NCBI GenBank assembly: GCA_026770705.1 | Contig: JANJGN010000034.1 | Coordinates: 4,402,001 to 4,466,000 of the forward strand | DNA: 64,000 bases | Direction: 5' to 3' | Origin: Isurus oxyrinchus | Lineage: Eukaryota | Part shown: positions 1 to 64,000 of the stretch, piece after piece | How the letters are laid out: each line of letters starts with the position of its first letter | Position numbering within the stretch: position 1 is the stretch's first letter | The notes under the pieces: generated by a model | Seen by the model: the letters and a program-made list of their open reading frames with translations, nothing else | The model's database searches: none | Told to the model about the DNA's origin: nothing | Position numbers and translations under genes: made by a program

Positions 1-425
1 TTCAAAGCAGTTTTGCTTCGTCCGAAAGTCACAAACCACCATGTTACCCTTTTCAAAACATTTCTCCAAGTCGAGAGATGTCCAACTCATTTAGAATTGC
101 TTACTTATCTTTTATTGTAAAATGCTGTCTTTTCTAGCAGCAACCACCGCCAGGCTCGTTGCAGTGACCCATTAAGGAACAGTGTTTAAAAAAAAAAAAC
201 ATGTTTTTGCAGGATGCTCTTTGTCCTTGAAGATGAACTGTTTGCTGTTCCTAAAGGATTTGCTGCGTGGAAATTAATTAAACAGTTTAGAAAAATCGAT
301 TGTAAGTTAATGGCTAACATCATTGAGGCTAGTTTTATAGTTCGGGTCTCTTAACTGTACTTAAATACTCGAGCAGCTGTGGTGAGATTTGAACACGTTT
401 TGCCTGAGATTATTTTTTTTTACAG

Positions 426-446
426 ACCATACGCCCCTGGACATTG
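426..446 (+). CDS. Candidate 21-nt phase-1 microexon (DHTPLDI)
   Basis: tttttttttacag|ACCATACGCCCCTGGACATTG|gtgtta. Strong acceptor, weak donor. Open in phase 1 and ends in G like the other exons, but has no sequence similarity to them. Confidence 0.35.
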
Positions 447-969
447 GTGTTAGATTACCTATAATCTCTACGTGCAGAATGAATGCAAATTCAAACAAAA
501 AATGGCCCTTTGCAATGTGATTTGTGTAGAAATAACATATTATTGTTGCAATCATAATTTTATTCTGGTTCCAATTACTTTGATACTAATGATGCCCCCA
601 GCATTACAAATTCGGCATAAATGCAACAATGAGTTACCAGGCTGCGTTTCGTACTGCCACTGCTTGCACCGCAGTTTGGACGAACAGGGATGCCCAGAAT
701 CTACGCCAGCCGAAACGGGGATACAAGTCAGTGCTTTGTGCACCAATCAGCTCCATTCCAGCCGTCCAGCCAACTGGTACGCCAGGGAGGGCTCCAAAAT
801 ATATGTTGAAGCCTGAAGCTTTGGATTGGAATGGTAGACGGTCGAATTACCTCCTTACAACCTGTGATTGCTTTATCTTTCTTCTTTCTGTTCACCTTAT
901 ATCGCTCGTAAGCTGTTCCAGTACAAGTACGTAACTGGCATTGATTTATTAGTTAATTTTGTTTGTTTT

Positions 970-2280
970 TGCTGGAAAGAATTACAACATTGGCATCTAA
1001 ACGGCTATGTAGAAAATTGCCCAGATATGTCTATACACATAAGCAGGAGAAGTCAAACTGTTCCAGTTACCACCCCATCAGTCTTATCTTCATAATCAGT
1101 AAAATAATGGAAGGGACCATCAACATTGCTCCAATGGGGCTCTTGCTTTGCAATAGTTTGCTCATTGGCGAACAGTTTAATTTCCACAATGGCCTCGCAA
1201 CTCCTGCCTTCATTACATCCATGTTTCAAGCATAGTTAACGTAGCTAAATTCCAGAGGTGAGGTGTGAGTTTCGGCCCTTGACGTAAACTTCTCATTGGA
1301 CCAAGGCTGGCATCAAGGATTCCCTGAAAAAAAAACTGGTATCAAAAGAGATGAAGCTTAAAACTCTCAGCCTTTTGGAAACATACCTGGCCAAAAAGAA
1401 AAATAAAATAAATGGCTGTGGTTGTTGAAGGTCAATAATCTCAGCTCCAGGACCTCACTGCATGAGTTCCTCCGGGTACTGGTCTTGAAGCATCGATCTT
1501 GAGCTGCTTCAAGAATGATCTTCCGTCCATCATAAGGTCAGAATTGTGGAAGAGCACTGAAAATTGTATAAAGTTGAACACCATTCGTGAGTCCTCAAAT
1601 ACGGAAGCTTTCCATGTCCAAAGGCATGAAGTCCTGGGCAACATCCATGCTTGGGCTGACAAGTAAAATTTTCGCCACACAATTGTCAGGCAAAGACAAA
1701 CTTCAACAAGACAAAATCCAAACATCACCCCTTGATGTTCAATGGATTAATATGACTGAATGCCTCAGTATCAAATCCTTGGACGTTACCTTCCTTCAAA
1801 ATACATATATTCTGTAGCTACAAGTGCAAGGCAGATTCTAAACATCCTGCGATGAGTAGCTCAAATTCTGACTGCCTAAATATTTGGCAACTATCTACAT
1901 GGCAGAAGTCAATAGTGTGATGTAATGCTCCTCATTGGCTTGAGTGAGTGCAACTCTCACTACTCTCTAGAAGCTTAAAAGCATCCAGGGCAAAACAGCC
2001 CGCTTGATTGGCACCATGCCCACATATAATCAATACCACACCAAAGTGGAAGAACTGTGCACTATCTACAAGATCTACTGTAGTAATTCAAAAAGGCTCC
2101 AGATACAACTACCAAACCCACGACCGCTACCACCTAGACGGATAAGGGCAGCAGATGGCAATAAAACCAAATGCAACTTCCGTGCCAAGTCACTCAGCAT
2201 CCTGACTCGGCAATGTATCGCCATGCCATGCCTGTCGCTGGCCCAAAGTCCTGGAGCTCAATTCCTATCAACAATGCATT
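970..2280 (+). mobile_element. Decayed L2-like LINE, RT domain to 3' part of ORF2
   Basis: Frame-shifted remnants KSNCSSYHPISLIFIISKIMEG, vestiges of GVPQGS and NDLPS, and CTIYKIYCSNS..LPNPRPLPPRR. Boundaries approximate. Confidence 0.85.
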
Positions 2281-2284
2281 GGAG

Positions 2285-3200
2285 ACTGAACTACTTCTTC
2301 AACTCTTCTGCCATGTCCTGCTTCCCCATGACAATTTTCACAGCCCCATTCTCCAAAGAGTCCATCTTCAATTGGGCCTCTTTTTTTTTTACATATTTAA
2401 AGAATTTTATTTAGGTTGCTAGTTTAAACTCAAAGATATCTTTTTCCATTTGTACTAATATTTGTTCATCTTTTGTACCTTATTTTAAATTTGCCAACCG
2501 TCTGGCTTCCCACTGATCTTTGCAAAATTTCATTTTTTTTTTCTTTCAATGTGTTACTATCCTTAACTTCCTTGGTTAACCATGGTTGGTTTACCCACTT
2601 CCTAGAATCCTTCTTCCTCCCTGGGATATATATTTGACATAATTCACGAACTATGTACTTTTACACCTGCCATTGTTTACCAACCCTCTTTTCTGATAAA
2701 CTTATTTCCCTAGTCCACTCCAGCCAACACTGCCTTCAAACCTTTGAAATTACCCTTAATTAAGTTTAGCATAGCTATCTGCGATGCAAGTTTCTCTTCT
2801 CCAACTGAAGGCTAAATTATTTTATTTCTGCTTACTTTTTTCTGAAGGGGCCATTACTCTGAAATACTATATGAAACCTATCCAACTACACATAACTAGG
2901 TCCAAAATAGCTTGATCCCTGGTTTGATTCACAGCATATTGTTCTACAAACATGTCACAAATACGATTTACGAACTCTTGTTCGTGGCTGCCTCTGACAG
3001 CTTGAATTTTACAATCAACCTTGAAGATTGAGGTCACCCATCGTTAAAGTAATACCGTTTTGACATTCAATCATTATCTCGTGATGTATCCTTTTGTCCA
3101 AAATAATACCTACTTCAAAATAATACCCACCAGTGTCTTTTTCTGCTTGTTGTTCCTTACCTCTACCCATATGGATTCTACAATTTATCATCCAAGATCT
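2285..3200 (-). mobile_element. Decayed CR1 LINE fragment (endonuclease/linker)
   Basis: Minus-strand remnant TMGDLNL, resembling the APE endonuclease GDFN motif, near 3020-3045; CR1-like flanks. Confidence 0.65.
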
Positions 3201-3214
3201 TTTCTTTCTATCGT

Positions 3215-3750
3215 ATTTATAAGGAAAACAAGAGGTCTGTATGCATGTACAAAATTCATTTAGCAGGGCCAATATTATGATGGCTTTTATCACAAGCATT
3301 ATTGGGACACAGCACTAACGAAGTCTTTCTCCAAGTATACATGGTTTTGGTGGGACCACATCCTGAATGTCTTGTGCTGCTTTTGCCTTGCCATTTAATT
3401 TTGGATATTCTTGCTTTGGAGGTTGTACAGTGAAGGTTTGACAAATTATTCCTTCGGATGAATGGGTTGTACTATGATGACAGGCTTTGTACATTGGCCT
3501 TTTTTTCTGTGGATGCTTGAAGAATGACAGATGATATCATTGAAAAATAGAAGAACCTGACGTGGCGATATTGGGTAGATGAGAGATTTTACCAGCTAGT
3601 CAAAGATTTAAGAGCCCATGGCCGAGGCTCAGCAAATTGTGGCAATCATTTAGAAATGAGAGAAGATGAAACTACATCACTCAGAGATTTGTCAAGTCGG
3701 TAATTCTATGCAGCACAGGGTTCTGAATGCCCCACTGTTGAAAACATGAA
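3215..3750 (+). mobile_element. Decayed CR1 LINE 3' end
   Basis: Resembles the better preserved CR1 copy at 31255-32120 (gcttttatcacaag..ggaccacatcctgaat..ggaggttgtacagtgaaggtttgac). Confidence 0.7.
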
Positions 3751-4423
3751 ATAAAGGGACATGTTATTGTGATTTTTCTCCTTCGTGTCAATGCTCCTGA
3801 ATCGTGCTCAACCCATCGCATCACAAAAAGACATTCAAATGTTCTCAGATGTTTTTAACTTGCAATCATTGAGTCGCATTTATCTGGCCCTGACCGTTCC
3901 TCCGCAACCACCAGCCCCAACTACACCTCCACCCAACCCAACACCCACACCCACAATCATTAGAATTCACTTACTACTTTTTAATTATTGTACGTTGGTT
4001 TAAACTCCATATAATGTTCCTTATCATTCCAACAATAGCCTAAGCCTAATACTCCAATGGGTATTACTCCCTAAATACCCTCTCCTCACTTTTAGTGCAT
4101 TTATCCAAGTGGTTCCCGAATTAGAGATGCACCCAGTCCCCATGCTCGTTTGACCAGATACATATTAAGCTACAAAATTACACTGAAACGACATAGGTAA
4201 CAACTATCACTTTCTGTAATTTACAAGGACGATTTTAGCTCCCTACATCATGTGAATTTAGCCAACATAAGGGCGGTCAAATCCTTGTATCCCTCAGCAA
4301 AGGTTCTGTAGGTTTGTTCCATTATACCGTCTCCAAGAGCTGCGAGCAATATGACCTATAAACTGGCGTATTGCAACCTTTATTGTTTAATGCTTCCAAT
4401 TAAATTTATTGCGTACAGGGATT

Positions 4424-4770
4424 TGGCGAGACAGTGGCATAGTGCTGTTGCTGCTGGGTTGTTGCTCCAGAAACCTACGGTAAAGCTTGGGTTTGAATCT
4501 CATCATGGTAGCTGGTGAAATTCCAGTTCAATAGAAATTTAGAATTTAAAAATTTGATGGTGACCATGAAACCATAGTCGTTTTTTTTATCTCGTTCATT
4601 AAGGCCCGTTATCGAAGTAAACCTGCTCTCCTTACATGCTCTGGCTTTCATGCAACTCCAGGCTCGCAGCAATGTCATTGTCTTTTAACTGCACTCTGAA
4701 CAAGGTAAAATAGGGATTGGCAATAAATGCTGAACTAGCCAGTGACGCCCACAACCTGTGAAATAATTAA
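4424..4770 (+). mobile_element. tRNA-derived shark SINE (SacSINE1-like)
   Basis: A-box-like gtggcatagtgc, B-box-like ggtttgaatctc, body gatggtgaccatgaaacc, and tail ggcaataaatgctgaactagccagtgacgcccac. Family name recognised from memory. Confidence 0.75.
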
Positions 4771-5190
4771 TGCAAAAGCCACGCTTGGACTTCCTTTCTC
4801 ACAAGCGCTGCAATGTTCGTAATTAATAGTGCAAGCATTCGTCCTTTATTTCCAGGCAAACATTACCGGATTTTTTTCATTTAATACCAACTCTTGCCAT
4901 TAATGTTCTCTGTTATTGCTCTATCTCCATGTTCTCACAAATTTCTTGTGCCTGCAGCTCAATCTGCTTATGTTTCACACTATTTAATGAGCTTGCATTA
5001 AAATATTTTAGGCTTTATTGCATTCCATATTCCAAGCCCGCATATAATCCATTATGATGTGTTACTTTTATTCAACTTTCTTTCTTTCTTTTTCCCCATT
5101 CTGGCTCTCAACAGTTTCCCCTTGATTCGTAATTACTTTGACATTGTCTGGATGCTTTCACACTGCTCTCGGCCGATTTCTTTTTGGCAG

Positions 5191-5226
5191 AACTGTAGTG
5201 AATTTCAACCAATCTCCGTAATTCAT
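5191..5226 (+). pseudogene. Fossil 36-nt-class exon (EL**ISTNLRNS)
   Basis: tttttggcag acceptor. E1 L2 ... N8 L9 R10 N11 S12 is in register with ELVPLKENLHNT (12375). Two stops, no GT at +36. Confidence 0.4.
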
Positions 5227-6536
5227 TTTTTAAGAAATTATGGACTACGAATGCAGTGTGTCTGCAGCTTCATGGTGCTGTCGGAACGCAAAACGAGCAC
5301 TGGTGTGCTGTTAATCATAGAGCCGCTGTTGCTTGTTGGCACTGATGAGCACAATTTCCTTCCAGCGCTGAGCTGATAACTGATAGTAGAAAAGATGGAC
5401 GAAAATTGGCATGAATGGAATGCTCCTGCATTTGAGACAGGGTCAACCTGGGACATTTTACACATTATCAAGGAATTTTCTCTGTTATCACTAAACTGAA
5501 ATGAATCAATAAATGGTGCAACTAGTTACCAAATACAGTTATTCGGTACTGCTGCCAAAACGTTGTCAGAGCCCAAATATTTTTTTCTGCACATAGCACC
5601 GCCAGCAGGTTTGATATTTTCCGGTCTTTTTCATAACCTTTACACGAAAGTGTTTGGCTCCTCAACAAGCTTGGTTGGTTGATATTAGACAGAGTGCCCT
5701 CCCAATGCCAGCTCCTACACCAGCCCCCCTCCACCTCCGCACCTTTTACCTATTAAGTGGTGCCCAGAAGGTGGCGGAAGTGTTGTGGACATGTTGGATT
5801 TGACTGTTCGGGCCACTGCTTAAGATAAATGTGAAGGACAGTTAGATCGGCTTGTTTTGGCTGGTTGCGTGGAACAATTGGTCTCCATTGACAAGCAGAT
5901 GTGCTTAGGTTGAGGAAACTTAAAATTATTGAAATTTCCATATCCTATACGTGCACCATGAGACCTTGACATCAGGCAGTTAGTGGATTGTTTACAAAAC
6001 AAAAGCTGGAATATGCATACTAGCAAGCGAGGCGAAAACAGTAAGTCCTCCCACCTTAAATGGTAAAACTAAGAGTGGACTACGCACCTTAGCATTTCCC
6101 GATGTTCAGAATGTGAGGTTTCGTCATTGGAGTGGTCCAAATAAAAAATAATGATATCATACTTTGTTTTCTGAATGCCAATCATAGTGACAGGTTATAT
6201 TCATATTGTGATCATTGTGAATGTTGTGACGATTATTATTATAAATATTATCATCATCATCATCAGGTAATGGCGAATACTTCACAGTCATTGCAGAGTA
6301 TTAATTACCTAATTCAATTCTGTATTCGTAATCAGGGCAATATCTAGGGTTATATTTAAAATGCATTAGTGTTACATTATTTAATAGTTTTTCATTAATT
6401 AATTAATCTCATTTTGTCAAAAGAAGTATTATGATTGTGGATAATGTTGACAGCTATCTATTAGTAAGCAAGGCAGCCCTTTTGAAAATGAAGTCATCAC
6501 TTAAAATTAATCTCAAATGTTAATATTATTCTTTAG

Positions 6537-6563
6537 AAGGCAGTTTGCAGAAGTGCCATGAAG
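6537..6563 (+). CDS. 27-nt phase-1 microexon (EGSLQKCHE)
   Basis: ttattctttag|AAGGCAGTTTGCAGAAGTGCCATGAAG|gtaatg. Similar to exons 13071 and 14572. Confidence 0.8.
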
Positions 6564-7829
6564 GTAATGATGTGTGACATGGATTACTTAATATGCTTCA
6601 CTGTCATTATCACTCCTGCCCACTGCACCTCTTGCAATCATCTACGGTGTCAAACAATTTTAATAGGATTATAACTGAGATCATAACAAAGGCAGGAACC
6701 ATGTGTTCTGAGGCGAATTCAACATGATCCTTCTTCATTACGTGAGAACATTGCAAACATTTTTTTTTTCCACTGTGCTCGTTATCCAGAGCAGACTGAT
6801 GGCCCTGTCATTGAATTAAGCATTGGACTTTCAATTGGTACCAAAACTCTGTGCCTGCAATCTTCCAGATATTTAACAAGGGGGAATGGATGCTGATGCA
6901 GAATGGATAACGGATAAGCAAAGCAATATTATTGCAAATAGTGTAGCCGCCCAGAGATAAGGCTGTGACGGAAAGCTGGTTATAAATACCATGTATGTTT
7001 GCCTTCAGATGGTTTGCCCACAGCGGAGCAAGGTGATGAGAAATTGATTGGGGCAAATCCCGGGGAGGGGGGCTTGTGTAGAAGCAGCAGAGTGAACAAT
7101 GTCATTGGATTTTATTTTTTCCTGGCTAGGACAACATCCAAGAATACAGGACAAAATTTCTGCATTCCGAACCAGCTGGGCAAGAGTGGGTTTGAAGCTG
7201 GATAAAGAAATGATGGATTTTGCTTCAATATGTTCTAGGAGTTATTGTTGAACCTCAGATATCCTGATTTAAGTTCGCTGATGGTCTCTGAACCTGACCA
7301 TGTTTCCATTGCGTTATTTCCACAGACCACGAAGTTTATTAGCCTCAGTGTGACAAAATATTTTGTCCGCACAAAGCATGAGCAGTGAAGACTCACACCA
7401 ATAATGCAATGCACAAAACAATTTAAGATCTATAGCATGGTGAGGAAAATGTCCTGCAGGATTTTCCATCTGTCTGATTTGTACAAAGCCCATCAACGGC
7501 CCATTGGGTAGTTAGGTTTTTGAGGTCTCTGCCATGTCCAACATTCGTAAAAGTGTGGAGACTACATTAATATTGGACAATGGATAGCCCACCCAAAATG
7601 AATCCTGTTACCTTGCAACCCAGAATACTGATTTAATACTATTCAATATAGCTATTACTGAATCCTCAGCAAATGGAGAATGATAGGAGAATCCTTTACT
7701 AATGTTTGGCTTGATACCTTGTAACTTCTTCGGGTCAGAGTCAATCTTGTCGACTCTCAACGCCACTGAATTTGACTGGAAACCACTAAGGCTGCACAAC
7801 AATTTCAAAATCACGATGCTGTTTTATTA

Positions 7830-8130
7830 GAAGCGAGTGCTCATCAAGGAGCACAAGCGTGGTAATAGTAAGGGGCATCCTCCAAATTAAGACTTTAACG
7901 TTACAACGTCTTAAAAGTCAAGCTTATGGAATGTAGATTTGCGTATACCAGTCAGGTACGCCATGGAAATCTCGAAAATAATGGAAAAACAGCATTAATG
8001 ATGCTTTGAAAAAGCAGGCCGTCTAGGACAGTAGCACAGTCAAGCAATGGTATGGGGTTGGAAATAGCCTGCACTTCTGATGGAACAACTGAGATTTCAA
8101 AGATCTTTTTGGGATCAAAATGGGACATTA
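7830..8130 (+). mobile_element. Very decayed RTE-clade LINE 3' fragment
   Basis: gggcatcctccaaattaagactttaa...cttaaaagtcaagcttatggaatgtagat...tggaaaaacagcatt resembles the RTE C-terminal GRPKLRFKD..LK..W motif. Confidence 0.45.
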
Positions 8131-8914
8131 AGTTGGCAAACAGACTATCTCAAGCTCAGTACTTGCCAGCGGTGGGAAAGAATTGCTAGTTAGGGACCGA
8201 ATTTTCCAGTAGGGGCGGAAAATAAAAAAAATGCCACCCCTCTTCCCAAGAACAGTTCTGCTTCTCTCTGCTTCTATGATAGATACATAGCCTGATTCAT
8301 ATGAAAAGGTGTAATACTCGCAAAAGGAAGCTCTGAGGTAGAACTGGATGTCAGCAACGTTAATGAGAAAAGTGACAAAGGATACTTCGTGTAAAGCTGC
8401 ATGCGCGAGAAATCTGAAGTGGGTAAGCATCAATCCTTCGGGACAACAAATGTAACAAAGTGCGAACAGCAGCTCAAGACATTGCCATAGCTTTGCTGCC
8501 TGCGATTAGATCAACAATGAACTAAGTGTGCGCCGTCCCAGCAGTGCAAATTCCTGGATCGATGATGCTGTTGCCAAGCATGTCAAAGGTGACAGACAGT
8601 GCAGAAGGGCTGGAAGGAGGCCTTGCCTTTGCAATCGATCGGGAGCGTGCCACTACTGACTTTTATAATCTGTCATAATTGAAAATCTGTTGGAACAGAG
8701 TGTAGAATGGATCTCAGGGAAAGATGGAAGAGGCTCCACTGTTTTAAAGAGAAAGTTACGTCTTGAAATGTGACTGTAGTTTCTTTGGCGCAGGAATACA
8801 AAAATATATTTTGGAGATTGGCAGTGATGACAGTTTTAAAGGACAAAATGGGCAACAGCTGAAGAGAGGGGACCATTTAAGATGCTGTCCGGCATGGGTG
8901 TTTGGAAATGAATA

Positions 8915-9590
8915 AATATCAAAACCAAAATAAAGCAAGTGCTGAAAATCTTCCAATAAAAGAGTAAACATCCATCACTATCTTACCAGTTCAAGGATCA
9001 TTGGTGGAGGTGCCAGATTAAAAATATGAAAGGAACAGACAATCTTCAAACCTGGGCATTGCAAGTGAAATAGGTTGGTGGTGTTGGCGGAAATAGAATA
9101 TAATGAACATATTGTTATAGAGTGGAGGGCACGAAACATTAAATGAGAAATGGTTTAATGGTGGATGCTCGAAAAAGAGGCATAATGGGTGTAGTGAGGA
9201 AAAAAAAAATTCCCGTTGAGTTGTGGTTTGGGCTGAAAAGGAAATGCGAAAAAGTAAGCTAAGATACGAAACAAAACCGAAACAAGAAATAAATATGAAA
9301 AACATCTGCTAATTAGTCAATTGAGAAGGCTGTTGAATTCCAAGGCCAAAGATGTATCTCCTTCCCTCGTCCTCTTCTGGAATTGAGATTCACAAGACTA
9401 ATGCAGCATGCCAAAAGCAGAAAGGTAAGGATAGGAGAAAAAGCATTGAATCGTAATCAACAGGAAACCCAGGCAGCAGGAAATGACGTGAAATATCAAC
9501 GGCCTGAAGCTTTCACTTTGTTTCTCCCCGTAAACGCTGCTGGGAATGCACAGATTTACGAGCATTCTTTGCTTACTGTTTCAATTGTAA
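8915..9590. mobile_element. Decayed Penelope-like fragments
   Basis: Terminal-type segments (aaaataaagcaagtgctgaaaatc; tttctccccgtaaacgctgc...gagcattctttgc) resemble the segment at 11600-11745. Confidence 0.4.
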
Positions 9591-11266
9591 AAAAAATCAA
9601 TTCAGTTTGCCAATTATATCATTTAATTAGCTTTTTCAAAAATCAGGTGAAGTGATTTTATCTTAAACTATAGGTCATAGAATTTATAAAAAGAAACAAT
9701 TGCAACATTAAACGAAAGTGAATTTCAGAAGTCTCTGATCTAAATGAACAACAAAGGGCGTTCATTTTCCTGCTGAGATATAACGTGGCTTGGCATCGGG
9801 GCATCAGCGGTTTTAAGACATCATACTATGCATGTGCTCGCCATATCACGTATATGCAGCTGGGACAAGAGAAATCTAAAGCTTCAGCGCAATAATGTAA
9901 GGACAGGTTATAGTCTGGTCGGTCACGAGCAGATTGGCCTTGCCACTGAGCATGAGCTATGGGACTATGTAATATCAGTCATTTAATTCAAATATATGCA
10001 TCAGGGAATACAGTTTTTAGTTACCAATTTTGCGGAATTGAAATCAGCAGTTTTATTACAATGAGCAATATATATTTTAAAGTGTTTCATTTCAAACAAG
10101 CTGAGATTGCACAGAAATGGGAAAGCATAATCATTTATGTGAGCCAAATATGTCCATGTTGTTGTTTATAACACACCTGGGCCTTCGCCAAACCCTTCTT
10201 AACGAGATTTTTTAGCATAACATTACATTCCGTCGTGTCCAAGTTTTCACCTAGCTCCGGATAAATGTTTGTGCGCTTTCACCTGAATTGTACATGTGAT
10301 TGCACATTCCAACATTGCAAATGTACTTGAGTTAATTAATTTGTACAGAATTCCTCACTGCAATAGTTAGGGACTTTCGTATATCTAACCTCCATAATTT
10401 TACTTTCCTGTCGAATGGTGTTGCCCGAATTTCTATCTGGCGAAATCCTGTCTTATGTTTCAAGGCTTTGTGTGCCGTATCCTTCATAGGATTGTTCCTC
10501 GGCTTGCTGATATTCTCCTGTTAGATCCAGCCACTCACACTTTGTACGATCCTTGTACAAATTAGTAGAGATACCTTGCTCTAATTTTTTGCAACGTCGC
10601 CTTGAAAATTTCCTGTGAGGTGAGGCCAAGAACTGTCCACAGCCAATAGAAGTATAGGCGATCAAGTGCAATTTGTGATTTGCCATTACAAAACATGAAA
10701 ACTGCTGGTGCGTTTGCACACCAAGGAAAAAAAAAATATTTTTTGGTGTGAAAAGTTTGTTGCATAAGTTATCGGTCCTCAAGGGCCTTTGGCGATATGG
10801 GAACAGTTGACATTTGCTTTTTCTTTCTCAGAAATATCAAAGCTGACCCAGGATATGATTTTCTCAGGTGAGGGCAGTTTTCTGGAGCACCATAATGGCT
10901 TGAGGTTATTTGGGTTTATCTGATGTTGTGAAACATTCAAAAATAGTTCCAGGATATTTTCGGATATATTCCCTCCAGTTAACCTTTTTAATTCCAGTTT
11001 TACCATATAGATTTGTTTCCAAAAATCTGAAAGTCACCCGACATTACAAGAATCACTATGCTTCACAACAGCAATAATTGGCTATAAAACGAAGTGTTGG
11101 CTACTGAGGCTTTGAACGGTATAGTACAAATGTGTCTTTAGCTTTTCTTTTTAACAGCAAGCAGACCATAACAAACAACCTCACATAGCTAACACCCGCG
11201 CTGAATATGCCTGTTGAAATCAAGTTCATGCTTTAACCTTGTTCTTTCTTTTGTTTTTTCATTTAG

Positions 11267-11293
11267 AGATAAAATTGTGTCAAGGCCTGAAAG
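11267..11293 (+). CDS. 27-nt phase-1 microexon (EIKLCQGLK)
   Basis: ttcttttgttttttcatttag|AGATAAAATTGTGTCAAGGCCTGAAAG|gtaaac. Shows the xxKL pattern. Confidence 0.75.
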
Positions 11294-11599
11294 GTAAACT
11301 AGGGTCAAATATAAAATGTGTATCATTACGTAATTCATAACTATGCATGAGTAAAAAAACCTGCAAATTGCATCCTTCAGAGCACTATATCCTCACGCAC
11401 GCCGACTCATAACAACTCCAAAGCAATCACCGTCATCGCTGCTTAAGTGACCTGCATGGCTGCCGGCCTGGCATCACCCATATTTTTTAAAACTCGCCGC
11501 TGTTTTGAAATCGAGTTAAATTTCACCAAACACAAAACTTTTAGAACTCCTCGAAGATCATGTGATAAAATTGCATAAACTTTAGGACACAGAAAGAAG

Positions 11600-11745
11600 T
11601 CAACTAGTTCTGTTGAAAAGCCATCAGGACTCGAAACGTCAACTCTTTCCATCACTGTCGATGCTGCCAGTCCTGCTGAGTTTCTCCAGGTAATTCTGTT
11701 TTTGTTTTGGATTTTCAGCATCTGCAGTTCTTTGTTTTTATCATT
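11600..11745 (+). mobile_element. Penelope-like terminal fragment
   Basis: ctgttgaaaagccatcaggactcgaaacgtcaactc...gatgctgccagtcctgctgagtttctccagg...cagcatctgcag, a common shark PLE terminal sequence. Confidence 0.6.
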
Positions 11746-12374
11746 GTTTTTATCTTTTTGTTTTTATCTCTGTATTTATTGTTTGTTTGTTTCTGTTCAC
11801 TTGTTTGTCTTTAAACATTAATTTTTCCATAAGGTCAAAATAGAGCAAAGTGCCGGCTTACTAAATAGCTGCAAATCTTACACACTGTTAGAAATATCGG
11901 GTAACCGTTGCTGGTGATTGAGATCCCAAGTGTTGGTACAGCAAAACGTGCAGTTGACAGCCACTGTCATCACTGCGCGTGAGTAGTGTAGGGAGACAAT
12001 GAAAAAGGTAATGAATGCAATGTCGAAAAAAAGGCCTACTTTATCCGGCCTGGAGTCAAGCTTCTTGAGTATTCTTACCAGCCCCATCCTTGTCCCCCAA
12101 ATTTGTGGGATACATTTTTGGTGTGTTTGTTTTCGTTCGGCTGTTTGCCTTTATTTATTGCATTTTCCATCATGACAAAATAGGGCTTGACCATAAGTAC
12201 AGAATAGGGCAGAGTGCCAACTTATTAAATAGCTGCAAAACTGGCATATATCTGCTGCACCAGCAAGGAATTAGTTATGCTGAACATAAATTAAGCAGTA
12301 GCCCTCTTTCGAGCAGTGTTTGATTTACTGAGTACGTTTGGTAATTAGTCCTGTGATGGCTGTTATATTTTAAG

Positions 12375-12410
12375 AGTTAGTGCCACTGAAGGAAAATCTT
12401 CACAACACAG
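12375..12410 (+). pseudogene. Inactivated 36-nt exon (ELVPLKENLHNT), donor GT>TT
   Basis: ttttaag|AGTTAGTGCCACTGAAGGAAAATCTTCACAACACAG|ttaaga. The paralog at 13877 has gtaaga. Confidence 0.75.
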
Positions 12411-13070
12411 TTAAGAATGTATATTAATGATCCATGTCCAACAATGTTTTACGGCCTCCCATTTAGACATCCCACTGCGTATAACAATAAATTTTCTCCT
12501 TCAAATGTTAACTTTTCAATCATATTGGATTGACTGAAAGAATCCTTAAGTTGCAGTTAACTCGACTTAAGAGCAGTTAGTAGAGACAATCATGGTGCAT
12601 GTATTACAATCAGTGTGCAGGGATGTTTCACCTTTAAAATAAGGTTTAAAAAATGTTAATTTATTCTGGGTTATAATAATTATGATAGTTTGCCATGTAT
12701 TTGATCATTATGATTATAATTAAAATTGGCAGTCTTGTTCTTGCTATACAAAACATTGTTGCTTTTGTATCTTCAGTATGATAATGATGGCTACTAATAT
12801 TGTCATTATAATCGGCTGAATGTTGAATTTAACTGTGGATTATAAATTATTAATTGGCGTGAGGTGTTAATAATATTCAGAGCAAAATGGCAACTTTAAA
12901 TTACAATTTAGCATCGTCTACATTATTCATGTGTAATTAATTAATACCCATGCGTTATTGTTTTCACTATGAAGTACAAAATAACATTTAGCGTAGTATT
13001 GACATCTCATTATTATTTCAGCATTGATTTGTTATTTATTATTAACTTACAATTACATCTTAATATTCAG

Positions 13071-13097
13071 AAGACAGCCTGGATAATTGCCAGGAAG
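13071..13097 (+). CDS. 27-nt phase-1 microexon (EDSLDNCQE)
   Basis: catcttaatattcag|AAGACAGCCTGGATAATTGCCAGGAAG|gtatgc. Confidence 0.8.
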
Positions 13098-13876
13098 GTA
13101 TGCATTCCAAACATGACTTATTATTTAAGCTGAGATTATTTGCCTTGAGTTACGGACAACATTTTGTAGCTAGTTACAATTGCCTTGAGGAGATCGCAAT
13201 GACCTGTGATCAACCATTGTTGTACTCTTAGTAGGAAAAACACACAAAGTCCTTTATAAGGGCATTCAATGATATTCTCATTGTCACATTGAAGTTACGA
13301 TAATATAGTTCCACATTGGCGTGGTGTGTTCTTTAGTAAACAGCTTGCAGTCGGAAGTGTTCCCAATATTTTGAAGCCGCTGTCCATCACACTGTTACAA
13401 ATAGCGGGTAACCGTTGCTAGTTAAGAAGATTCCATGTGTTGGTGCAGTGAAACTTGTAGTTGATATGCACTGCCACTACTGAGCGCCGGATGGGTAGGG
13501 ACACAATGAAAATAGTAATGAATGGAATGTCGACAATTAGGGCTACCATATCAAGCTTGGAATCGAGCTTCTTGACTTTTGTGATCTGGCCCAGCCACTC
13601 CACCTCTGTCCCTGAAATTGTTCGGATGCATTTTTTGCATGTTTGTTATATCCTTCTGTTTCTCTTTAAATATTACATTTTCCATATGGACAAAATAGTG
13701 CAAGGGCCCAACTTACTAAATGACCACGGAACTGGCATATATCCACCTGCACTGAAAGGGAATTAGTTATGCCGAACATGGATTAGCTGTCGCCCTCTTT
13801 AGTTCACAGTTTCAATTTCTGAGGAGCTTTGATGATGAATCCTGATGGTGATGACTGACTGCTATTTTAAATTCAG

Positions 13877-13912
13877 AGTTAATGCGATTGAAGGAAAATA
13901 TTCACAACACAG
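13877..13912 (+). CDS. 36-nt phase-1 microexon (ELMRLKENIHNT)
   Basis: ttttaaattcag|AGTTAATGCGATTGAAGGAAAATATTCACAACACAG|gtaaga. Confidence 0.8.
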
Positions 13913-14571
13913 GTAAGAATGTGCAGCAGCGATTTATGTTCAACTTTTTATTAAGGCTGCTCATTACGACATCCTACTGCGTATAAAAATAAATGTTGTC
14001 CTTCGAATGTTAACTTTTTAAGCATATTGGAATGACTGAAAGATTGCCTTAAGTTGCTTTTAATTGGGCTTAACCGCAGGTAGCAGAGAAAATCATGGTG
14101 CAGGGATTGTAATCACACCACTGCGGTAGATCACCTTTAAAACTAGGTAAAAAGAACCACATGTATTTTTAAAAAGTTATATTAATTATGATAGGCTGCA
14201 GATTTTTTGATCATTATTATGATAATCAAAATTGTCTTGTCTTATTCATCCTATTCAAATAATAAATATTTTTTATCATTGGTATAATGAAGGTGGTTAT
14301 TATTGTGGTCATTATTATCGTCAGAATGTTAACTTTAACTGTGACTTGTTAATTATTAAATCCCATGATGTATCAATAGTATTCAGAGCTAAAGGCATAT
14401 TTGCATTAAAGTTGAGCGAAACCTACGTTATTCATGTTTAATTTAGTAATGGATGTTTCCCTTGTCATTATGAAGTATGAATCATTTGGTGTCAGAATGA
14501 AATCTCATCAGTAATTAAGCATTGATTTGCTATTTATTAATAATAATTTTCCATCACATCTTAATATTTAG

Positions 14572-14598
14572 ATGCCAAGCTGCAAAAGTACGAGGAAG
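14572..14598 (+). CDS. 27-nt phase-1 microexon (DAKLQKYEE)
   Basis: catcttaatatttag|ATGCCAAGCTGCAAAAGTACGAGGAAG|gtaggc. Confidence 0.8.
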
Positions 14599-15480
14599 GT
14601 AGGCCTTCTTAGTCTCGATTTAACAAGAACATTTGATAGCTGTTCACAATTGCCTTCAGGAGATGGTAATGACGTGTGATCTTCCATCATTATAGTCTAT
14701 GTAGTAAAACAAACAAGCACTGTTCAAGATAACGGCATTCATGGATATTCTCATCGTAACATTGTAGGAATGATGATATACTTCCAGGTCAGATCGGTGT
14801 GTGATTTAGTGAAGAACTTGCAGTTGTAAGTGTTCCCAATAATTTGATGTCCTTGCCCATCATACTGTAAGATATAATGGGTAACCGTTGTTGGTGAAGG
14901 AGATTACACTTTTTGTTGCATTTGGAGTTCTTAGCCACTGCCTCGACTGTGCGCCAGTGGTATAGGGAGACAGTTACAAAGGCAAACAATGGAATGTCGA
15001 AAAGAAGGCAACTTTATCCTGCCTGGAGTCGAGCTTCTTGAGTTTTGTGACCTTCATCCGCCTCCCACCTGCGACTCTGAAATTGATCGGATGCATTTTT
15101 TATTTGTTTTTTTCACCTGTTTGCCTTTAAGCATTAAATTCTAAATTATACGTCTAAGAAAAAAAGAGTTAATGACAGTTGCAACGTTACTAGTTATCCA
15201 GAAAGCGTATGGCTCAACAGGAAAGCATGCTTTTTGTTTGGCAAAAATGGGGATTTGGCACATTGTTCTTTGAATGATCCGTTAAATTTAGAGGCTATAG
15301 CGAAATGGTTGTTAAATTTCTTGGAAAAATTATTTTTAGAAGGACATTTGACGATTGAGTTATGGTGCTTATTTACACAGCTGTCGAAATTATAGTAGCA
15401 TTGGCAAAGCATATTGTTTGATGAGGATTGGCCTTATCTCCTCAATTAAATTGAAACGTTGTTTCTCCTCTTTTTTGTAG

Positions 15481-15536
15481 TCTCGGAGGAGCATGCAGAA
15501 AAGAAAGTGCCTCAAGAATGGAATCCATCACTTTGA
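15481..15536 (+). other. Exon-like segment without a matching donor; reads through as VSEEHAEKKVPQEWNPSL*
   Basis: Strong acceptor tttctcctcttttttgtag. GGAGCATGC core shared with the 40107 fossil. No GT at +27 or +36. TGA at 15534-15536; AATAAA at 15772. Confidence 0.4.
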
Positions 15537-17758
15537 TAGTGTGCCTTAACACACCGTATTTGCTATATGCCACTGATGAGTGCCATCATCTCTTGTTGGT
15601 TTTACACTCATCCAGGGAAATGATAGCAGCCATCTCTGTGATTGTGGTCAGCCTGTTTTTCAGTTGATGAGATACTCACCATTAAATTTCCTGCCTCTAA
15701 TTGCATTTGCGTGTCCAGTATTTAATGGACGATGAAGATAAGGTCGGAAGTTTGGTGGTGGTGGAATCACCAATAAATTTCAACTGAATGCAAAGGTTGA
15801 AGGGATAGCAGTTAAGTGAAATGGTTATTGATAAACATTGTGTTGTGTTGTGAAAATCTGCAATACGTTCACCTCATAATGAAGACAAGGTTAATGTTGA
15901 AGCATCTGTTTATGAGCCGGCCGAGTGCACTACCATACTGATCCTCACAGTATGTCCAAAAACTGAGATAAGCTCCCTTCATTAGTCGCAACCACTTTCC
16001 TCTGTCCTGTGCATCACTTCAGCAATAGAAAAAATCAGGCATGACTCCAGTAGACTTCAATTGTGCTCGTGCTCTTGTGTACCTCCCTAGACCAATGGTA
16101 GCTGTAAGGTCTCACACCTCAACTCTTCTGTCCAGATCCGTTGTCCAGGCCTCAGTAATGGCAATAATGAGGTCAATAGCTGAGTGTCTCCGTTGGATCC
16201 AAAATTAACAGCAGCAAGTGTGTTATTGTCACTGAGGTCCCTTCCAAAACATTCCCAACAACTTCTTACATCAGAGTGCCTGATCACCGAGGACAGCCCA
16301 ATGATGTAGTAGATAGGAAGAAGAATTTATTCTTTCGTTGCTAAGGAAAACATGTAAACAAATGATGCCTAGTCCTCAGGATGCGTTTTGTTTTCCACGT
16401 CCAATTGGCACATGAAGCTGAAGGAAGTTAAAATGTGTTCAAACTTGTATTTTGCAATGACGTGTCGAACACCGCCAATTTTGGGGGTTCGATGTTTCTG
16501 CAGCCTGTTTATTGTGTTAATCGTTTACTTTTAGAATGCTACTCACGTCTTGATGTGGCTGTACTGCAGTGCTTTCGCCAAACCTATTATTTATGTATTT
16601 ATTTAATTATTTTCCTGTTTTACTCCATCGATCTCAAGCTGTTGCGACTAAAACCTCGCAAATTTGCCACAAGTGTGCATAGGTTATTGAGGAGGCCTGT
16701 CAAGGCCAATTGAGAAATATGTTACCTCGGAAATTTCTGAAGCAGAGTTTGGTATTTGGTGCTCGCTCATTTTTATTTTCCTGTGTGCCATAATGAATAT
16801 GATTCTTAGTCGGTTTATAATCCAAACTTTCTATCCCATTGCACTGGTTATATCTTATTTGTGATTTTTCCATTTCGTACATACATCTGGAATATGTCCT
16901 TATCATTTTCAGTCCAGTATTGGCTTTCAGACTGGTGTTAGGATTTCACTGGTGTGATAATATTGAGAGTCATTTCTCAGGGGTTATGGAGCAAGACTGG
17001 CCACCATAGTTCTTAAACTTCGGAACCTAAAGGGCGCTAAATAAAAAATGAAAAGTCATCATTTAAAGAGACAAAGACATTTGCCTTGGATATTCGTTTC
17101 TTTTGGGATGCATTAAACGCCTCGGCATTTTTCATGCCCTTTGCGATCAGACATAGAAGTTGCAAACATAGGCATTACTGAAGTAGTAAAAGAAAACTGA
17201 AACAAGTTAGCAATCACTGTCCTGATGGAGGATCTGAAAACTGATATGTTATATGAACGAGGTAGACATATCTGAATGCCCTTAATCACTACTAGATGAT
17301 GGAGACACAGTGAACACTTTGTGCGATATGAATCATGATATTTGAATTAAATCTGTGTAAAACGTTGTCTGGCAGTCATGTGTATTGGGGGGAAATTTAA
17401 AAACGTAGCATCGTGATGCGAGACATTGCACACATTGGCCTATTTTGGCTTGCACTTCAACTTGAAAGGAAGTATAAATACTGTAACGCCAGATTTACAA
17501 CCAAAGCAAATGGATTTCTGCTCCAAAGGTCATTCAATGAATTAAAATGCTGGTAGGATTAGTGGACCAAAAATTAAGGAGCCGAAGACACAATTTAAAG
17601 CGTTTTTATTTTGTGTCAAATATCCATCAGTAAAATATACAATGATTAAGATGCCGCAATGCAGATTGCACTTGTGAATCCATCTTGAAGTAATTTAATA
17701 ATATATGGTTTCATCCTTTAATTTCGAGAAGCTGGTGATTTCTGAATGATTTTCACAG

Positions 17759-17794
17759 AAAACGAAGATCTGAAGATTGCTCTGAAAGATGCAA
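17759..17794 (+). CDS. 36-nt phase-1 microexon (ENEDLKIALKDA)
   Basis: gattttcacag|AAAACGAAGATCTGAAGATTGCTCTGAAAGATGCAA|gtgaga. K.ALKD is shared with 56718. Confidence 0.7.
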
Positions 17795-18039
17795 GTGAGA
17801 AAGCTCACCGAAAAGTGCTCACAGCCCCCTTAGTACTTTATTTATAATCAGGAAAGTCAGAAATCAATATGTCACCTTGTCACGCCAAGGTAGAGAAATA
17901 AAAGAGCCTGTGTTTATGCTCAATTTTAAAGATATCTCAAAATGTGGAGGCGAGGAATATCGCACAACATTCTTGCTACTGAACTGTATAGTGTTAACAT
18001 CATATGATAAAAAGTAATGTTCAGCTTCCACTTATATAC

Positions 18040-18890
18040 CTGACCTTCTGTCTTGTGCCATTTCAGTCAAAGGCTTTTAATCAGTAATTGCCCATTTATT
18101 CCGCTGCTTCATCAAGTACCTTCCCTCTGTCATATTGTTTGATGTGAGGCTGTTTGCTGATGATTGTCAAAATTCAGGGACATTTACGACTATTCAGATA
18201 CCGTATCAGTCCTTTTCCAAACTTTAGAAAAACCTGGGCTGTATCCAGGCTTGAGTTGAAAAGTGCCAAGAAACATTCCCACCACACAAGTGCCAAGGAA
18301 TGACCATTTCCAAGAAGACAGAGTGCAAGAATTGCACATTTACATTCGAAGTTATCGCCTACGCTGAATCACACACTTTAAGTATCCTGAGTGTGACCAT
18401 TGAACAGAAACTGAATTGTACTAGCTGTGTAAATGCTATGGCCACAAGAGCATGTCGGGGGCTAGAAATCCTGACTTTGCAAAGCCTGTCCACCATCTAC
18501 AAGACACAGGACAGCAGTTTGAAGGCTTGTCCTCCACTTGCTTGGATGATTGGAGCTCCACGACCTTCAAAAAGATTGAGACCATCCAGGACACAGCATC
18601 CTATTTCATTGCAACCCCACCCACAAATATTCACTCCCTGCACCAGCGACGCACATTGGCAGCACTGTATATCAACTACAAGATGCACTGCATGAACCCA
18701 GCAAGCCCATTTATACAGTGCTTGCCTAACTCACGACCACTACCATCTAGAAGGACAAGGACAGCAGACATATGGGAATATCACTACCCCCAAAGTTCCA
18801 ATCCAAACAAATTATTTTTCTGACTTTGAAATGTTTCGCCATTCCTTCACTGTCACCGAGCGGAAATCGTGGAAATTCCTTCATAACATG
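18040..18890 (+). mobile_element. Decayed L2-like LINE 3' part
   Basis: LFADD motif (ctgtttgctgatgat, ~18150), then PHKCQ.MTISKK and TNIHSLHQRRTLAA..YKMHC. Confidence 0.85.
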
Positions 18891-20640
18891 TTGACATATG
18901 AATGCTATGGAAGTGTGCTTTACATCAGTACGTGAACATCACTGAATCAGTATGGATTGCTGCAACACTCGGAAACACCATGGTCGAGTTTTCAAATGTT
19001 TGTTGCGCTTTTCCAGATGTTTTTGTGCCCATAGTTAAATACCTACATCGGGGGGTTTCAAATGACCCTGATACGCCAGCCCAGCAAGCCAGTCAGTACT
19101 ATAACATATTAAAATTTAATAATTTCCCAACAATGAAAGGACATTTTGGATAACTTTAACTTCTTTGCACTTAATGTACAGCACGTTCACGAGGTTTGCA
19201 GAGTCATCTCAGAAAAGCATCCGCTTACTACCACTTAGGGTTTATCTGCTTTCCTCCATGTACTACGTCAAAACCACTTGTAAAACTCTGGATTAGCAAG
19301 AACGCTAATTTTATCCATTCAGCGATACACCTAGGCTGATGATATCCATTTACAACTTAGAGTTCAGGTGGGCGACATAACGGGAAGATACTGCTACATC
19401 TCAAAACCCGAATATATTCACATATCAATTGGGCACTAAACTTCATAGCTACGGATAACAATTGTTTTCCAGCCAATTACGTCTCGCAATGAGGTCTTTA
19501 TCAGAGTCATATAACCTGTGTTCCTTTTATGGCTATGATGCACTGTCACTTATTGTAAAACAAAATATAAAAGCAACTTCGCCTCTAACACAAAAATTAC
19601 ATGCAAATATCAATTATGGAACTACATAAGGAATAAGCAGCATACCTAGATCTCTTGGCAAGTTTGCATTTTCCACTTATTTTTAAATTTCATGGTGAGA
19701 AATGGCACCATTAATTCATTGGATTATAGAGGTGAGAAGTATTTATTTTGATGTAGCTTGCTTCTCCTGGCGTCTTGAAATATCGATCCAAGTCGTTTCA
19801 CTTCTTGTATATTTCCCCACCCCATCCACATTTAAAATCGCCTTTGGAAGGTAGCAATGAATCTTCGCCCACCTTCCGTTCTGACAGTAACTATTCGGTG
19901 CATTTTTTTTTTGATAATTACTTTAAACACATGTCCACATCATCGGTACTTTCCTGCCATTAACAATAATCGTCTTGCCCCACAGACACGAACAAAATCT
20001 TACCAAATTTCAATGCACTCACTATTCATTCATTAATCCTTCTCACTCGAAGGACATTGGTTTCAATATGTACAAACACCCCGCCTCCCCCACAAAACAA
20101 TAGCAACAATCCCACATAGGGAGATGGTTACTGTTGCCAATAACTCCCAAGAGACTTTCAGGGCTTAATATGGTGATTATTATAGGTGCAAGAAATTCCA
20201 CACAAATATATAACTGAAGTCCGCCTAATTGCCGATAATTCACAGCCGTAACTGACTTGGTTTTTCCTTCCCCGCCACTCATCTTCCAGGACCCTGCATA
20301 TTTCAAAAACATAATCAACTTTTCCTCACAAGATTTAAAAATTGTAATTGTAATCGCTGGGCTACAAATTCACTTTTGCCACTAGGAAATAGGTCCTTTC
20401 ATTTTATACTTCCTCTTGCATGATAATTTGAAGTCATTTTTTCTATTTGCTAATGGTGTATTTCAATCCGGTGTCCATGTATACTGATGCATTTAAAGCA
20501 ATCTTAACTGCAATTTATCAGTGGCAAATTACTGACGTAGTTGTTATAGTTTTTAGCTAACGGGGATGGGGATACATAGTGAGTTGGAATTCCAGCATGA
20601 GTATTTATTGGCACTAGAATCTAAATTTGCTTTATTTCAG

Positions 20641-20667
20641 AGTTGAAATTGATTCGTTGGCAAAGTG
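20641..20667 (+). pseudogene. 27-nt exon (xLKLIRWQS) with donor GT>AT; possible in-frame cryptic GT 3 nt upstream
   Basis: tttatttcag|AGTTGAAATTGATTCGTTGGCAAAGTG|ataagt. The paralog at 47319 has gtaagt. Confidence 0.7.
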
Positions 20668-20789
20668 ATAAGTTACCAGCAAAATGCTTTATAAGAACAG
20701 ACGAAATAGAAGATGAAGTATTCGGCTTTGTGAATCGGATTCACCATATGCTTTTTACCTCTCTTCTACATGTTCACATTTTTCTATAG

Positions 20790-21150
20790 AATCCTATCCC
20801 AGAAAATACCCAGAGCCTTGAATATACTCAACAACTGACAATTCACAGGTCTCTCTGTAGATAATTTCAAAGAACCAAATAACTTTTTGCAAAATATTTC
20901 TAATCATTTCATTGTTAAATATCGTTGCTCATATTCCAAAATTATTCCCCCATTATTTCAGTTCTCCTGACAGGGAGAGGCGTTTCATACGATCGATAAT
21001 ATCAAGTTTCTTCAGAATTTTGAATGCTTGGAATATATCAGCTCACATGCTTCCGAACTTCAAGCCTTACTGGGCGAATCAACACAGTTTTTTTTCCCCC
21101 CTTCGTAGGCTGTTCACGTCTTATGACGAACCAATTTTGATGTATTCCCA
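20790..21150 (-). mobile_element. Decayed CR1 3' fragment (paralog ~47480-47830)
   Basis: Reverse complement reads ..gcattcaaaattctgaagaaacttgat..gttgttgagtatattcaaggc, typical of the CR1 ORF2 C-terminus. Confidence 0.6.
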
Positions 21151-21299
21151 CAAGGCGATATGTCATTATGTCACTGGACTGGATAGCCAGAAACCAAGCT
21201 AATGGCTTCCGTACAACAGTTCAAATAGGACGATTGCTTGTGAAGTTTGCATTGAATAAATAACTCTGGATTCATAACTGGACGCAGTAACATTCACAA

Positions 21300-24065
21300 T
21301 GACAAGAGTGAGATGTTTGTAAAATTCCATTGTGATCACTAATAAACCTTTACGTTGTTATATCATTCCCAGCGAAATAGTATTGGCATTATCGAAGAGC
21401 TTGTAAATAGCTCTGGAGTCATTTGTTCATAATATAAACTTAATGCAGAAATCAGATGCATCGAAGGCATCCTACAGGATAAACGTTATTCTAATCAGCT
21501 CATTTCGGGTTGTCTTTCGTGAAAACACATGAAGGGTGCGAAGGCCATCCATTCCATTCCTGAAAATGTCACAGCCTGCTTCAGATTGCACTGGGAGCGC
21601 ATATTATCTAAAACAATTTAAAGCCTTTCGTGTTGTTATTGCATACCAGCAACATGGAATAGTGAGATCTTCACCTGCTTCAGCTGTTGTCAAATGCCGT
21701 TCTTTTTCCCCATTTGCTCCGTTTACTCCGCCATATACCTTCAATAAGTGACAGCACCATAAACAGTATCTATTTGCAACCAATAAGCAACAGAAAACCT
21801 CACAAGCCAGCGAAAATTGGCAACCTAATTAATGATGACTGTAAACACCTAATAAATCTCTCTGACCAAATGCTCTCAGTAAATGAGGAGCTTGGTTTTG
21901 CGGAGGTTTCAATCTGGATGTGCCTTCTTCCCAAATCAAACGGGAAGAGGTACCAGCTGAATTCAAACTCCATTACTCACAACAATCACGTCACAAACCA
22001 GCGTCCATGGGCCTTAGCTGATCTAGCACATGGGCATTGTTTTGACATGCAAAATGACGGCCTGAATGGCTTGCGAGTCCTAAAAAGCAAGCCCGAGATA
22101 CACACAGTAATCCTGGCAAATGGATGATAATAGTCATTCACAACAAACGTGACCATATCAGCAAAATAAGCACCATTCTTAATGCTACTTCTAAATGCGT
22201 ATCCTTTTTACATGCTGCTCAACCTAACCGGGCAGACTTGCATTAATTAATGTGAAAACAAAGTGATGAGCATCTGAATGATACAAATGAGAGTGCTCGG
22301 GCTCATGGTTCACTACTTTTGCGTCTGTCTGGGTGCCCCAGTAACGCAAAAGTAATGTCCCTCTACAGATTCTCTTATCCACAACTACTTCTGCACAACA
22401 TAATTCACCAAATATCTGTGCGAACTGGTAATAACCAGTTTTGCCCAAGTTTTCCCCAAACGCAGGGAAGGACACCTTCACTCTTGGGGAGGCCACACAA
22501 GACTTCCCTAGCGATAGCAATGCTGCACTAATGCGCTTATGTGACATTACTAAGCTAGTCAATATTGCTCGAATTAAGGAAACCATTTATATATGCGCTG
22601 TAGAACTATATCAAACCGATCAGGACCGGCCACCATTATATGAATCAGTATTCATTAAAAATTATGTACTCAGCAATTCGGGCTGCTTGGGGCTGTTTCA
22701 ATGACACCATGGATGCCCAAATAGTTGGTCTTGCCACGGGATCCCCTCTCGCCACATCTGTTGCAAACGTCTTCGAAGTTTCCATGAGAGTCCAGTCTTC
22801 GATGGAATGACACAGATATCTCCATCACTTGCTAATTCCCAATATGTAAATGATAGATTTGCTATTTTTAAATCAAAAAATGCAAGTAACAATTTACTTA
22901 AGTACCTTATTTTTTTGCAACCTGCATTCAAATTTACCTATAACATTAAGCAGCCAAATGAACCCCCCTCCCTTGACGTGCACTTTGAGTAACTGCCACG
23001 GGATTCTCTACAACGATATACCACAACCCTGCCTTCCCTGGCTATTATAAACGTTGGCATCCTTACAATTGCATGCGCTAAAATATTGGTATTATTTGCG
23101 AAGTTGTAAATGGGCCCAAGTTATTTGGTCACCATGCAAGCTTGGTGCTGATATAGGGCACCACATAGGCACCCTGCAGGAAAATGGCTACGGTGATGAA
23201 CTATTGTTGCCCTGTTTATCACGCAAATTCACAAAAGGGTCAAAGGCCATCAATCCCTGCCATCAAACGCTCCCAGTCTACCTCAGAATGCCCTGGGAGA
23301 AAACTGTCTCTCAAAAATATGAACAACAGATGAGGCTCGTTGTTTCATGCAGTAGAAAGCTGAATGGTTTGCGACACGAACAGGATATTGCCGTCCAGGA
23401 AAATGACATGCTGTCTATCACATAAATGAGCAGTGTGGTATTTGATCCTCGGTGCCAATGTGAGGCTAGGTATGCAGGCCATACATCTCAAAGACTGGCA
23501 GATCGGATGGAACACTCTGTTCCATTCGCTTTTCGCAATGGGCAGGCTGCAGATGGTACACAACCAACCCGTGCTTGCAAAACACCAAAACAGGGTGTTT
23601 GACGTCAGGTGTGATTCCTCAATTGGAAATGATTTGCTCTATATTACTCCATGTGCTAAGAATTATGCAAACAGCCAATGCAAGTTTGTCAGTCAGGCTC
23701 GCAGTGTGGAGCATTTGCATGTCGTTGGGTTACATATATTAACATATGGATTAATGTTCTTTGCACACAGAAAGAAAACGTACATATATTGCATATTTTT
23801 CTGCTAGTAAACAATAAGAACCAGGCATTCACTGACTCATTCCTTAGGGAAATGGCTTGATCAAACAGAGTTAACATTTCAAACAATCCTTGGCAGTTAA
23901 CTGTGAGCAACCATTATTGGTGCATTCACAATGGCAATGCCACTTGCCAACAAATCAACTTTTCTTCACATATAGTGTAAATTGTAAATTTTTCCAAAAT
24001 ACCGGTATACTTAGGAGGGTCCTGACCAGTGCAAGACAAACAGAAATTTCTCTTTTATGAGTAAC
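21300..24065 (+). mobile_element. Penelope-like retroelement, near full-length decayed ORF preceded by a partial tandem fragment
   Basis: INLSDQMLS N-terminal block, then CDITKLVNI..KETI, a G.A.GSPL..ANVF remnant and RYVDE (copy 2), then GIY-YIG-like VVFD.RCQC.ARYAG.TSQRLADR. 21300-21690 repeats 23050-23350. Confidence 0.85.
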
Positions 24066-24194
24066 ACTCAAATAAAACGTAACATGCAGTTTGCTTTCAC
24101 TCTGGCTTTGGTGCCTTTTAGTGCAACTATTAGATAGGCTATTATTCTAATATGCTTTTGAAAGAAACATGTTTATTTTTTCGCTGGTTTGCAA

Positions 24195-24231
24195 AACTGA
24201 AAACTTTGCTACGTATCATTAAACAACTTAA
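24195..24231 (+). pseudogene. Fossil 36-nt exon with acceptor CAG>CAA, 1-nt insertion and GC donor
   Basis: ggtttgcaa|AACTGAAAACTTTGCTACGTATCATTAAACAACTTAA|gcaaga. Aligns with 50872 and lies ~1 kb upstream of 27-nt exon 25202. Confidence 0.6.
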
Positions 24232-25201
24232 GCAAGAAAGTGAGCCGCTATCTGTTTAAAACTCTTTTGCAGTTTTTGTCCATTCAGACATGAACAACAT
24301 AGCAGTTTTTCAAGGCTCCTAAATCTGGGTGTGTCAAAAGAACAATAATCTTGCTTTTCCCGGTTATATTTCATTGCAAGCCTTGTTCTAGAGTCAATAG
24401 ATCCTACTTCTCAAATAATTGATTTCCTAAATGGAACCGAATATCCGTCGTGGAGAATGGATTGCTCTGACCCTTGGTACATCTTTTGCAGAAAACATGT
24501 TTCTTCCTGAAAGTATGATGTAGAAAATTAATGCATATGAATAAAAGCAATTTAGCTGTTCCTTCCTTCCTTCTGTACTGGGTTGTATGCATCTACCAGT
24601 CTTTTATGACAAAACGATGATGCATCCACAAATCAAACGCCCCCTACCCCCGCCCGCCCCAAAACACCAAATGAAAAGATATCTGTGCCACCTTTTGAAT
24701 TTTCTCAGTTAGCATTTGCATCAAAATTTTTTGGGAGAGAGTTCCAGGTTCATGGATGTGAGATCCTTATTTTTTTGACTTCACACATAAAAGTTTTTCA
24801 CAAGAACATAAATTTACTGCTTCTTTTGCTGCCTTGCAATTTCAAAAAAGATTGACCATCAAACCGTTCAGATACTATCTTCCTCATGAACTCCTGACTT
24901 AGATTTGCATTTCTGCTCAAGCGAATCCAAGCCTGGTCTATAGAAAGGTGGTACATAATGTAACTCTTGGCCAGAGTCTCATTGCACTTAATCAGAAATG
25001 CAACATTCCAAGGTCACTGCATCCTTAATAAACTGTATTGGCCAAACATGAATGCAGTATTCTACACGATCACTTCATTCCAATTGGCTTAACTGTTTAA
25101 CCATCAAGAGCAAAAACGCAATGACACAGAAGGTGGAATGCCATATCTCGTGACAATCAACCACATTTCCGCCATAGATTCTGACTGTCTTTTTTTTACA
25201 G

Positions 25202-25228
25202 ATGAAAAGTTGGAAGCAAAAGATGACG
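25202..25228 (+). CDS. 27-nt phase-1 microexon (DEKLEAKDD)
   Basis: gtcttttttttacag|ATGAAAAGTTGGAAGCAAAAGATGACG|gtactt. Confidence 0.8.
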
Positions 25229-26689
25229 GTACTTTTGCAATTATTCATTCACAATTGCAATACAAATAGAGGTTGTTGCATTTTTTTCCCAAGGTTGTTC
25301 GGATTTCGACACCAGCAATCTGTTTTGTTCGAGGGCTTCACGAAATGATTTGGCATTTACACAGTCCTGGTTCATGTTTAGTCTCAATAAAGGATAAACC
25401 GCCACATAGGAGCTGAATGTGGAACACCAACTACTTTGGATTTTAACCTCGGATGAGATTCTGGTGCCATTGTAAATGTGTTATTCGCCTCTTTATGCAG
25501 CGACTTACTTCCTAACATTGAAAGGTTGTCGCTTTGCAGTCATTTGGGGCGTAAAATTTTCAACCATATACAAGTTAAATTACTAATGCTTAAATTTACA
25601 TAATCTAGAACGCACTACCAACTTAGTTTACATTGGTTAATAGAGACCTGTATCAGGAACGTAGAACGTTCGAAGCTGCTGAGCAGGACACATGCGAGTT
25701 AAGACCCAAACAAACACTTGACAAGGAAAGTTGACAAGTCCTAACAGCAATCTAACAAATCTCTGAAATCGGAACAAAACAAGGTCCTTCTCAGAAAAGA
25801 CAATTGACAAAAAATTGCATTTCCCTGCCAGCTGCTTTTGACGCGGATAGGTAGTGTTGTTTGGGATGGAGAGGGTTGAGCTAACCATAATCCCTCTAAG
25901 GCCCTTCAATGTTTTTTTTCCCGATATTATCTTTCTCCAATTTTGCATGAAATGCTTCTTGCACTAGACACAATTGTGGCCACAATGTTGGCCGTTCCTC
26001 CCTCTATTTTTTGTTGGGAGGATTGGATGAGATCAGGACCTATTAATGAGATGACGTTGGAAGGTGGCCATGTTATTGCATCTAGCAGTAATATGAAGGG
26101 GCCCACATCCCATTAGGGCCTCATTTTTGTTTCTGTCACAGTAAAGAACCACAACACCCCACACACTTCCACTTAGGCAGACCACATAGTGTCGGCACAC
26201 CACCGCCCATTGTTGCTCCCTCATATCTTACATAACCATTTAACACACATCTCTGACTACCACACCCACAGATCTAAACTTACATGGGTTGAGACCTTGG
26301 AGCTCACTTGGCCTGGAGTGCGATGCTTGAAACTGCTTGCAGTTCCACACTTGGCCACTGTTTATTCTGGCACGAGGAACTCGTGCCAATCTGATCACTC
26401 CAACCAGTCACTGAACCGGGATTTCTGCAGGATTGAGGGGTGCAGTTCCGGTCTCCAAACAATTCATGCTGATGGGAAACTTGAATGGCAGCGATGAAAT
26501 AAGCATTAGCGAGGATGTTGCCCCCACTAACTTCTGCAGGCCAGGCAGACATCCAAAAAAACTTATGCCTATGGGATTCAATTTCCTGATTCATCCATGT
26601 CTTAATTTTCACCGGAGCCTTCACCAATGCCAGAACTCCACGATGTTTTTGCGCTTCTCCAATTCTGGCAATTTCTATACCGCATTGCT

Positions 26690-29470
26690 TTAGTTACTTT
26701 TCATTCAGCAGATGTGGGTTTCGCTGGCTGTGCCGGACTTTACTGCAAATCCTTCGGTACCCTTGAGAAGGTAATGGTGATGGTCCTTGTGGCGAGGGTA
26801 CACCACAGTGCTGTTACGAAAAGAGGTCAACGGGTTTTACCCAGCGACAGTGATTAAATGGTTGCCCTGTTTCCAAGTCAGGGTGGCGAGTCACTTGGAG
26901 GGGTATTTCCAGGTTGTGGTGTTCCCAATTATCTGCTGCCCTTGCCCTTCCAGGTGCGAGTGGTCGTTAGTTTGGGAGGTGATGCATAAGGGGCTTTGGC
27001 GAATTTCTGTGGATGGTGCAAATTGCTGCTATAGTGCATCGGTGTTGAAGGGAGTGAATGTTTGTGGGTGTGATGCAAATCAAGCGGGTTGCTTTGCCCT
27101 GGACAGTGTAAATTTTCCTCAGTGCTGCAGAAGCTTCACTCATACCGCCAAATGGGGCGAAGTAAATCACACACCGGATATGTGCCTGGCATATGGCGGA
27201 GACAGTTTGGGATCTCCGGAACTGATTTTGTCCTCGCAGGATTCCTAGACTGTCACCTGTGCTTGTAGTATCAATATGTGTAAGACTAGCTCAGTTCAGT
27301 TTCGGGTCGATGGTGACTCCCCGTATGTTGATAGTTTTGGATTCAATGATGTTAATGCAATGGAGCTTCAACGGCGATGCTTAGACTAACACTTGATGAA
27401 GATGGTCATTGGGGTGGCACTTGTGTGGGGCGAATGTTACTTATGACTTTTCAACCAAGGTCTCGATATTGTCCAGGTCATGCTGCATTTGGATATGGAA
27501 TGTATCAGTGTCTGAGGAGTCGAGAATGGTGCTTAGCCATGGGCAATCAACAGTGAACATCCTCAATTGTTGGACGTTGTTAATGAAGAGTTTGGGCCGA
27601 GGACACTATCCTTACGATTGCTGGCAGTGATGTCTGAAGCTGACATGGCTTATTTCCAACGACCACATCCATCTTCGTTTCTGCTTGTAATGGCTCCAAA
27701 CAGTGGAGGGTTTTCCCTTTGAAACCCTTTGCGGCCCGTTGTTTGACGTGTTCAATGATACCACAGCTGGTCAAGTTCATCCGATATATCCAGCGCAGCA
27801 ATTCTCAACACAGTACTTGAGTTCAGCTCTTTAGCCCATGTTTGAACCGAGGCGGTAATTAGGTTATAGGTGCGTAGCTCTGGCGTAACACAAAGTTGCG
27901 TCACTAAGTAGTTTATTGCTAAACAAGTGCCACTTGATAACACTGTTGATAACCCATTCCAAGAATTTAATGTTAACCGAGAGTGCGCTGAAGTTTTGGA
28001 AATTGGTCGGGATGGAATTGTCACACTTTTTTTTTTTACAGAATATTCCTGTGCACTTTTCCTAATAGTTGGCTGGATGCCAGTTTTGTATCTGTACTGG
28101 CAAAGTATTACTTGGGGCACAACAAGGCCAGGAACTCAGGTCTTCAGTACATTGCATTATTGTTGCCAGTGGCCATAAGCTTTTCAATATTCACTTTCTT
28201 CATATTGTGTGGAAACAATTTAATCGGCAGAAGACTGGCATCCCTGTTAATGGGAGACTACGGAAGGGGTACAGATGTATCCTCCATTCTGGCGCTGCTA
28301 TCTAAATATTGTATCAACTGCTTCAGACTTATCTTTTGCACTGGCGTGCTGAGAAGTTCCCATCATTGAGAATGGGAGTCTTTATGGAGCCTCCTCTCCC
28401 ATTGAGCTGTTTAAATGTCAGCAATATTCCCATCTCCAGGAGGCAGCTCTCCATGTCTTCGGTTTGATCAATTGGTTGCAGGACAGCTTAGCCCTGTCTG
28501 TCACTAGCTGCTTATGTTGTTTGGCATGGAATATAGTCCAGTGTTATAGCTTTGCGAATTCACAGATCAATTGTAAGCGTGCCCGATTTTGCTCCTAGCA
28601 TGCAAGCCTACACTTTTCACTGAACCCTATTTTGATGATAATGGTACAGTTTGGCAATGCTGGGCTATGGGGTTGCAGAATGTCTTCGGTTGCAATTCTG
28701 GTGTTGATAGCACACAACACCACTTGAACGTGCCGTCTTGAGTTGCAAGGTGTATTCATAATCTTTCCCACTTAGCATCGTGGTAGAAACACTAAATAAG
28801 ATGTAGATGGCTTCCTTAAATATGAACGCTTGACTTTGTCCCCACAGGGCCTGTGTGGTAGCAACTTCTATCGAAAATGTCATGGGTAGATGCATCTGCG
28901 GCAGGCAGGTTGCTGAGAAGGAGTTCACGCTTGTTTTCCCTCTTTTTGGTTCCCTCACATTCTGATGCAGAACCCAGTCTACCAGCAACGTCTTTTAGGA
29001 ATGCCCAGCTTGGACATTAGTGACACTGTGGAGCCGCAACTTTTTGATGGACATTTAATTTCCCCAGCCGTAGTGCAACCCTGCCTCCTTCAGTGCTTCC
29101 TCCAACTGATGTTGAACGTGATTCATACGTGGTCATCAGCAGGAGACTTCCTTGCCCATGTTTGTCCTCATGCCATGAAACCTCATGAGGATCAGTGCCC
29201 ATTTGAGTATTCCAAGGGCAATTGTCTACCGACTTTGAAGCACTGTATCACCACATCCACCAGCGTACAAGACTTACCCAGCGATGATCATGTCGTCTGT
29301 GACATTATTTGTAAGGAATTAGTACGTGAGGAGAACTCTATCAAACTGTTGTGTGAGCAGACTGTGAAAAAGCTCTCCCAACTCTGGCACTAAACCCTAG
29401 TTGTTAGTGAGAGCAATTTCACAGTAGACTTAGCTAAGTTTGCTTTTGTCATTTCAGGTGTCGATTCTTG
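26690..29470 (-). mobile_element. Decayed L2-like LINE, ~2.8 kb
   Basis: Minus-strand remnants QTWAKELNS..RIAALDIS...QLWYH and QGKATRLI..TNIHSLQHRCTIAAICTI. Confidence 0.85.
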
Positions 29471-30009
29471 GTAATTGTGAGGATTTGTAAAGTATTGACA
29501 TACCTGACTGCCTTACTAGACAATCTGGATGTGAACCAAATGTCTTTTTAAAGTAACCGACAATAGCTTCCTCGTCATCTCTACTTACAATTCCAGATTT
29601 TTGTTTGATTACAATTCGACCAATTGCCATGACGGGAGTCGGACTCTTGTCCCCAAATAAGTAACCAGAGCTTCGAGTTTACTAGCCCGTCGACAATACG
29701 GCAACGCATCACCTTCCCCTGGTTTTCCTGCAGCTACGTTAATTCTGAATTCCTGTCAATGACCATTCCGCTTTGCCATGTGTATCTCCCATGCTATGCC
29801 ACTCCTTCAAATCCACTACTTTGATGTACCTCTGGCCACATTTACGAAATAACCTCGAGGCTTAATGGTCACAACGTTGAGTAACCTTCAATGATTGACT
29901 GTCACTTTCTAATGGAATTTAAGAAGGCTTCATGCAAAATGCACAAACTACAAGAAAAGTAACAATGTTGACATGGACATGCTCATTCTTTATTTTTTCA
30001 TAATTTTAG

Positions 30010-30045
30010 AGCTGAAGATATATACAGAAATTTTGAAAGATTTTG
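30010..30045 (+). CDS. 36-nt phase-1 microexon (ELKIYTEILKDF)
   Basis: ttttttcataattttag|AGCTGAAGATATATACAGAAATTTTGAAAGATTTTG|gtaagc. Confidence 0.85.
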
Positions 30046-30409
30046 GTAAGCAAATTTGTTTTTCGCTCTTGATACACTTGGAACATTATTGCTCAGTCCA
30101 TATCATGTTGACTGTCAATTTAAACTTCGCCCGATTCCCTTTTAATCTAAATATAAACAGATTGCACTGCTGACTGACTCATGCAACAAAAGCTGCTCAG
30201 CAATTTCGCCAGAGAGGATCATGCTGGGTAAACGGGGCCTAAAAAACGTTAAGCTCGTCACTTTTTATCACGAGGACATTCATGAGAACTAATCCCGACA
30301 TTCTTTCTGCTGCAACAATGCTGAGAAATTACAACTCTTCTGCAGGATGGCATTTTCGTCTCGGAAATTTGCTGTTGAAATGAAACATCAATAATGGTCC
30401 TCCTTGCAG

Positions 30410-30436
30410 CAAAAAAGCTGAAAGCCAAAGATGATG
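30410..30436 (+). CDS. 27-nt phase-1 microexon (AKKLKAKDD)
   Basis: tcctccttgcag|CAAAAAAGCTGAAAGCCAAAGATGATG|gtatgt. Phases 0 and 2 contain TGA. Confidence 0.85.
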
Positions 30437-31254
30437 GTATGTAGTTTTGAATTTCAATTGCTATAAATGCATTATGATGGGCTAGTAAGACAAATAAATA
30501 GACAGTGCTAAATAATTCAAACAAGTCAGACCTATTCACTCACTGGCATTATAATATTGTTCCCCGTAAGCGGAGGCAGAAAATAATCTTGCAAGACAAG
30601 CAAAATACGACGACACTGACATTTGGCTGATTATAGAAATGCTGATGACCGATGAATTGATGATGTTTATGATGACAATCGATTAAATTAATGTTATGGG
30701 ATTTTGAATATGTGAGTTTGGTCAGATAGTGCACCATGGGCACGGGAAATTGTGTTACCCCTTTTTTTTGTAATGCACACTTTTCATCTAATGATGTAAA
30801 TCCATGTTCTTAGATAACATTGTTTTCATGCCTCTCAGCGGTCAACATTTAGCTGTATTGCACCGCCTCCTTGTTATTGTTTAGTTTTCCATGACAGGAA
30901 GTGGAATTTATTGAAAATAGCTCATCACTTACTAATATAAATATTTGAACTTCAACATTTGCCAAAGAATTTCAATGTACCTAAATTAGCAGAATTGCGA
31001 TTCTGACACACAAATACAAGCAAACTTGAGATGTGTTTATCACAATAAAATATTTTGCCCCGGAATTCAGATGCATAAAATTTACTTGTTATAACGCTTA
31101 ACAGGGAAGAACTTTTAAACATATGGGGTGTCGTATTTTTTCAGCTAGTTCAGAAGCTTTTTTTTCTCTCAGAAGGTGTTGAATCTTCCTAAATGCCATC
31201 CCCAGAGCGTGGTGAGGAAGAGCCATTGAAAAGAGCTGGGATGGTTTTTGAACT

Positions 31255-32120
31255 AATACCGATGGTGCCCGACATAAGAGCAATCTGGCAAAGAAGTCGC
31301 AGATGGAGGACAATGTGGGGAGCTGTGGGGTCCTGCATTATGGTTGGAAGAATAGACGCATATATTATTTTCTAAATGGGGAGGAAATTCAGAAATCTTG
31401 TGTGCAGAGGGAATTGGGAATCCCAGTCTATGATTCTCTTAAGGTTAACTTGCATGTTGAGGCGGTAGTTAGGAAGGCAAATGCAATGTTGGCATTTATT
31501 TCGAGAGGACTGGAATGTAATAGCAAGGATGTGCTGTTGAGGCTTTATAAGGCTGTGGTTACACCACATCTAGAATGTTGTGAGGATTTTTGCGACCCGT
31601 ATCTCAGAAAGGATTTACTGGCCCTGAAGAGGGTCCACAGGATGTTCACGAGAATGATACCAGGAATGAAACGCTAAAAAATACGGAACATTTGAGGACT
31701 CTGGGTCCATTCTCGATGGAGTTGAGAAGGATGAGGGAGGATCTGATTGACACTTACATAATACGGAAAAGACTGGATAAAGTGGACATCGAGAGGATTT
31801 TTCCATTTGTAGGGGAGAATAAGAGCGGAGGTAACAGCCTCAGAGTAAGGGAAAGACCTTTTAGAACAGAGATGAGGAGAAATGTCTTTATCCACATCGT
31901 GATGAATCTATGGAATTCATTGCCTCAAAAGGCATTGGCGGCCAGGACACTGTGTGTATTCAAGGCAAAGATACATCGGTTCTGGATTGGCAAGTGGATC
32001 GAATGTTACGGGGAGAAGGTGGAAAAATGGTGTTCAGAAACTTATCATCAATGTTGAATTGCAGAGCAGAATCTCTGGGTCGAATGACCTAACCTCTGCT
32101 CCTATATCTTATGGTCTTAA
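31255..32120 (+). mobile_element. CR1 LINE 3' end
   Basis: KANAMLAFISRGLE..KDVLLRLYKAVV.PHLE, RMFTRMIPGMK, MNLWNSLPQK; terminal tctgctcctatatcttatggtctta. Confidence 0.92.
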
Positions 32121-32149
32121 CATATTGCAGCATTACATTAAGCTGCAGA

Positions 32150-33615
32150 ACAGAAAGGTTGGATCTAGGCTGGCATATTACGTTAAAATAAGGGCAATAA
32201 TGAGAATACGAAAGCAGAACTAGCTAAGGTGAACCACTACGTTGAATTAATGGTTACGTATATAAAGATACAGTGGCAAGAATTTAAGGGGATATTTCAG
32301 AATTTGCAGAATATGCATATTTCAACGAGAATGAACAATTCTCGTTGGTTTGTGGAAATCATGTGAAACAATTTATTGCATGTCTTTGAAGAGATAACTA
32401 ATGTACTGCATAATGCGGACACTGCATTAAGATTTCCAAAAGTTATTTGATTATGTGCCACGTCAAAGCTTATTGCGACAAATAAACGCCAATGGTGTGC
32501 AAGTTATTACCTTGATATATATAGAAGATTGGCAAGCTAATTAGAACAAAGGGTAGACATGAATGGATCTATTTCTGACTGGCAAGTTTCACAGGCTGGT
32601 GTGCCAGAAGTTAATAGTTGAGAACCACACAGATCAATGCTTTGGCCTCAAGTTTTACAATTTATACAAATGTCATGGATGACGGGGCTAAAGGTAGTGA
32701 GATTAATTTGCTGATAACACGCAGGTAGATTAGAATGGAAAATGTGAGAATGATATAAAGAGGCACAAATTGATATAGATAAGTTATTGAGTGGGCAACA
32801 TGTGGTTAATGAAATATGACGCTGAAAAATATGGAATTGACCTTTTGGAAGAGAAAATAACAAGAAAAGATGCGAATCATGTAAATTATGATAGATTCTG
32901 ATGCTCTGACTTGCAGAGGGGTCCTAGTGTCCTGTTGCATGAATCGCAAAGTCTAGTATGATTGTTCTACTTTTACTTAGAAACCTGGCAGATTGTTACC
33001 GTTTATGGCGCATAGTAATTAATACAAAATTAGTGAAGTAATGCTTCAGCTGTACAATGCGTATCTGAGGCCGCATCTGGGGTAGCAGTGTTTTCTGAAA
33101 AAAGGAGGAATGTGAAAGCATTGGATGCAGTTCGGAGAAGGTTTACGACATTCATGTCTGGAATGAGAGGATTTCCTTATGAAGAAATGTTAGACAGGCT
33201 AGCCATGTATCTGCTGGAGCCAAGAAGAATATATGCGTCTTGTTGGAAGCATTTACAATTCTTGAGTTCTTGATAAGGTGGATGTGGAGATTATGTCACC
33301 TGTGTGGAAGGATCTAGAACTATGGTACACGGTTTCAAACTCAAGTGGCTGCCGATTTACGGTAGAAATGGAAAGATTGTTATTTTATTTTATCTCTCAG
33401 ATGGCCGTGAGTCCTTTCAACAAAATTCGATGGAAGCAGTCTATTAGATTTTTTTTTGAGGCAGAAGATTGATTAGCAAGAGATTGAAAAGTTAAGTTTT
33501 GTATGTCAAAATGTGGAGTTTTAGTTTTCAATCAGTTTGGACATGATCTTCTTAAATTGCATAGCCAGATTAAGGGGCTGCCTGGTCCAGTTCTGCTAAT
33601 AATACGTACGCTTGT
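32150..33615 (+). mobile_element. Older, more decayed CR1 LINE with internal deletions
   Basis: gatttccaaaag..tttgattatgtgcc (DFQKAFDKVP-like), tttgctgataac (FADD-like), ALDAVRRRFT..GMRGFPYEEMLDRL. Confidence 0.8.
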
Positions 33616-35085
33616 ATTAAAGTCCTCATATTGTTTGTTCAAGTGGAGTGAAAGAATGACGCGCTTTCCTGAAATTGTGATTCCTTGATTTCGGATGTTT
33701 GATGAGATCTGCGCGTCCTACCCAGAAAGGAAACACATCAAATCGATTGAAAAGGCCTCAGTTTAGCATATAGCTATGAGTATGTTCCAAATCCAGGTAG
33801 GGCATAATTATAATTGAAGAATATCTCACTGCTTGCAGGTGTTTTTTTTAAAATATGAAACATATTTTCCAGCACCGTTTGGAACAGAATCGTTCTGAGA
33901 ATAATCAGTGCGGAATTTCTGGCAAACTAGTAGGAAGATTAGGGAAATGCCAAAATTAACTCCTGACCACCTAAAGGCAAACTAATCCCAGCAGAGAAAT
34001 CTCCAGATCACTTTCACCAACTGTCAGTTGTGCAATCCAAATGTTTATGGTGCCGAAGCCGGCGGAGTGGGGAGGAGATATGTCACCTATCATATATGAA
34101 AAAAAACACTCGTTTTTGCATCTTCACGCCAGACACGCTTTTGTGTAATTTGCGAAATGAACAATATAATGGAGGCGCTAGATCATAAGAAATAGTAATA
34201 TGGGCAGGTCATTCAGCAATTCGTGACAGATACATTTAAATACATTCAGTGATGAAAGTTTTATCTGCCTAACTAAATTTTCCTGCATGCTCTCATAGCA
34301 CTTGGCTAACTTGAATATTAAAGCTGGGTATAACGGACCTTGAGTGCATTAACGGCATGAATTCACTGCTCATTGTAGAATAAGTATTTCAAGCCTCTTG
34401 GAGAGCATATTAACACGAATATATTCCTTAAACATGAATAAAGCATCTTTAGCATTTCAATAAATATCTGACATGACCTAGGTAGACAGTGGGAGAGTTG
34501 TGGCAACCTTTTGTCAAAACATACACATCCTCAAGAAAATATAACATACTAAACAGCAATCTCTTACAATTCTGCATATTGCAGAACAATCAAGAAAAGT
34601 AAGGAATAACTATTCGAGCCGTAGCATAAGACAGCACAGGAGGATGCATCTCACAAATCATTGTTTTGGCAGGCCTTTTCAAGAGCAATCTGACTGACAC
34701 AAAATTATTTGGGTGAACAAAAGACCACTTCTTGTGTTGGGAATTGATATAACTTTCGCTGAGAATAAGACATCAGTTTAATCAAAATGTCCTGTTTATT
34801 TTCAACCATTGCATTAATTGACTTGAATATTCCTGTGTGCATACTGAAACCTTTGTTTCCAACATCAAGAAACTGACGAAGCTTAAAGTATAATTCTCAG
34901 GTTGATCGAAGTTCCGGACACTTTGTCCAGAGAATGTCGTTACAGAAGCGAAGTGCTTGTTTTTTTTTTCATTCCTGTCGAACATTTCATTCTTTCTATA
35001 TTTAATATCGAGTGGGTGAAATGAGTATAGAGGAATAAACCGCGATAAATTTTCCTGATTTGTTTTTTTTTGTGCTAACACACAG

Positions 35086-35121
35086 AACTCAATGCATGGA
35101 AACAATCTTCAAAACATCCAG
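35086..35121 (+). CDS. 36-nt phase-1 microexon (ELNAWKQSSKHP)
   Basis: ttttttttgtgctaacacacag|AACTCAATGCATGGAAACAATCTTCAAAACATCCAG|gtatga. Confidence 0.8.
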
Positions 35122-35844
35122 GTATGATAGAGATTTTATTGCATTTATGCGTCACACTCAGTTATTCCATAATTCGACAAAGAATAAAGAAACATTTCAG
35201 TGTTCACGTTATTCAAAGTGAGAATATACAAGTGATTTTTTTTTTTCCAAACAGCAAGCTGCATGTACAGGGTCGCCCACGTCTTATATTATTGGCATTA
35301 AGTTGCGTGGAGTTTGTTGTCTATTGATATTCTCCAAGGGAATGTGCATACAGCAGGAAAGGTCAACCTTTGTCGCTCATTCCAAATAGATCTTTGGAAG
35401 AGAACTAAAAACCAGGTGCAGTTTGTGAAAGAAAGGCCAACACCAGTGAGCCATATTAGCATATTTTCGAGGCGACACACAGGAATGGGATAGGAAAAGG
35501 CAAATTATTTCATCAAACTTTCAAAAAGATCATGAATGAGCTTTACTCAGCTACTTGTAACGCTCTGGTTAAGTCACACTTTAAAACTCACCCTGCATAA
35601 AAGAATGAAATACATCACTGTCACGATTTTAATTGACCGTACAGAGCTCGAGGTTCTACGGCGACTGTTGGGGAATCTTCCCTGGTCCACATAGACCTAC
35701 TGAGATCAATTTTGTTTTTGGCTCTCACATCAACTCAAAACGCTTTTCGACACAAACAATTTAGTGTTGATCATCCCGACTCAGCCAACAGTGGATATAT
35801 TTTACGTCTAAATAAGTGATCAATGTCTCTTTTTCACTTATTTC

Positions 35845-36185
35845 TTTACTCATACATGGGATTTTAGAGTAGCTGGCTCAGCCAGCATTAACTTCCCTTG
35901 TTCAGGGAAAACACATTTGCTGTGGCCTGGTGACACATGTGGACCAAATCAGTTCAAACCAGGCAAGGACAAAAGATTATTGATATTAGTGAATCAAGTG
36001 GATTTTCCCCCATCACAATCGGCAATCGTTTTCTCATTATCATCAGGCATTTAATTCCAGATATTTATTGAATTCACATTTCACCATCTGCCGCGGTGAA
36101 TTGCGAACCCCGGGTCGGCAGAGCATCACCCTCACTCTCTGTCAGGCTTGTCCAGTCAAAATACCATTCCGTCGTCGCCTCTGTC
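35845..36185 (-). mobile_element. tRNA-derived SINE, reverse copy (paralog ~62490-62850)
   Basis: Reverse complement of the 4424-4770 family: gctggctcagccagcatt...ttgaattcacatttcaccatctgccgcggtgaattgcgaacccc. Confidence 0.75.
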
Positions 36186-36509
36186 AAATTTTAATCAGAT
36201 CACTCATTTTCTTCCTGAATTCAAATGATTTAATTCTTCATCTTGGAAACTTTATCCCCACTGTAATGTTTTAAGGTAAGCTGTCATTGCAGTGAGTCTT
36301 CATTTTCTGTTTTTCAAGATGGCTATATCCTTAATTAACGGTGGTGCGCTTTGCTGAAATGAGAAATCAAAACAGGGTTGAACACTTAATATATCTAACT
36401 AAAGAATTTATGTGAGAGAGCTCATTTAGACACCATGTGTTTTTCAAGTCTAAATCTTAACGATAATATTTGTTGTTTTTTTTCTATGTTTTTCTATGCA
36501 AACATACAG

Positions 36510-36536
36510 AACGAAATGATGCTGCAAAAGAAGAGG
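36510..36536 (+). CDS. 27-nt phase-1 microexon (ERNDAAKEE)
   Basis: tttctatgcaaacatacag|AACGAAATGATGCTGCAAAAGAAGAGG|gtaatt. 26/27 identical to 63177. Confidence 0.8.
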
Positions 36537-38847
36537 GTAATTGGAGGACCATTTTTTTGTTTATAAGGGCAATATAAATTTATTTTATTGTATTTTTTCC
36601 GAAAGCTATGAACCAAAAATTCCTTCCAGTGGAGGCTTGTGGGTAAAATTGTTGTTGTTTTGGCAGCTTTGATCTGAAGTAAGAACAGCTACTGCTGAGT
36701 CACATGCTCTTCGTTGAAATGGACACCATGAACTTGGGTTTATAATCCAGCATGATTGTCCAGTGACGTGCTGAATGTATGATTCGTTTCTTCACCATCT
36801 GAATGAATATTTCTTACTGAATGCCTGTCGTTTTCTTTTAATTAGGGCGGGAAACCTTTAAAATATAAATAATAATATGTATTTTGATGCAATATATGAC
36901 GTACAGGTACATAGTTTTCTTCCATATCTTAACGTAAAAATGCATGAGGAAAGTAGGCATTTTAGCGCAAATTTATCAATCCCAGTTGTAACTGAATGAC
37001 CCAATCAACAAGCAAGTTGGCAAGGTCTAAGAACAAATTGCAAATCTCGGAAATTGGAATAAAATCGACTTCACTTCAAACTGAAAATTAGCATAAATTT
37101 GTAGTCCTCCATGGTGGGATGGAAACAGAACGGTGGGCGGTGGAACGTAAAATTGAGTTCCCACTTCTCCTCCCCGATCCAACTGCATCCTATTCTAGTA
37201 CTGGACAGATGAGTCCCAGAATGTCGTTCCAAACCGTTTGGAACAACTAAGTACACTTTGTTATTCCTGCCAACTCAAGGCAGTGCAGCTGTGTGCAGAA
37301 AATCATCCTGAAAATGTGAGAGTGTGTGTGCAATTGTAAACTTTAGTTTGAAAAGTAGCAATTTCAAATCTTTGCGGTCAATTGTAATGCACCATTGCAA
37401 TGTTTACAATTTCCCATTCGTGCAAGTTTAATCATCCTATGGAATTCCAAGCAGCAGCTTCGGCGTAAAATATTGAGTCGGTTGTTTATCACTGAATTAT
37501 TGGTTTCTTATTAGAAAAACATTGTCACCTGAATCAATGTCAAATAACAATTTTATAACTGAGTAATGAAAATCAATCATATGCTCACTGATCTTAAGAT
37601 GTTTGGACCGTTATATTTTTGTCGGCATTTTTGTGCCAATCGTACTAATAATGCTATGTCTTGGGTATTGAAATTTCATAAAGAATTTGTGTTGATCAAT
37701 ATTTGATGAGAATGACTAACTTGACACTTTCATAATCTTACCAATTCCAGAGCCAGTGAAGAAAACTCATGAGCCCTGAGGCACATTAGCACTTCTGAAA
37801 ATGGCAACCTGTTATATAACTGCTCAAGCACGCCTTGGGCAACAAACGGATTCTAAAATGGGCGATTAAGGACGATATTAGAGCTGCTTCCTGCTTACTT
37901 TCATATTTCAAAACGGTGGGAGGAGCTCAAGATGGGGCAAACCGGGAATTTAACCCTACCCAGGCCAGGAGATTTAAACAGGAGAGACGCAAAAAAAAAA
38001 TTCGGTGTCTCATCTCCAAACCTGACGAATCTCATTGTCTCCTTCTACATGCCTGCTAAGTCTGCCACTAAGACCCTAGAATCTTCCGTATGACCATCTT
38101 GTGCACACCATCAATTCATGTCGCCACCTCCAGAGGCTGAGACGCAAACACTCACCAGGTCTTGGACTCCAAGAATTGCATTCAGGGTGCTGCATGCAAT
38201 TCCAGCTTTTGTCACCGCCAATTTTACGCTGCTGCGAATAAAGATCTGCCTCCAAACTGACTGGCTGGCAGCACTCTGAGGCACGACTTCCTCCCCAGTG
38301 GTGTTCGCAAGTCAAGACCTCAATTAATAAACACACTTCCGATCTTTGACTTTCGATGGCATGAAGACCCCACTGACTTCAGGAGGCGGGGCACCAAATA
38401 CAACCGTTGTAAAATTGTGTTCATGCGTTTCCTTTCGACCAATAATTTCTACTTGGCTGACACTGGAACTTCCTCCAACACGGGAACACCATAAAATGTT
38501 TGTTCTACTTCAATTCTGGCAACTTTCTTTTTATCACCAGCTTCAATCAATTGATATCTGCTGAAATATTAAGCAGCTGTTTTGACCCTGAAGTTTGGGG
38601 ACCCTTTGGTTAACTTTCCTTTTTCCTCTATTCATACTTCCCATGGAATGCGACTAATTTAAATCCCCTTATTTGAGGGAACATTGCCCACATGGTCCAA
38701 CTAACCTGCCAGCCTAGATGCCACATTTATCTGTGATGGAGACGCGTCATAGGGTTGACTTTCATCTACTGCAAAGGTGCCATATTTAGGCAAGTTAACA
38801 GTGTTTTTAATGGACGTGCTCCTTTGTTTGTTTTCTCATAATTTCAG

Positions 38848-38883
38848 AGCTCAACATATGTAAAACAGCGTTGAAAGTTTTAG
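38848..38883 (+). CDS. 36-nt phase-1 microexon (ELNICKTALKVL)
   Basis: ttttctcataatttcag|AGCTCAACATATGTAAAACAGCGTTGAAAGTTTTAG|gtgaga. Confidence 0.85.
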
Positions 38884-39311
38884 GTGAGAATGTTGACTCT
38901 TTCCTTTTGAAATTTTCGCATGCATAAAAGGGCTAGATTTGACGTTGTATTGAGTCCCAACAAAGGACATATCATACTGGCCGCCAGCTTTAAATTATGC
39001 TGAATTATCAGTTATTTTAATTTCAATGCATGGAAATATAAATTGCAGTGTAGAACTGGCAGACCATATGCGAGAGAGGACTCACGATGGAGATTTCACA
39101 ACTTGGGATGATTGAAGCGTGAGTTGGTGGGTGTCGGGTGTTGTGGCATGTGGGAAAGGCTCGGAGTTTTGTGTTATTTACCGTGGTGGAAGAGGGGGTT
39201 GTAACGGGTGGTGGCAGAAACGTGCAAAACGATAATTGCTCTTTATAATTGCGTTTTGCAGTGCTCAGCTTTGCTGTTGAATTTCAAATGCATTAATGTC
39301 CTGCTTTACAG

Positions 39312-39338
39312 AAAAAAAGCTGAAAGACAAAGATGATG
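39312..39338 (+). CDS. 27-nt phase-1 microexon (EKKLKDKDD)
   Basis: tcctgctttacag|AAAAAAAGCTGAAAGACAAAGATGATG|gtatct. Confidence 0.85.
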
Positions 39339-40106
39339 GTATCTGGTTTTGAAATTCAACTACTACGAATTCATTATGTCAGGAGTTAGCATCAAAATCC
39401 TGAAAGGACGATGTCAAGCAAACCAGTTTGCTCAAGGCAATCATTTTAAACCTGCTCCTATCAAACTGATGCAGAGAACAATATTACAAAGCAAATCTGC
39501 ACACGGACAAAACGGCACGTTGCTGTTTATAACGAATTGTTGTTGATCGCACTGATGATGTTCTTAAATTTACTCAAAAAATAATAGAAACAGACATGAT
39601 AATTGTGAAGTTTTTCAGCTGGTGCAACATGGTCAAGGAAAACCCTTTATCCCTCCCTATGGTGATTCCCAATTGATAATTGCAGAGCCAAATGATTCTT
39701 CTGAAAAAAAAAGTCTTACTTATCTTTATCACCAACAAGAAATCACTGCGATACACTTTCTACTTGCTAAAGAAAGGCTTCTTTATTCGTTAAGTTGTCT
39801 GGACTGGAAAAAAAAACTATTTCATGGAATTAAACTCCTCACTTGCTAACCAATTGATTTCAATTCATTGAATGTTTGTGGTTGAATGGAATGCACCAAA
39901 AGAAAAATGATCGCAGTACGATGCACAGATAAATATGTTTATGAAACATTATCAAGGCAATCATGTAAAATCTTCTGAACCACAGATGTGTGACAAAATA
40001 CACGTTAATATCGGTGCACACATGTTGTTGCAATGCAGTTACAACAAGAGGAATATTTTTGAAATTATTTCAGATGCTTTATTTGGACTATCCTTCCACA
40101 TTCCAG

Positions 40107-40142
40107 AATTGGAGCATGCCGAGTAATCTTCAAATTACTCAC
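40107..40142 (+). pseudogene. Fossil 36-nt-class exon (ELEHAE*SSNYS)
   Basis: ccttccacattccag|AATTGGAGCATGCCGAGTAATCTTCAAATTACTCAC aligns with 61728 (GCATGC...AATCTTCAAA). In-frame TAA, no donor at +36. Confidence 0.5.
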
Positions 40143-42479
40143 CTTAGCACCGGACGATTAGGGTTGTGTTGGAATTGTAACATAGACCATTCAGGTAGTC
40201 TGTGAGTAATATTGATAGAGCTGTTGTGAAGTTTAGGGAAAATTCAATAATTCATACTGATCACAGCTGATACAATAGAAACAGATCAGAGCTGGGTACC
40301 ACTTAAAACAGCCATCATAAGTGCAAGTCAAATGTTGAGGTTAATGGAGCAGACAGTGTGCGGGAGAGATAGGTGACGGATCATCTTCAAAAAGCACCTT
40401 TACCAATGATAAATGTTAGTCGTCCCTGTCTCATGAACAGTAGAGAAGACGACGCTGGATTATTGGGTCAGAAGAAAATATAGCAGGAGTAGACCATGCA
40501 AACCAGGGAACTGGCTGCAATCTTCAACAAAACACTGGATGATCTGTTTATAAGCATGGCATCACTTTCCGTCACCTCGACTTTATTTTTTGAAACCATG
40601 GCATAATAAAGTGTGGGTATGAAAAGGCTTTAAATTTATTAAATAACAGCATCTTTGCGCTTTGTGCAGGATTTTTACATGGACCTCTGAACATCTGGGG
40701 GACGACATACATCCTAATATCAGCATTACTTGTGAAAAGAATTATCCTTGCGACCTGATAACCATCTGCCATGACCTCAGTTGGAGGTTCGACCTCTTCC
40801 AACCGTATGAAATATAATAAAGTCGCATTACTGGAGGGAAAGTGGCATGTTAGGGATCAAATCTTAGATATTTGTTTATTTAGGTACAGTCAAGGAAACT
40901 TAGGAATAAGTCTTTGTTTCATCAATAATAAACCAGGTAAAGCATCTATTCTGTGGGGTTCTTCTTTTGAGCTATCCAATTCAATTAAATATAGTAGCAA
41001 AAAACTAAAGAACATTCCTAGCGCTTTGCAAAAATATTATATGCCCGAATGAATATCAGTGGAAAAAATAGATATATTGTTAAAACCCCAACGTTCCAAT
41101 CAGGAAGATAGCGGTTTCCAAACTGGGCTGTTCGCTTCCACATTGCAACGCTGACAATACCTGTAAATTTACTATAAGAGTGGAAAGAGCTTCTGGAGTC
41201 TGCGGGGAGAGAACATCAGTACGGAAATGAAAGTGTTATTTGAATTCTTTTCCACAATTTTCAGAAGTGCCAGAGATATGTGGGGAGCGATCTTCTAAAA
41301 TGAAAGAGAGACGTCTTCTATGTTAAATGTGGAAAGCGTGAAGTACAAGTTTAGAACTGAATTGGGATAAAGGTGCTAATTTTGATACTCTGTGACGCAG
41401 AACTCAAGGCATGCAAGCGATCTTTGAAAGATCTGGGTAAGTTAGAACTGTCCAAGGATTTCTTCGGCATACCCAATTGTTCTTTAAGTGGATTACAGCT
41501 AAAGAGATGTTTCAAAGGTCAGGTATATTCAAAAGAGAGTTAGAGCACATTTTCCTTAATAGTTTGCTGCAAATATAGCCTCGAACACACCGTATGTACT
41601 TAGCATTAAGTTATGTGTACACATGAGCTATTTTTAATATTCCACGGGTTGTGCGCTTCCCTGGCAAGATCGACTTTTATTTTCCTGTTCGCCCAAAAGC
41701 TGTCTTGGGAAGACAATTTGTATCATGTCATAGAGTATGATAAAAAGGGCAAACTCAAGTCGCCCAAGTAGCTTGTGCCGTCATCTAACCACATGAATGA
41801 AGCACAACGTGGTAAAATACAAACAGCAGAAAATGTAACTCCTCCAACTTTCACTGAAATTATGGATGAGCTAGGGTCAACTATACCTAATGGCTTGGTC
41901 AAGTCAAACTTATCAAGTCATGGAACAAAAGGAGTGGCAAAAAAAAAAAAATCGCTGCCTCGGTTTTGAAATAGTGCACTCATGTCGGGGTTCAACAGAA
42001 GCTGTGAGGAAATATTCATGTTCCCGATATAATTACTGAGGTACCTTGCATTATCTCTCCAGTGGAAGCACTAAACACGTTCTATACAAGTAATTTGACT
42101 GATATCTTTCAGTCTCGACGACGAGTGGAAATATTTCATGTCTACAAAAAATATTTATTTGTCTTGATCACGTAAATTGTAGCATCAGTTAACGTTCTCA
42201 ACTCAAATGTGCTCATACATCTTTTTTTTGGTGTTATTCACGTTGCATAATATAAAGCTAAGTTTACTGAATCAGCATTTCCTCACTTCCAATACAATTA
42301 AATACTTGACCAGATGCACTGCTCAAAACTGAATGGAGAACACTATATGCGGTGCAAACTATGCTTTCCTTAGCAAAAGCCTTCATTTGCAATATGTCAA
42401 GTTAAGCAAAGTGACTTACAAGTCCTCGGTCTTAACAGTAATACCTATCACTTAATGTAGTTATCATGCTATTCTGCAG

Positions 42480-42506
42480 AAAGAAGCAAGGGAGAAAAAC
42501 AGAATG
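42480..42506 (+). pseudogene. Candidate dead 27-nt exon (ERSKGEKQN), donor GT>AT
   Basis: gctattctgcag|AAAGAAGCAAGGGAGAAAAACAGAATG|ataaat. ER....K pattern as in ERNDAAKEE. Confidence 0.45.
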
Positions 42507-43249
42507 ATAAATGAATGTGACATTATTTGTTTCCAACGGCATTGGAGGTCTAGTGTGCACCATCTTACGTGAACATCTAGAAACGAGAAATCCCCGTAGT
42601 GCAGGGACGTTAGGTAAAAGAGTGCACGTTTTTTTTTGCTTTTGCACGTATGATGTAGTTGCATGCACACGTCAGTCAGATGTTCTAAGTTATGCAAGAA
42701 TACCACGATTTGACATAAACAGTGATATCCCCATGCGCTACTGAAGGCCTGATGTGTCTCTGCTTTCTGCAACTGACGTATAAGTTGTCGAAATTCTGTC
42801 GTTCAACTTTCATTTGGGCCGGAAATCTTTCAAAATAAAAATAGTAATTCCTCAATTCTGATAATCCATGTCTACTTAGCTTACATTGGATAATGTAAAT
42901 CTTCACAAGGAAAGTTAGCCCTTCAATGACATTGAAAGAATCCAGCCCTTGCTATGCCGCAAAGGCCCACTTAACAAGAAAAGTTGACAAGCCTTGAACA
43001 ATGATTTTACAAAGCTCTGAAAGCAGCAAAACAAAGGAAGAATAGTGGACCATGGGCATTTTCTTACATTGCCCTGTCGGCGAATTTGAAGGGCGGAAAG
43101 TGGGGGAAATGTAAAGGTTCAGAAATGACGTCCCGAGCACCATCCGCCCTCCCGGAACTCAGTGCAGTTATACTGTGGGGTGTGCAGTGCCAAGACATCA
43201 TACCAGCAATTGCCACTATTGACATAAATACTACTAAGCTTTGTATTTA

Positions 43250-44853
43250 TCAAAGCTAGGGTTGGGGGTCGCTGGATCGGCTGACATTTATTTCCCATCC
43301 TTAATTGACTTTGCGAAGTCAGTGGTGAAGTAAATACTTCAACAGTCCACGTGATACAGGCAAGAGCAGCATTCTTATGGATGCTGCTCCATGATTTCGA
43401 GACAGCGAAGAAGTAGCAGCGATAGATTTCCCGGTCAGGATGGTAAGTGGATTAGTGGGGGATTTCTTGCTGATGGTGTTCCCAACTGTTTGCTCCCCAT
43501 GTCCTTTTAGATGGTAGTGATTGTAGGATTGGAAGGTGCTGTCCAAGTATAATTGGTGCTTCTCTGCATATTCTGTTGTTAATATGCCAGAATGATATTG
43601 TTGTTAATTTGCACCAGTGGTGGACGGAGTGAATATTAGCAGATGATGTGCCAATCAAGCGGGCCGCTTTGTCTTGGGTGGCTTCAAGCTTTTTGAGTGT
43701 TGTTGGAGCTGGACTCATCCAGGCATGTGGAGAGTACATCATCAAAACTATGACTTTTAGCATATAGAATGTGGACAGGTTTTGGCTAGTCATAATGTGA
43801 GTTACACCACACGGGAGCCTAGCTTCTGACCAGCTCTTGTAGCCACAGTATTTAATTGGTTAATCCAGTTCAGAATCTGGAGAATGGTAAGCCCCAGGGT
43901 GTGACTTTTGGCGTTAAGCAATGGCTAAGCCATTGAAAGCCAACGGGAAGTAATTAAATTCTATCTTGTTAAATATAGTCATTTCCAGGTACTTGTGTTG
44001 CGCAAATCTTCTTTGTTGCTTGTCAAACCAACCTTGGATAGTGCGATTGTTTGCTGCATTTCAACATGGACTGTTTCAGTATCTGAGGAGTCACAAATGG
44101 TACGGAGCTTTGTGCAATTATTAATGCACTTCTCTACTCCTGACTTTATGATGGATGGAAACTAATTTATTTAGCAGCTGAAGATTGTTGGGTAGAGGAC
44201 ACAGCGCTGAAACCCCTGCAGTAATATGCAGGAATTCAGTCGACTGACTTCCAACCACCTCAACCAACTTTATTTTTGCCAGAAATCGCTCCAAATAGTG
44301 AAGAATTCCCCCACGCCCTCCGCCCCATCCCCCGAACGTCCCATCCCACCACTAAAACCCTCCCCACCCCGATTCCTGTTGCCACCATCTTTTCTGGGAC
44401 ATCTTTAGCCATATTGTGTTAAATACTGCCTAGGGCAGTAACTGTTACCTCACTGATGAGGATTCGCTGTGTTACCCATGTTTTAAGATGGACTGTAGAG
44501 ATGTTAGGAGATGAGTGACACTGTCACAACACAAGGTGTGCCTCAGTGAGCATGTTTCCGCATATCAAGGACCAGTTGATAGCTCCGCTGATGATCTCTT
44601 CCATCATTTTACTGATTTTCAAAAGAATACCGATTGTGCAGTAATTGGCCAGCTTGGATTTGTATGGTTTTTCATGCAGTGGACAGACGAAAGTGACTTT
44701 CCACATTCCCAGTAAGTGCCTACCTTGTAGCTGTAGTGGAACAGATTAGTTAATGGCAAGCAACTTTCGAATTATAAGTCTTCACTACGATTGCCTGAGT
44801 GTTATCAGCCACCATTGTCTTCGCAGTTTTCATTTTCCACTGCCGTTTCTTGA
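43250..44853 (-). mobile_element. Decayed L2-like LINE, cut off at the duplication breakpoint
   Basis: YSPHAWMSPAPTTLKKLEATQDKAARLIGTSSANIHSVHH; KSKLANYCTIGILLKISKMME. Confidence 0.85.
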
Positions 44854-47318
44854 CTATACAGATACCGAATCAGTCCTTTTCCAAACTTTCGAACAATCTC
44901 TTTTATATCCAGGCTTCAGCTGAAAAGTGCCAAGAAATATTCCCGCCACACAAGTGCCAAGCAATGACCATCTCCAAGAAGACCGATTGCAAGCATTGCA
45001 CTTTTATATTCAACGGCATCACCATTGCTGAATCATCCACTTTAAATATCCTGAGTGTGACCATTGAACAGAAACTGAATTGTACTAGCTATGTAAATGC
45101 TTTGGCCTCAAGAACATGCCGGGGGCTAAAAATCCTGACTTCGCAAAGACTGCCCACCATCTACAAAACACAAGTCAGGAGTTTGAAGGCTCGTTCGCCG
45201 CTTGCATGGATGATTGGAGCTCCAAGACCTTCAAGAAGATTAAGACATTCCAGGACACAGCATCCTGGTTCATTGGCACCCTCCAACAAATATTCGCTCG
45301 CTGCACCAGCGACGCACATTGGCAGCACTGTCTACCATCTAAAGGATGCACTGCATGAACTCAGCAAAACCATTTACACAGCGCTTGCCAAACTTACGAC
45401 CACTACTATGTAGAAAGAGAAGGACAGCAGACATATGGGAATATCACTACACCGAGAGTTCCAATCCAAGCCACTTACTTTTCTGACTTTGAAATCTTTC
45501 GCCATTCCTTCACTGTCACCGCAAGGAAATTGTGGAAATTCTTTCGCAACATGTTGACATATGAACGGTATGGAAGTGTGTTTTTCGTCACTATGTGAAC
45601 GTCACTGAATCAGCTTGGATTGCTGCAACACTCGGAAACACCATGTTCGAGTTTTCAAATGCTTGGTGCGCTTTTCTGGATGTAGTTGTGCCCATAGTTA
45701 AGTATTCACTACATACATTGTCGGGTTTCAAGTGTCCCTGATACGGCAGCCCAGCAAACCAGTCAATACTACTACATATTAAACCTTAGTAATTTCCCAA
45801 CAATGAAAGGACATTTTGGATGACATTAAATTATTTACACATAATGTATATCACGTTCACGAGGTTTGCAGAGTTATCAAAGACAAGCGTCCTCTTGCTA
45901 CCCCTTAGGGATTATATGCTTTCTTCCATGTACTATGTCAAAACCACGTGTAATCCTCTGGATTAGCAAGAACGCTAATTCTATCAATTCAAGGATACAC
46001 TTAGGCTAATGATATCCATTTACAATTTACAGTTCAGGTTGGTGACATAATGGGGAGATACTGCTACATCTCAAATCCCGAATATATTTTCATATCAATT
46101 GGGCACTGAACTTCATAGCTACGGATAACAATTGCTTCCCAGCCAATTACGTCTCCCAATTAGGCCTTTATCATAATCATAAAACCTGTGTTCATTTTAT
46201 GGCTATGAAGGACTGCCAACTATTGAAAAAATATTTTGTATGTAAACACAACTTCGCCTCTAACACAAAAGTTACCTGCAGATATCAATTATGGAACTGC
46301 AAACGGAATAAGCAGGAAATTTCGAACTCTTTGCAAGTGTGCATTTTCCACTTATTTTTCAATTTCATGGTGAGAAACACAAACAATAATTCATTGAATT
46401 ATAGAGGTAAGAAGTATAAGCTTTGATATAGCTTACTTCTCCTGGTACCTTGACAAATCTAGCCAATTATTTTCACGTCATGTATATTTTCCCACCGCAC
46501 CCACAGTTAAACTCGCCTTTGGAAGGTAGCAATTAATCTTCACCCACCATCCATTCTGATAGTAACTACAACGTGCGTTTTTTTTCCGAAAATTACTTTA
46601 AAAATTGGTCTACATAATCGGTACTTTCCTGTCATTAAAGAAAAAGACTTGCCCTATAGACAGGATCGAAATCTTACCAATTTTCAAAGCACTCACTATT
46701 CATTCATTAATCCATCTCACCCGGAGGATTGTGGTTTCAATATGTACCAAGACTGCGCCTCCCTCACAAAACAATTGCAACAATCCCACATAAGAAGATA
46801 GTTACTGTTGCCAATAACTCCCAAGAGACTTTCTGGGCTTAATATGATGCTCAATTATAGGAGCAAGAAATTGGACACAAATATCTAACTGAAGTCGACT
46901 AAATTGCCAAGAATTCATTGCCTTAACTGACTTGGTCTTGCCTCCGCGCCACTCATCGTCCAGGAACGGACCCTCCATGTTTCAAAAACATAATCAAATT
47001 TTCCTCACAAGATTTAAAAATTGTATTTTTAATCGCTGGGCTATGAAATCACTTTTGCCACTAGAAAATAGCTCCTTCATTTTATAGTTCCTCTTGCATG
47101 ATAATTTGAAGTCATTTTTCTATTCACTATTCAGCGTATTTCAATCCGGTGTCCATGTGTACTGATGCATTTACACTAATCTTAACTGCAATTTATCAGT
47201 GGCAAATTACTGACTTAGTTGTTATAGTGATTAGCTAACGGGGATGGGGATACATAGTCAGTTGGAATTCCAGCATCTGTATTTATTGGCACTGTTATCT
47301 AAATTCGCTTTATTTCAG

Positions 47319-47345
47319 AGAAGAAATTGATTCGTTGGCAATGTG
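47319..47345 (+). CDS. 27-nt phase-1 microexon (EKKLIRWQC)
   Basis: ctttatttcag|AGAAGAAATTGATTCGTTGGCAATGTG|gtaagt. Confidence 0.8.
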
Positions 47346-50300
47346 GTAAGTTACCAGCAAAATGCTTTATAAGAAAAAACGAAATAGAAGATGATTTATT
47401 TGGCTTTGTGAGTCGGGTCACCATACGCTTTGTACCTCTGTTCCACATTATCTCATTTTCCTTATAGGACCCTTTCCAAGAAAATATCCCGAGCCTTGAA
47501 TATAGTCAACAATGGACAATTCACAGGTCTCTCTGTAGATAATTTCAAAGAACCAACGAACTTTTTGCAAAATATGTCTAATGATTTCATTGTTAAATAT
47601 CATTGCACAATTCTAAAACAATTCCTCAATTATTTCAGTTCTCCTGACAGGGAGATGAGTTTCGAGCAATGTATAATATCAAGTTTCTTCAGAATTTTGC
47701 ATGCTTGGAATACATCAGCTCACATACTTCTGATCATCACGCCTTACAGGGCGTATCAACTGAAGTTTTTTTCCCCATCATAGGCTATTCACGTCTTAAG
47801 AGGAACCAATTTTGATGTATTCCGAGAAGGCAAAATGTCATAATGTCACTGGACTGGATAGCCAGAAACCAAGCTAAGGGGCTCCATACAACAGTCTAAA
47901 CAGCAGGACAGCTGCTGGTGAAATTTGGATTGAATAAATAATTCTAGACTCAAAACTGGATGCTGTAACAGTCACCAAGGCACCCGTGTGATGTTTGTAA
48001 ATTTCCATTGAGATCACTAATAAACCTTTGGTTGTTATGTCATTCCCAGCGATATAATATTGGCATTATCGAAGTTCTTGTAAATAAGTCTGAAGCCATT
48101 TGTTCATCATGTCAACTTGATGCGGAAATAAGATGCATCAAAGGCATCCTACAGGGTAATCACTACTGTAATCTTCTCATTTTGGTTTGTATTTGGGAAA
48201 TCTTTTCAACGGGGCGAAGGCCATCCATTCTGTCCCCTGAAATTGTCACAGCCTGTCTCAGATTGCGCTTGGACTGGAAATTATCTAAAAAAATTCGAAA
48301 GCCTTTCGTGTTGTTATTGCATGGTATCAACGTCGAACAGTTAGATCTTCAAATGCTTCAGCTGTTGCTCAAGTGTCGTTCTTTTTCCCTTTTGCTCCGT
48401 TTATGCCTCTATATCCCTTTAATAAATGACCGCACCATAAACAGTATCCATTTGCAACCAATCGGCAACAGAAAACCTCACAAGCTGGGGCGAAATGGCA
48501 ACCTAATTAATGATGACTGTAAACTGCTAACAAATCTCTCTGTCCATATGCTCTCATTAAGCCAGGAGCTTGGTCTTGCGCTCGGTTTCAATCTGGATGT
48601 GCCTTCTAACCAAATCAAATGGGAAGAGGTATCTGTTGAGTTCGAATCCTTTACTCCAAATTATCACGTCACAAAGCAACGTCCATGGGCCATAGCTGAT
48701 CTACCGCACGGGCATTGCCTTTACATTCAACATGACATCCTGAAAGCCTTGCGAGGCCAAAAAACCAAGGTGGAGTTGGAGAGTGTAATCCTGTCAAATG
48801 AATGATAATAGCAATTACAACAAGCATGACTATATGAGCAAAATAGACACCATTCGTAATGCTACTTCAAAATGCGTATCAATTGGACATGCCGCTCAAA
48901 ATGACCGGGCAGATTTACATTAATTAACGTGAAAAAAAAGTGATGAACAACTGTGTGATGCATATAAGAGTGCTCGGGCTCATGGCTCGCTACGTTTGTG
49001 TATGTCTGGGTGCCCAAGTCACGCAAAAATAATGGCTCTCTACACCCTGTCTCATCTAAGACTGGTTCTGCACAACATAATTGGCCAAATATCTGTGCGA
49101 ACTGGTAATAACCAGTTTTGCCCAAGTTTTCGCCAAACGCAGGGAAGGACACCTTCACACTTGCGGAGGCCATACTTGACTTCCCTCGTGATAGCAATGC
49201 TGCACTAATGTGCTTATGTGAAATTGTTAAGCTAGTCAACTTTGCTCTAAGGAAACCATTGATATAAGCGCTGCAGAACTATATCATACCAATCTGGACC
49301 AGCCACCATTTTATCAATCAGTATTCATTTAAATTATGTACTCAGCAAGTTGTGCTGGTGAGGTCTGTTTTAATGACACCATGGATGCACAAGTAGTTGG
49401 TTTTGCCGTGGGATCCCCTCTCGGCCCATCTGTTGCAAACGTCTTCAAAGGTTTCCATGAGGGTACTGTCCTTGATGGAATGACACAAATATCTCTAACC
49501 CTTGCTAATTACCGATATGTGGATGAATTGTTTGCTATACTTAAATCAAAAAATGTATGTAACAATTTAGTTAAGTACCTTAATTGTTTCCATCCTGCAT
49601 TCAAATTCACCTATGAAATTAAGCAGCCAAATGAAACCCCCTCCCAAATGCACACTTTGAGTAAGCTGCCACGGGATTCTCTTCAACGGTCTAACACTAC
49701 CCTGCCTTCCCTAGCCATTATAAACGTTGGCATTCTTACAGTTCCAAGCGCTAAAATATTGGTCTTATTTGCAACCTTGTAAACAGGGCCGAAGGTTTTT
49801 GGTCACTATGCAATCTTGATGTTCATAAATGATGCAACAAAGGCATCCTGCAGGACAAGTGCTGCGGTGATCAAATAATGTTGCCCTGTTTCTCACACAA
49901 ACTCACGAAATGGCCGAAGGCCATCACCTCCTGCCATCAAAAGCTCCCCGTCTACGTGAGGTTCCCTGGGAGAGAAATGTCTCTCAAAAATGTGAATAAT
50001 AGATTAAGGTCGCTGTTTCATGCAGTAGGAAGCTGAATGGTTTTCGCCACGAACAGGATATTGACGTGAAGGAAAATGACTTGCTGCCTATCACATCAAT
50101 GAGCAGTGTGGTATTTGATCCTCGGAGCCAGTGTGAGGATAGGTTTGCAGGCCGTACATCGCAAAGAATGGCAGATCGTATGGAACAATATGATCCAATT
50201 GTTTTTTTCAATGGGCAGGCTGCAGATGGTACACAGCCAACCCGTGCTTGCAAATCCCAAAAAAGGCTGTCTTACGTCAGTTGTGATTCCGCAATTGGAA

Positions 50301-50871
50301 ATCATCTGCTAGATATTACTCCATGTGATAAGAATTATGCAAAGAGCCAATGCAAGATTGTCAGTCAGGCTCGCAGTCTGGAGCATTTGCATGTCCATAA
50401 GTTATATATATTAGTACACAGGCCCCTGTTCTTTGTATACAGAAAGTGCACGTACATATATTGCATATTTTTTTGCTCGAAAAAAATAAGAACCTGGCAT
50501 TAAAATACTCATTCCTTAGAGAAATGCTTTGACAAAGAAGGGTTAACATTTCAAAATATCCTTGGCGGTTTACTGTGAGCAACCCTTAGTGGTGCATTCT
50601 CCATGGCACTGCGACTTGCCAACCATTCAACACTTTCTTCACATATAGTGGAAATTGTTGAATTTTCCCTAATACCGGCATAATTGTGAGGGTCCTGACG
50701 AGTGCAAGACAAACCGCTTAGACTCGTCTCTTTTATCAGCAACACTCAATGAAGTGCATCACGCCGTTTGCTTTCACTATGGCTTTGGTGTCTTTTAGCA
50801 CGACTGTTAGATAGGCTATTATTCAGATATGCTTTTGAAAGAAACGTGTTTAAATTTTTGCTGGTTGGGAA

Positions 50872-50907
50872 AACTCAAAACTTGCAAAGTTACATTAAAC
50901 GACTTAA
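50872..50907 (+). pseudogene. Fossil 36-nt exon (ELKTCKVTLNDL), acceptor lost, GC donor
   Basis: ggttgggaa|AACTCAAAACTTGCAAAGTTACATTAAACGACTTAA|gcaaga. Still open and in register with ELNICKTALKVL. Confidence 0.65.
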
Positions 50908-51868
50908 GCAAGAAAATGAGACGCTGTCTGTTTAAAACTCCTCTGGAGTAATGGTCCATTCAGACAGAAATAACACAGCAGTTTTTCAAGGCTCCTTAAT
51001 CTGGGTGTAACAAAAGAACAATAACCTTTCTTTTCCTGGTTACATTTCATTACAAGCCTTGTTCTAGCGTCAATAGATCGTACTTCACAAAGAATTGAGT
51101 TCCTAAATAGAACCGAAAATCCGTCGTGGAGAATGGATAGCTCTAACCCATGGCACGTGTTTTGCAGAAAACATGTTTCTTCCCAAAAGTATGATTTGGA
51201 AAATTAAAGGATATGAATAAAACTGAATTTAGCTGTTCCTTCCTTCCTTCTGTATTGGGTTGTCTGCATCTACCTCTCTTATGACAAAACGATGATGCAT
51301 CCACAAATCAAGTGTCACCCACAACCTGTCCGCCCCAACACACCAAAGGAAAAGATTAAAGAGCTAACTTTTGAATTTTATCAGTTAGCATTTGCATCAA
51401 AAGCGTTTGGGATAGAGTTCCTGGTTCATTTACGTGAGAACGTAATTTATTGACTTCATGCAAAAAAGTTTTTTACTAGCACATAAATTCATTGCTTCTT
51501 TTGCTGCCTTGTAGCTCCAGAAAAGCTTGACCATCTAATCGTTCAGATACTATCTTCCTCATGAAATCCTGACTTCGATTAGCGTTCTCTGCACAAGCGA
51601 ATCCAGGCCTTGTCTATAGAAAGGTTGTACATAATGTAATTCTTCGCCAGAGTTTCATTGTGCTTAATCAGAATTGCAGAATTCCAAGATCACTGCATCC
51701 TTAATAAAATGCATTTGCCAAAAATGAATGCAGTATTCTACAAGATCACTTCATTCCAAGTGTATAACCATCAAGAGCTAAAATGCAATGACAAATAAGT
51801 TTGCATGCCATATCTCATGCCAGACAAGTACATTTCCTCTATCTATTTTGAATGCCTTTTTTTTACAG

Positions 51869-51895
51869 GTGAAAAGTTGGAATCAAAAGAAGACG
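51869..51895 (+). CDS. 27-nt phase-1 microexon (GEKLESKED)
   Basis: ccttttttttacag|GTGAAAAGTTGGAATCAAAAGAAGACG|gtatgt. Confidence 0.85.
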
Positions 51896-54800
51896 GTATG
51901 TTTGCAATTATTCCTTCATAACTGCAATACAAATCGAGGTTGTTGCATTTTTTCCGAAGGTTGTTCAACAATCTGCTTTGTACAAGGGCTTCGTGAAATG
52001 ATTTGGCATTTGCACAGTCCTGGTTCATGTTTAGTCTGACCAAGTGATAAGCGTCAACATGGGAGCTGAATGCTGAACACCAGCTACTTTGGATTTTAAC
52101 CTCAGATGAGATTCTGGTGCCGTAGTAAATGTGTTATTCACTTCTGCGTGCGCCAAATGACTTTTAAACATTGAAGGCTGTTGCTTTGGTGTCATTTGGG
52201 GCGCAAGAAATTCAACAATATCCAACAAGTTAAAATAGTAATGCCTAAATTTACAAAAAACTAGAACTGACTACCTACTTAGTTTACATTGGTTAATAGA
52301 AACCTCTATCAGGAAAGTAGGACTTTCGAAGCTACTGAGCAGCCTATATGCAAGTAAAGGCCCAAACTAACACTTGACAAGGAAAGTTGACAAGTCCTTA
52401 CCAGCAGTATAACACATCTCTGAAATTAGAACAAAAGTAGGTCCTTCTGAGAAAGGACATTTGACATATTTTCACAGTTCCCTGCTGGTTGTGTTTGACG
52501 CAGGAAGGTAGTGTCGGTGTGCTGGAGAGAGTTGAGCGCAACATAATCACCCTATGGCCCTTCAGTTGGCTGTCTCTACCGATGCGATCTGTCTCCAACT
52601 TTGCATGAAAGTGATGCCTGCATTTGGCACAGTTGAGGCCACAACGTCAGTCGTTCCTGCATAGATTCAATGGTGAGGATGACTGGATGAGGTCAGGACA
52701 TATGAATGAGGTGACGCTGGAAGGTGGCCATGTTCTTGCAACTAGCGGTAATATGAAGGGGCCCAAAACCCATTAGGGCCTCATTTTTGTATTTGTTGCA
52801 GTAAAGTATCGCATCTCCCCACACACATCCACATACGCAGGCCACATAGGGTCGACACACTGCAGTCCGTTGTTGCAACCTTATATCTTATATAATCCAT
52901 TAAGACACAACACTACCTACCACACCCCCAGATCTCCACTTACATGGGCTTTGAACTTGACACTCACTTGGCCCTGGAGTCCGACCCTAGAATCTGCCTG
53001 TAGTTCCACGCTTGGCCACTGTTTATTCTGGCACTGCTGGCATTAAGGAACTCATGCAAATCTGATAACTCCGACAAGTCACTAAGCCAGGATTTCCGTA
53101 GATTTGGGGCAACTCCTGTCTCCAAACAATTCACGCTGATTAGAGACATGAATGGCAGCGAGGAAATAAGCATTAGCGAGGATGTGGCAGGCCAGGCAGA
53201 CATCCGGAAAAAAAAACTAATGCCTATGGGATTCAATTTCCTCAAGCATTCATGGCTTAATTTTCACTGGGGCCATACCCAATGCCATAACTCCACGATG
53301 TTTTTTAGTGCTTCTCCAATTCTGGCAACTTCTATACCGTGTTGCTTTCTTTATTTTTCATTCATGGGATTTGGGCTTCACTGTGTGGGCTAGACTTTAT
53401 TGCAAATCCGTCGTTATCCGTGAGAAGTTAGTGGTGAGCGTCCTTGTTGCACTACTGAAGTCCATGTGGTGAGCGTACCACACAGTGCCGTTAGGAAGAG
53501 AGAAAAATGGTTTAGACCCAGAAACAGTGAAGAAATGGTTATTTGTTTCCAAGTGAAGATGGCGAGTGACTTGGAGGGGAATTTCCAGGTGATGGTATTC
53601 CAAATTATCTGCTGCCATTGCCCTTCTAGGTGATAGTGGTCGTTAGTTTGGTAGGTGATTCAAAAGCGGCTTTGGCGAATTTCTGCAGTTCTTCATGTGG
53701 ATGGTGCAAATTGCTGCTATAGTGCATCGATGGTCATGGGAGTGAACGTTTGTGGGCGTGGTGCAAATCAAGCGGCTGCTTCGTCCGGAACAGTATAAAT
53801 TTTCCTCAGTGCTAGGGATGCTTCAGTCATACCGCCAAGTGGAGTGAAATAAATCGTACACCGGATATGTGCCTGGCATATGGCGGAGACAATTTGTGGT
53901 CTCCGGAGGTGTTTTTCTCCTCGCAGCATTCCTACGCTGTCACCAACGCTTTTAGTCACAATATCTTTATGATTAGTTCAGTTCAGTTTCTGGTCGATGA
54001 CACCTTTCCGTATGTTGATCTTTTTGGATTCAATGATGTTAATGCTATGGAACCTCAACAGCGATGGTAAGACTAATGTTTGATGAAGATAGTCATTGGC
54101 TGGCACTTGTGTGGGGTGAATGTTGCTTACAACTTTTCAACAGAGGCCTGGAAATTGTCCAAGTCATGCTGCATTTCGATATGGAATGTATCCGTGTCTG
54201 CCGAGTTGAGAATGGTGCTTAGCCATGCGCAATCATCAGTGAGCATCCCCACTTCTGTTCTTTTGATGGAATGAACATCGTTCATGAAGCAGTTGAATAT
54301 GTTTGGGCCGAGGACACTAACCTGACGAACAACTGTAATGATGCCCTGAATCTGATATGGCAGATCTCCAACAACCACAGCCATCTTCCTTTCCTCTTGG
54401 CATTGCTCCAAACAGTGGAGGGCTTTCATTTTGAATACTATTGAGGCCAGTTGTTCAGGGGTTCAAGGATACGACACCCGGTCAAGTGCAGCCGAGATAT
54501 CCAGCACATTCATTCCCAATACATTTCTTAAGTTCAGATTTAGCCAAAGTTTCACCCAAGGCGGTAATGATCTAAGAGTTGCGTAGCCCTGGCATAACAC
54601 AAACTGGCATCACTAAGCAGTTTATTGCTAAGCAAGTGCCACTTTTTAACACTGTTGATGACGTATTCCATCAAATTAATGATAACCGATAGTGTGCCAA
54701 TGGGGTGGGAATTGGTCGCGTTGGATTTGTCACACTTCTTTGCTTAAAACATATTCCTGTGCACTTTTCCTAATTGTCTGCTGGAGGCCAGTTTTGTCAC

Positions 54801-56717
54801 TATACTGGAAAAGTTTTACTAGGTGTGCAACAAGACCAGGATCTCAGGTCTTCATTGCATTACCTTATAGTTGCCAGGGCCAATAACCTTTGCAATATTC
54901 AGTGTCTTGATATTGCATGGAATGAATTTAATCAGCTGAAGACTGGCATCCCTGATAACGGGGAACTATAGAGGGGGCTCAGGTGGATCATCCGTTCTGG
55001 CGCTTCTCTCTAAACATTGTAGCTAATGCTTCATACTTACCTTTTGCTCCGGTGTGCTGGCAAGTTCTCTTCATTGAGAATGGGAACCTTTGTGGATCCT
55101 CCTCTTCCATTGAGCTGTTTAAATGTCAACAATATTCCCGTCTCCATGAGGCAGCGCTTCAAGCCTTGAGTTTGATCAATTGGTTGTGGGACAGCTTAGC
55201 CCTGTCTATCACAAGCTGCTTATGCTATTTGGAATTTAATATTCTCCAGTGTTAGAGCTTCTTGAAGTTGATACCTCAATGATAGTCATGCTCGATGCTG
55301 CTCCTGGCATGCAAACCTACATCTTTTACTGAACCCTTTCTTGATGATAATGGTAGATTGTTGCAATGCTGGGCCAAGGCGTTGCAGATCATTTTCGAGT
55401 GCAATTCTGGTGCTGATAGCACACAGCGCCTCGTGGACATGCCGTCTTGACTTGCTATGTCTAGTCACAATCTAGCCAAATTAGCATTGTGCTAGCGCCA
55501 CAAAATATGACGTCAAGCTTCCTTAAATGTGAACACTTGACTTCGTCTCCACAGGGCCTGTGTGGTAGCAACTTCTATCGAAACTGTCATGGCTAGATGC
55601 ATCTGCGGCCGGTAGGTTTTTGAGGATGAGTTCACGTTTGTTTTTTCCTTTTTTTTGCTTCCCCACATTCTGCTGCAGACCCACTCTACCAGCAATGTCA
55701 TTTAGGAAAGCCCAGCTTGGACATTAGTGACACTACAGAAGTAGAACTTGTTGATGGACATTTAATTTCCCCAGCCAGAGTGCAACCCTGCCTCCCTCAG
55801 TGCTTCCTCCAACTGATGATAAACGTGATTCAGACGTAGTAGTCAGCAGGAGAATTCCTTGCCCATGTTTGACCTGATGCCATGAGACTTCATGAGTATC
55901 AGTGTCCATGTTGAGTATTCCAAGGGCGATTCCCTCCAGACTTTACAACACTGTACCAGTACATCCACTGGTGCACAGGACTTACCCAGCGATGACCATG
56001 GGGGCATTATTTGTAATGAATTAGTACATGAGGAGAAGTCTATCAAACTGTTACACGAGCAGTCTTTGAAACAGCTCTCCTAATTCTGGCACTAGCCCCC
56101 AGTTGTTAGTGAGAGGAGTTTCACGGTAGACTGAGCTAAGATTGTCTTTGTCATTTCAGGCGCCTCAGTCGATGCTTGGTAGTTGTAAGGAATTGTAACG
56201 GACTGACCCACCTGACTGACTTGCTAGACAACCAGGATGTGAACCAGATGACTTTTTTACCGCAACAAACAATATCTCCCTTGTCATCTCTACTTACAAT
56301 TCCAGATTGTTGTTGGATTACACTTTCATCAATTGCCGTGGCGGGAGTCGGACCCTTGTCCCCAAATTAGTAACCTGAGCTTCGGGTTTACTACTCCTTG
56401 GACAACACAGCTAGGCATCGCATCCCCCTCGTTTTGCTGCAGCTATGTTAATTCTGAATTCTTGCCAAAGAGCAATTCACTTTGCCATGTGTATCTCACA
56501 TCCTATGCCAATCCTTAAAATCCATTACTTTGATGTATCATTGGCCATATTTACGAAATAACCTCGAGGCTTAATGGTCAAAATGTTGAATCTCCTTCAA
56601 TGATTGACTGTCACTTTAATGGAATTTAGGAACGCTTCATGCAAAATGCACAGAAAACAAGAAATGTAATACCGTTTGACATGGACGTGCTCATAGTTTA
56701 TTTTTTCATAATTTTAG

Positions 56718-56753
56718 AGCTGAAGATGTATAAAGAAGCTTTGAAAGATTTAG
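56718..56753 (+). CDS. 36-nt phase-1 microexon (ELKMYKEALKDL)
   Basis: ttttttcataattttag|AGCTGAAGATGTATAAAGAAGCTTTGAAAGATTTAG|gtgagc. Confidence 0.85.
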
Positions 56754-57089
56754 GTGAGCAAATTCGTTCTTCCCTTTTGAAACACTTGCAACATTATTGT
56801 GCAGTCCATATCATGTTGACTGTCAATTTAAACTTCGCTCATTTCTCAATTAATCTAAGGAAAAATGAATTGCAATGCCGACCGACCCATGCAACACAAG
56901 CTGCTCAGCAATTTCGCCACAGAGCTTCATGCTGAGGAAACGCGAGCAACAAAATGTTAAGGCGGTGACGGTTCCCAACATTCTCTCAGTTACGACAATG
57001 CTGAGAACTCACAATTGTTCTGCAGGATGGCATTTTCGTCTCCGACATTTGCTGTTGAAACTCATTATCAATAAAATTGGTCCTTGCAG

Positions 57090-57116
57090 GAGAAAAGCTG
57101 AAAGCCAAAGATGACG
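57090..57116 (+). CDS. 27-nt phase-1 microexon (GEKLKAKDD)
   Basis: ggtccttgcag|GAGAAAAGCTGAAAGCCAAAGATGACG|gtatgt. Only phase 1 is open. Confidence 0.85.
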
Positions 57117-60100
57117 GTATGTAGTTTTGAATTTCAATTGCTATAAATGCATTATGACGGGTGCTAGTAAGATAAAAAAAAACAGACGGCGCTAAGTAAT
57201 TCAAACTAGTTGGACCTGTTCACTCATTTGCATTATAATATTGTTCCCCATAAGAGGAGGTAGAAAATAATCTTGCAAGAAAAGCATAAACACGACGACA
57301 CTGACATTTAGCTATTTATAGAAATGCTGATGACCGATGACTTGATGACATTTATGCTGACAATCGAAAAAAATAATGTTATGGGATATTGAAAATCTGA
57401 TTTTGGTTAGATAGTGCACCCTGGGCATGGGAATAAGTGTGTTCCCCCTTTCTCGTGATGCACACTTTTCATCTAATGATGCAAATCCTTGTTCTGAGAC
57501 AACAGTGTTTGTATGCCTCTCAGCAGCCAACATATCGCAGTATTGCACCGTTTCCTTTCTATTCTTTAGCTTGCAATTGCAGGAAGTGGAATTTATTGAA
57601 AACAGCTCATCACTTACTAATATAAACTTTGAACTTTAACATTTGCTTTTGAATTTCAATGTACCCAAATTAGAACGATCGTGATTCTGACACACAAATA
57701 CAATCCAACATGAGGTGTGTTTATCACAATAAAATATTATGCCCGGAATTCAGATGCGTAAAATATTCTCGATATAACTATTGGTAGGGAAGAGCTTTTA
57801 AACATATGGGGTCTCGTATTTTACAGATAGATCAGAAGATTATTTTTCCCTCAGAAGGTTTTGAATTTTCCTAAATGCCGTCCCCAGAGGTCGCGAATGA
57901 GGAGCCATTGTAAAGAGCTGGGAAGGAGTTTTGAACTAATACCGACGGTGCCGACATAACAGCTTTCTCGGCAAAGAAGTGTCAGATTGAAGACAACATG
58001 GGAAAGTGTGAGGTAATGCAATATGGTAGGAAGAATAGAGCGATATATTATTTTATAAATGGGGAGAAAATTCAGACATCTTAATGGCATAGGGACTTGG
58101 GAGTCCTGCTCTATGTGTCTCTTAAGGTTAACTTGCAGGTTGAGGGGGTAGTTAGGAAGGCAAATGCAATGTTGGCATTTATTTCGAGAAGACTAGAATG
58201 TAATAGCAGAGAAGTGCTGCTGAGAGTTATAAGGCTTTGGTTGGACCACAATTAGAATGTTGTCAGCAATTTTGGGCCCCGTATCTCAAAACGTATTTAC
58301 TAACCCTGGAGATGGTCCAGAGGAGGTTCACGAGAATGATCCCAGGAATGAAAGGCTTAACAAATGAGGAACGATTGAGGACTCTGGGTCCATACTCGAT
58401 GGAGATTATAAGGACGAGGGGGGATCTGATTGCTACCTACAGAATACTGAAAGGCCTGGATAGAGTGGACTTGGGGAAGATTTTCCATTTCTAGGGGAGA
58501 AAAGGAACAGAGGGCAGAACATCGGAGGATGGGAAAGTCTTTGCGGAGCAGAGAGGAGTAGAAACTTCTTTTACCAGATGGTGGAGAATCTATGGAATTC
58601 CTTGCCACAGAAGGCTTGAGTGTATTGAAGATGAAGAAAGATATGTCCTTGATTGTTGAAGTCAATCAAAATATATGGGGAGCGGGCGGGAGAATGGGAT
58701 GCAGAAACTTATCAGCCTTGACTGAATGGCAGAACAGAATCGATGGGCCGAATGGCAGAATTTCTGCTGCTATGTCTTATGGTCTTCACATGTTGGAGCA
58801 TTACATTAAGCTTCAGAGATTAGAACAGTTGGATCTGGGCTGGCATTTTATGGTAAAATAAGGGCAATAATGAGAGAATGAAAGCAGAACTAGCTAATCT
58901 GAACCGCTACGTTTTATTAATGGTTACATAAATAAAGATACAGTGGCAGGAGTTTAAGGAGATATTTTAGAATATGCACATTTCAACGAGAATGGACAAT
59001 TGTTGTTTTTTGGAAATCATCTAAAACAATTCATTGCATGTGTTGGAAGAGATAACTAAAGTACTGCACAAAGCGAACAACACATTTGGATTTCCAAAAG
59101 GTATTTGATTAGGTGCCACGTGAAAGCTTATTGCGAGTTATAAACGCTAATGATGTACAGGTTAATGCATTAGTATAGGGCGATGATTGGCAAGCTAATT
59201 AGAAACAGAGGGTTGACATGAGAGGAACTATTTCTGATTGGCAGGTTTCACAGACTGGTTTGCCAGAGGTAAAGAGTTGAGTGACACACAGATCTTTGCT
59301 GTGGTCTCAGGTTTTACAATTTATACAAATGTCATGGATGAAGGGACAAAAAGTACAGAGATTAATTTGCTGATAACACGCAGGTATGTTGGAAAGGAAA
59401 ACGTGAGAATGGCATAAGGAGGCTCAAATTAATATAGATAAGTTATTGATTTGGCAAGATCTGGCTAAAAAAGCATGAAACCTAAAAATATGGAATTGAC
59501 CTTTTGGAAAAAAAATTAAGAAAAGATGCATATCATCTAAATTAAGATACATTGTAATGCTCTGAGTTGCAGTGGGGTCCACGTGTCCAATTGCATGAAT
59601 CGCAAATCTAGTATGAGTGTTCTAAATTTAATTAGAAACCATGCAGAATGTTAGCGTTTATTGCACAGAGAAATGAATACAAAAGTAATGAGTTTATGCT
59701 TCATCTGTGCAAGGCATCTCTGAGACCGCATCTGGGGTAGGGAATGTTTTCTGATTAAAGGTACAATGTAAAAGCATTGGATGCATTTGGGAGAAGGTTT
59801 ACTAGATTCATAGCTGGAATGAAAGTGTAGCCTTATGATGAAATGTTGGAGAGGCTAGCCATGTATCTGGAAGAGCCGAGAAGAGCAGAGTGCGTCTTGT
59901 TTGAACCATTTACAATCCGGGGGTTCTTGATAAGGTGGATGCGGAGACGTTGTTACCTCTATGGAAGGATCTATAACTGGGGTATACTGTTTCAAACTCA
60001 AGTGGTTGCCGACCTACGGTAGAAATGGAAACATTCTTATATTATTTTCTCTCTCAGCCATGAGACTTTTCAGTGAAATATGATGGAAGCAGGCTATTTG

Positions 60101-61727
60101 ATTTTTTTTTGAGGCATAAGATAGATTAGCCATATATTGAAAAGTTATGTTTTGTAGGTGAGAATGTGGAGTTCGAGCTTTCCATCAGTTTGGCCATGAT
60201 CTTATTAAATGGCATAGCCAGTCTGAAGAGCGGCCTGGCCCACTGCTGCTAATAATCCGTATGCTTGTATTAAACTCATCACAAAGTTTGTTCAAGTGGA
60301 GTGAAAGAATGATGCGATTTCCAGAAATTTTGATTCCTTGATTAAGGATGCTTGATGAGATCTGCACCTCCTAACCAGAAAGCAAACACGTCAAGTTGAT
60401 TGTAAAGGGCTCAGTGTAGCACATAGCTGTTACTATGTTCCCAATCCATGTAGGGCATAATTATAATTGAAGAATATCTTGCTGCTTGCAGATGTTGTTT
60501 AAAAAAAAAGAAACATATTGTCTAGCACGGTTTACAACAGAATCGTTCTGTTCAATAATCGGTGTGGAATTTCTGGCTAAATATTAGGAAGATTAGGAAG
60601 ACGCCAAAATTAACTCCTGACCACCTAGAGACAAGCTAATCCCAGAGGAGGAATATCCGGATCACTTTCACCAACTATCAGTGTGCAAGTGAAATGTTTA
60701 TGGTGCCGAAAACGGCGGAGGGGGAGGAAATATGTCACCTATCATCTATGAAATAATACTCGTTTTTTCATCTTCAGGACAGACACATTTTTGCGGAATG
60801 AGCAACACAATGGAAATGCTAAATCATAAGAAATATTAACATTGGCAGGCCATTCAGCAATTTGAGACTGCTATCTTTAAATAAGTTCATTGAGAAAAGT
60901 TTTATCTGCTTAACACAATTTTCCTCCACTGTCTCAGACCACTTGGCTAACTTGAATAATAAAGCTGGTTATAACGGAGCTTAAGTGCATTAATGGCATG
61001 AATTCACCGCTCTTTGTGGAATAATATTTCAAACCTCTCAGAGCGCATATTAACATGAATATATTCCTTAAATATGAATAAATCATCTTTAGCATTTCAA
61101 CAAATATGTGACACGACCTAGGTAGACAGTGGGCGAGTGAAGGCAACTTTTTGTGAAAACATACAGTTCCTCAAGAAAAAGTAACATAGTAAACAGCAAT
61201 GTCTTACAATTCTGCATATTGCAGAACAATCAAGAAAATTAAGGAACAACCAAACGAGCCGTTGCATAAAACAGCACAGGAGGATGCATTTCACAAATCA
61301 GTGCTTTGTAAGGCCTTTTGAAGAACAATCTGATTGACAGAATTATATTTGGGTGAACAAAGGAACACTTCTTGTCTTGGGCGTTGATATAACTTTCCCT
61401 GAAAATTAAACATCCGCTTAAACACATTGCCCTGATTATTTTCAACCATTGCAATAATTGTCTTGGATATTCCTTTGTGCATACTGAAGCCTTCGTTTCC
61501 AACCTCATGAAACTGAAAAGCTTGAAGTCTAACTCTCAGGTTAGATCGAGGTTCCGGACGCTTTGTCCAGAGAATGTCATTACAGAAGCGATTAGCTTGT
61601 TTATTTTTTTCTTTCCTGTCATCTCATTTCATTTTTTTTCTACACTAAATATCTAGACGGTGAAGCATGTATTGGAGAATTTAATCGCAATAAATTTTCC
61701 TGATTTTTTTTTTTTGCTATCACGCAG

Positions 61728-61763
61728 AACTCGATGCATGCAAACAATCTTCAAAGGATCCAG
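61728..61763 (+). CDS. 36-nt phase-1 microexon (ELDACKQSSKDP)
   Basis: ttttttttgctatcacgcag|AACTCGATGCATGCAAACAATCTTCAAAGGATCCAG|gtatga. Confidence 0.8.
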
Positions 61764-63176
61764 GTATGATTGAGATTTATTTGCATTTGTGCATCACACT
61801 CCGTTATTCCATAATTAAACGAAAATAAAGAAACATTTCAGTGTTCACGTGTCTCAAAGTGGGAATAAACAAATAATGTTTTTTTTTCAAAACAGCAGGA
61901 TGTAAGTACAGGGTCACCCATGACTGACATAATGAGCATTAAGTTCCGTGGAGTATGCTGACTATTGATTTTCTCCAAGGGAATATGCGTACAGCAGGAA
62001 AGGTCTATAGTTGTCGCTCATTCCAAATAGCTACTTGGAAGAGAACTGAAAACCTGGTGCAGTGTGTGAAAGAAAATCTAACCGCATTGCACCATATTAG
62101 CGTTTTTTTTCGAGGCGACACACTCTGTTCGAACACAACGTAGGAATGGGATAAGAAAAGGCAAATTATTCTATCAAACTTTCAATAAGATCATGAATGA
62201 GTTCTACTCAGCTACTTGTATCGCTTTAGTTAAGTCAGACTTAAAAACTGGCCATCCATAAAAGAATGATAACATCACTGTCACGACTTTAAATTACTGT
62301 ACAGGGTTCAAGGTTCTGCGCGCTCTGTGACGGACTCTTCCATGGGCCACGTAGACCTACTGAGAAGACTTTCGTTTTTCTCCCTCATATCAACTCAAAA
62401 CGCTTTCGACACAAGCAATTTAATGTTCATCATCCCGACTCGGCCATCAGTGGATTTGTTTTAAGCCTAAGTAAGTGATCAAGCTCTCTTTCACATTTTT
62501 TTGATTCATTCATGGGATGTTGGATTAGCTGGCTCAGCCAGCATTAACTTCCCTTGTTCAGGGGGTAGCTAAGAATAAACAAATTTGCTGTGAGCCTGGA
62601 GTCAAATGTGGACCAAATCAGTTCAAACCAGGCAAGGCCAAATCATCAGTGACATTAGTGAATCAAGTGGATTTCCTCCCTGAAAATCGGCATTGGTTTT
62701 GTGATTATCATCAGGCATGTAATTCCAGACTTTTTTTGAATTCACATTTCACCATCTGCCACAGTGAAATGCGAACCCACGTGTGCAGAGCATTACCCTG
62801 AGTCTCTATAGGACTTGCTCAGTAAAAATACCATTCCATCGCCGCCTCCCTCAAATTTTAATCGGATCATTCATTTTCGTCCTGAATTCAAATGATTTAA
62901 TTTATCATCTTGGAAACATTATCCCCACTGTACCATTTTAAACAAAGCTATCGTTGCAGTGAGTCTTCATTTCCTGTTTTTCAAGACGGCTATATCCTTA
63001 ATTAACAGTGGCGCCCTTCAGTGAAAATAAAATTCAAAACAGGGTTCAACAGTTAATATATCTAACTACAAAATTTATGTGAGAGAGCTCAACTAAACAC
63101 CATGTGCTTTACAAGTCCAAATCTTAATGACAATGTGTGTTGTTTTTTTTTTTCTATTTTGAATGCAATGATACAG

Positions 63177-63203
63177 AACGAAATGATGCTGCAAGAGAAG
63201 AGG
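63177..63203 (+). CDS. 27-nt phase-1 microexon (ERNDAAREE)
   Basis: gcaatgatacag|AACGAAATGATGCTGCAAGAGAAGAGG|gtaatc. Confidence 0.8.
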
Positions 63204-64000
63204 GTAATCGGAGGAGCAATTTTATGTTTATAAGGGCAATATAAATTTATTTTGCTGTACTTTTTTCGGAAAGCTATGAACCAGAAATTCCTTCTAGTGG
63301 AGGCTAATTGGTAGAATGGTTTGTTGTTTTTGCAGCTTTGATTCAGAAGTAAGAGCAACCACTCCTGAGGCAGATGTCCTTCGTTAAAATTGATACCATC
63401 AACTTCGGTTTATAATCCAACATGATAATCCAGTGAAATGTATGATTCGTTTCTGTACCATCTGAAAGAATATTTCTTACAGAATGCCTCTCTTTTTCTT
63501 TCAATTAGAGCGGGAAAACTTTAAAATATAAATAATAATATGTCTTTTGACGCAATATACGACGTACATGTACATGGTTTCCTTCCATGCCTTAATATAA
63601 AACTGCCTGAGGAAAGTAGGCATTTTGGCGCAAATTGATGAATCCCAGTTGTGACTGAATAACACATTCATGAAAAAAGTTGAAAAGGTCTAAGAACAAA
63701 TAGCAATTCTCGGAAATTGGAATAAAACCGACTTCACTTCAAACTGAACCTTAGCATGACTTGGTAGTTCTCCGCGGTGGGATGAAAACAGAATGGTGGG
63801 CGGTGGAACGGCAATTTCCTTTCCCACTTCGCCTCCCCGATCCAACTGCATCCTATTCTAAAACAGGACATTTAAGTCCTAGAATGTGGTAGCAAACCAT
63901 TCGGAAGACCTAAGTGTCCATTGTTATTCCTGCCAACTCCAGTCAGTGCACCTGTGTGCAGAAAATCACCCTCAGAATCTGAGAGTTTGTGTGCAATTGT

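Follow-up and report, generated by a model that had tools for sequence, protein, structure and literature searches.

Enterophilin-1 is reportedly a soluble rodent protein with an extended leucine zipper and a C-terminal B30.2 domain, far shorter than the shark rod described below, and triadin, TSBP1 and Skint carry a membrane anchor and are not known to have a B30.2. An SNX1/EGFR role is reported for enterophilin-1 (PMC13749957). Chicken BG genes contain 13–36 exons of 21 (sometimes 24) nt following an IgV and a transmembrane exon (PMC4046983), and in the butyrophilins (BTN/BTNL) heptad repeats are followed by a terminal B30.2 (PMC4046983, PMC12841164). The titin/connectin gene encodes Ig, Fn3 and PEVK parts; its exons number 300 over 238 kb in the elephant shark and 363 in human (PMC12241362).

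We have analysed a locus of the shark Isurus oxyrinchus, where the window is the whole stretch of 64,000 nucleotides under analysis; coordinates are window positions unless a contig is given. A scan with a splice-site-plus-content model, whose training left out window coordinates 1-90000 and thereby used exons of neither the window nor its duplicate, finds 21 phase-1 microexons on the plus strand between 6537 and 63203 and none on the minus strand, and 40 dinucleotide-preserving shuffles gave one match in each of three and zero in the remaining 37. The minus-strand and shuffle control, set as a refuting condition in the first-pass annotation, thus does not refute it. Twelve microexons are 27 nt and nine are 36 nt long; the first-pass annotation had counted 19 segments, of which the count of twelve 27-nt exons stands and that of seven 36-nt exons is too low. 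As it had proposed, all are open in phase 1, with no stop in 215 joined codons, whereas the two alternative frames contain 20 and 14, and nearly all end in G (20 of 21, where 18 of 19 had been claimed). There is no Pfam match among the 11 window reading frames scanned. The microexons called by the model are:

6537..6563, plus strand, 27-nt phase-1 microexon
10832..10867, plus strand, 36-nt phase-1 microexon
11267..11293, plus strand, 27-nt phase-1 microexon
13071..13097, plus strand, 27-nt phase-1 microexon
13877..13912, plus strand, 36-nt phase-1 microexon
14572..14598, plus strand, 27-nt phase-1 microexon
17759..17794, plus strand, 36-nt phase-1 microexon, the only one with a final A
25202..25228, plus strand, 27-nt phase-1 microexon
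30010..30045, plus strand, 36-nt phase-1 microexon
30410..30436, plus strand, 27-nt phase-1 microexon
35086..35121, plus strand, 36-nt phase-1 microexon
36510..36536, plus strand, 27-nt phase-1 microexon
38848..38883, plus strand, 36-nt phase-1 microexon
39312..39338, plus strand, 27-nt phase-1 microexon
41401..41436, plus strand, 36-nt phase-1 microexon
47319..47345, plus strand, 27-nt phase-1 microexon, weakly scored and the window's weakest call
51869..51895, plus strand, 27-nt phase-1 microexon
56718..56753, plus strand, 36-nt phase-1 microexon
57090..57116, plus strand, 27-nt phase-1 microexon
61728..61763, plus strand, 36-nt phase-1 microexon
63177..63203, plus strand, 27-nt phase-1 microexon

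The modelled array spans ~800 kb and comprises 225 exons (39 of 21 nt and 186 of 27 or 36 nt), with phase-1 heptad microexons continuing on both sides of the window and a B30.2 exon at the 3′ end. This agrees with the earlier proposal that the segments are the repetitive middle of a chondrichthyan gene, although the 57 kb assigned to them underestimates the scale, the window being ~8% of the gene. Under 1% of the gene's span is coding, and the gaps between called exons reach 21.7 kb. In a model-free scan of 814 kb (generic splice scores, no frame filter) there are 25, 45 and 66 plus-strand candidates of 21, 27 and 36 nt compared to 8, 5 and 7 on the minus strand, and each remaining length in the 9–60 nt range has 1–15 candidates on either strand; 23 of the 25, 43 of the 45 and 64 of the 66 are open in phase 1. 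Within the 225-exon set 223 exons are open in phase 1, while 64 and 137 are open in the two other phases and shuffling inside the exons leaves an average of 119 open; two bear stops versus ~41 nonsense changes expected from nearest-paralogue divergence, a depletion that is partly circular because the model scores exon content, so that the model-free counts are safer. Of 178 pairs of neighbouring 27- and 36-nt exons, 149 alternate in length (shuffles: mean 93 of 185, maximum 120). RNA contigs from four of five runs matched by species label (word share 0.00), placed on window positions 25000-44900, cover repeat-like stretches only, with none of 13 listed joints at an exon boundary, and are uninformative on expression.

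The exons, their frame and register, the B30.2 exon and the gene family are read from the DNA. As the best overall explanation, to which we assign a probability of roughly 0.55, we propose a single gene of ~810 kb and ~225 exons, with the window as its middle, that would be spliced into one mRNA encoding a microexon rod with a B30.2 head. That the exons form the stalk of the B30.2 gene is very probable. The limits of the proposed gene are:

1..64000, plus strand, whole window, interior of the one putative gene
C34:4005537-4005647, plus strand, candidate first coding exon, 396 kb upstream and outside the window
C34:4816507-4817027, plus strand, terminal B30.2 exon, 350 kb downstream and outside the window

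The ~800-kb array might instead consist of two or more tandem genes, the last alone having the B30.2 and those upstream being headless like the BG-derived zipper protein. Exon style does shift along the array, from 36/27 to a block of 21-nt exons and back to 36/27, gaps between called exons are as long as 21.7 kb, and a short terminal exon would escape the scans; however, strand, phase and register are unbroken along the array, and the next plus-strand paralogue likewise begins with exons of 21 nt and turns to 36/27 downstream, as if a single gene plan had been conserved. We regard a division into several genes as very unlikely.

Exactly one B30.2 (PRY-SPRY) exon, intact, is present in C34:3.90-4.82 Mb, located 2.2 kb past the last microexon and sharing its strand and phase. 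The first-pass annotation had pointed to the flanks for such an exon, and its presence at the 3′ end places the gene in the butyrophilin/BG/TRIM B30.2 superfamily. The SPRY profile PF00622 scores 53.6 bits (cut-off 26.3), and the Pfam PRY profile does not match the domain, indicating that the PRY half is divergent. The structure model (pLDDT 85.6) has a PRY-SPRY beta-sandwich over the whole domain and gives TM scores of 0.71-0.79 to the domains of TRIM7, TRIM10, TRIM21 and BTN3A1, TRIM7 being the best (0.76-0.79); the ESM Atlas matches are generic SPRY clusters only. The best PDB sequence match (phmmer) is the BTN3A1 B30.2 (E 2e-20), and heptad repeats preceding a B30.2 are the butyrophilin plan (PMC4046983), as would be expected of a true butyrophilin or BG receptor with Ig and transmembrane exons further upstream. 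However, the IgV, signal-peptide and transmembrane exons also anticipated in the flanks did not emerge: an Ig profile has no match in 18,759 reading frames over 921 kb, whether IgV or IgC (positive control E 1e-70), a RING/B-box profile has none on the plus strand of the same 921 kb and one weak match on the minus strand (E 0.004; positive control E 8e-27), none of 150 frames in the head-to-head gap has a Pfam match, and no convincing signal-peptide or transmembrane exon was found at the 5′ end. Genome-wide searches scored 150 of 3,319 V-set and 150 of 308 SPRY candidates, and the absence of Ig is that of the local profile search. In addition, a paralogue on the other strand starts no more than 35 kb upstream, MHC class I and butyrophilin IgC exons map to contig C21 and this gene to C34, and the family models contain no Ig, RING or B-box domains. 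The gene is thus not a BG, butyrophilin or Skint-type receptor; the reading as a true butyrophilin or BG receptor is scarcely credible and largely refuted already. With RING and B-box absent from both the locus and the family models the name 'E3 ubiquitin ligase' is without support.

Further B30.2 exons with upstream microexons are present on C34 (four) and on the MHC contig, C21 (two), giving seven copies in all. All five C34 copies are intact and share 40–59% identity, except for one recent pair at 92% (pN 0.042 vs pS 0.088). Together with RefSeq models of shark, ray, skate and chimaera, which are fragmentary and misnamed (TRIM39, TRIM58, TRIM69, A33), these B30.2s form one long-branched clade (SH-aLRT 100). 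The suspicion that the gene is mis-annotated is thus borne out among its relatives, and the clade appears to represent a hitherto undescribed family of genes shared by sharks, rays and chimaeras. Its sister group has no firm placement in the trees, all of which are quick trees; 10 of 13 comparison loci dropped out of one and 3 out of another, their reading frames having been missed by a motif filter. The skate model XP_055510696 has a B30.2 49–50% identical to that of the shark gene and peptides matching its last microexons, the rod-plus-SPRY build recurs in Callorhinchus XP_042192744 (1,697 aa) and Scyliorhinus XP_038671249 (945 aa), and in each of three relatives a 9-residue cassette within the protein distinguishes the RefSeq isoforms. 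The relatives were reached via the B30.2 exon alone, a route that would miss stalk-only proteins; a single-sequence search gave no long relatives of the terminal B30.2 among 467 candidates, and a profile search of 7,996 candidates of 388–2,000 residues gave one further family member among 35 rows, a listing crowded by fused TRIM models.

Exons at this locus are seen to arise by duplication and to die by splice-site loss. The second unit of a tandem duplication (44852-71614) runs beyond the window end and is 85% identical to the first, and several relic exons are recognizable:

18188..44854, plus strand, first unit (26.7-kb) of the tandem duplication
12375..12410, plus strand, 36-nt relic exon lacking its donor GT, a tandem copy of 13877
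20641..20667, plus strand, 27-nt relic exon lacking its donor, copy of 47319
24195..24230, plus strand, 36-nt probable relic exon lacking both splice sites, weakly scored, at the duplicate position of 50872
42480..42506, plus strand, 27-nt relic exon lacking its donor, copy of intact exon 69221
50872..50907, plus strand, 36-nt relic exon lacking both splice sites

Across the 814 kb there are 13 rows of splice-dead relics (one overlapping a live 21-nt exon, one with a GC donor), and the window adds another four. For the window duplication, dN/dS over its nine exon pairs is 0.94 (5 synonymous and 19 non-synonymous changes), such that the duplication gives no support for amino-acid constraint on the rod. 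These observations would also fit a gene that is decaying in this lineage, or one in which few exons are used and the real products are short (300-900 residues), as in most RefSeq models; those of the relatives are mostly 175-460 residues long. A naive join of all 225 exons contains six stops, and a 27-nt exon at 399745, near the gene's 3′ end, contains a stop where the matching skate-model peptide is intact; its acceptor is weak (16th percentile), and its inclusion would cost the protein its B30.2 head. Against decay, old duplicates carry far fewer stops than expected, the C34 B30.2 exons are all intact with pN below pS in the recent pair, two models are long (945 and 1,697 residues), and the duplicated exons are better conserved than their flanks (26 of 279 versus 787 of 5,265 bases differ; Fisher p 0.009). 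Decay or short products are unlikely.

The proposed single gene is predicted to yield a rod-shaped coiled coil that may reach ~2,200 residues, or ~330 nm at the textbook rise per residue, and that bears a B30.2 head. One 36+27 pair is exactly three heptads in register, and register is kept across 188 of 224 exon junctions; a period of 3.5 is the strongest of ten tested in all eight alternating runs, and hydrophobic residues make up 84% of position a, 47% of d, and 6–14% of the other five. There are five prolines in 2,220 residues, and charge is balanced (K+R 531, D+E 532). Because all exons are symmetric multiples of three, their gain, loss or skipping alters length and leaves the frame intact. 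A reading of the 27- and 36-nt classes as 6+21 and 21+15 is backed by profile offsets only; relic internal splice sites as their source were rejected, since an AG ending at +6 (15 of 95) and a GT starting at +22 (0 of 91) are not enriched. We suggest that the 21-, 27- and 36-nt phase-1 exons would encode an alpha-helical coiled-coil rod with a C-terminal B30.2 cap and no Ig, transmembrane, RING or B-box part. The protein would be a cytosolic parallel homodimer whose rod, much as in a soluble BG tail, serves as spacer or scaffold and holds out a pair of B30.2 binding heads. The rod would lengthen as 36+27 pairs, each worth three heptads, are duplicated in tandem, and shorten as splice sites are lost. 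We lean somewhat towards this cytosolic dimeric mechanism.

At d, cysteine ranks third among the residues (58 of 316), and at every other position it falls outside the top five, a pattern that would suit an oxidising compartment better than the cytosol. The same gene could then encode a disulfide-cross-linked structural rod, secreted, membrane-anchored via a short first exon, or cross-linked inside a maturing cell (sperm), with cysteines pairing across the parallel dimer and the B30.2 organising or anchoring a fibre. Two of seven RefSeq models checked (skate and chimaera) have hydrophobic, signal-peptide-like starts, and that of the skate stops exactly where a 9-residue exon unit begins. However, these may be intron read-through, since a polypyrimidine tract read into a microexon mimics such a start (e.g. 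at 56681 in the window), and the best candidate start exon (C34:4005537) has no signal peptide, nor do the other five models have a strongly hydrophobic N-terminus. The top 19-residue hydropathy across seven family stalks is 1.6, and tblastn with the short N-terminal peptides of skate and chimaera gave chance matches only. We consider a cross-linked rod doubtful, if worth bearing in mind.

With an exon count near titin's, nearly all of 21–36 nt, and a plan repeated about five times over 4.8 Mb, the gene seems to have been missed, or split into misnamed fragments, in the annotations examined. It extends the BG/butyrophilin heptad-exon plan several-fold. It also illustrates how an exon of one heptad can readily evolve into a two-exon unit of three, and similar genes may hide in apparent gene deserts of other large vertebrate genomes. 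It also raises the questions of how the spliceosome handles 200 consecutive microexons, whether splicing controls rod length, and what a chondrichthyan-only B30.2 clade binds. Very tentatively, we speculate that a private chondrichthyan family of giant rods, from chimaeras to sharks, has its length set by splicing, such that 36+27 pairs add three heptads, the skipping of one exon breaks the register, and the rods are cross-linked through cysteines that lie in register; the products could be 100-330-nm B30.2-tipped rulers or a lineage-specific filament (e.g. of sperm, egg investments or epithelia), from a ~4.8 Mb cluster that gene finders cannot see.

Comparison with known systems reveals several patterns. 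First, like chicken BG and the BG-derived soluble zipper protein, the shark gene has a coiled-coil tail of tandem heptad microexons whose number varies between paralogues of a multigene cluster (PMC4046983); the available text of that source describes no B30.2 in BG, whereas the shark gene has ~225 exons, mostly 36+27, a B30.2, and no Ig or transmembrane exon. The 21-nt (sometimes 24-nt) exons of the BG tail compare, by size alone, with 39 of the 225 shark exons. Secondly, the butyrophilins share the heptad microexons followed by a terminal B30.2 exon, and one of them, BTN3A1, is the best PDB match, but they have IgV, IgC and transmembrane parts and few heptads versus hundreds in the shark, and the shark B30.2 belongs to a separate, long-branched clade, with five of the seven shark copies off the MHC contig. 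Thirdly, class IV TRIM proteins (TRIM39, TRIM58, TRIM69, A33) have a coiled coil followed by PRY-SPRY, and TRIM7 is the best fold match, although they contain the RING and B-box lacking from the shark locus and family models. Titin resembles the shark gene in its very many exons and growth via multi-exon tandem duplication (PMC12241362), but is unrelated in sequence, and the shark gene nears its exon count with almost only 21–36-nt exons. For triadin, TSBP1 and Skint, the terminal B30.2 exon and the missing transmembrane exon argue against kinship. The closest architectural analogue is enterophilin-1, as it is said to be built, and for this likeness convergence from a butyrophilin tail would be as likely as descent.

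The window (C34:4402001-4466000, on contig C34 of the 4.98-Gb Isurus oxyrinchus assembly, G000) has exon length peaks on its + strand alone in a first scan, at 27 and 36 nt, and a trained model, with all exons of the window and its duplicate left out of training, called 21 + strand segments, 12 of 27 nt and 9 of 36 nt. The same model called none on the - strand, and 3 of 40 shuffled controls gave one match each, the rest none. The first-pass annotation had described 19 such microexons at 6537-63203; the observation and its 12 segments of 27 nt are borne out by the strand and shuffle comparison, and its seven segments of 36 nt become nine. Spliced in silico in phase 1, the 21 segments give 215 codons with no stops, against 20 stops in one of the two alternative frames and 14 in the other. 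None of the 11 reading frames of the window scanned matches Pfam. Repeat-like stretches at 26300-29600, 31000-33000, 35600-36300 and 43000-44300, densely covered by RNA-run contigs, resemble decayed LINE-type elements, and the frames at 47969-50503, duplicated near 21600-23800 and also lacking Pfam matches, resemble pieces of a Penelope-like retroelement.

The feature is real and larger than the first-pass annotation had it, as the array continues past the window on both sides within the 814 kb of contiguous sequence scanned. Using generic splice scores and no reading-frame filter, the + strand has 25 candidates of 21 nt, 45 of 27 nt and 66 of 36 nt, and the - strand 8, 5 and 7; each remaining length from 9 to 60 nt has 1-15 candidates on either strand. 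The trained model yields 225 exons that do not overlap, of which 95 are 27 nt long, 91 are 36 nt and 39 are 21 nt. They amount to 2,220 codons, run from -391734 to 412277 in window coordinates and are separated by gaps with a median of 2.0 kb. The 21-nt exons are concentrated in a single block between roughly -332 and -215 kb, where three 45-48-nt candidates, excluded from the 225, could be hinges in the rod.

Features of the array (window coordinates unless C34 is named; negative values are upstream)
-293962, -286630, -282946: three related 45-48-nt phase-1 exon candidates inside the 21-nt block, containing tryptophan
223475-238371: 7.4-kb tandem duplication, 99.2% identity, with one 27-nt and one 36-nt exon; either very recent or an assembly artefact
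388324: 27-nt segment resembling an exon, with GC at its donor, which may be a functional GC-AG exon overlooked by the scan
In the window: 26.7-kb tandem duplication, 85% identity
In the window: 1.5-kb tandem duplication
12375, 20641, 42480, 50872, +: relic exons with dead splice sites
24195, +: probable relic exon with dead splice sites
C34:4005537, 111 nt, +: top start-exon candidate, with ATG in strong context, phase-1 donor and 27 mostly polar residues

The 21-nt profile peaks at offset 0 of the 36-nt exon (a heptad plus 15 nt) and at offset 6 of the 27-nt exon (6 nt plus a heptad), and the two together make 63 nt, or three heptads. Neighbouring exons belong to different classes in 149 of 178 pairs (shuffles: mean 93/185, maximum 120). 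With the heptad register taken solely from exon position, hydrophobic residues fill 84% of a and 47% of d positions and 6-14% of the others (2,220 codons); the register is preserved across 188/224 exon junctions, and a period of 3.5 dominates all eight alternating runs. Charge is balanced and proline almost absent. By its sequence, the predicted product is a canonical coiled coil, and its likeness to BG and butyrophilin tails suggests a parallel dimer.

Phase 1 is open in 223 of the 225 exons, whereas the two alternative phases are open in 64 and 137. Two exons bear stops where about 41 nonsense changes are expected from nearest-paralogue divergence, a figure with some circularity, as exon content enters the model's score; the model-free candidate counts agree with it. 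Duplicated exons differ at 26/279 bases and their flanks at 787/5,265 (p 0.009), with a dN/dS of 0.94 that rests on 24 changes only, so that frame and DNA appear conserved while residues drift. Breaks in the alternation within the window coincide with relic exons with dead splice sites, and 13 rows of splice-dead relics occur over the 814 kb. Both stop-bearing exons, which may be skipped, have weak acceptors (7th and 16th percentile). The one at 399745 has an intact counterpart in a skate model; if included it would cost the protein its B30.2 head, and its stop speaks most strongly against the gene being fully functional in this genome. That the gene is decaying, or uses few of its exons, we consider unlikely given the depletion of stops.

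The 3′ end is marked by one of five related B30.2 exons on C34, found by a genome search with a nearby SPRY exon.

Family members and matching microexons
C34 2.71 Mb, -: B30.2 exon
C34 3.47 Mb, -: B30.2 exon
C34:4816507-4817027 (4.82 Mb), +: B30.2 exon, terminal for this gene, with phase-1 acceptor and intact frame
C34 6.40 Mb, +: B30.2 exon
C34 7.50 Mb, +: B30.2 exon
C34 3.05, 3.30, 3.64, 3.92-3.97 Mb, -: matching microexons in sampled stretches
C34 5.16, 5.55, 6.00, 7.15 Mb, +: matching microexons in sampled stretches
C21:89722233 and 91348269: family B30.2 members amid TRIM and butyrophilin genes

The terminal exon starts 2.2 kb after the last microexon, is the sole B30.2 exon in C34 3.90-4.82 Mb, and encodes a match to Pfam SPRY. 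That the array is several genes is a distinctly improbable reading. The best sequence match of this domain in the PDB is BTN3A1 (E 2e-20) and the best fold match of its predicted structure is TRIM7. Profiles built from retrieved proteins found no Ig or RING/B-box match on the + strand among the 18,759 reading frames of a 921-kb stretch (positive controls E 1e-70 and 8e-27, respectively), and a true butyrophilin, for which the BTN3A1 match would speak, is very improbable.

At the 5′ end, the microexons of an opposite-strand paralogue reach C34:3974961 and those of this gene begin at 4010266, leaving a 35-kb head-to-head gap (about C34:3975000-4010000), which may hold a promoter common to both. 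No CpG island is evident there in 1-kb bins, and none of 150 frames (the longest of 158 of at least 62 residues) matches Pfam. We infer that translation starts at the 4005537 exon. An intronic ATG at window 56681-56753 runs via a polypyrimidine tract into a microexon, mimicking a signal peptide, and read-through of this kind probably gives rise to false N-termini in automatically built models of the family. Of the residues at d, 58 of 316 are cysteine. A structural or secreted rod linked by disulfides is a less likely alternative.

Strand-matched microexons in the samples indicate about five such genes across roughly 2.7-7.5 Mb of C34, this one read end to end and the others by samples; the paralogous array genes of the cluster (about 2.71-7.50 Mb) lie two on - and three on +. 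Sampled stretches at 3.78, 4.90, 5.02 and 6.75 Mb yielded no microexons, and that at 3.90 Mb a single weak one. The 6.40- and 7.50-Mb copies, with B30.2 domains 92% identical and the same last 27-nt exon, arose by recent duplication. Among 1.84 billion representatives, the closest single-domain relatives are chondrichthyan RefSeq models (Scyliorhinus, Leucoraja, Narcine, Cetorhinus, Callorhinchus) named TRIM39-, TRIM58-, TRIM69-, A33- or nuclear-pore-anchor-like, with SPRY the single Pfam domain above cut-off in the models scanned. These, the five C34 and two C21 domains form one long-stemmed clade (SH-aLRT 100), distinct from every TRIM and butyrophilin domain in the sample and with no resolved sister group in the tree. 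One C21 member is almost identical to the Cetorhinus model. Contig C21 carries exons of MHC class I and of butyrophilin IgC, so two members are located on the contig with the MHC, unlike the giant cluster. A large SPRY-exon cluster at C21 82-118 Mb (most of 150 scored) overlaps those exons. The 1,697-residue Callorhinchus stalk tiles with 7-, 9- and 12-residue exon profiles (score 156, compared with 35 +/- 9 in 30 shuffles); twelve TRIM coiled coils tile at 2-15, although these are far shorter, and generic heptads too are lost on shuffling. In three relatives the isoforms, which we assume to be RNA-based, are set apart by internal cassettes of 9 residues, and in two of these also by 6 or 7 residues.

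From the DNA we predict, with a probability of roughly 0.55, a soluble dimeric rod in which a spacer carries two B30.2 heads at its end. Duplication, exon loss or splicing could alter the length of the spacer without frameshift. PMC12841164, as excerpted, mentions chondrichthyan butyrophilins and not this microexon family, and the terms B30.2, butyrophilin and TRIM are absent from PMC10751288. A full-text literature search (subscription journals and supplements outside its coverage) returned no description of the family or the 36+27 design, and six RefSeq accessions are cited by no paper in that literature. These predicted giant coiled-coil B30.2 genes, built from microexons, make up an apparently undescribed family in chondrichthyans.

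Enterophilin, a soluble zipper plus B30.2, has the building plan nearest to that of this gene. In the excerpt of PMC13749957 it has an SNX1 role. Unlike TRIM proteins, this gene shows no RING in the 921-kb profile scan. As excerpted in PMC4046983, the heptad-exon tail of chicken BG genes comprises 13-36 exons, each 21 or 24 nt long, and in butyrophilins a few heptads precede B30.2; the heptad-exon tail is alike here, whereas the same profile scan shows no Ig domain. For titin, the excerpt of PMC12241362 gives exon numbers of 300 (elephant shark) and 363 (human). The building plan of these giant microexon B30.2 genes already has known relatives.

What the first reader, a model, noticed from the sequence alone, without database searches (positions are those of the whole stretch)
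13877..63203. 36+27-nt exon pair equals exactly three heptads: an exon-encoded coiled-coil module
Seen: the exons come as 36-then-27 pairs (13877/14572, 17759/20641, 30010/30410, 35086/36510, 38848/39312, 56718/57090, 61728/63177). Each pair is 63 nt = 21 aa. Examples are ELKMYKEALKDL-GEKLKAKDD, ELNICKTALKVL-EKKLKDKDD and ELMRLKENIHNT-DAKLQKYEE, with hydrophobic residues mainly at 2,5,9,12,16,(19). That is 3-4-3-4-3-4 a/d spacing continuing into the next pair. Inference: neither exon alone is a whole number of heptads, so skipping one keeps the reading frame but shifts coiled-coil register. Splicing could therefore tune both rod length and continuity.
Basis: partly seen in the sequence, partly recalled or inferred. 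Interest (0 to 1): 0.8.

Follow-up and report, generated by a model that had tools for sequence, protein, structure and literature searches.

The report
Giant shark micro-exon coiled-coil genes
The tiny alternating 36- and 27-base exons are a slice of a roughly 830-kb gene of a shark-like genome that is predicted to use about 250 such exons to build a very long, likely secreted coiled-coil rod tipped by a B30.2 binding domain, one of five similar genes lying side by side.

Summary
The exons are real. The window is 64 kb of a predicted 828-kb gene: a candidate signal-peptide exon, a 111-nt exon, about 249 phase-1 micro-exons (94x36, 112x27, 43x21 nt) and an intact B30.2/SPRY exon. 36 and 27 alternate (167 of 205 junctions; shuffles 102±7) and heptad periodicity peaks at 3.5 only in genomic order, so the three-heptad reading holds, except that position 19 is mostly Lys. 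It is an alternation, not a directional pair, and 46 of 248 junctions break register. Four more B30.2 exons of this subfamily lie within 4.8 Mb, with the same micro-exons between them. Database models from chimaera, skate and electric ray carry the same 12/9-residue modules, two start with a signal-like segment, and some isoforms differ by single 9-residue blocks. Best reading: a likely secreted parallel coiled-coil rod whose length changes by exon birth, death and probably skipping. It resembles BG/butyrophilin heptad-exon tails but lacks Ig and transmembrane exons. No transcript of this gene was seen; function is inferred.

The parts
1..64000 (+). The whole window lies inside the predicted 828-kb gene. 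Parts outside the window: candidate first coding exon G000:C34:3989194-3989215, 111-nt exon C34:4005537-4005647, about 228 further micro-exons, terminal B30.2/SPRY exon C34:4816507-4817027
6537..6563 (+). 27-nt phase-1 micro-exon (missed by reader)
10832..10867 (+). 36-nt micro-exon (missed)
11267..11293 (+). 27-nt micro-exon (missed)
12375..12410 (+). dead 36-nt exon, local duplicate of 13877, donor is TT
13071..13097 (+). 27-nt micro-exon (missed)
13877..13912 (+). 36-nt micro-exon
14572..14598 (+). 27-nt micro-exon
17759..17794 (+). 36-nt micro-exon
18188..44854 (+). first copy of a 26.7-kb intragenic tandem duplication (second copy starts at 44852 and runs past the window end)
20641..20667 (+). 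27-nt exon copy with AT in place of the GT donor (dead, or used as 24 nt through a GT at 20665)
25202..25228 (+). 27-nt micro-exon (missed)
30010..30045 (+). 36-nt micro-exon
30410..30436 (+). 27-nt micro-exon
35086..35121 (+). 36-nt micro-exon, poor heptad (Pro at 12)
36510..36536 (+). 27-nt micro-exon, poor heptad
38848..38883 (+). 36-nt micro-exon
39312..39338 (+). 27-nt micro-exon
40107..40142 (+). dead 36-nt exon (in-frame stop, no GT)
41401..41436 (+). 36-nt micro-exon (missed)
42480..42506 (+). dead 27-nt exon (AT donor; its duplicate beyond the window has GT)
47319..47345 (+). 27-nt micro-exon (intact duplicate of 20641)
50872..50907 (+). probable dead 36-nt exon (no AG), weak score
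51869..51895 (+). 27-nt micro-exon (missed)
56718..56753 (+). 36-nt micro-exon
57090..57116 (+). 27-nt micro-exon
61728..61763 (+). 36-nt micro-exon, poor heptad (Pro at 12)
63177..63203 (+). 27-nt micro-exon, poor heptad

Best explanation
The window's alternating 36- and 27-nt exons are predicted to be spliced, with about 230 similar exons outside the window, into one mRNA for a likely secreted protein: signal peptide, a parallel coiled-coil rod of up to about 2,400 residues, and a C-terminal B30.2 head. SHOWN from sequence: exon lengths, phase, alternation, heptad periodicity, the intact B30.2 exon, the five-gene cluster, the dead exons. INFERRED grammar: a 36-nt exon enters at heptad position g and leaves at d, a 27-nt exon enters at e and leaves at f, a 21-nt exon is one g-to-f heptad; so 36/27 alternation or runs of 21 keep register, while a lone 27 adds a nonad (+2) and a lone 36 adds +5. 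INFERRED structure: Leu-rich a positions, mixed Lys/Leu/Cys d positions (Cys could cross-link chains outside the cell), and complementary g-to-e charges give a parallel homo-oligomer, about 360 nm if every exon is used. INFERRED dynamics: because all exons are frame-neutral, rod length and kinks change by intragenic duplication, splice-site loss and probably exon skipping. INFERRED role: a long extracellular stalk or fibre that displays B30.2 heads for binding (innate-recognition or matrix/gel protein); tissue and ligand are unknown.
For: Length enrichment vs minus strand. 249 exons at score >=15 in gene 1 against 3 minus-strand hits in 1.06 Mb. Alternation 167 of 205, shuffles 102±7, max 130 of 10,000. 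Periodicity and register tables; 202 of 248 junctions in register. g->e(+5) pairs 104 attractive: 31 repulsive of 329, shuffles 65.5±5.9: 75.6±6.0. SPRY E 2.9e-14; only one B30.2 motif in the 1.06 Mb fetched. Paralogous B30.2 exons at C34 2.71(-), 3.47(-), 6.40(+), 7.50(+) Mb; of 16 interior 10-kb samples, 15 hold exons on the matching strand and 2 also a single 21-nt hit on the other strand. Closest proteins are shark (S. torazame 61%, C. punctatum 51%). Skate XP_055510696 and chimaera XP_042192744 (1697 aa) start with hydrophobic signal-like segments, carry the same 12/9 modules (parse scores 20 vs 5±3, 159 vs 44±9, 71 vs 24±6) joined to this B30.2 subfamily (clade 100/99). AlphaFold2 of the skate protein makes residues 67-104, which hold the modules, one helix. 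Constraint: among 27/36-nt copies, 2 have only a stop vs 30 only a dead splice site (p 4e-4 to 9e-3); duplicated exons differ 9.5% vs 15.5% for the whole duplicate (p 0.0015), 0 of 14 a positions changed. No Ig or TRIM domain in 75 upstream ORFs; no transmembrane-like stretch in the rod.
Against: Joining all 249 exons gives 4 junction stops, so the catalogue holds some false or incompatible exons. Two exons with intact AG/GT carry stops (184107, 399745 in extended window numbering) and must be skipped; 399745 is the positional counterpart of a module present in the skate model. dN/dS is 1.04 on 10 duplicated exon pairs (27 changes). 46 of 248 junctions break register, 26 of them 27->27. The first exon is only a candidate: the gene1/gene2 pair ranked joint third of 168 by DNA similarity and the ATG context is weak. 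Electric-ray and one chimaera model lack a hydrophobic N-terminus. N-glycosylation sequons are not enriched (10 vs 9.0±2.8). The peptide profile was trained iteratively on the same exons, and exons are duplicates, so positional and charge statistics are not independent samples.
Confidence: 0.6

Rival explanations
1. Same exon-coded rod, but membrane-anchored or cytosolic: the short N-terminal hydrophobic segment is a reverse signal anchor (or is absent in some isoforms), so rod and B30.2 sit in the cytoplasm like a butyrophilin/BG tail without its Ig ectodomain.
For: Basic residues follow the hydrophobic segment in the chimaera model and in gene 2; electric-ray and one chimaera model have no hydrophobic N-terminus; best PDB sequence match is the intracellular BTN3A1 B30.2 (E 2e-20); BG and BTN heptad-exon tails are cytoplasmic (PMC5938342, PMC8813856 passages); sequons not enriched.
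Against: Hydrophobic segments are short (mean hydropathy 2.7-2.9 over 12 residues, only 1.5-1.6 over 19 in the skate and chimaera models); a phase-1 intron splits the candidate leader as in many secreted proteins (recalled); 59 Cys sit at d positions; the chimaera basic stretches read as furin-type sites (motif recalled; sequence).
Confidence: 0.22
2. Gene 1 is a decaying or largely silent copy: the exon array is a relic of a once-functional rod gene, now drifting, and the heptad pattern is inherited rather than maintained.
For: At least 33 dead 27/36-nt exons, dN/dS about 1, two stop-bearing exons with intact splice dinucleotides and 4 junction stops.
Against: Intact 172-codon B30.2 exon; deficit of stop-only exons; exon divergence below intron divergence; a positions unchanged; 14 of 26 junctions that contain dead exons are in register without them.
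Confidence: 0.1
3. The array is a combinatorial diversity cassette: only small, variable subsets of exons are spliced into any one mRNA, giving many short isoforms, and no full-length rod is made.
For: All exons are frame-neutral; skate and electric-ray models are short (295-378 aa) and the ray and chimaera isoforms differ by 6- or 9-residue blocks; ESM Atlas clusters of long SPRY proteins carry names up to 'isoform X51' (membership in this family not verified); some same-class exons lie 149-357 nt apart.
Against: Register is kept along genomic order over runs of up to 34 exons, which random subsets would not need; a 1697-aa chimaera model and Atlas clusters of 1277-1802 aa exist.
Confidence: 0.08

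Closest known systems
Chicken BG genes (butyrophilin family; PMC5938342, passages read)
   Same: Long coiled coil encoded by many tiny exons with a split first codon; 21-nt one-heptad exons; exon number varies between genes; alternative splicing of the tail; multigene cluster.
   Different: BG has IgV and transmembrane exons, 27-37 heptad exons in the alleles described, and no B30.2. Here about 250 exons, mainly a 36/27-nt two-exon three-heptad unit, no Ig or TM exon found, and a B30.2 exon.
Butyrophilins BTN1-3 (PMC8813856, PMC12841164, passages read)
   Same: Heptad region directly followed by a B30.2 domain; BTN3A1 B30.2 is the best PDB sequence match.
   Different: BTNs have IgV-IgC-TM and only a few heptads; the present genes have none of the former and about 340 heptads.
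TRIM proteins of the TRIM7/21/39 type
   Same: Coiled coil plus PRY-SPRY; 29-35% identity in the domain; Foldseek best hit TRIM7 B30.2; databases name the relatives 'TRIM39/58/69-like' or 'A33-like'.
   Different: No RING or B-box found; B30.2 forms its own clade; rod is micro-exon coded and charge pattern fits parallel packing, whereas TRIM dimers are antiparallel (recalled).
Enterophilins; secreted B30.2 proteins such as ohanin/vespryn; CD23 stalk; schistosome micro-exon genes (all recalled, none seen in a call; searches returned nothing)
   Same: Respectively: long leucine zipper plus B30.2; leader plus B30.2; 21-residue coiled-coil repeat per 63-nt exon; short symmetric exons in secreted proteins.
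   Different: None, as recalled, combines a leader, hundreds of alternating 36/27-nt exons and a B30.2 head.

Membership tests
Butyrophilin (BTN/BTNL) | Extracellular IgV(-IgC) exons | tested here: not met
   0 Pfam hits in the 75 longest (>=90 aa) of 185 plus-strand ORFs from 140 kb around both gene starts; motif scan of 1.06 Mb; four relatives show only SPRY/PRY. The whole gap between gene 1 and gene 2 was covered; ORFs crossing 10-kb locus borders could be missed.
Butyrophilin (BTN/BTNL) | Transmembrane segment before the heptads | tested here: inconclusive
   No 19-residue hydrophobic stretch in the rod (max 0.99); only a short N-terminal hydrophobic segment. No SignalP/TM predictor available.
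Butyrophilin (BTN/BTNL) | Heptad exons followed by a B30.2 exon | tested here: met
Chicken BG | Many 21-nt phase-1 heptad exons | tested here: met
   43 such exons, mostly one block at -331 to -215 kb; the majority class is 36/27 nt.
Chicken BG | Single IgV plus TM, no B30.2 | tested here: not met
   No Ig found, B30.2 present.
TRIM | RING and B-box upstream of the coiled coil | tested here: not met
   no such Pfam family in the four relatives scanned or in the upstream ORFs.
TRIM / BTN ancestry of the B30.2 | B30.2 nests within a TRIM or BTN clade | tested here: inconclusive
   13 family rows form a 100/99 clade apart from 10 TRIM-type rows; no BTN rows were in the tree and the root is only the midpoint; the paralogue at 2.71 Mb was dropped by my ORF filter.
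CD23/DC-SIGN-type C-type lectin stalk | C-terminal C-type lectin domain | tested here: not met
   Terminal exon is B30.2; none of 133 listed Lectin_C matches lies on C34 (150 of 615 candidates scored).
Coiled coil (parallel homo-oligomer) | Heptad periodicity and complementary g-e charges | tested here: met
   (sequence statistics only).
Coiled coil (parallel homo-oligomer) | Oligomer formation | not testable with these tools

The most novel reading that the evidence does not exclude
Cartilaginous fishes have an undescribed family of megabase genes, each with roughly 250-350 micro-exons (gene 2 extrapolates to about 350 over 1.5 Mb, near titin's recalled 363), that encode secreted, Cys-stapled coiled-coil rods with B30.2 heads through a three-letter exon code (21, 27, 36 nt) in which exon order sets heptad register, so that tissue-specific skipping programs rod length and the position of kinks or beta-layers.
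Probability: 0.35. Interest if true: 0.88.

Novelty: new variant of a known kind. Interest (0 to 1): 0.72.

Why it matters
If right, a 4.8-Mb cluster of some of the most exon-rich vertebrate genes is hidden in shark genomes under misleading names (stand-alone 'hypothetical' B30.2 proteins, 'TRIM39-like', 'nuclear-pore anchor-like'), likely because gene finders miss 27-36-nt exons. It offers a natural experiment on how exon length encodes coiled-coil register, a possible extracellular use of B30.2, and a link to the origin of BTN/BG heptad-exon tails. The family spans chimaeras, skates, rays and sharks in the models seen.

Tried and rejected
RNA: no RNA holder was listed for window 35000-42600 (five same-label runs with 0.00 share). 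Contigs of 4 runs laid on the B30.2 exon region gave no cover of the exon, and 4 runs laid on window 24900-44800 covered repeat-like stretches, with no joint at exon ends among the 15 joints shown. These blanks say nothing about expression. Complex prediction of a skate-protein dimer was not available, so there is no verdict on oligomer state. CD23-like lectin stalk rejected. Search for an Ig/TM/RING 5' end found none. A search of the genome with the 111-nt exon peptide found only itself. A 'longer' search with the skate protein found nothing although a 1697-aa relative exists, so that tool's blank is weak. An earlier count gave the first-exon context as a strong Kozak; one search shows it is not. 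Idea that dead exons are lost in pairs to keep register: not supported (1 of 26 groups sums to a multiple of 7). Literature: searches (B30.2+heptad+exons+shark; enterophilin+B30.2; egg case+coiled-coil+SPRY+shark; cartilaginous fish+secreted+B30.2+coiled-coil+signal peptide) returned 0; 73, 78 and 81 listed papers whose titles and abstract starts do not concern this family (passages of two were read); a shark egg-case paper recalled by DOI is not held. Subscription journals are not searched, and no supplements were read. Three look-ups in earlier scan findings were empty. Flank ORF scan (49 of 625 ORFs) gave repeats, transposon domains and two Ig exons.
Full report
Coordinates outside 1-64000 extend the window numbering (contig position = 4402000 + coordinate on G000:C34).

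1. Observation. All 14 coordinates were read. Thirteen are AG...GT-bounded 36- or 27-nt segments open in phase 1. The fourteenth, 20641, has AT after 27 nt; its duplicate at 47319 has GT. The lengths are not chance: with intron-side splice scores alone, 36-, 27- and 21-nt candidates number 69, 43 and 22 on the plus strand against 15, 10 and 9 on the minus strand, other lengths averaging 11.5.

2. Extent. The window is G000:C34:4402001-4466000 of a 4.98-Gb genome. Walking outwards showed the array continuing from about -392 kb to +410 kb. It ends in a phase-1 terminal exon at +414507 with a 172-codon open frame that is a SPRY/B30.2 domain (E 2.9e-14). It begins after a 111-nt phase-1 exon at -396463 whose paralogue lies at +457457, where a second array starts. 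A candidate first coding exon of ATG-led 7 codons + 1 nt exists upstream of each (ending at -412785 and +452740); joined to the 111-nt exon it would give a 12-13-residue hydrophobic leader. This assignment is weak on its own: 14 and 12 candidates passed my filter and the chosen pair ranked joint third of 168 by DNA similarity. The span is about 828 kb.

3. Catalogue and grammar. An iterated splice-plus-peptide model gave 249 exons at score >=15 in gene 1 (112x27, 94x36, 43x21; 2,437 codons), with 3 minus-strand hits at that score in 1.06 Mb; lower-scoring candidates were dropped. Exon order is not part of the model. Among 27/36-nt exons 167 of 205 neighbours alternate (shuffles 102±7, maximum 130 in 10,000). 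There is no preferred direction: 80 36->27 and 78 27->36 junctions, median introns 1454 and 1541 nt. Hydrophobic periodicity peaks at 3.5 residues (0.88) and falls to 0.32±0.05 when exon order is shuffled. Assigning 36 = g..d, 27 = e..f, 21 = g..f gives a = 81% LIVMFC, d = 45% (Lys 95, Leu 63, Cys 59 of 343), other positions 7-15%. With this grammar 202 of 248 junctions are in register (shuffles 127±8; window 18 of 20). g-to-e(+5) pairs are 104 attractive to 31 repulsive of 329 (shuffles 65.5 and 75.6), the pattern of parallel homo-oligomers (established knowledge). The peptide profile was trained on these exons and the exons are duplicates, so positional statistics are partly circular; the length, order and periodicity tests are less so.

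4. Alive or dead. Searching without the AG/GT or open-frame requirement found, among 27/36-nt copies, 145 intact and open, 30 with a dead splice site only, 2 with a stop only and 6 with both (the 21-nt class was left out of the test). Stop-only copies are rarer than mutational opportunity predicts (p 4e-4 to 9e-3 for transition bias 1-6), as expected if included exons must stay open while loss by skipping is tolerated; the matrix was trained on open exons, which may bias this slightly. In the 26.7-kb duplication exons differ at 29 of 306 sites against 15.5% overall (p 0.0015), no a position changed (0 of 14), yet dN/dS is 1.04. Against a clean model: 4 junction stops when all 249 are joined, and two stop-bearing exons with intact dinucleotides (184107, 399745). 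Of 26 junctions containing dead exons, 14 are in register without them and 12 are not: exon death sometimes repairs and sometimes breaks register.

5. Family. Four more B30.2 exons of 40-59% identity (E 9e-66 to 7e-45) lie on C34 at 2.71(-), 3.47(-), 6.40(+) and 7.50(+) Mb; the next match elsewhere has E 4e-35. Fifteen of 16 interior 10-kb samples carry the same micro-exons on the strand of the nearest downstream B30.2; the four samples containing a B30.2 exon and one at 3.90 Mb have none. Gene 2 samples give 14 exons in 60 kb, about 350 over 1.54 Mb by extrapolation. Nearest proteins are shark models holding little more than the B30.2 exon. Longer models exist: skate XP_055510696 (295 aa), electric ray XP_069775384-90 (353-378 aa), chimaera XP_042191566-8 (218-230 aa) and XP_042192744 (1697 aa). 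The N-terminal parts of the skate, ray and giant chimaera models parse into the same 12-, 9- and 7-residue modules well above shuffles; the skate reads 9-12-9-12, with segments matching exons 398207 and 359861; the chimaera giant also has 12-12 neighbours. Of three intended controls, P0135 and P0005 (TRIMs) scored near their shuffle maxima, and P0059 scored above but proved to belong to the family clade. Skate and giant chimaera models start with a hydrophobic signal-like segment; the ray and short chimaera models do not. Isoform models differ by single 9- or 6-residue blocks; these are annotation models, and I did not see their exon borders or read support. The B30.2 domains of 13 family rows form a 100/99 clade apart from 10 TRIM-type rows. 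AlphaFold2 on the skate protein gives long helices at 17-54 and 67-104 and a beta-strand domain (mean pLDDT 73.5). ESM Atlas clusters of 1277-1802-aa SPRY proteins with unrelated names are a lead to further members.

6. Mechanism. Shown: anatomy, statistics, cluster. Inferred: splicing into one reading frame (supported by relatives' models), a parallel coiled coil of up to about 360 nm, secretion, Cys cross-links at d, and a binding role for B30.2. By PMC4786415 (passages read), insertions of 5 residues can be delocalised within a helix while insertions of 2 break it into beta-layers in trimers; so losing a 27-nt exon (+5) should be milder than losing a 36-nt exon (+2). The genome does not favour the mild case (26 27->27 vs 9 36->36 junctions), so either breaks are tolerated or some adjacent 27s are mutually exclusive.

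7. Comparison and novelty. Exon-per-heptad tails with split first codons and splicing variation are known in chicken BG genes (PMC5938342, passages), and heptads plus B30.2 in butyrophilins (PMC8813856, PMC12841164, passages). These genes fail membership of BTN, BG and TRIM (no Ig, RING or B-box) but are built like a hugely extended BTN/BG tail. The named searches found no description of the family in the open library. I rate it a new variant of a known kind, interest 0.72: the scale, the two-exon three-heptad code and the likely extracellular location would surprise specialists, while expression, topology and function remain open.

Noticed in passing
G000:C34:7513514-7513960 (+) (L132:5514-5960) and 7540864-7541319 (-) (L135:2864-3319): The cluster's right flank holds a nectin/PVR-like V-set exon (best PDB matches nectin-2 and nectin-1) and an I-set Ig exon, hinting at an Ig-receptor-rich neighbourhood.
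   Followed up: partly
G000:C34 about 4.07-4.19 Mb (extended window numbering -331502 to -215600): A block of mostly 21-nt one-heptad exons, of two kinds (Cys or Lys/Asn at d), very like BG tail exons, inside the same gene.
   Followed up: partly
G000:C34 about 4.53-4.63 Mb (extended window numbering 127000-223000): Successive 36-nt exons often alternate between a Cys-at-d and a non-Cys type, giving a 42-residue (six-heptad, four-exon) super-repeat.
   Followed up: no
extended window numbering 366278 (99 nt) and 387046: Possible longer phase-1 exons among the 3' micro-exons; not validated.
   Followed up: no
G000:C43 (about 0.02-6 Mb): Many tens of C-type lectin exon matches in a dense tandem array on one contig.
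   Followed up: no
G000:C21:82-118 Mb: More than 100 TRIM/BTN-type B30.2 exons in one region, possibly MHC-linked.
   Followed up: no
G000:C34:3100001-3110000 (L103, minus strand): A 36-nt exon resembling the near-N-terminal exon of genes 1 and 2 lies mid-way between the 2.71 and 3.47 Mb B30.2 exons, so the minus-strand side may hold another gene boundary.
   Followed up: no
P0098 (chimaera XP_042192744) residues about 905-1020: A Thr/Asp/Pro-rich 8-residue tandem repeat interrupts the rod, and polybasic furin-like motifs follow the leader.
   Followed up: no
extended window numbering 224205-238089: A near-identical 7.4-kb repeat gives two copies of the same 27- and 36-nt exons: a very recent duplication or an assembly artefact.
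   Followed up: no
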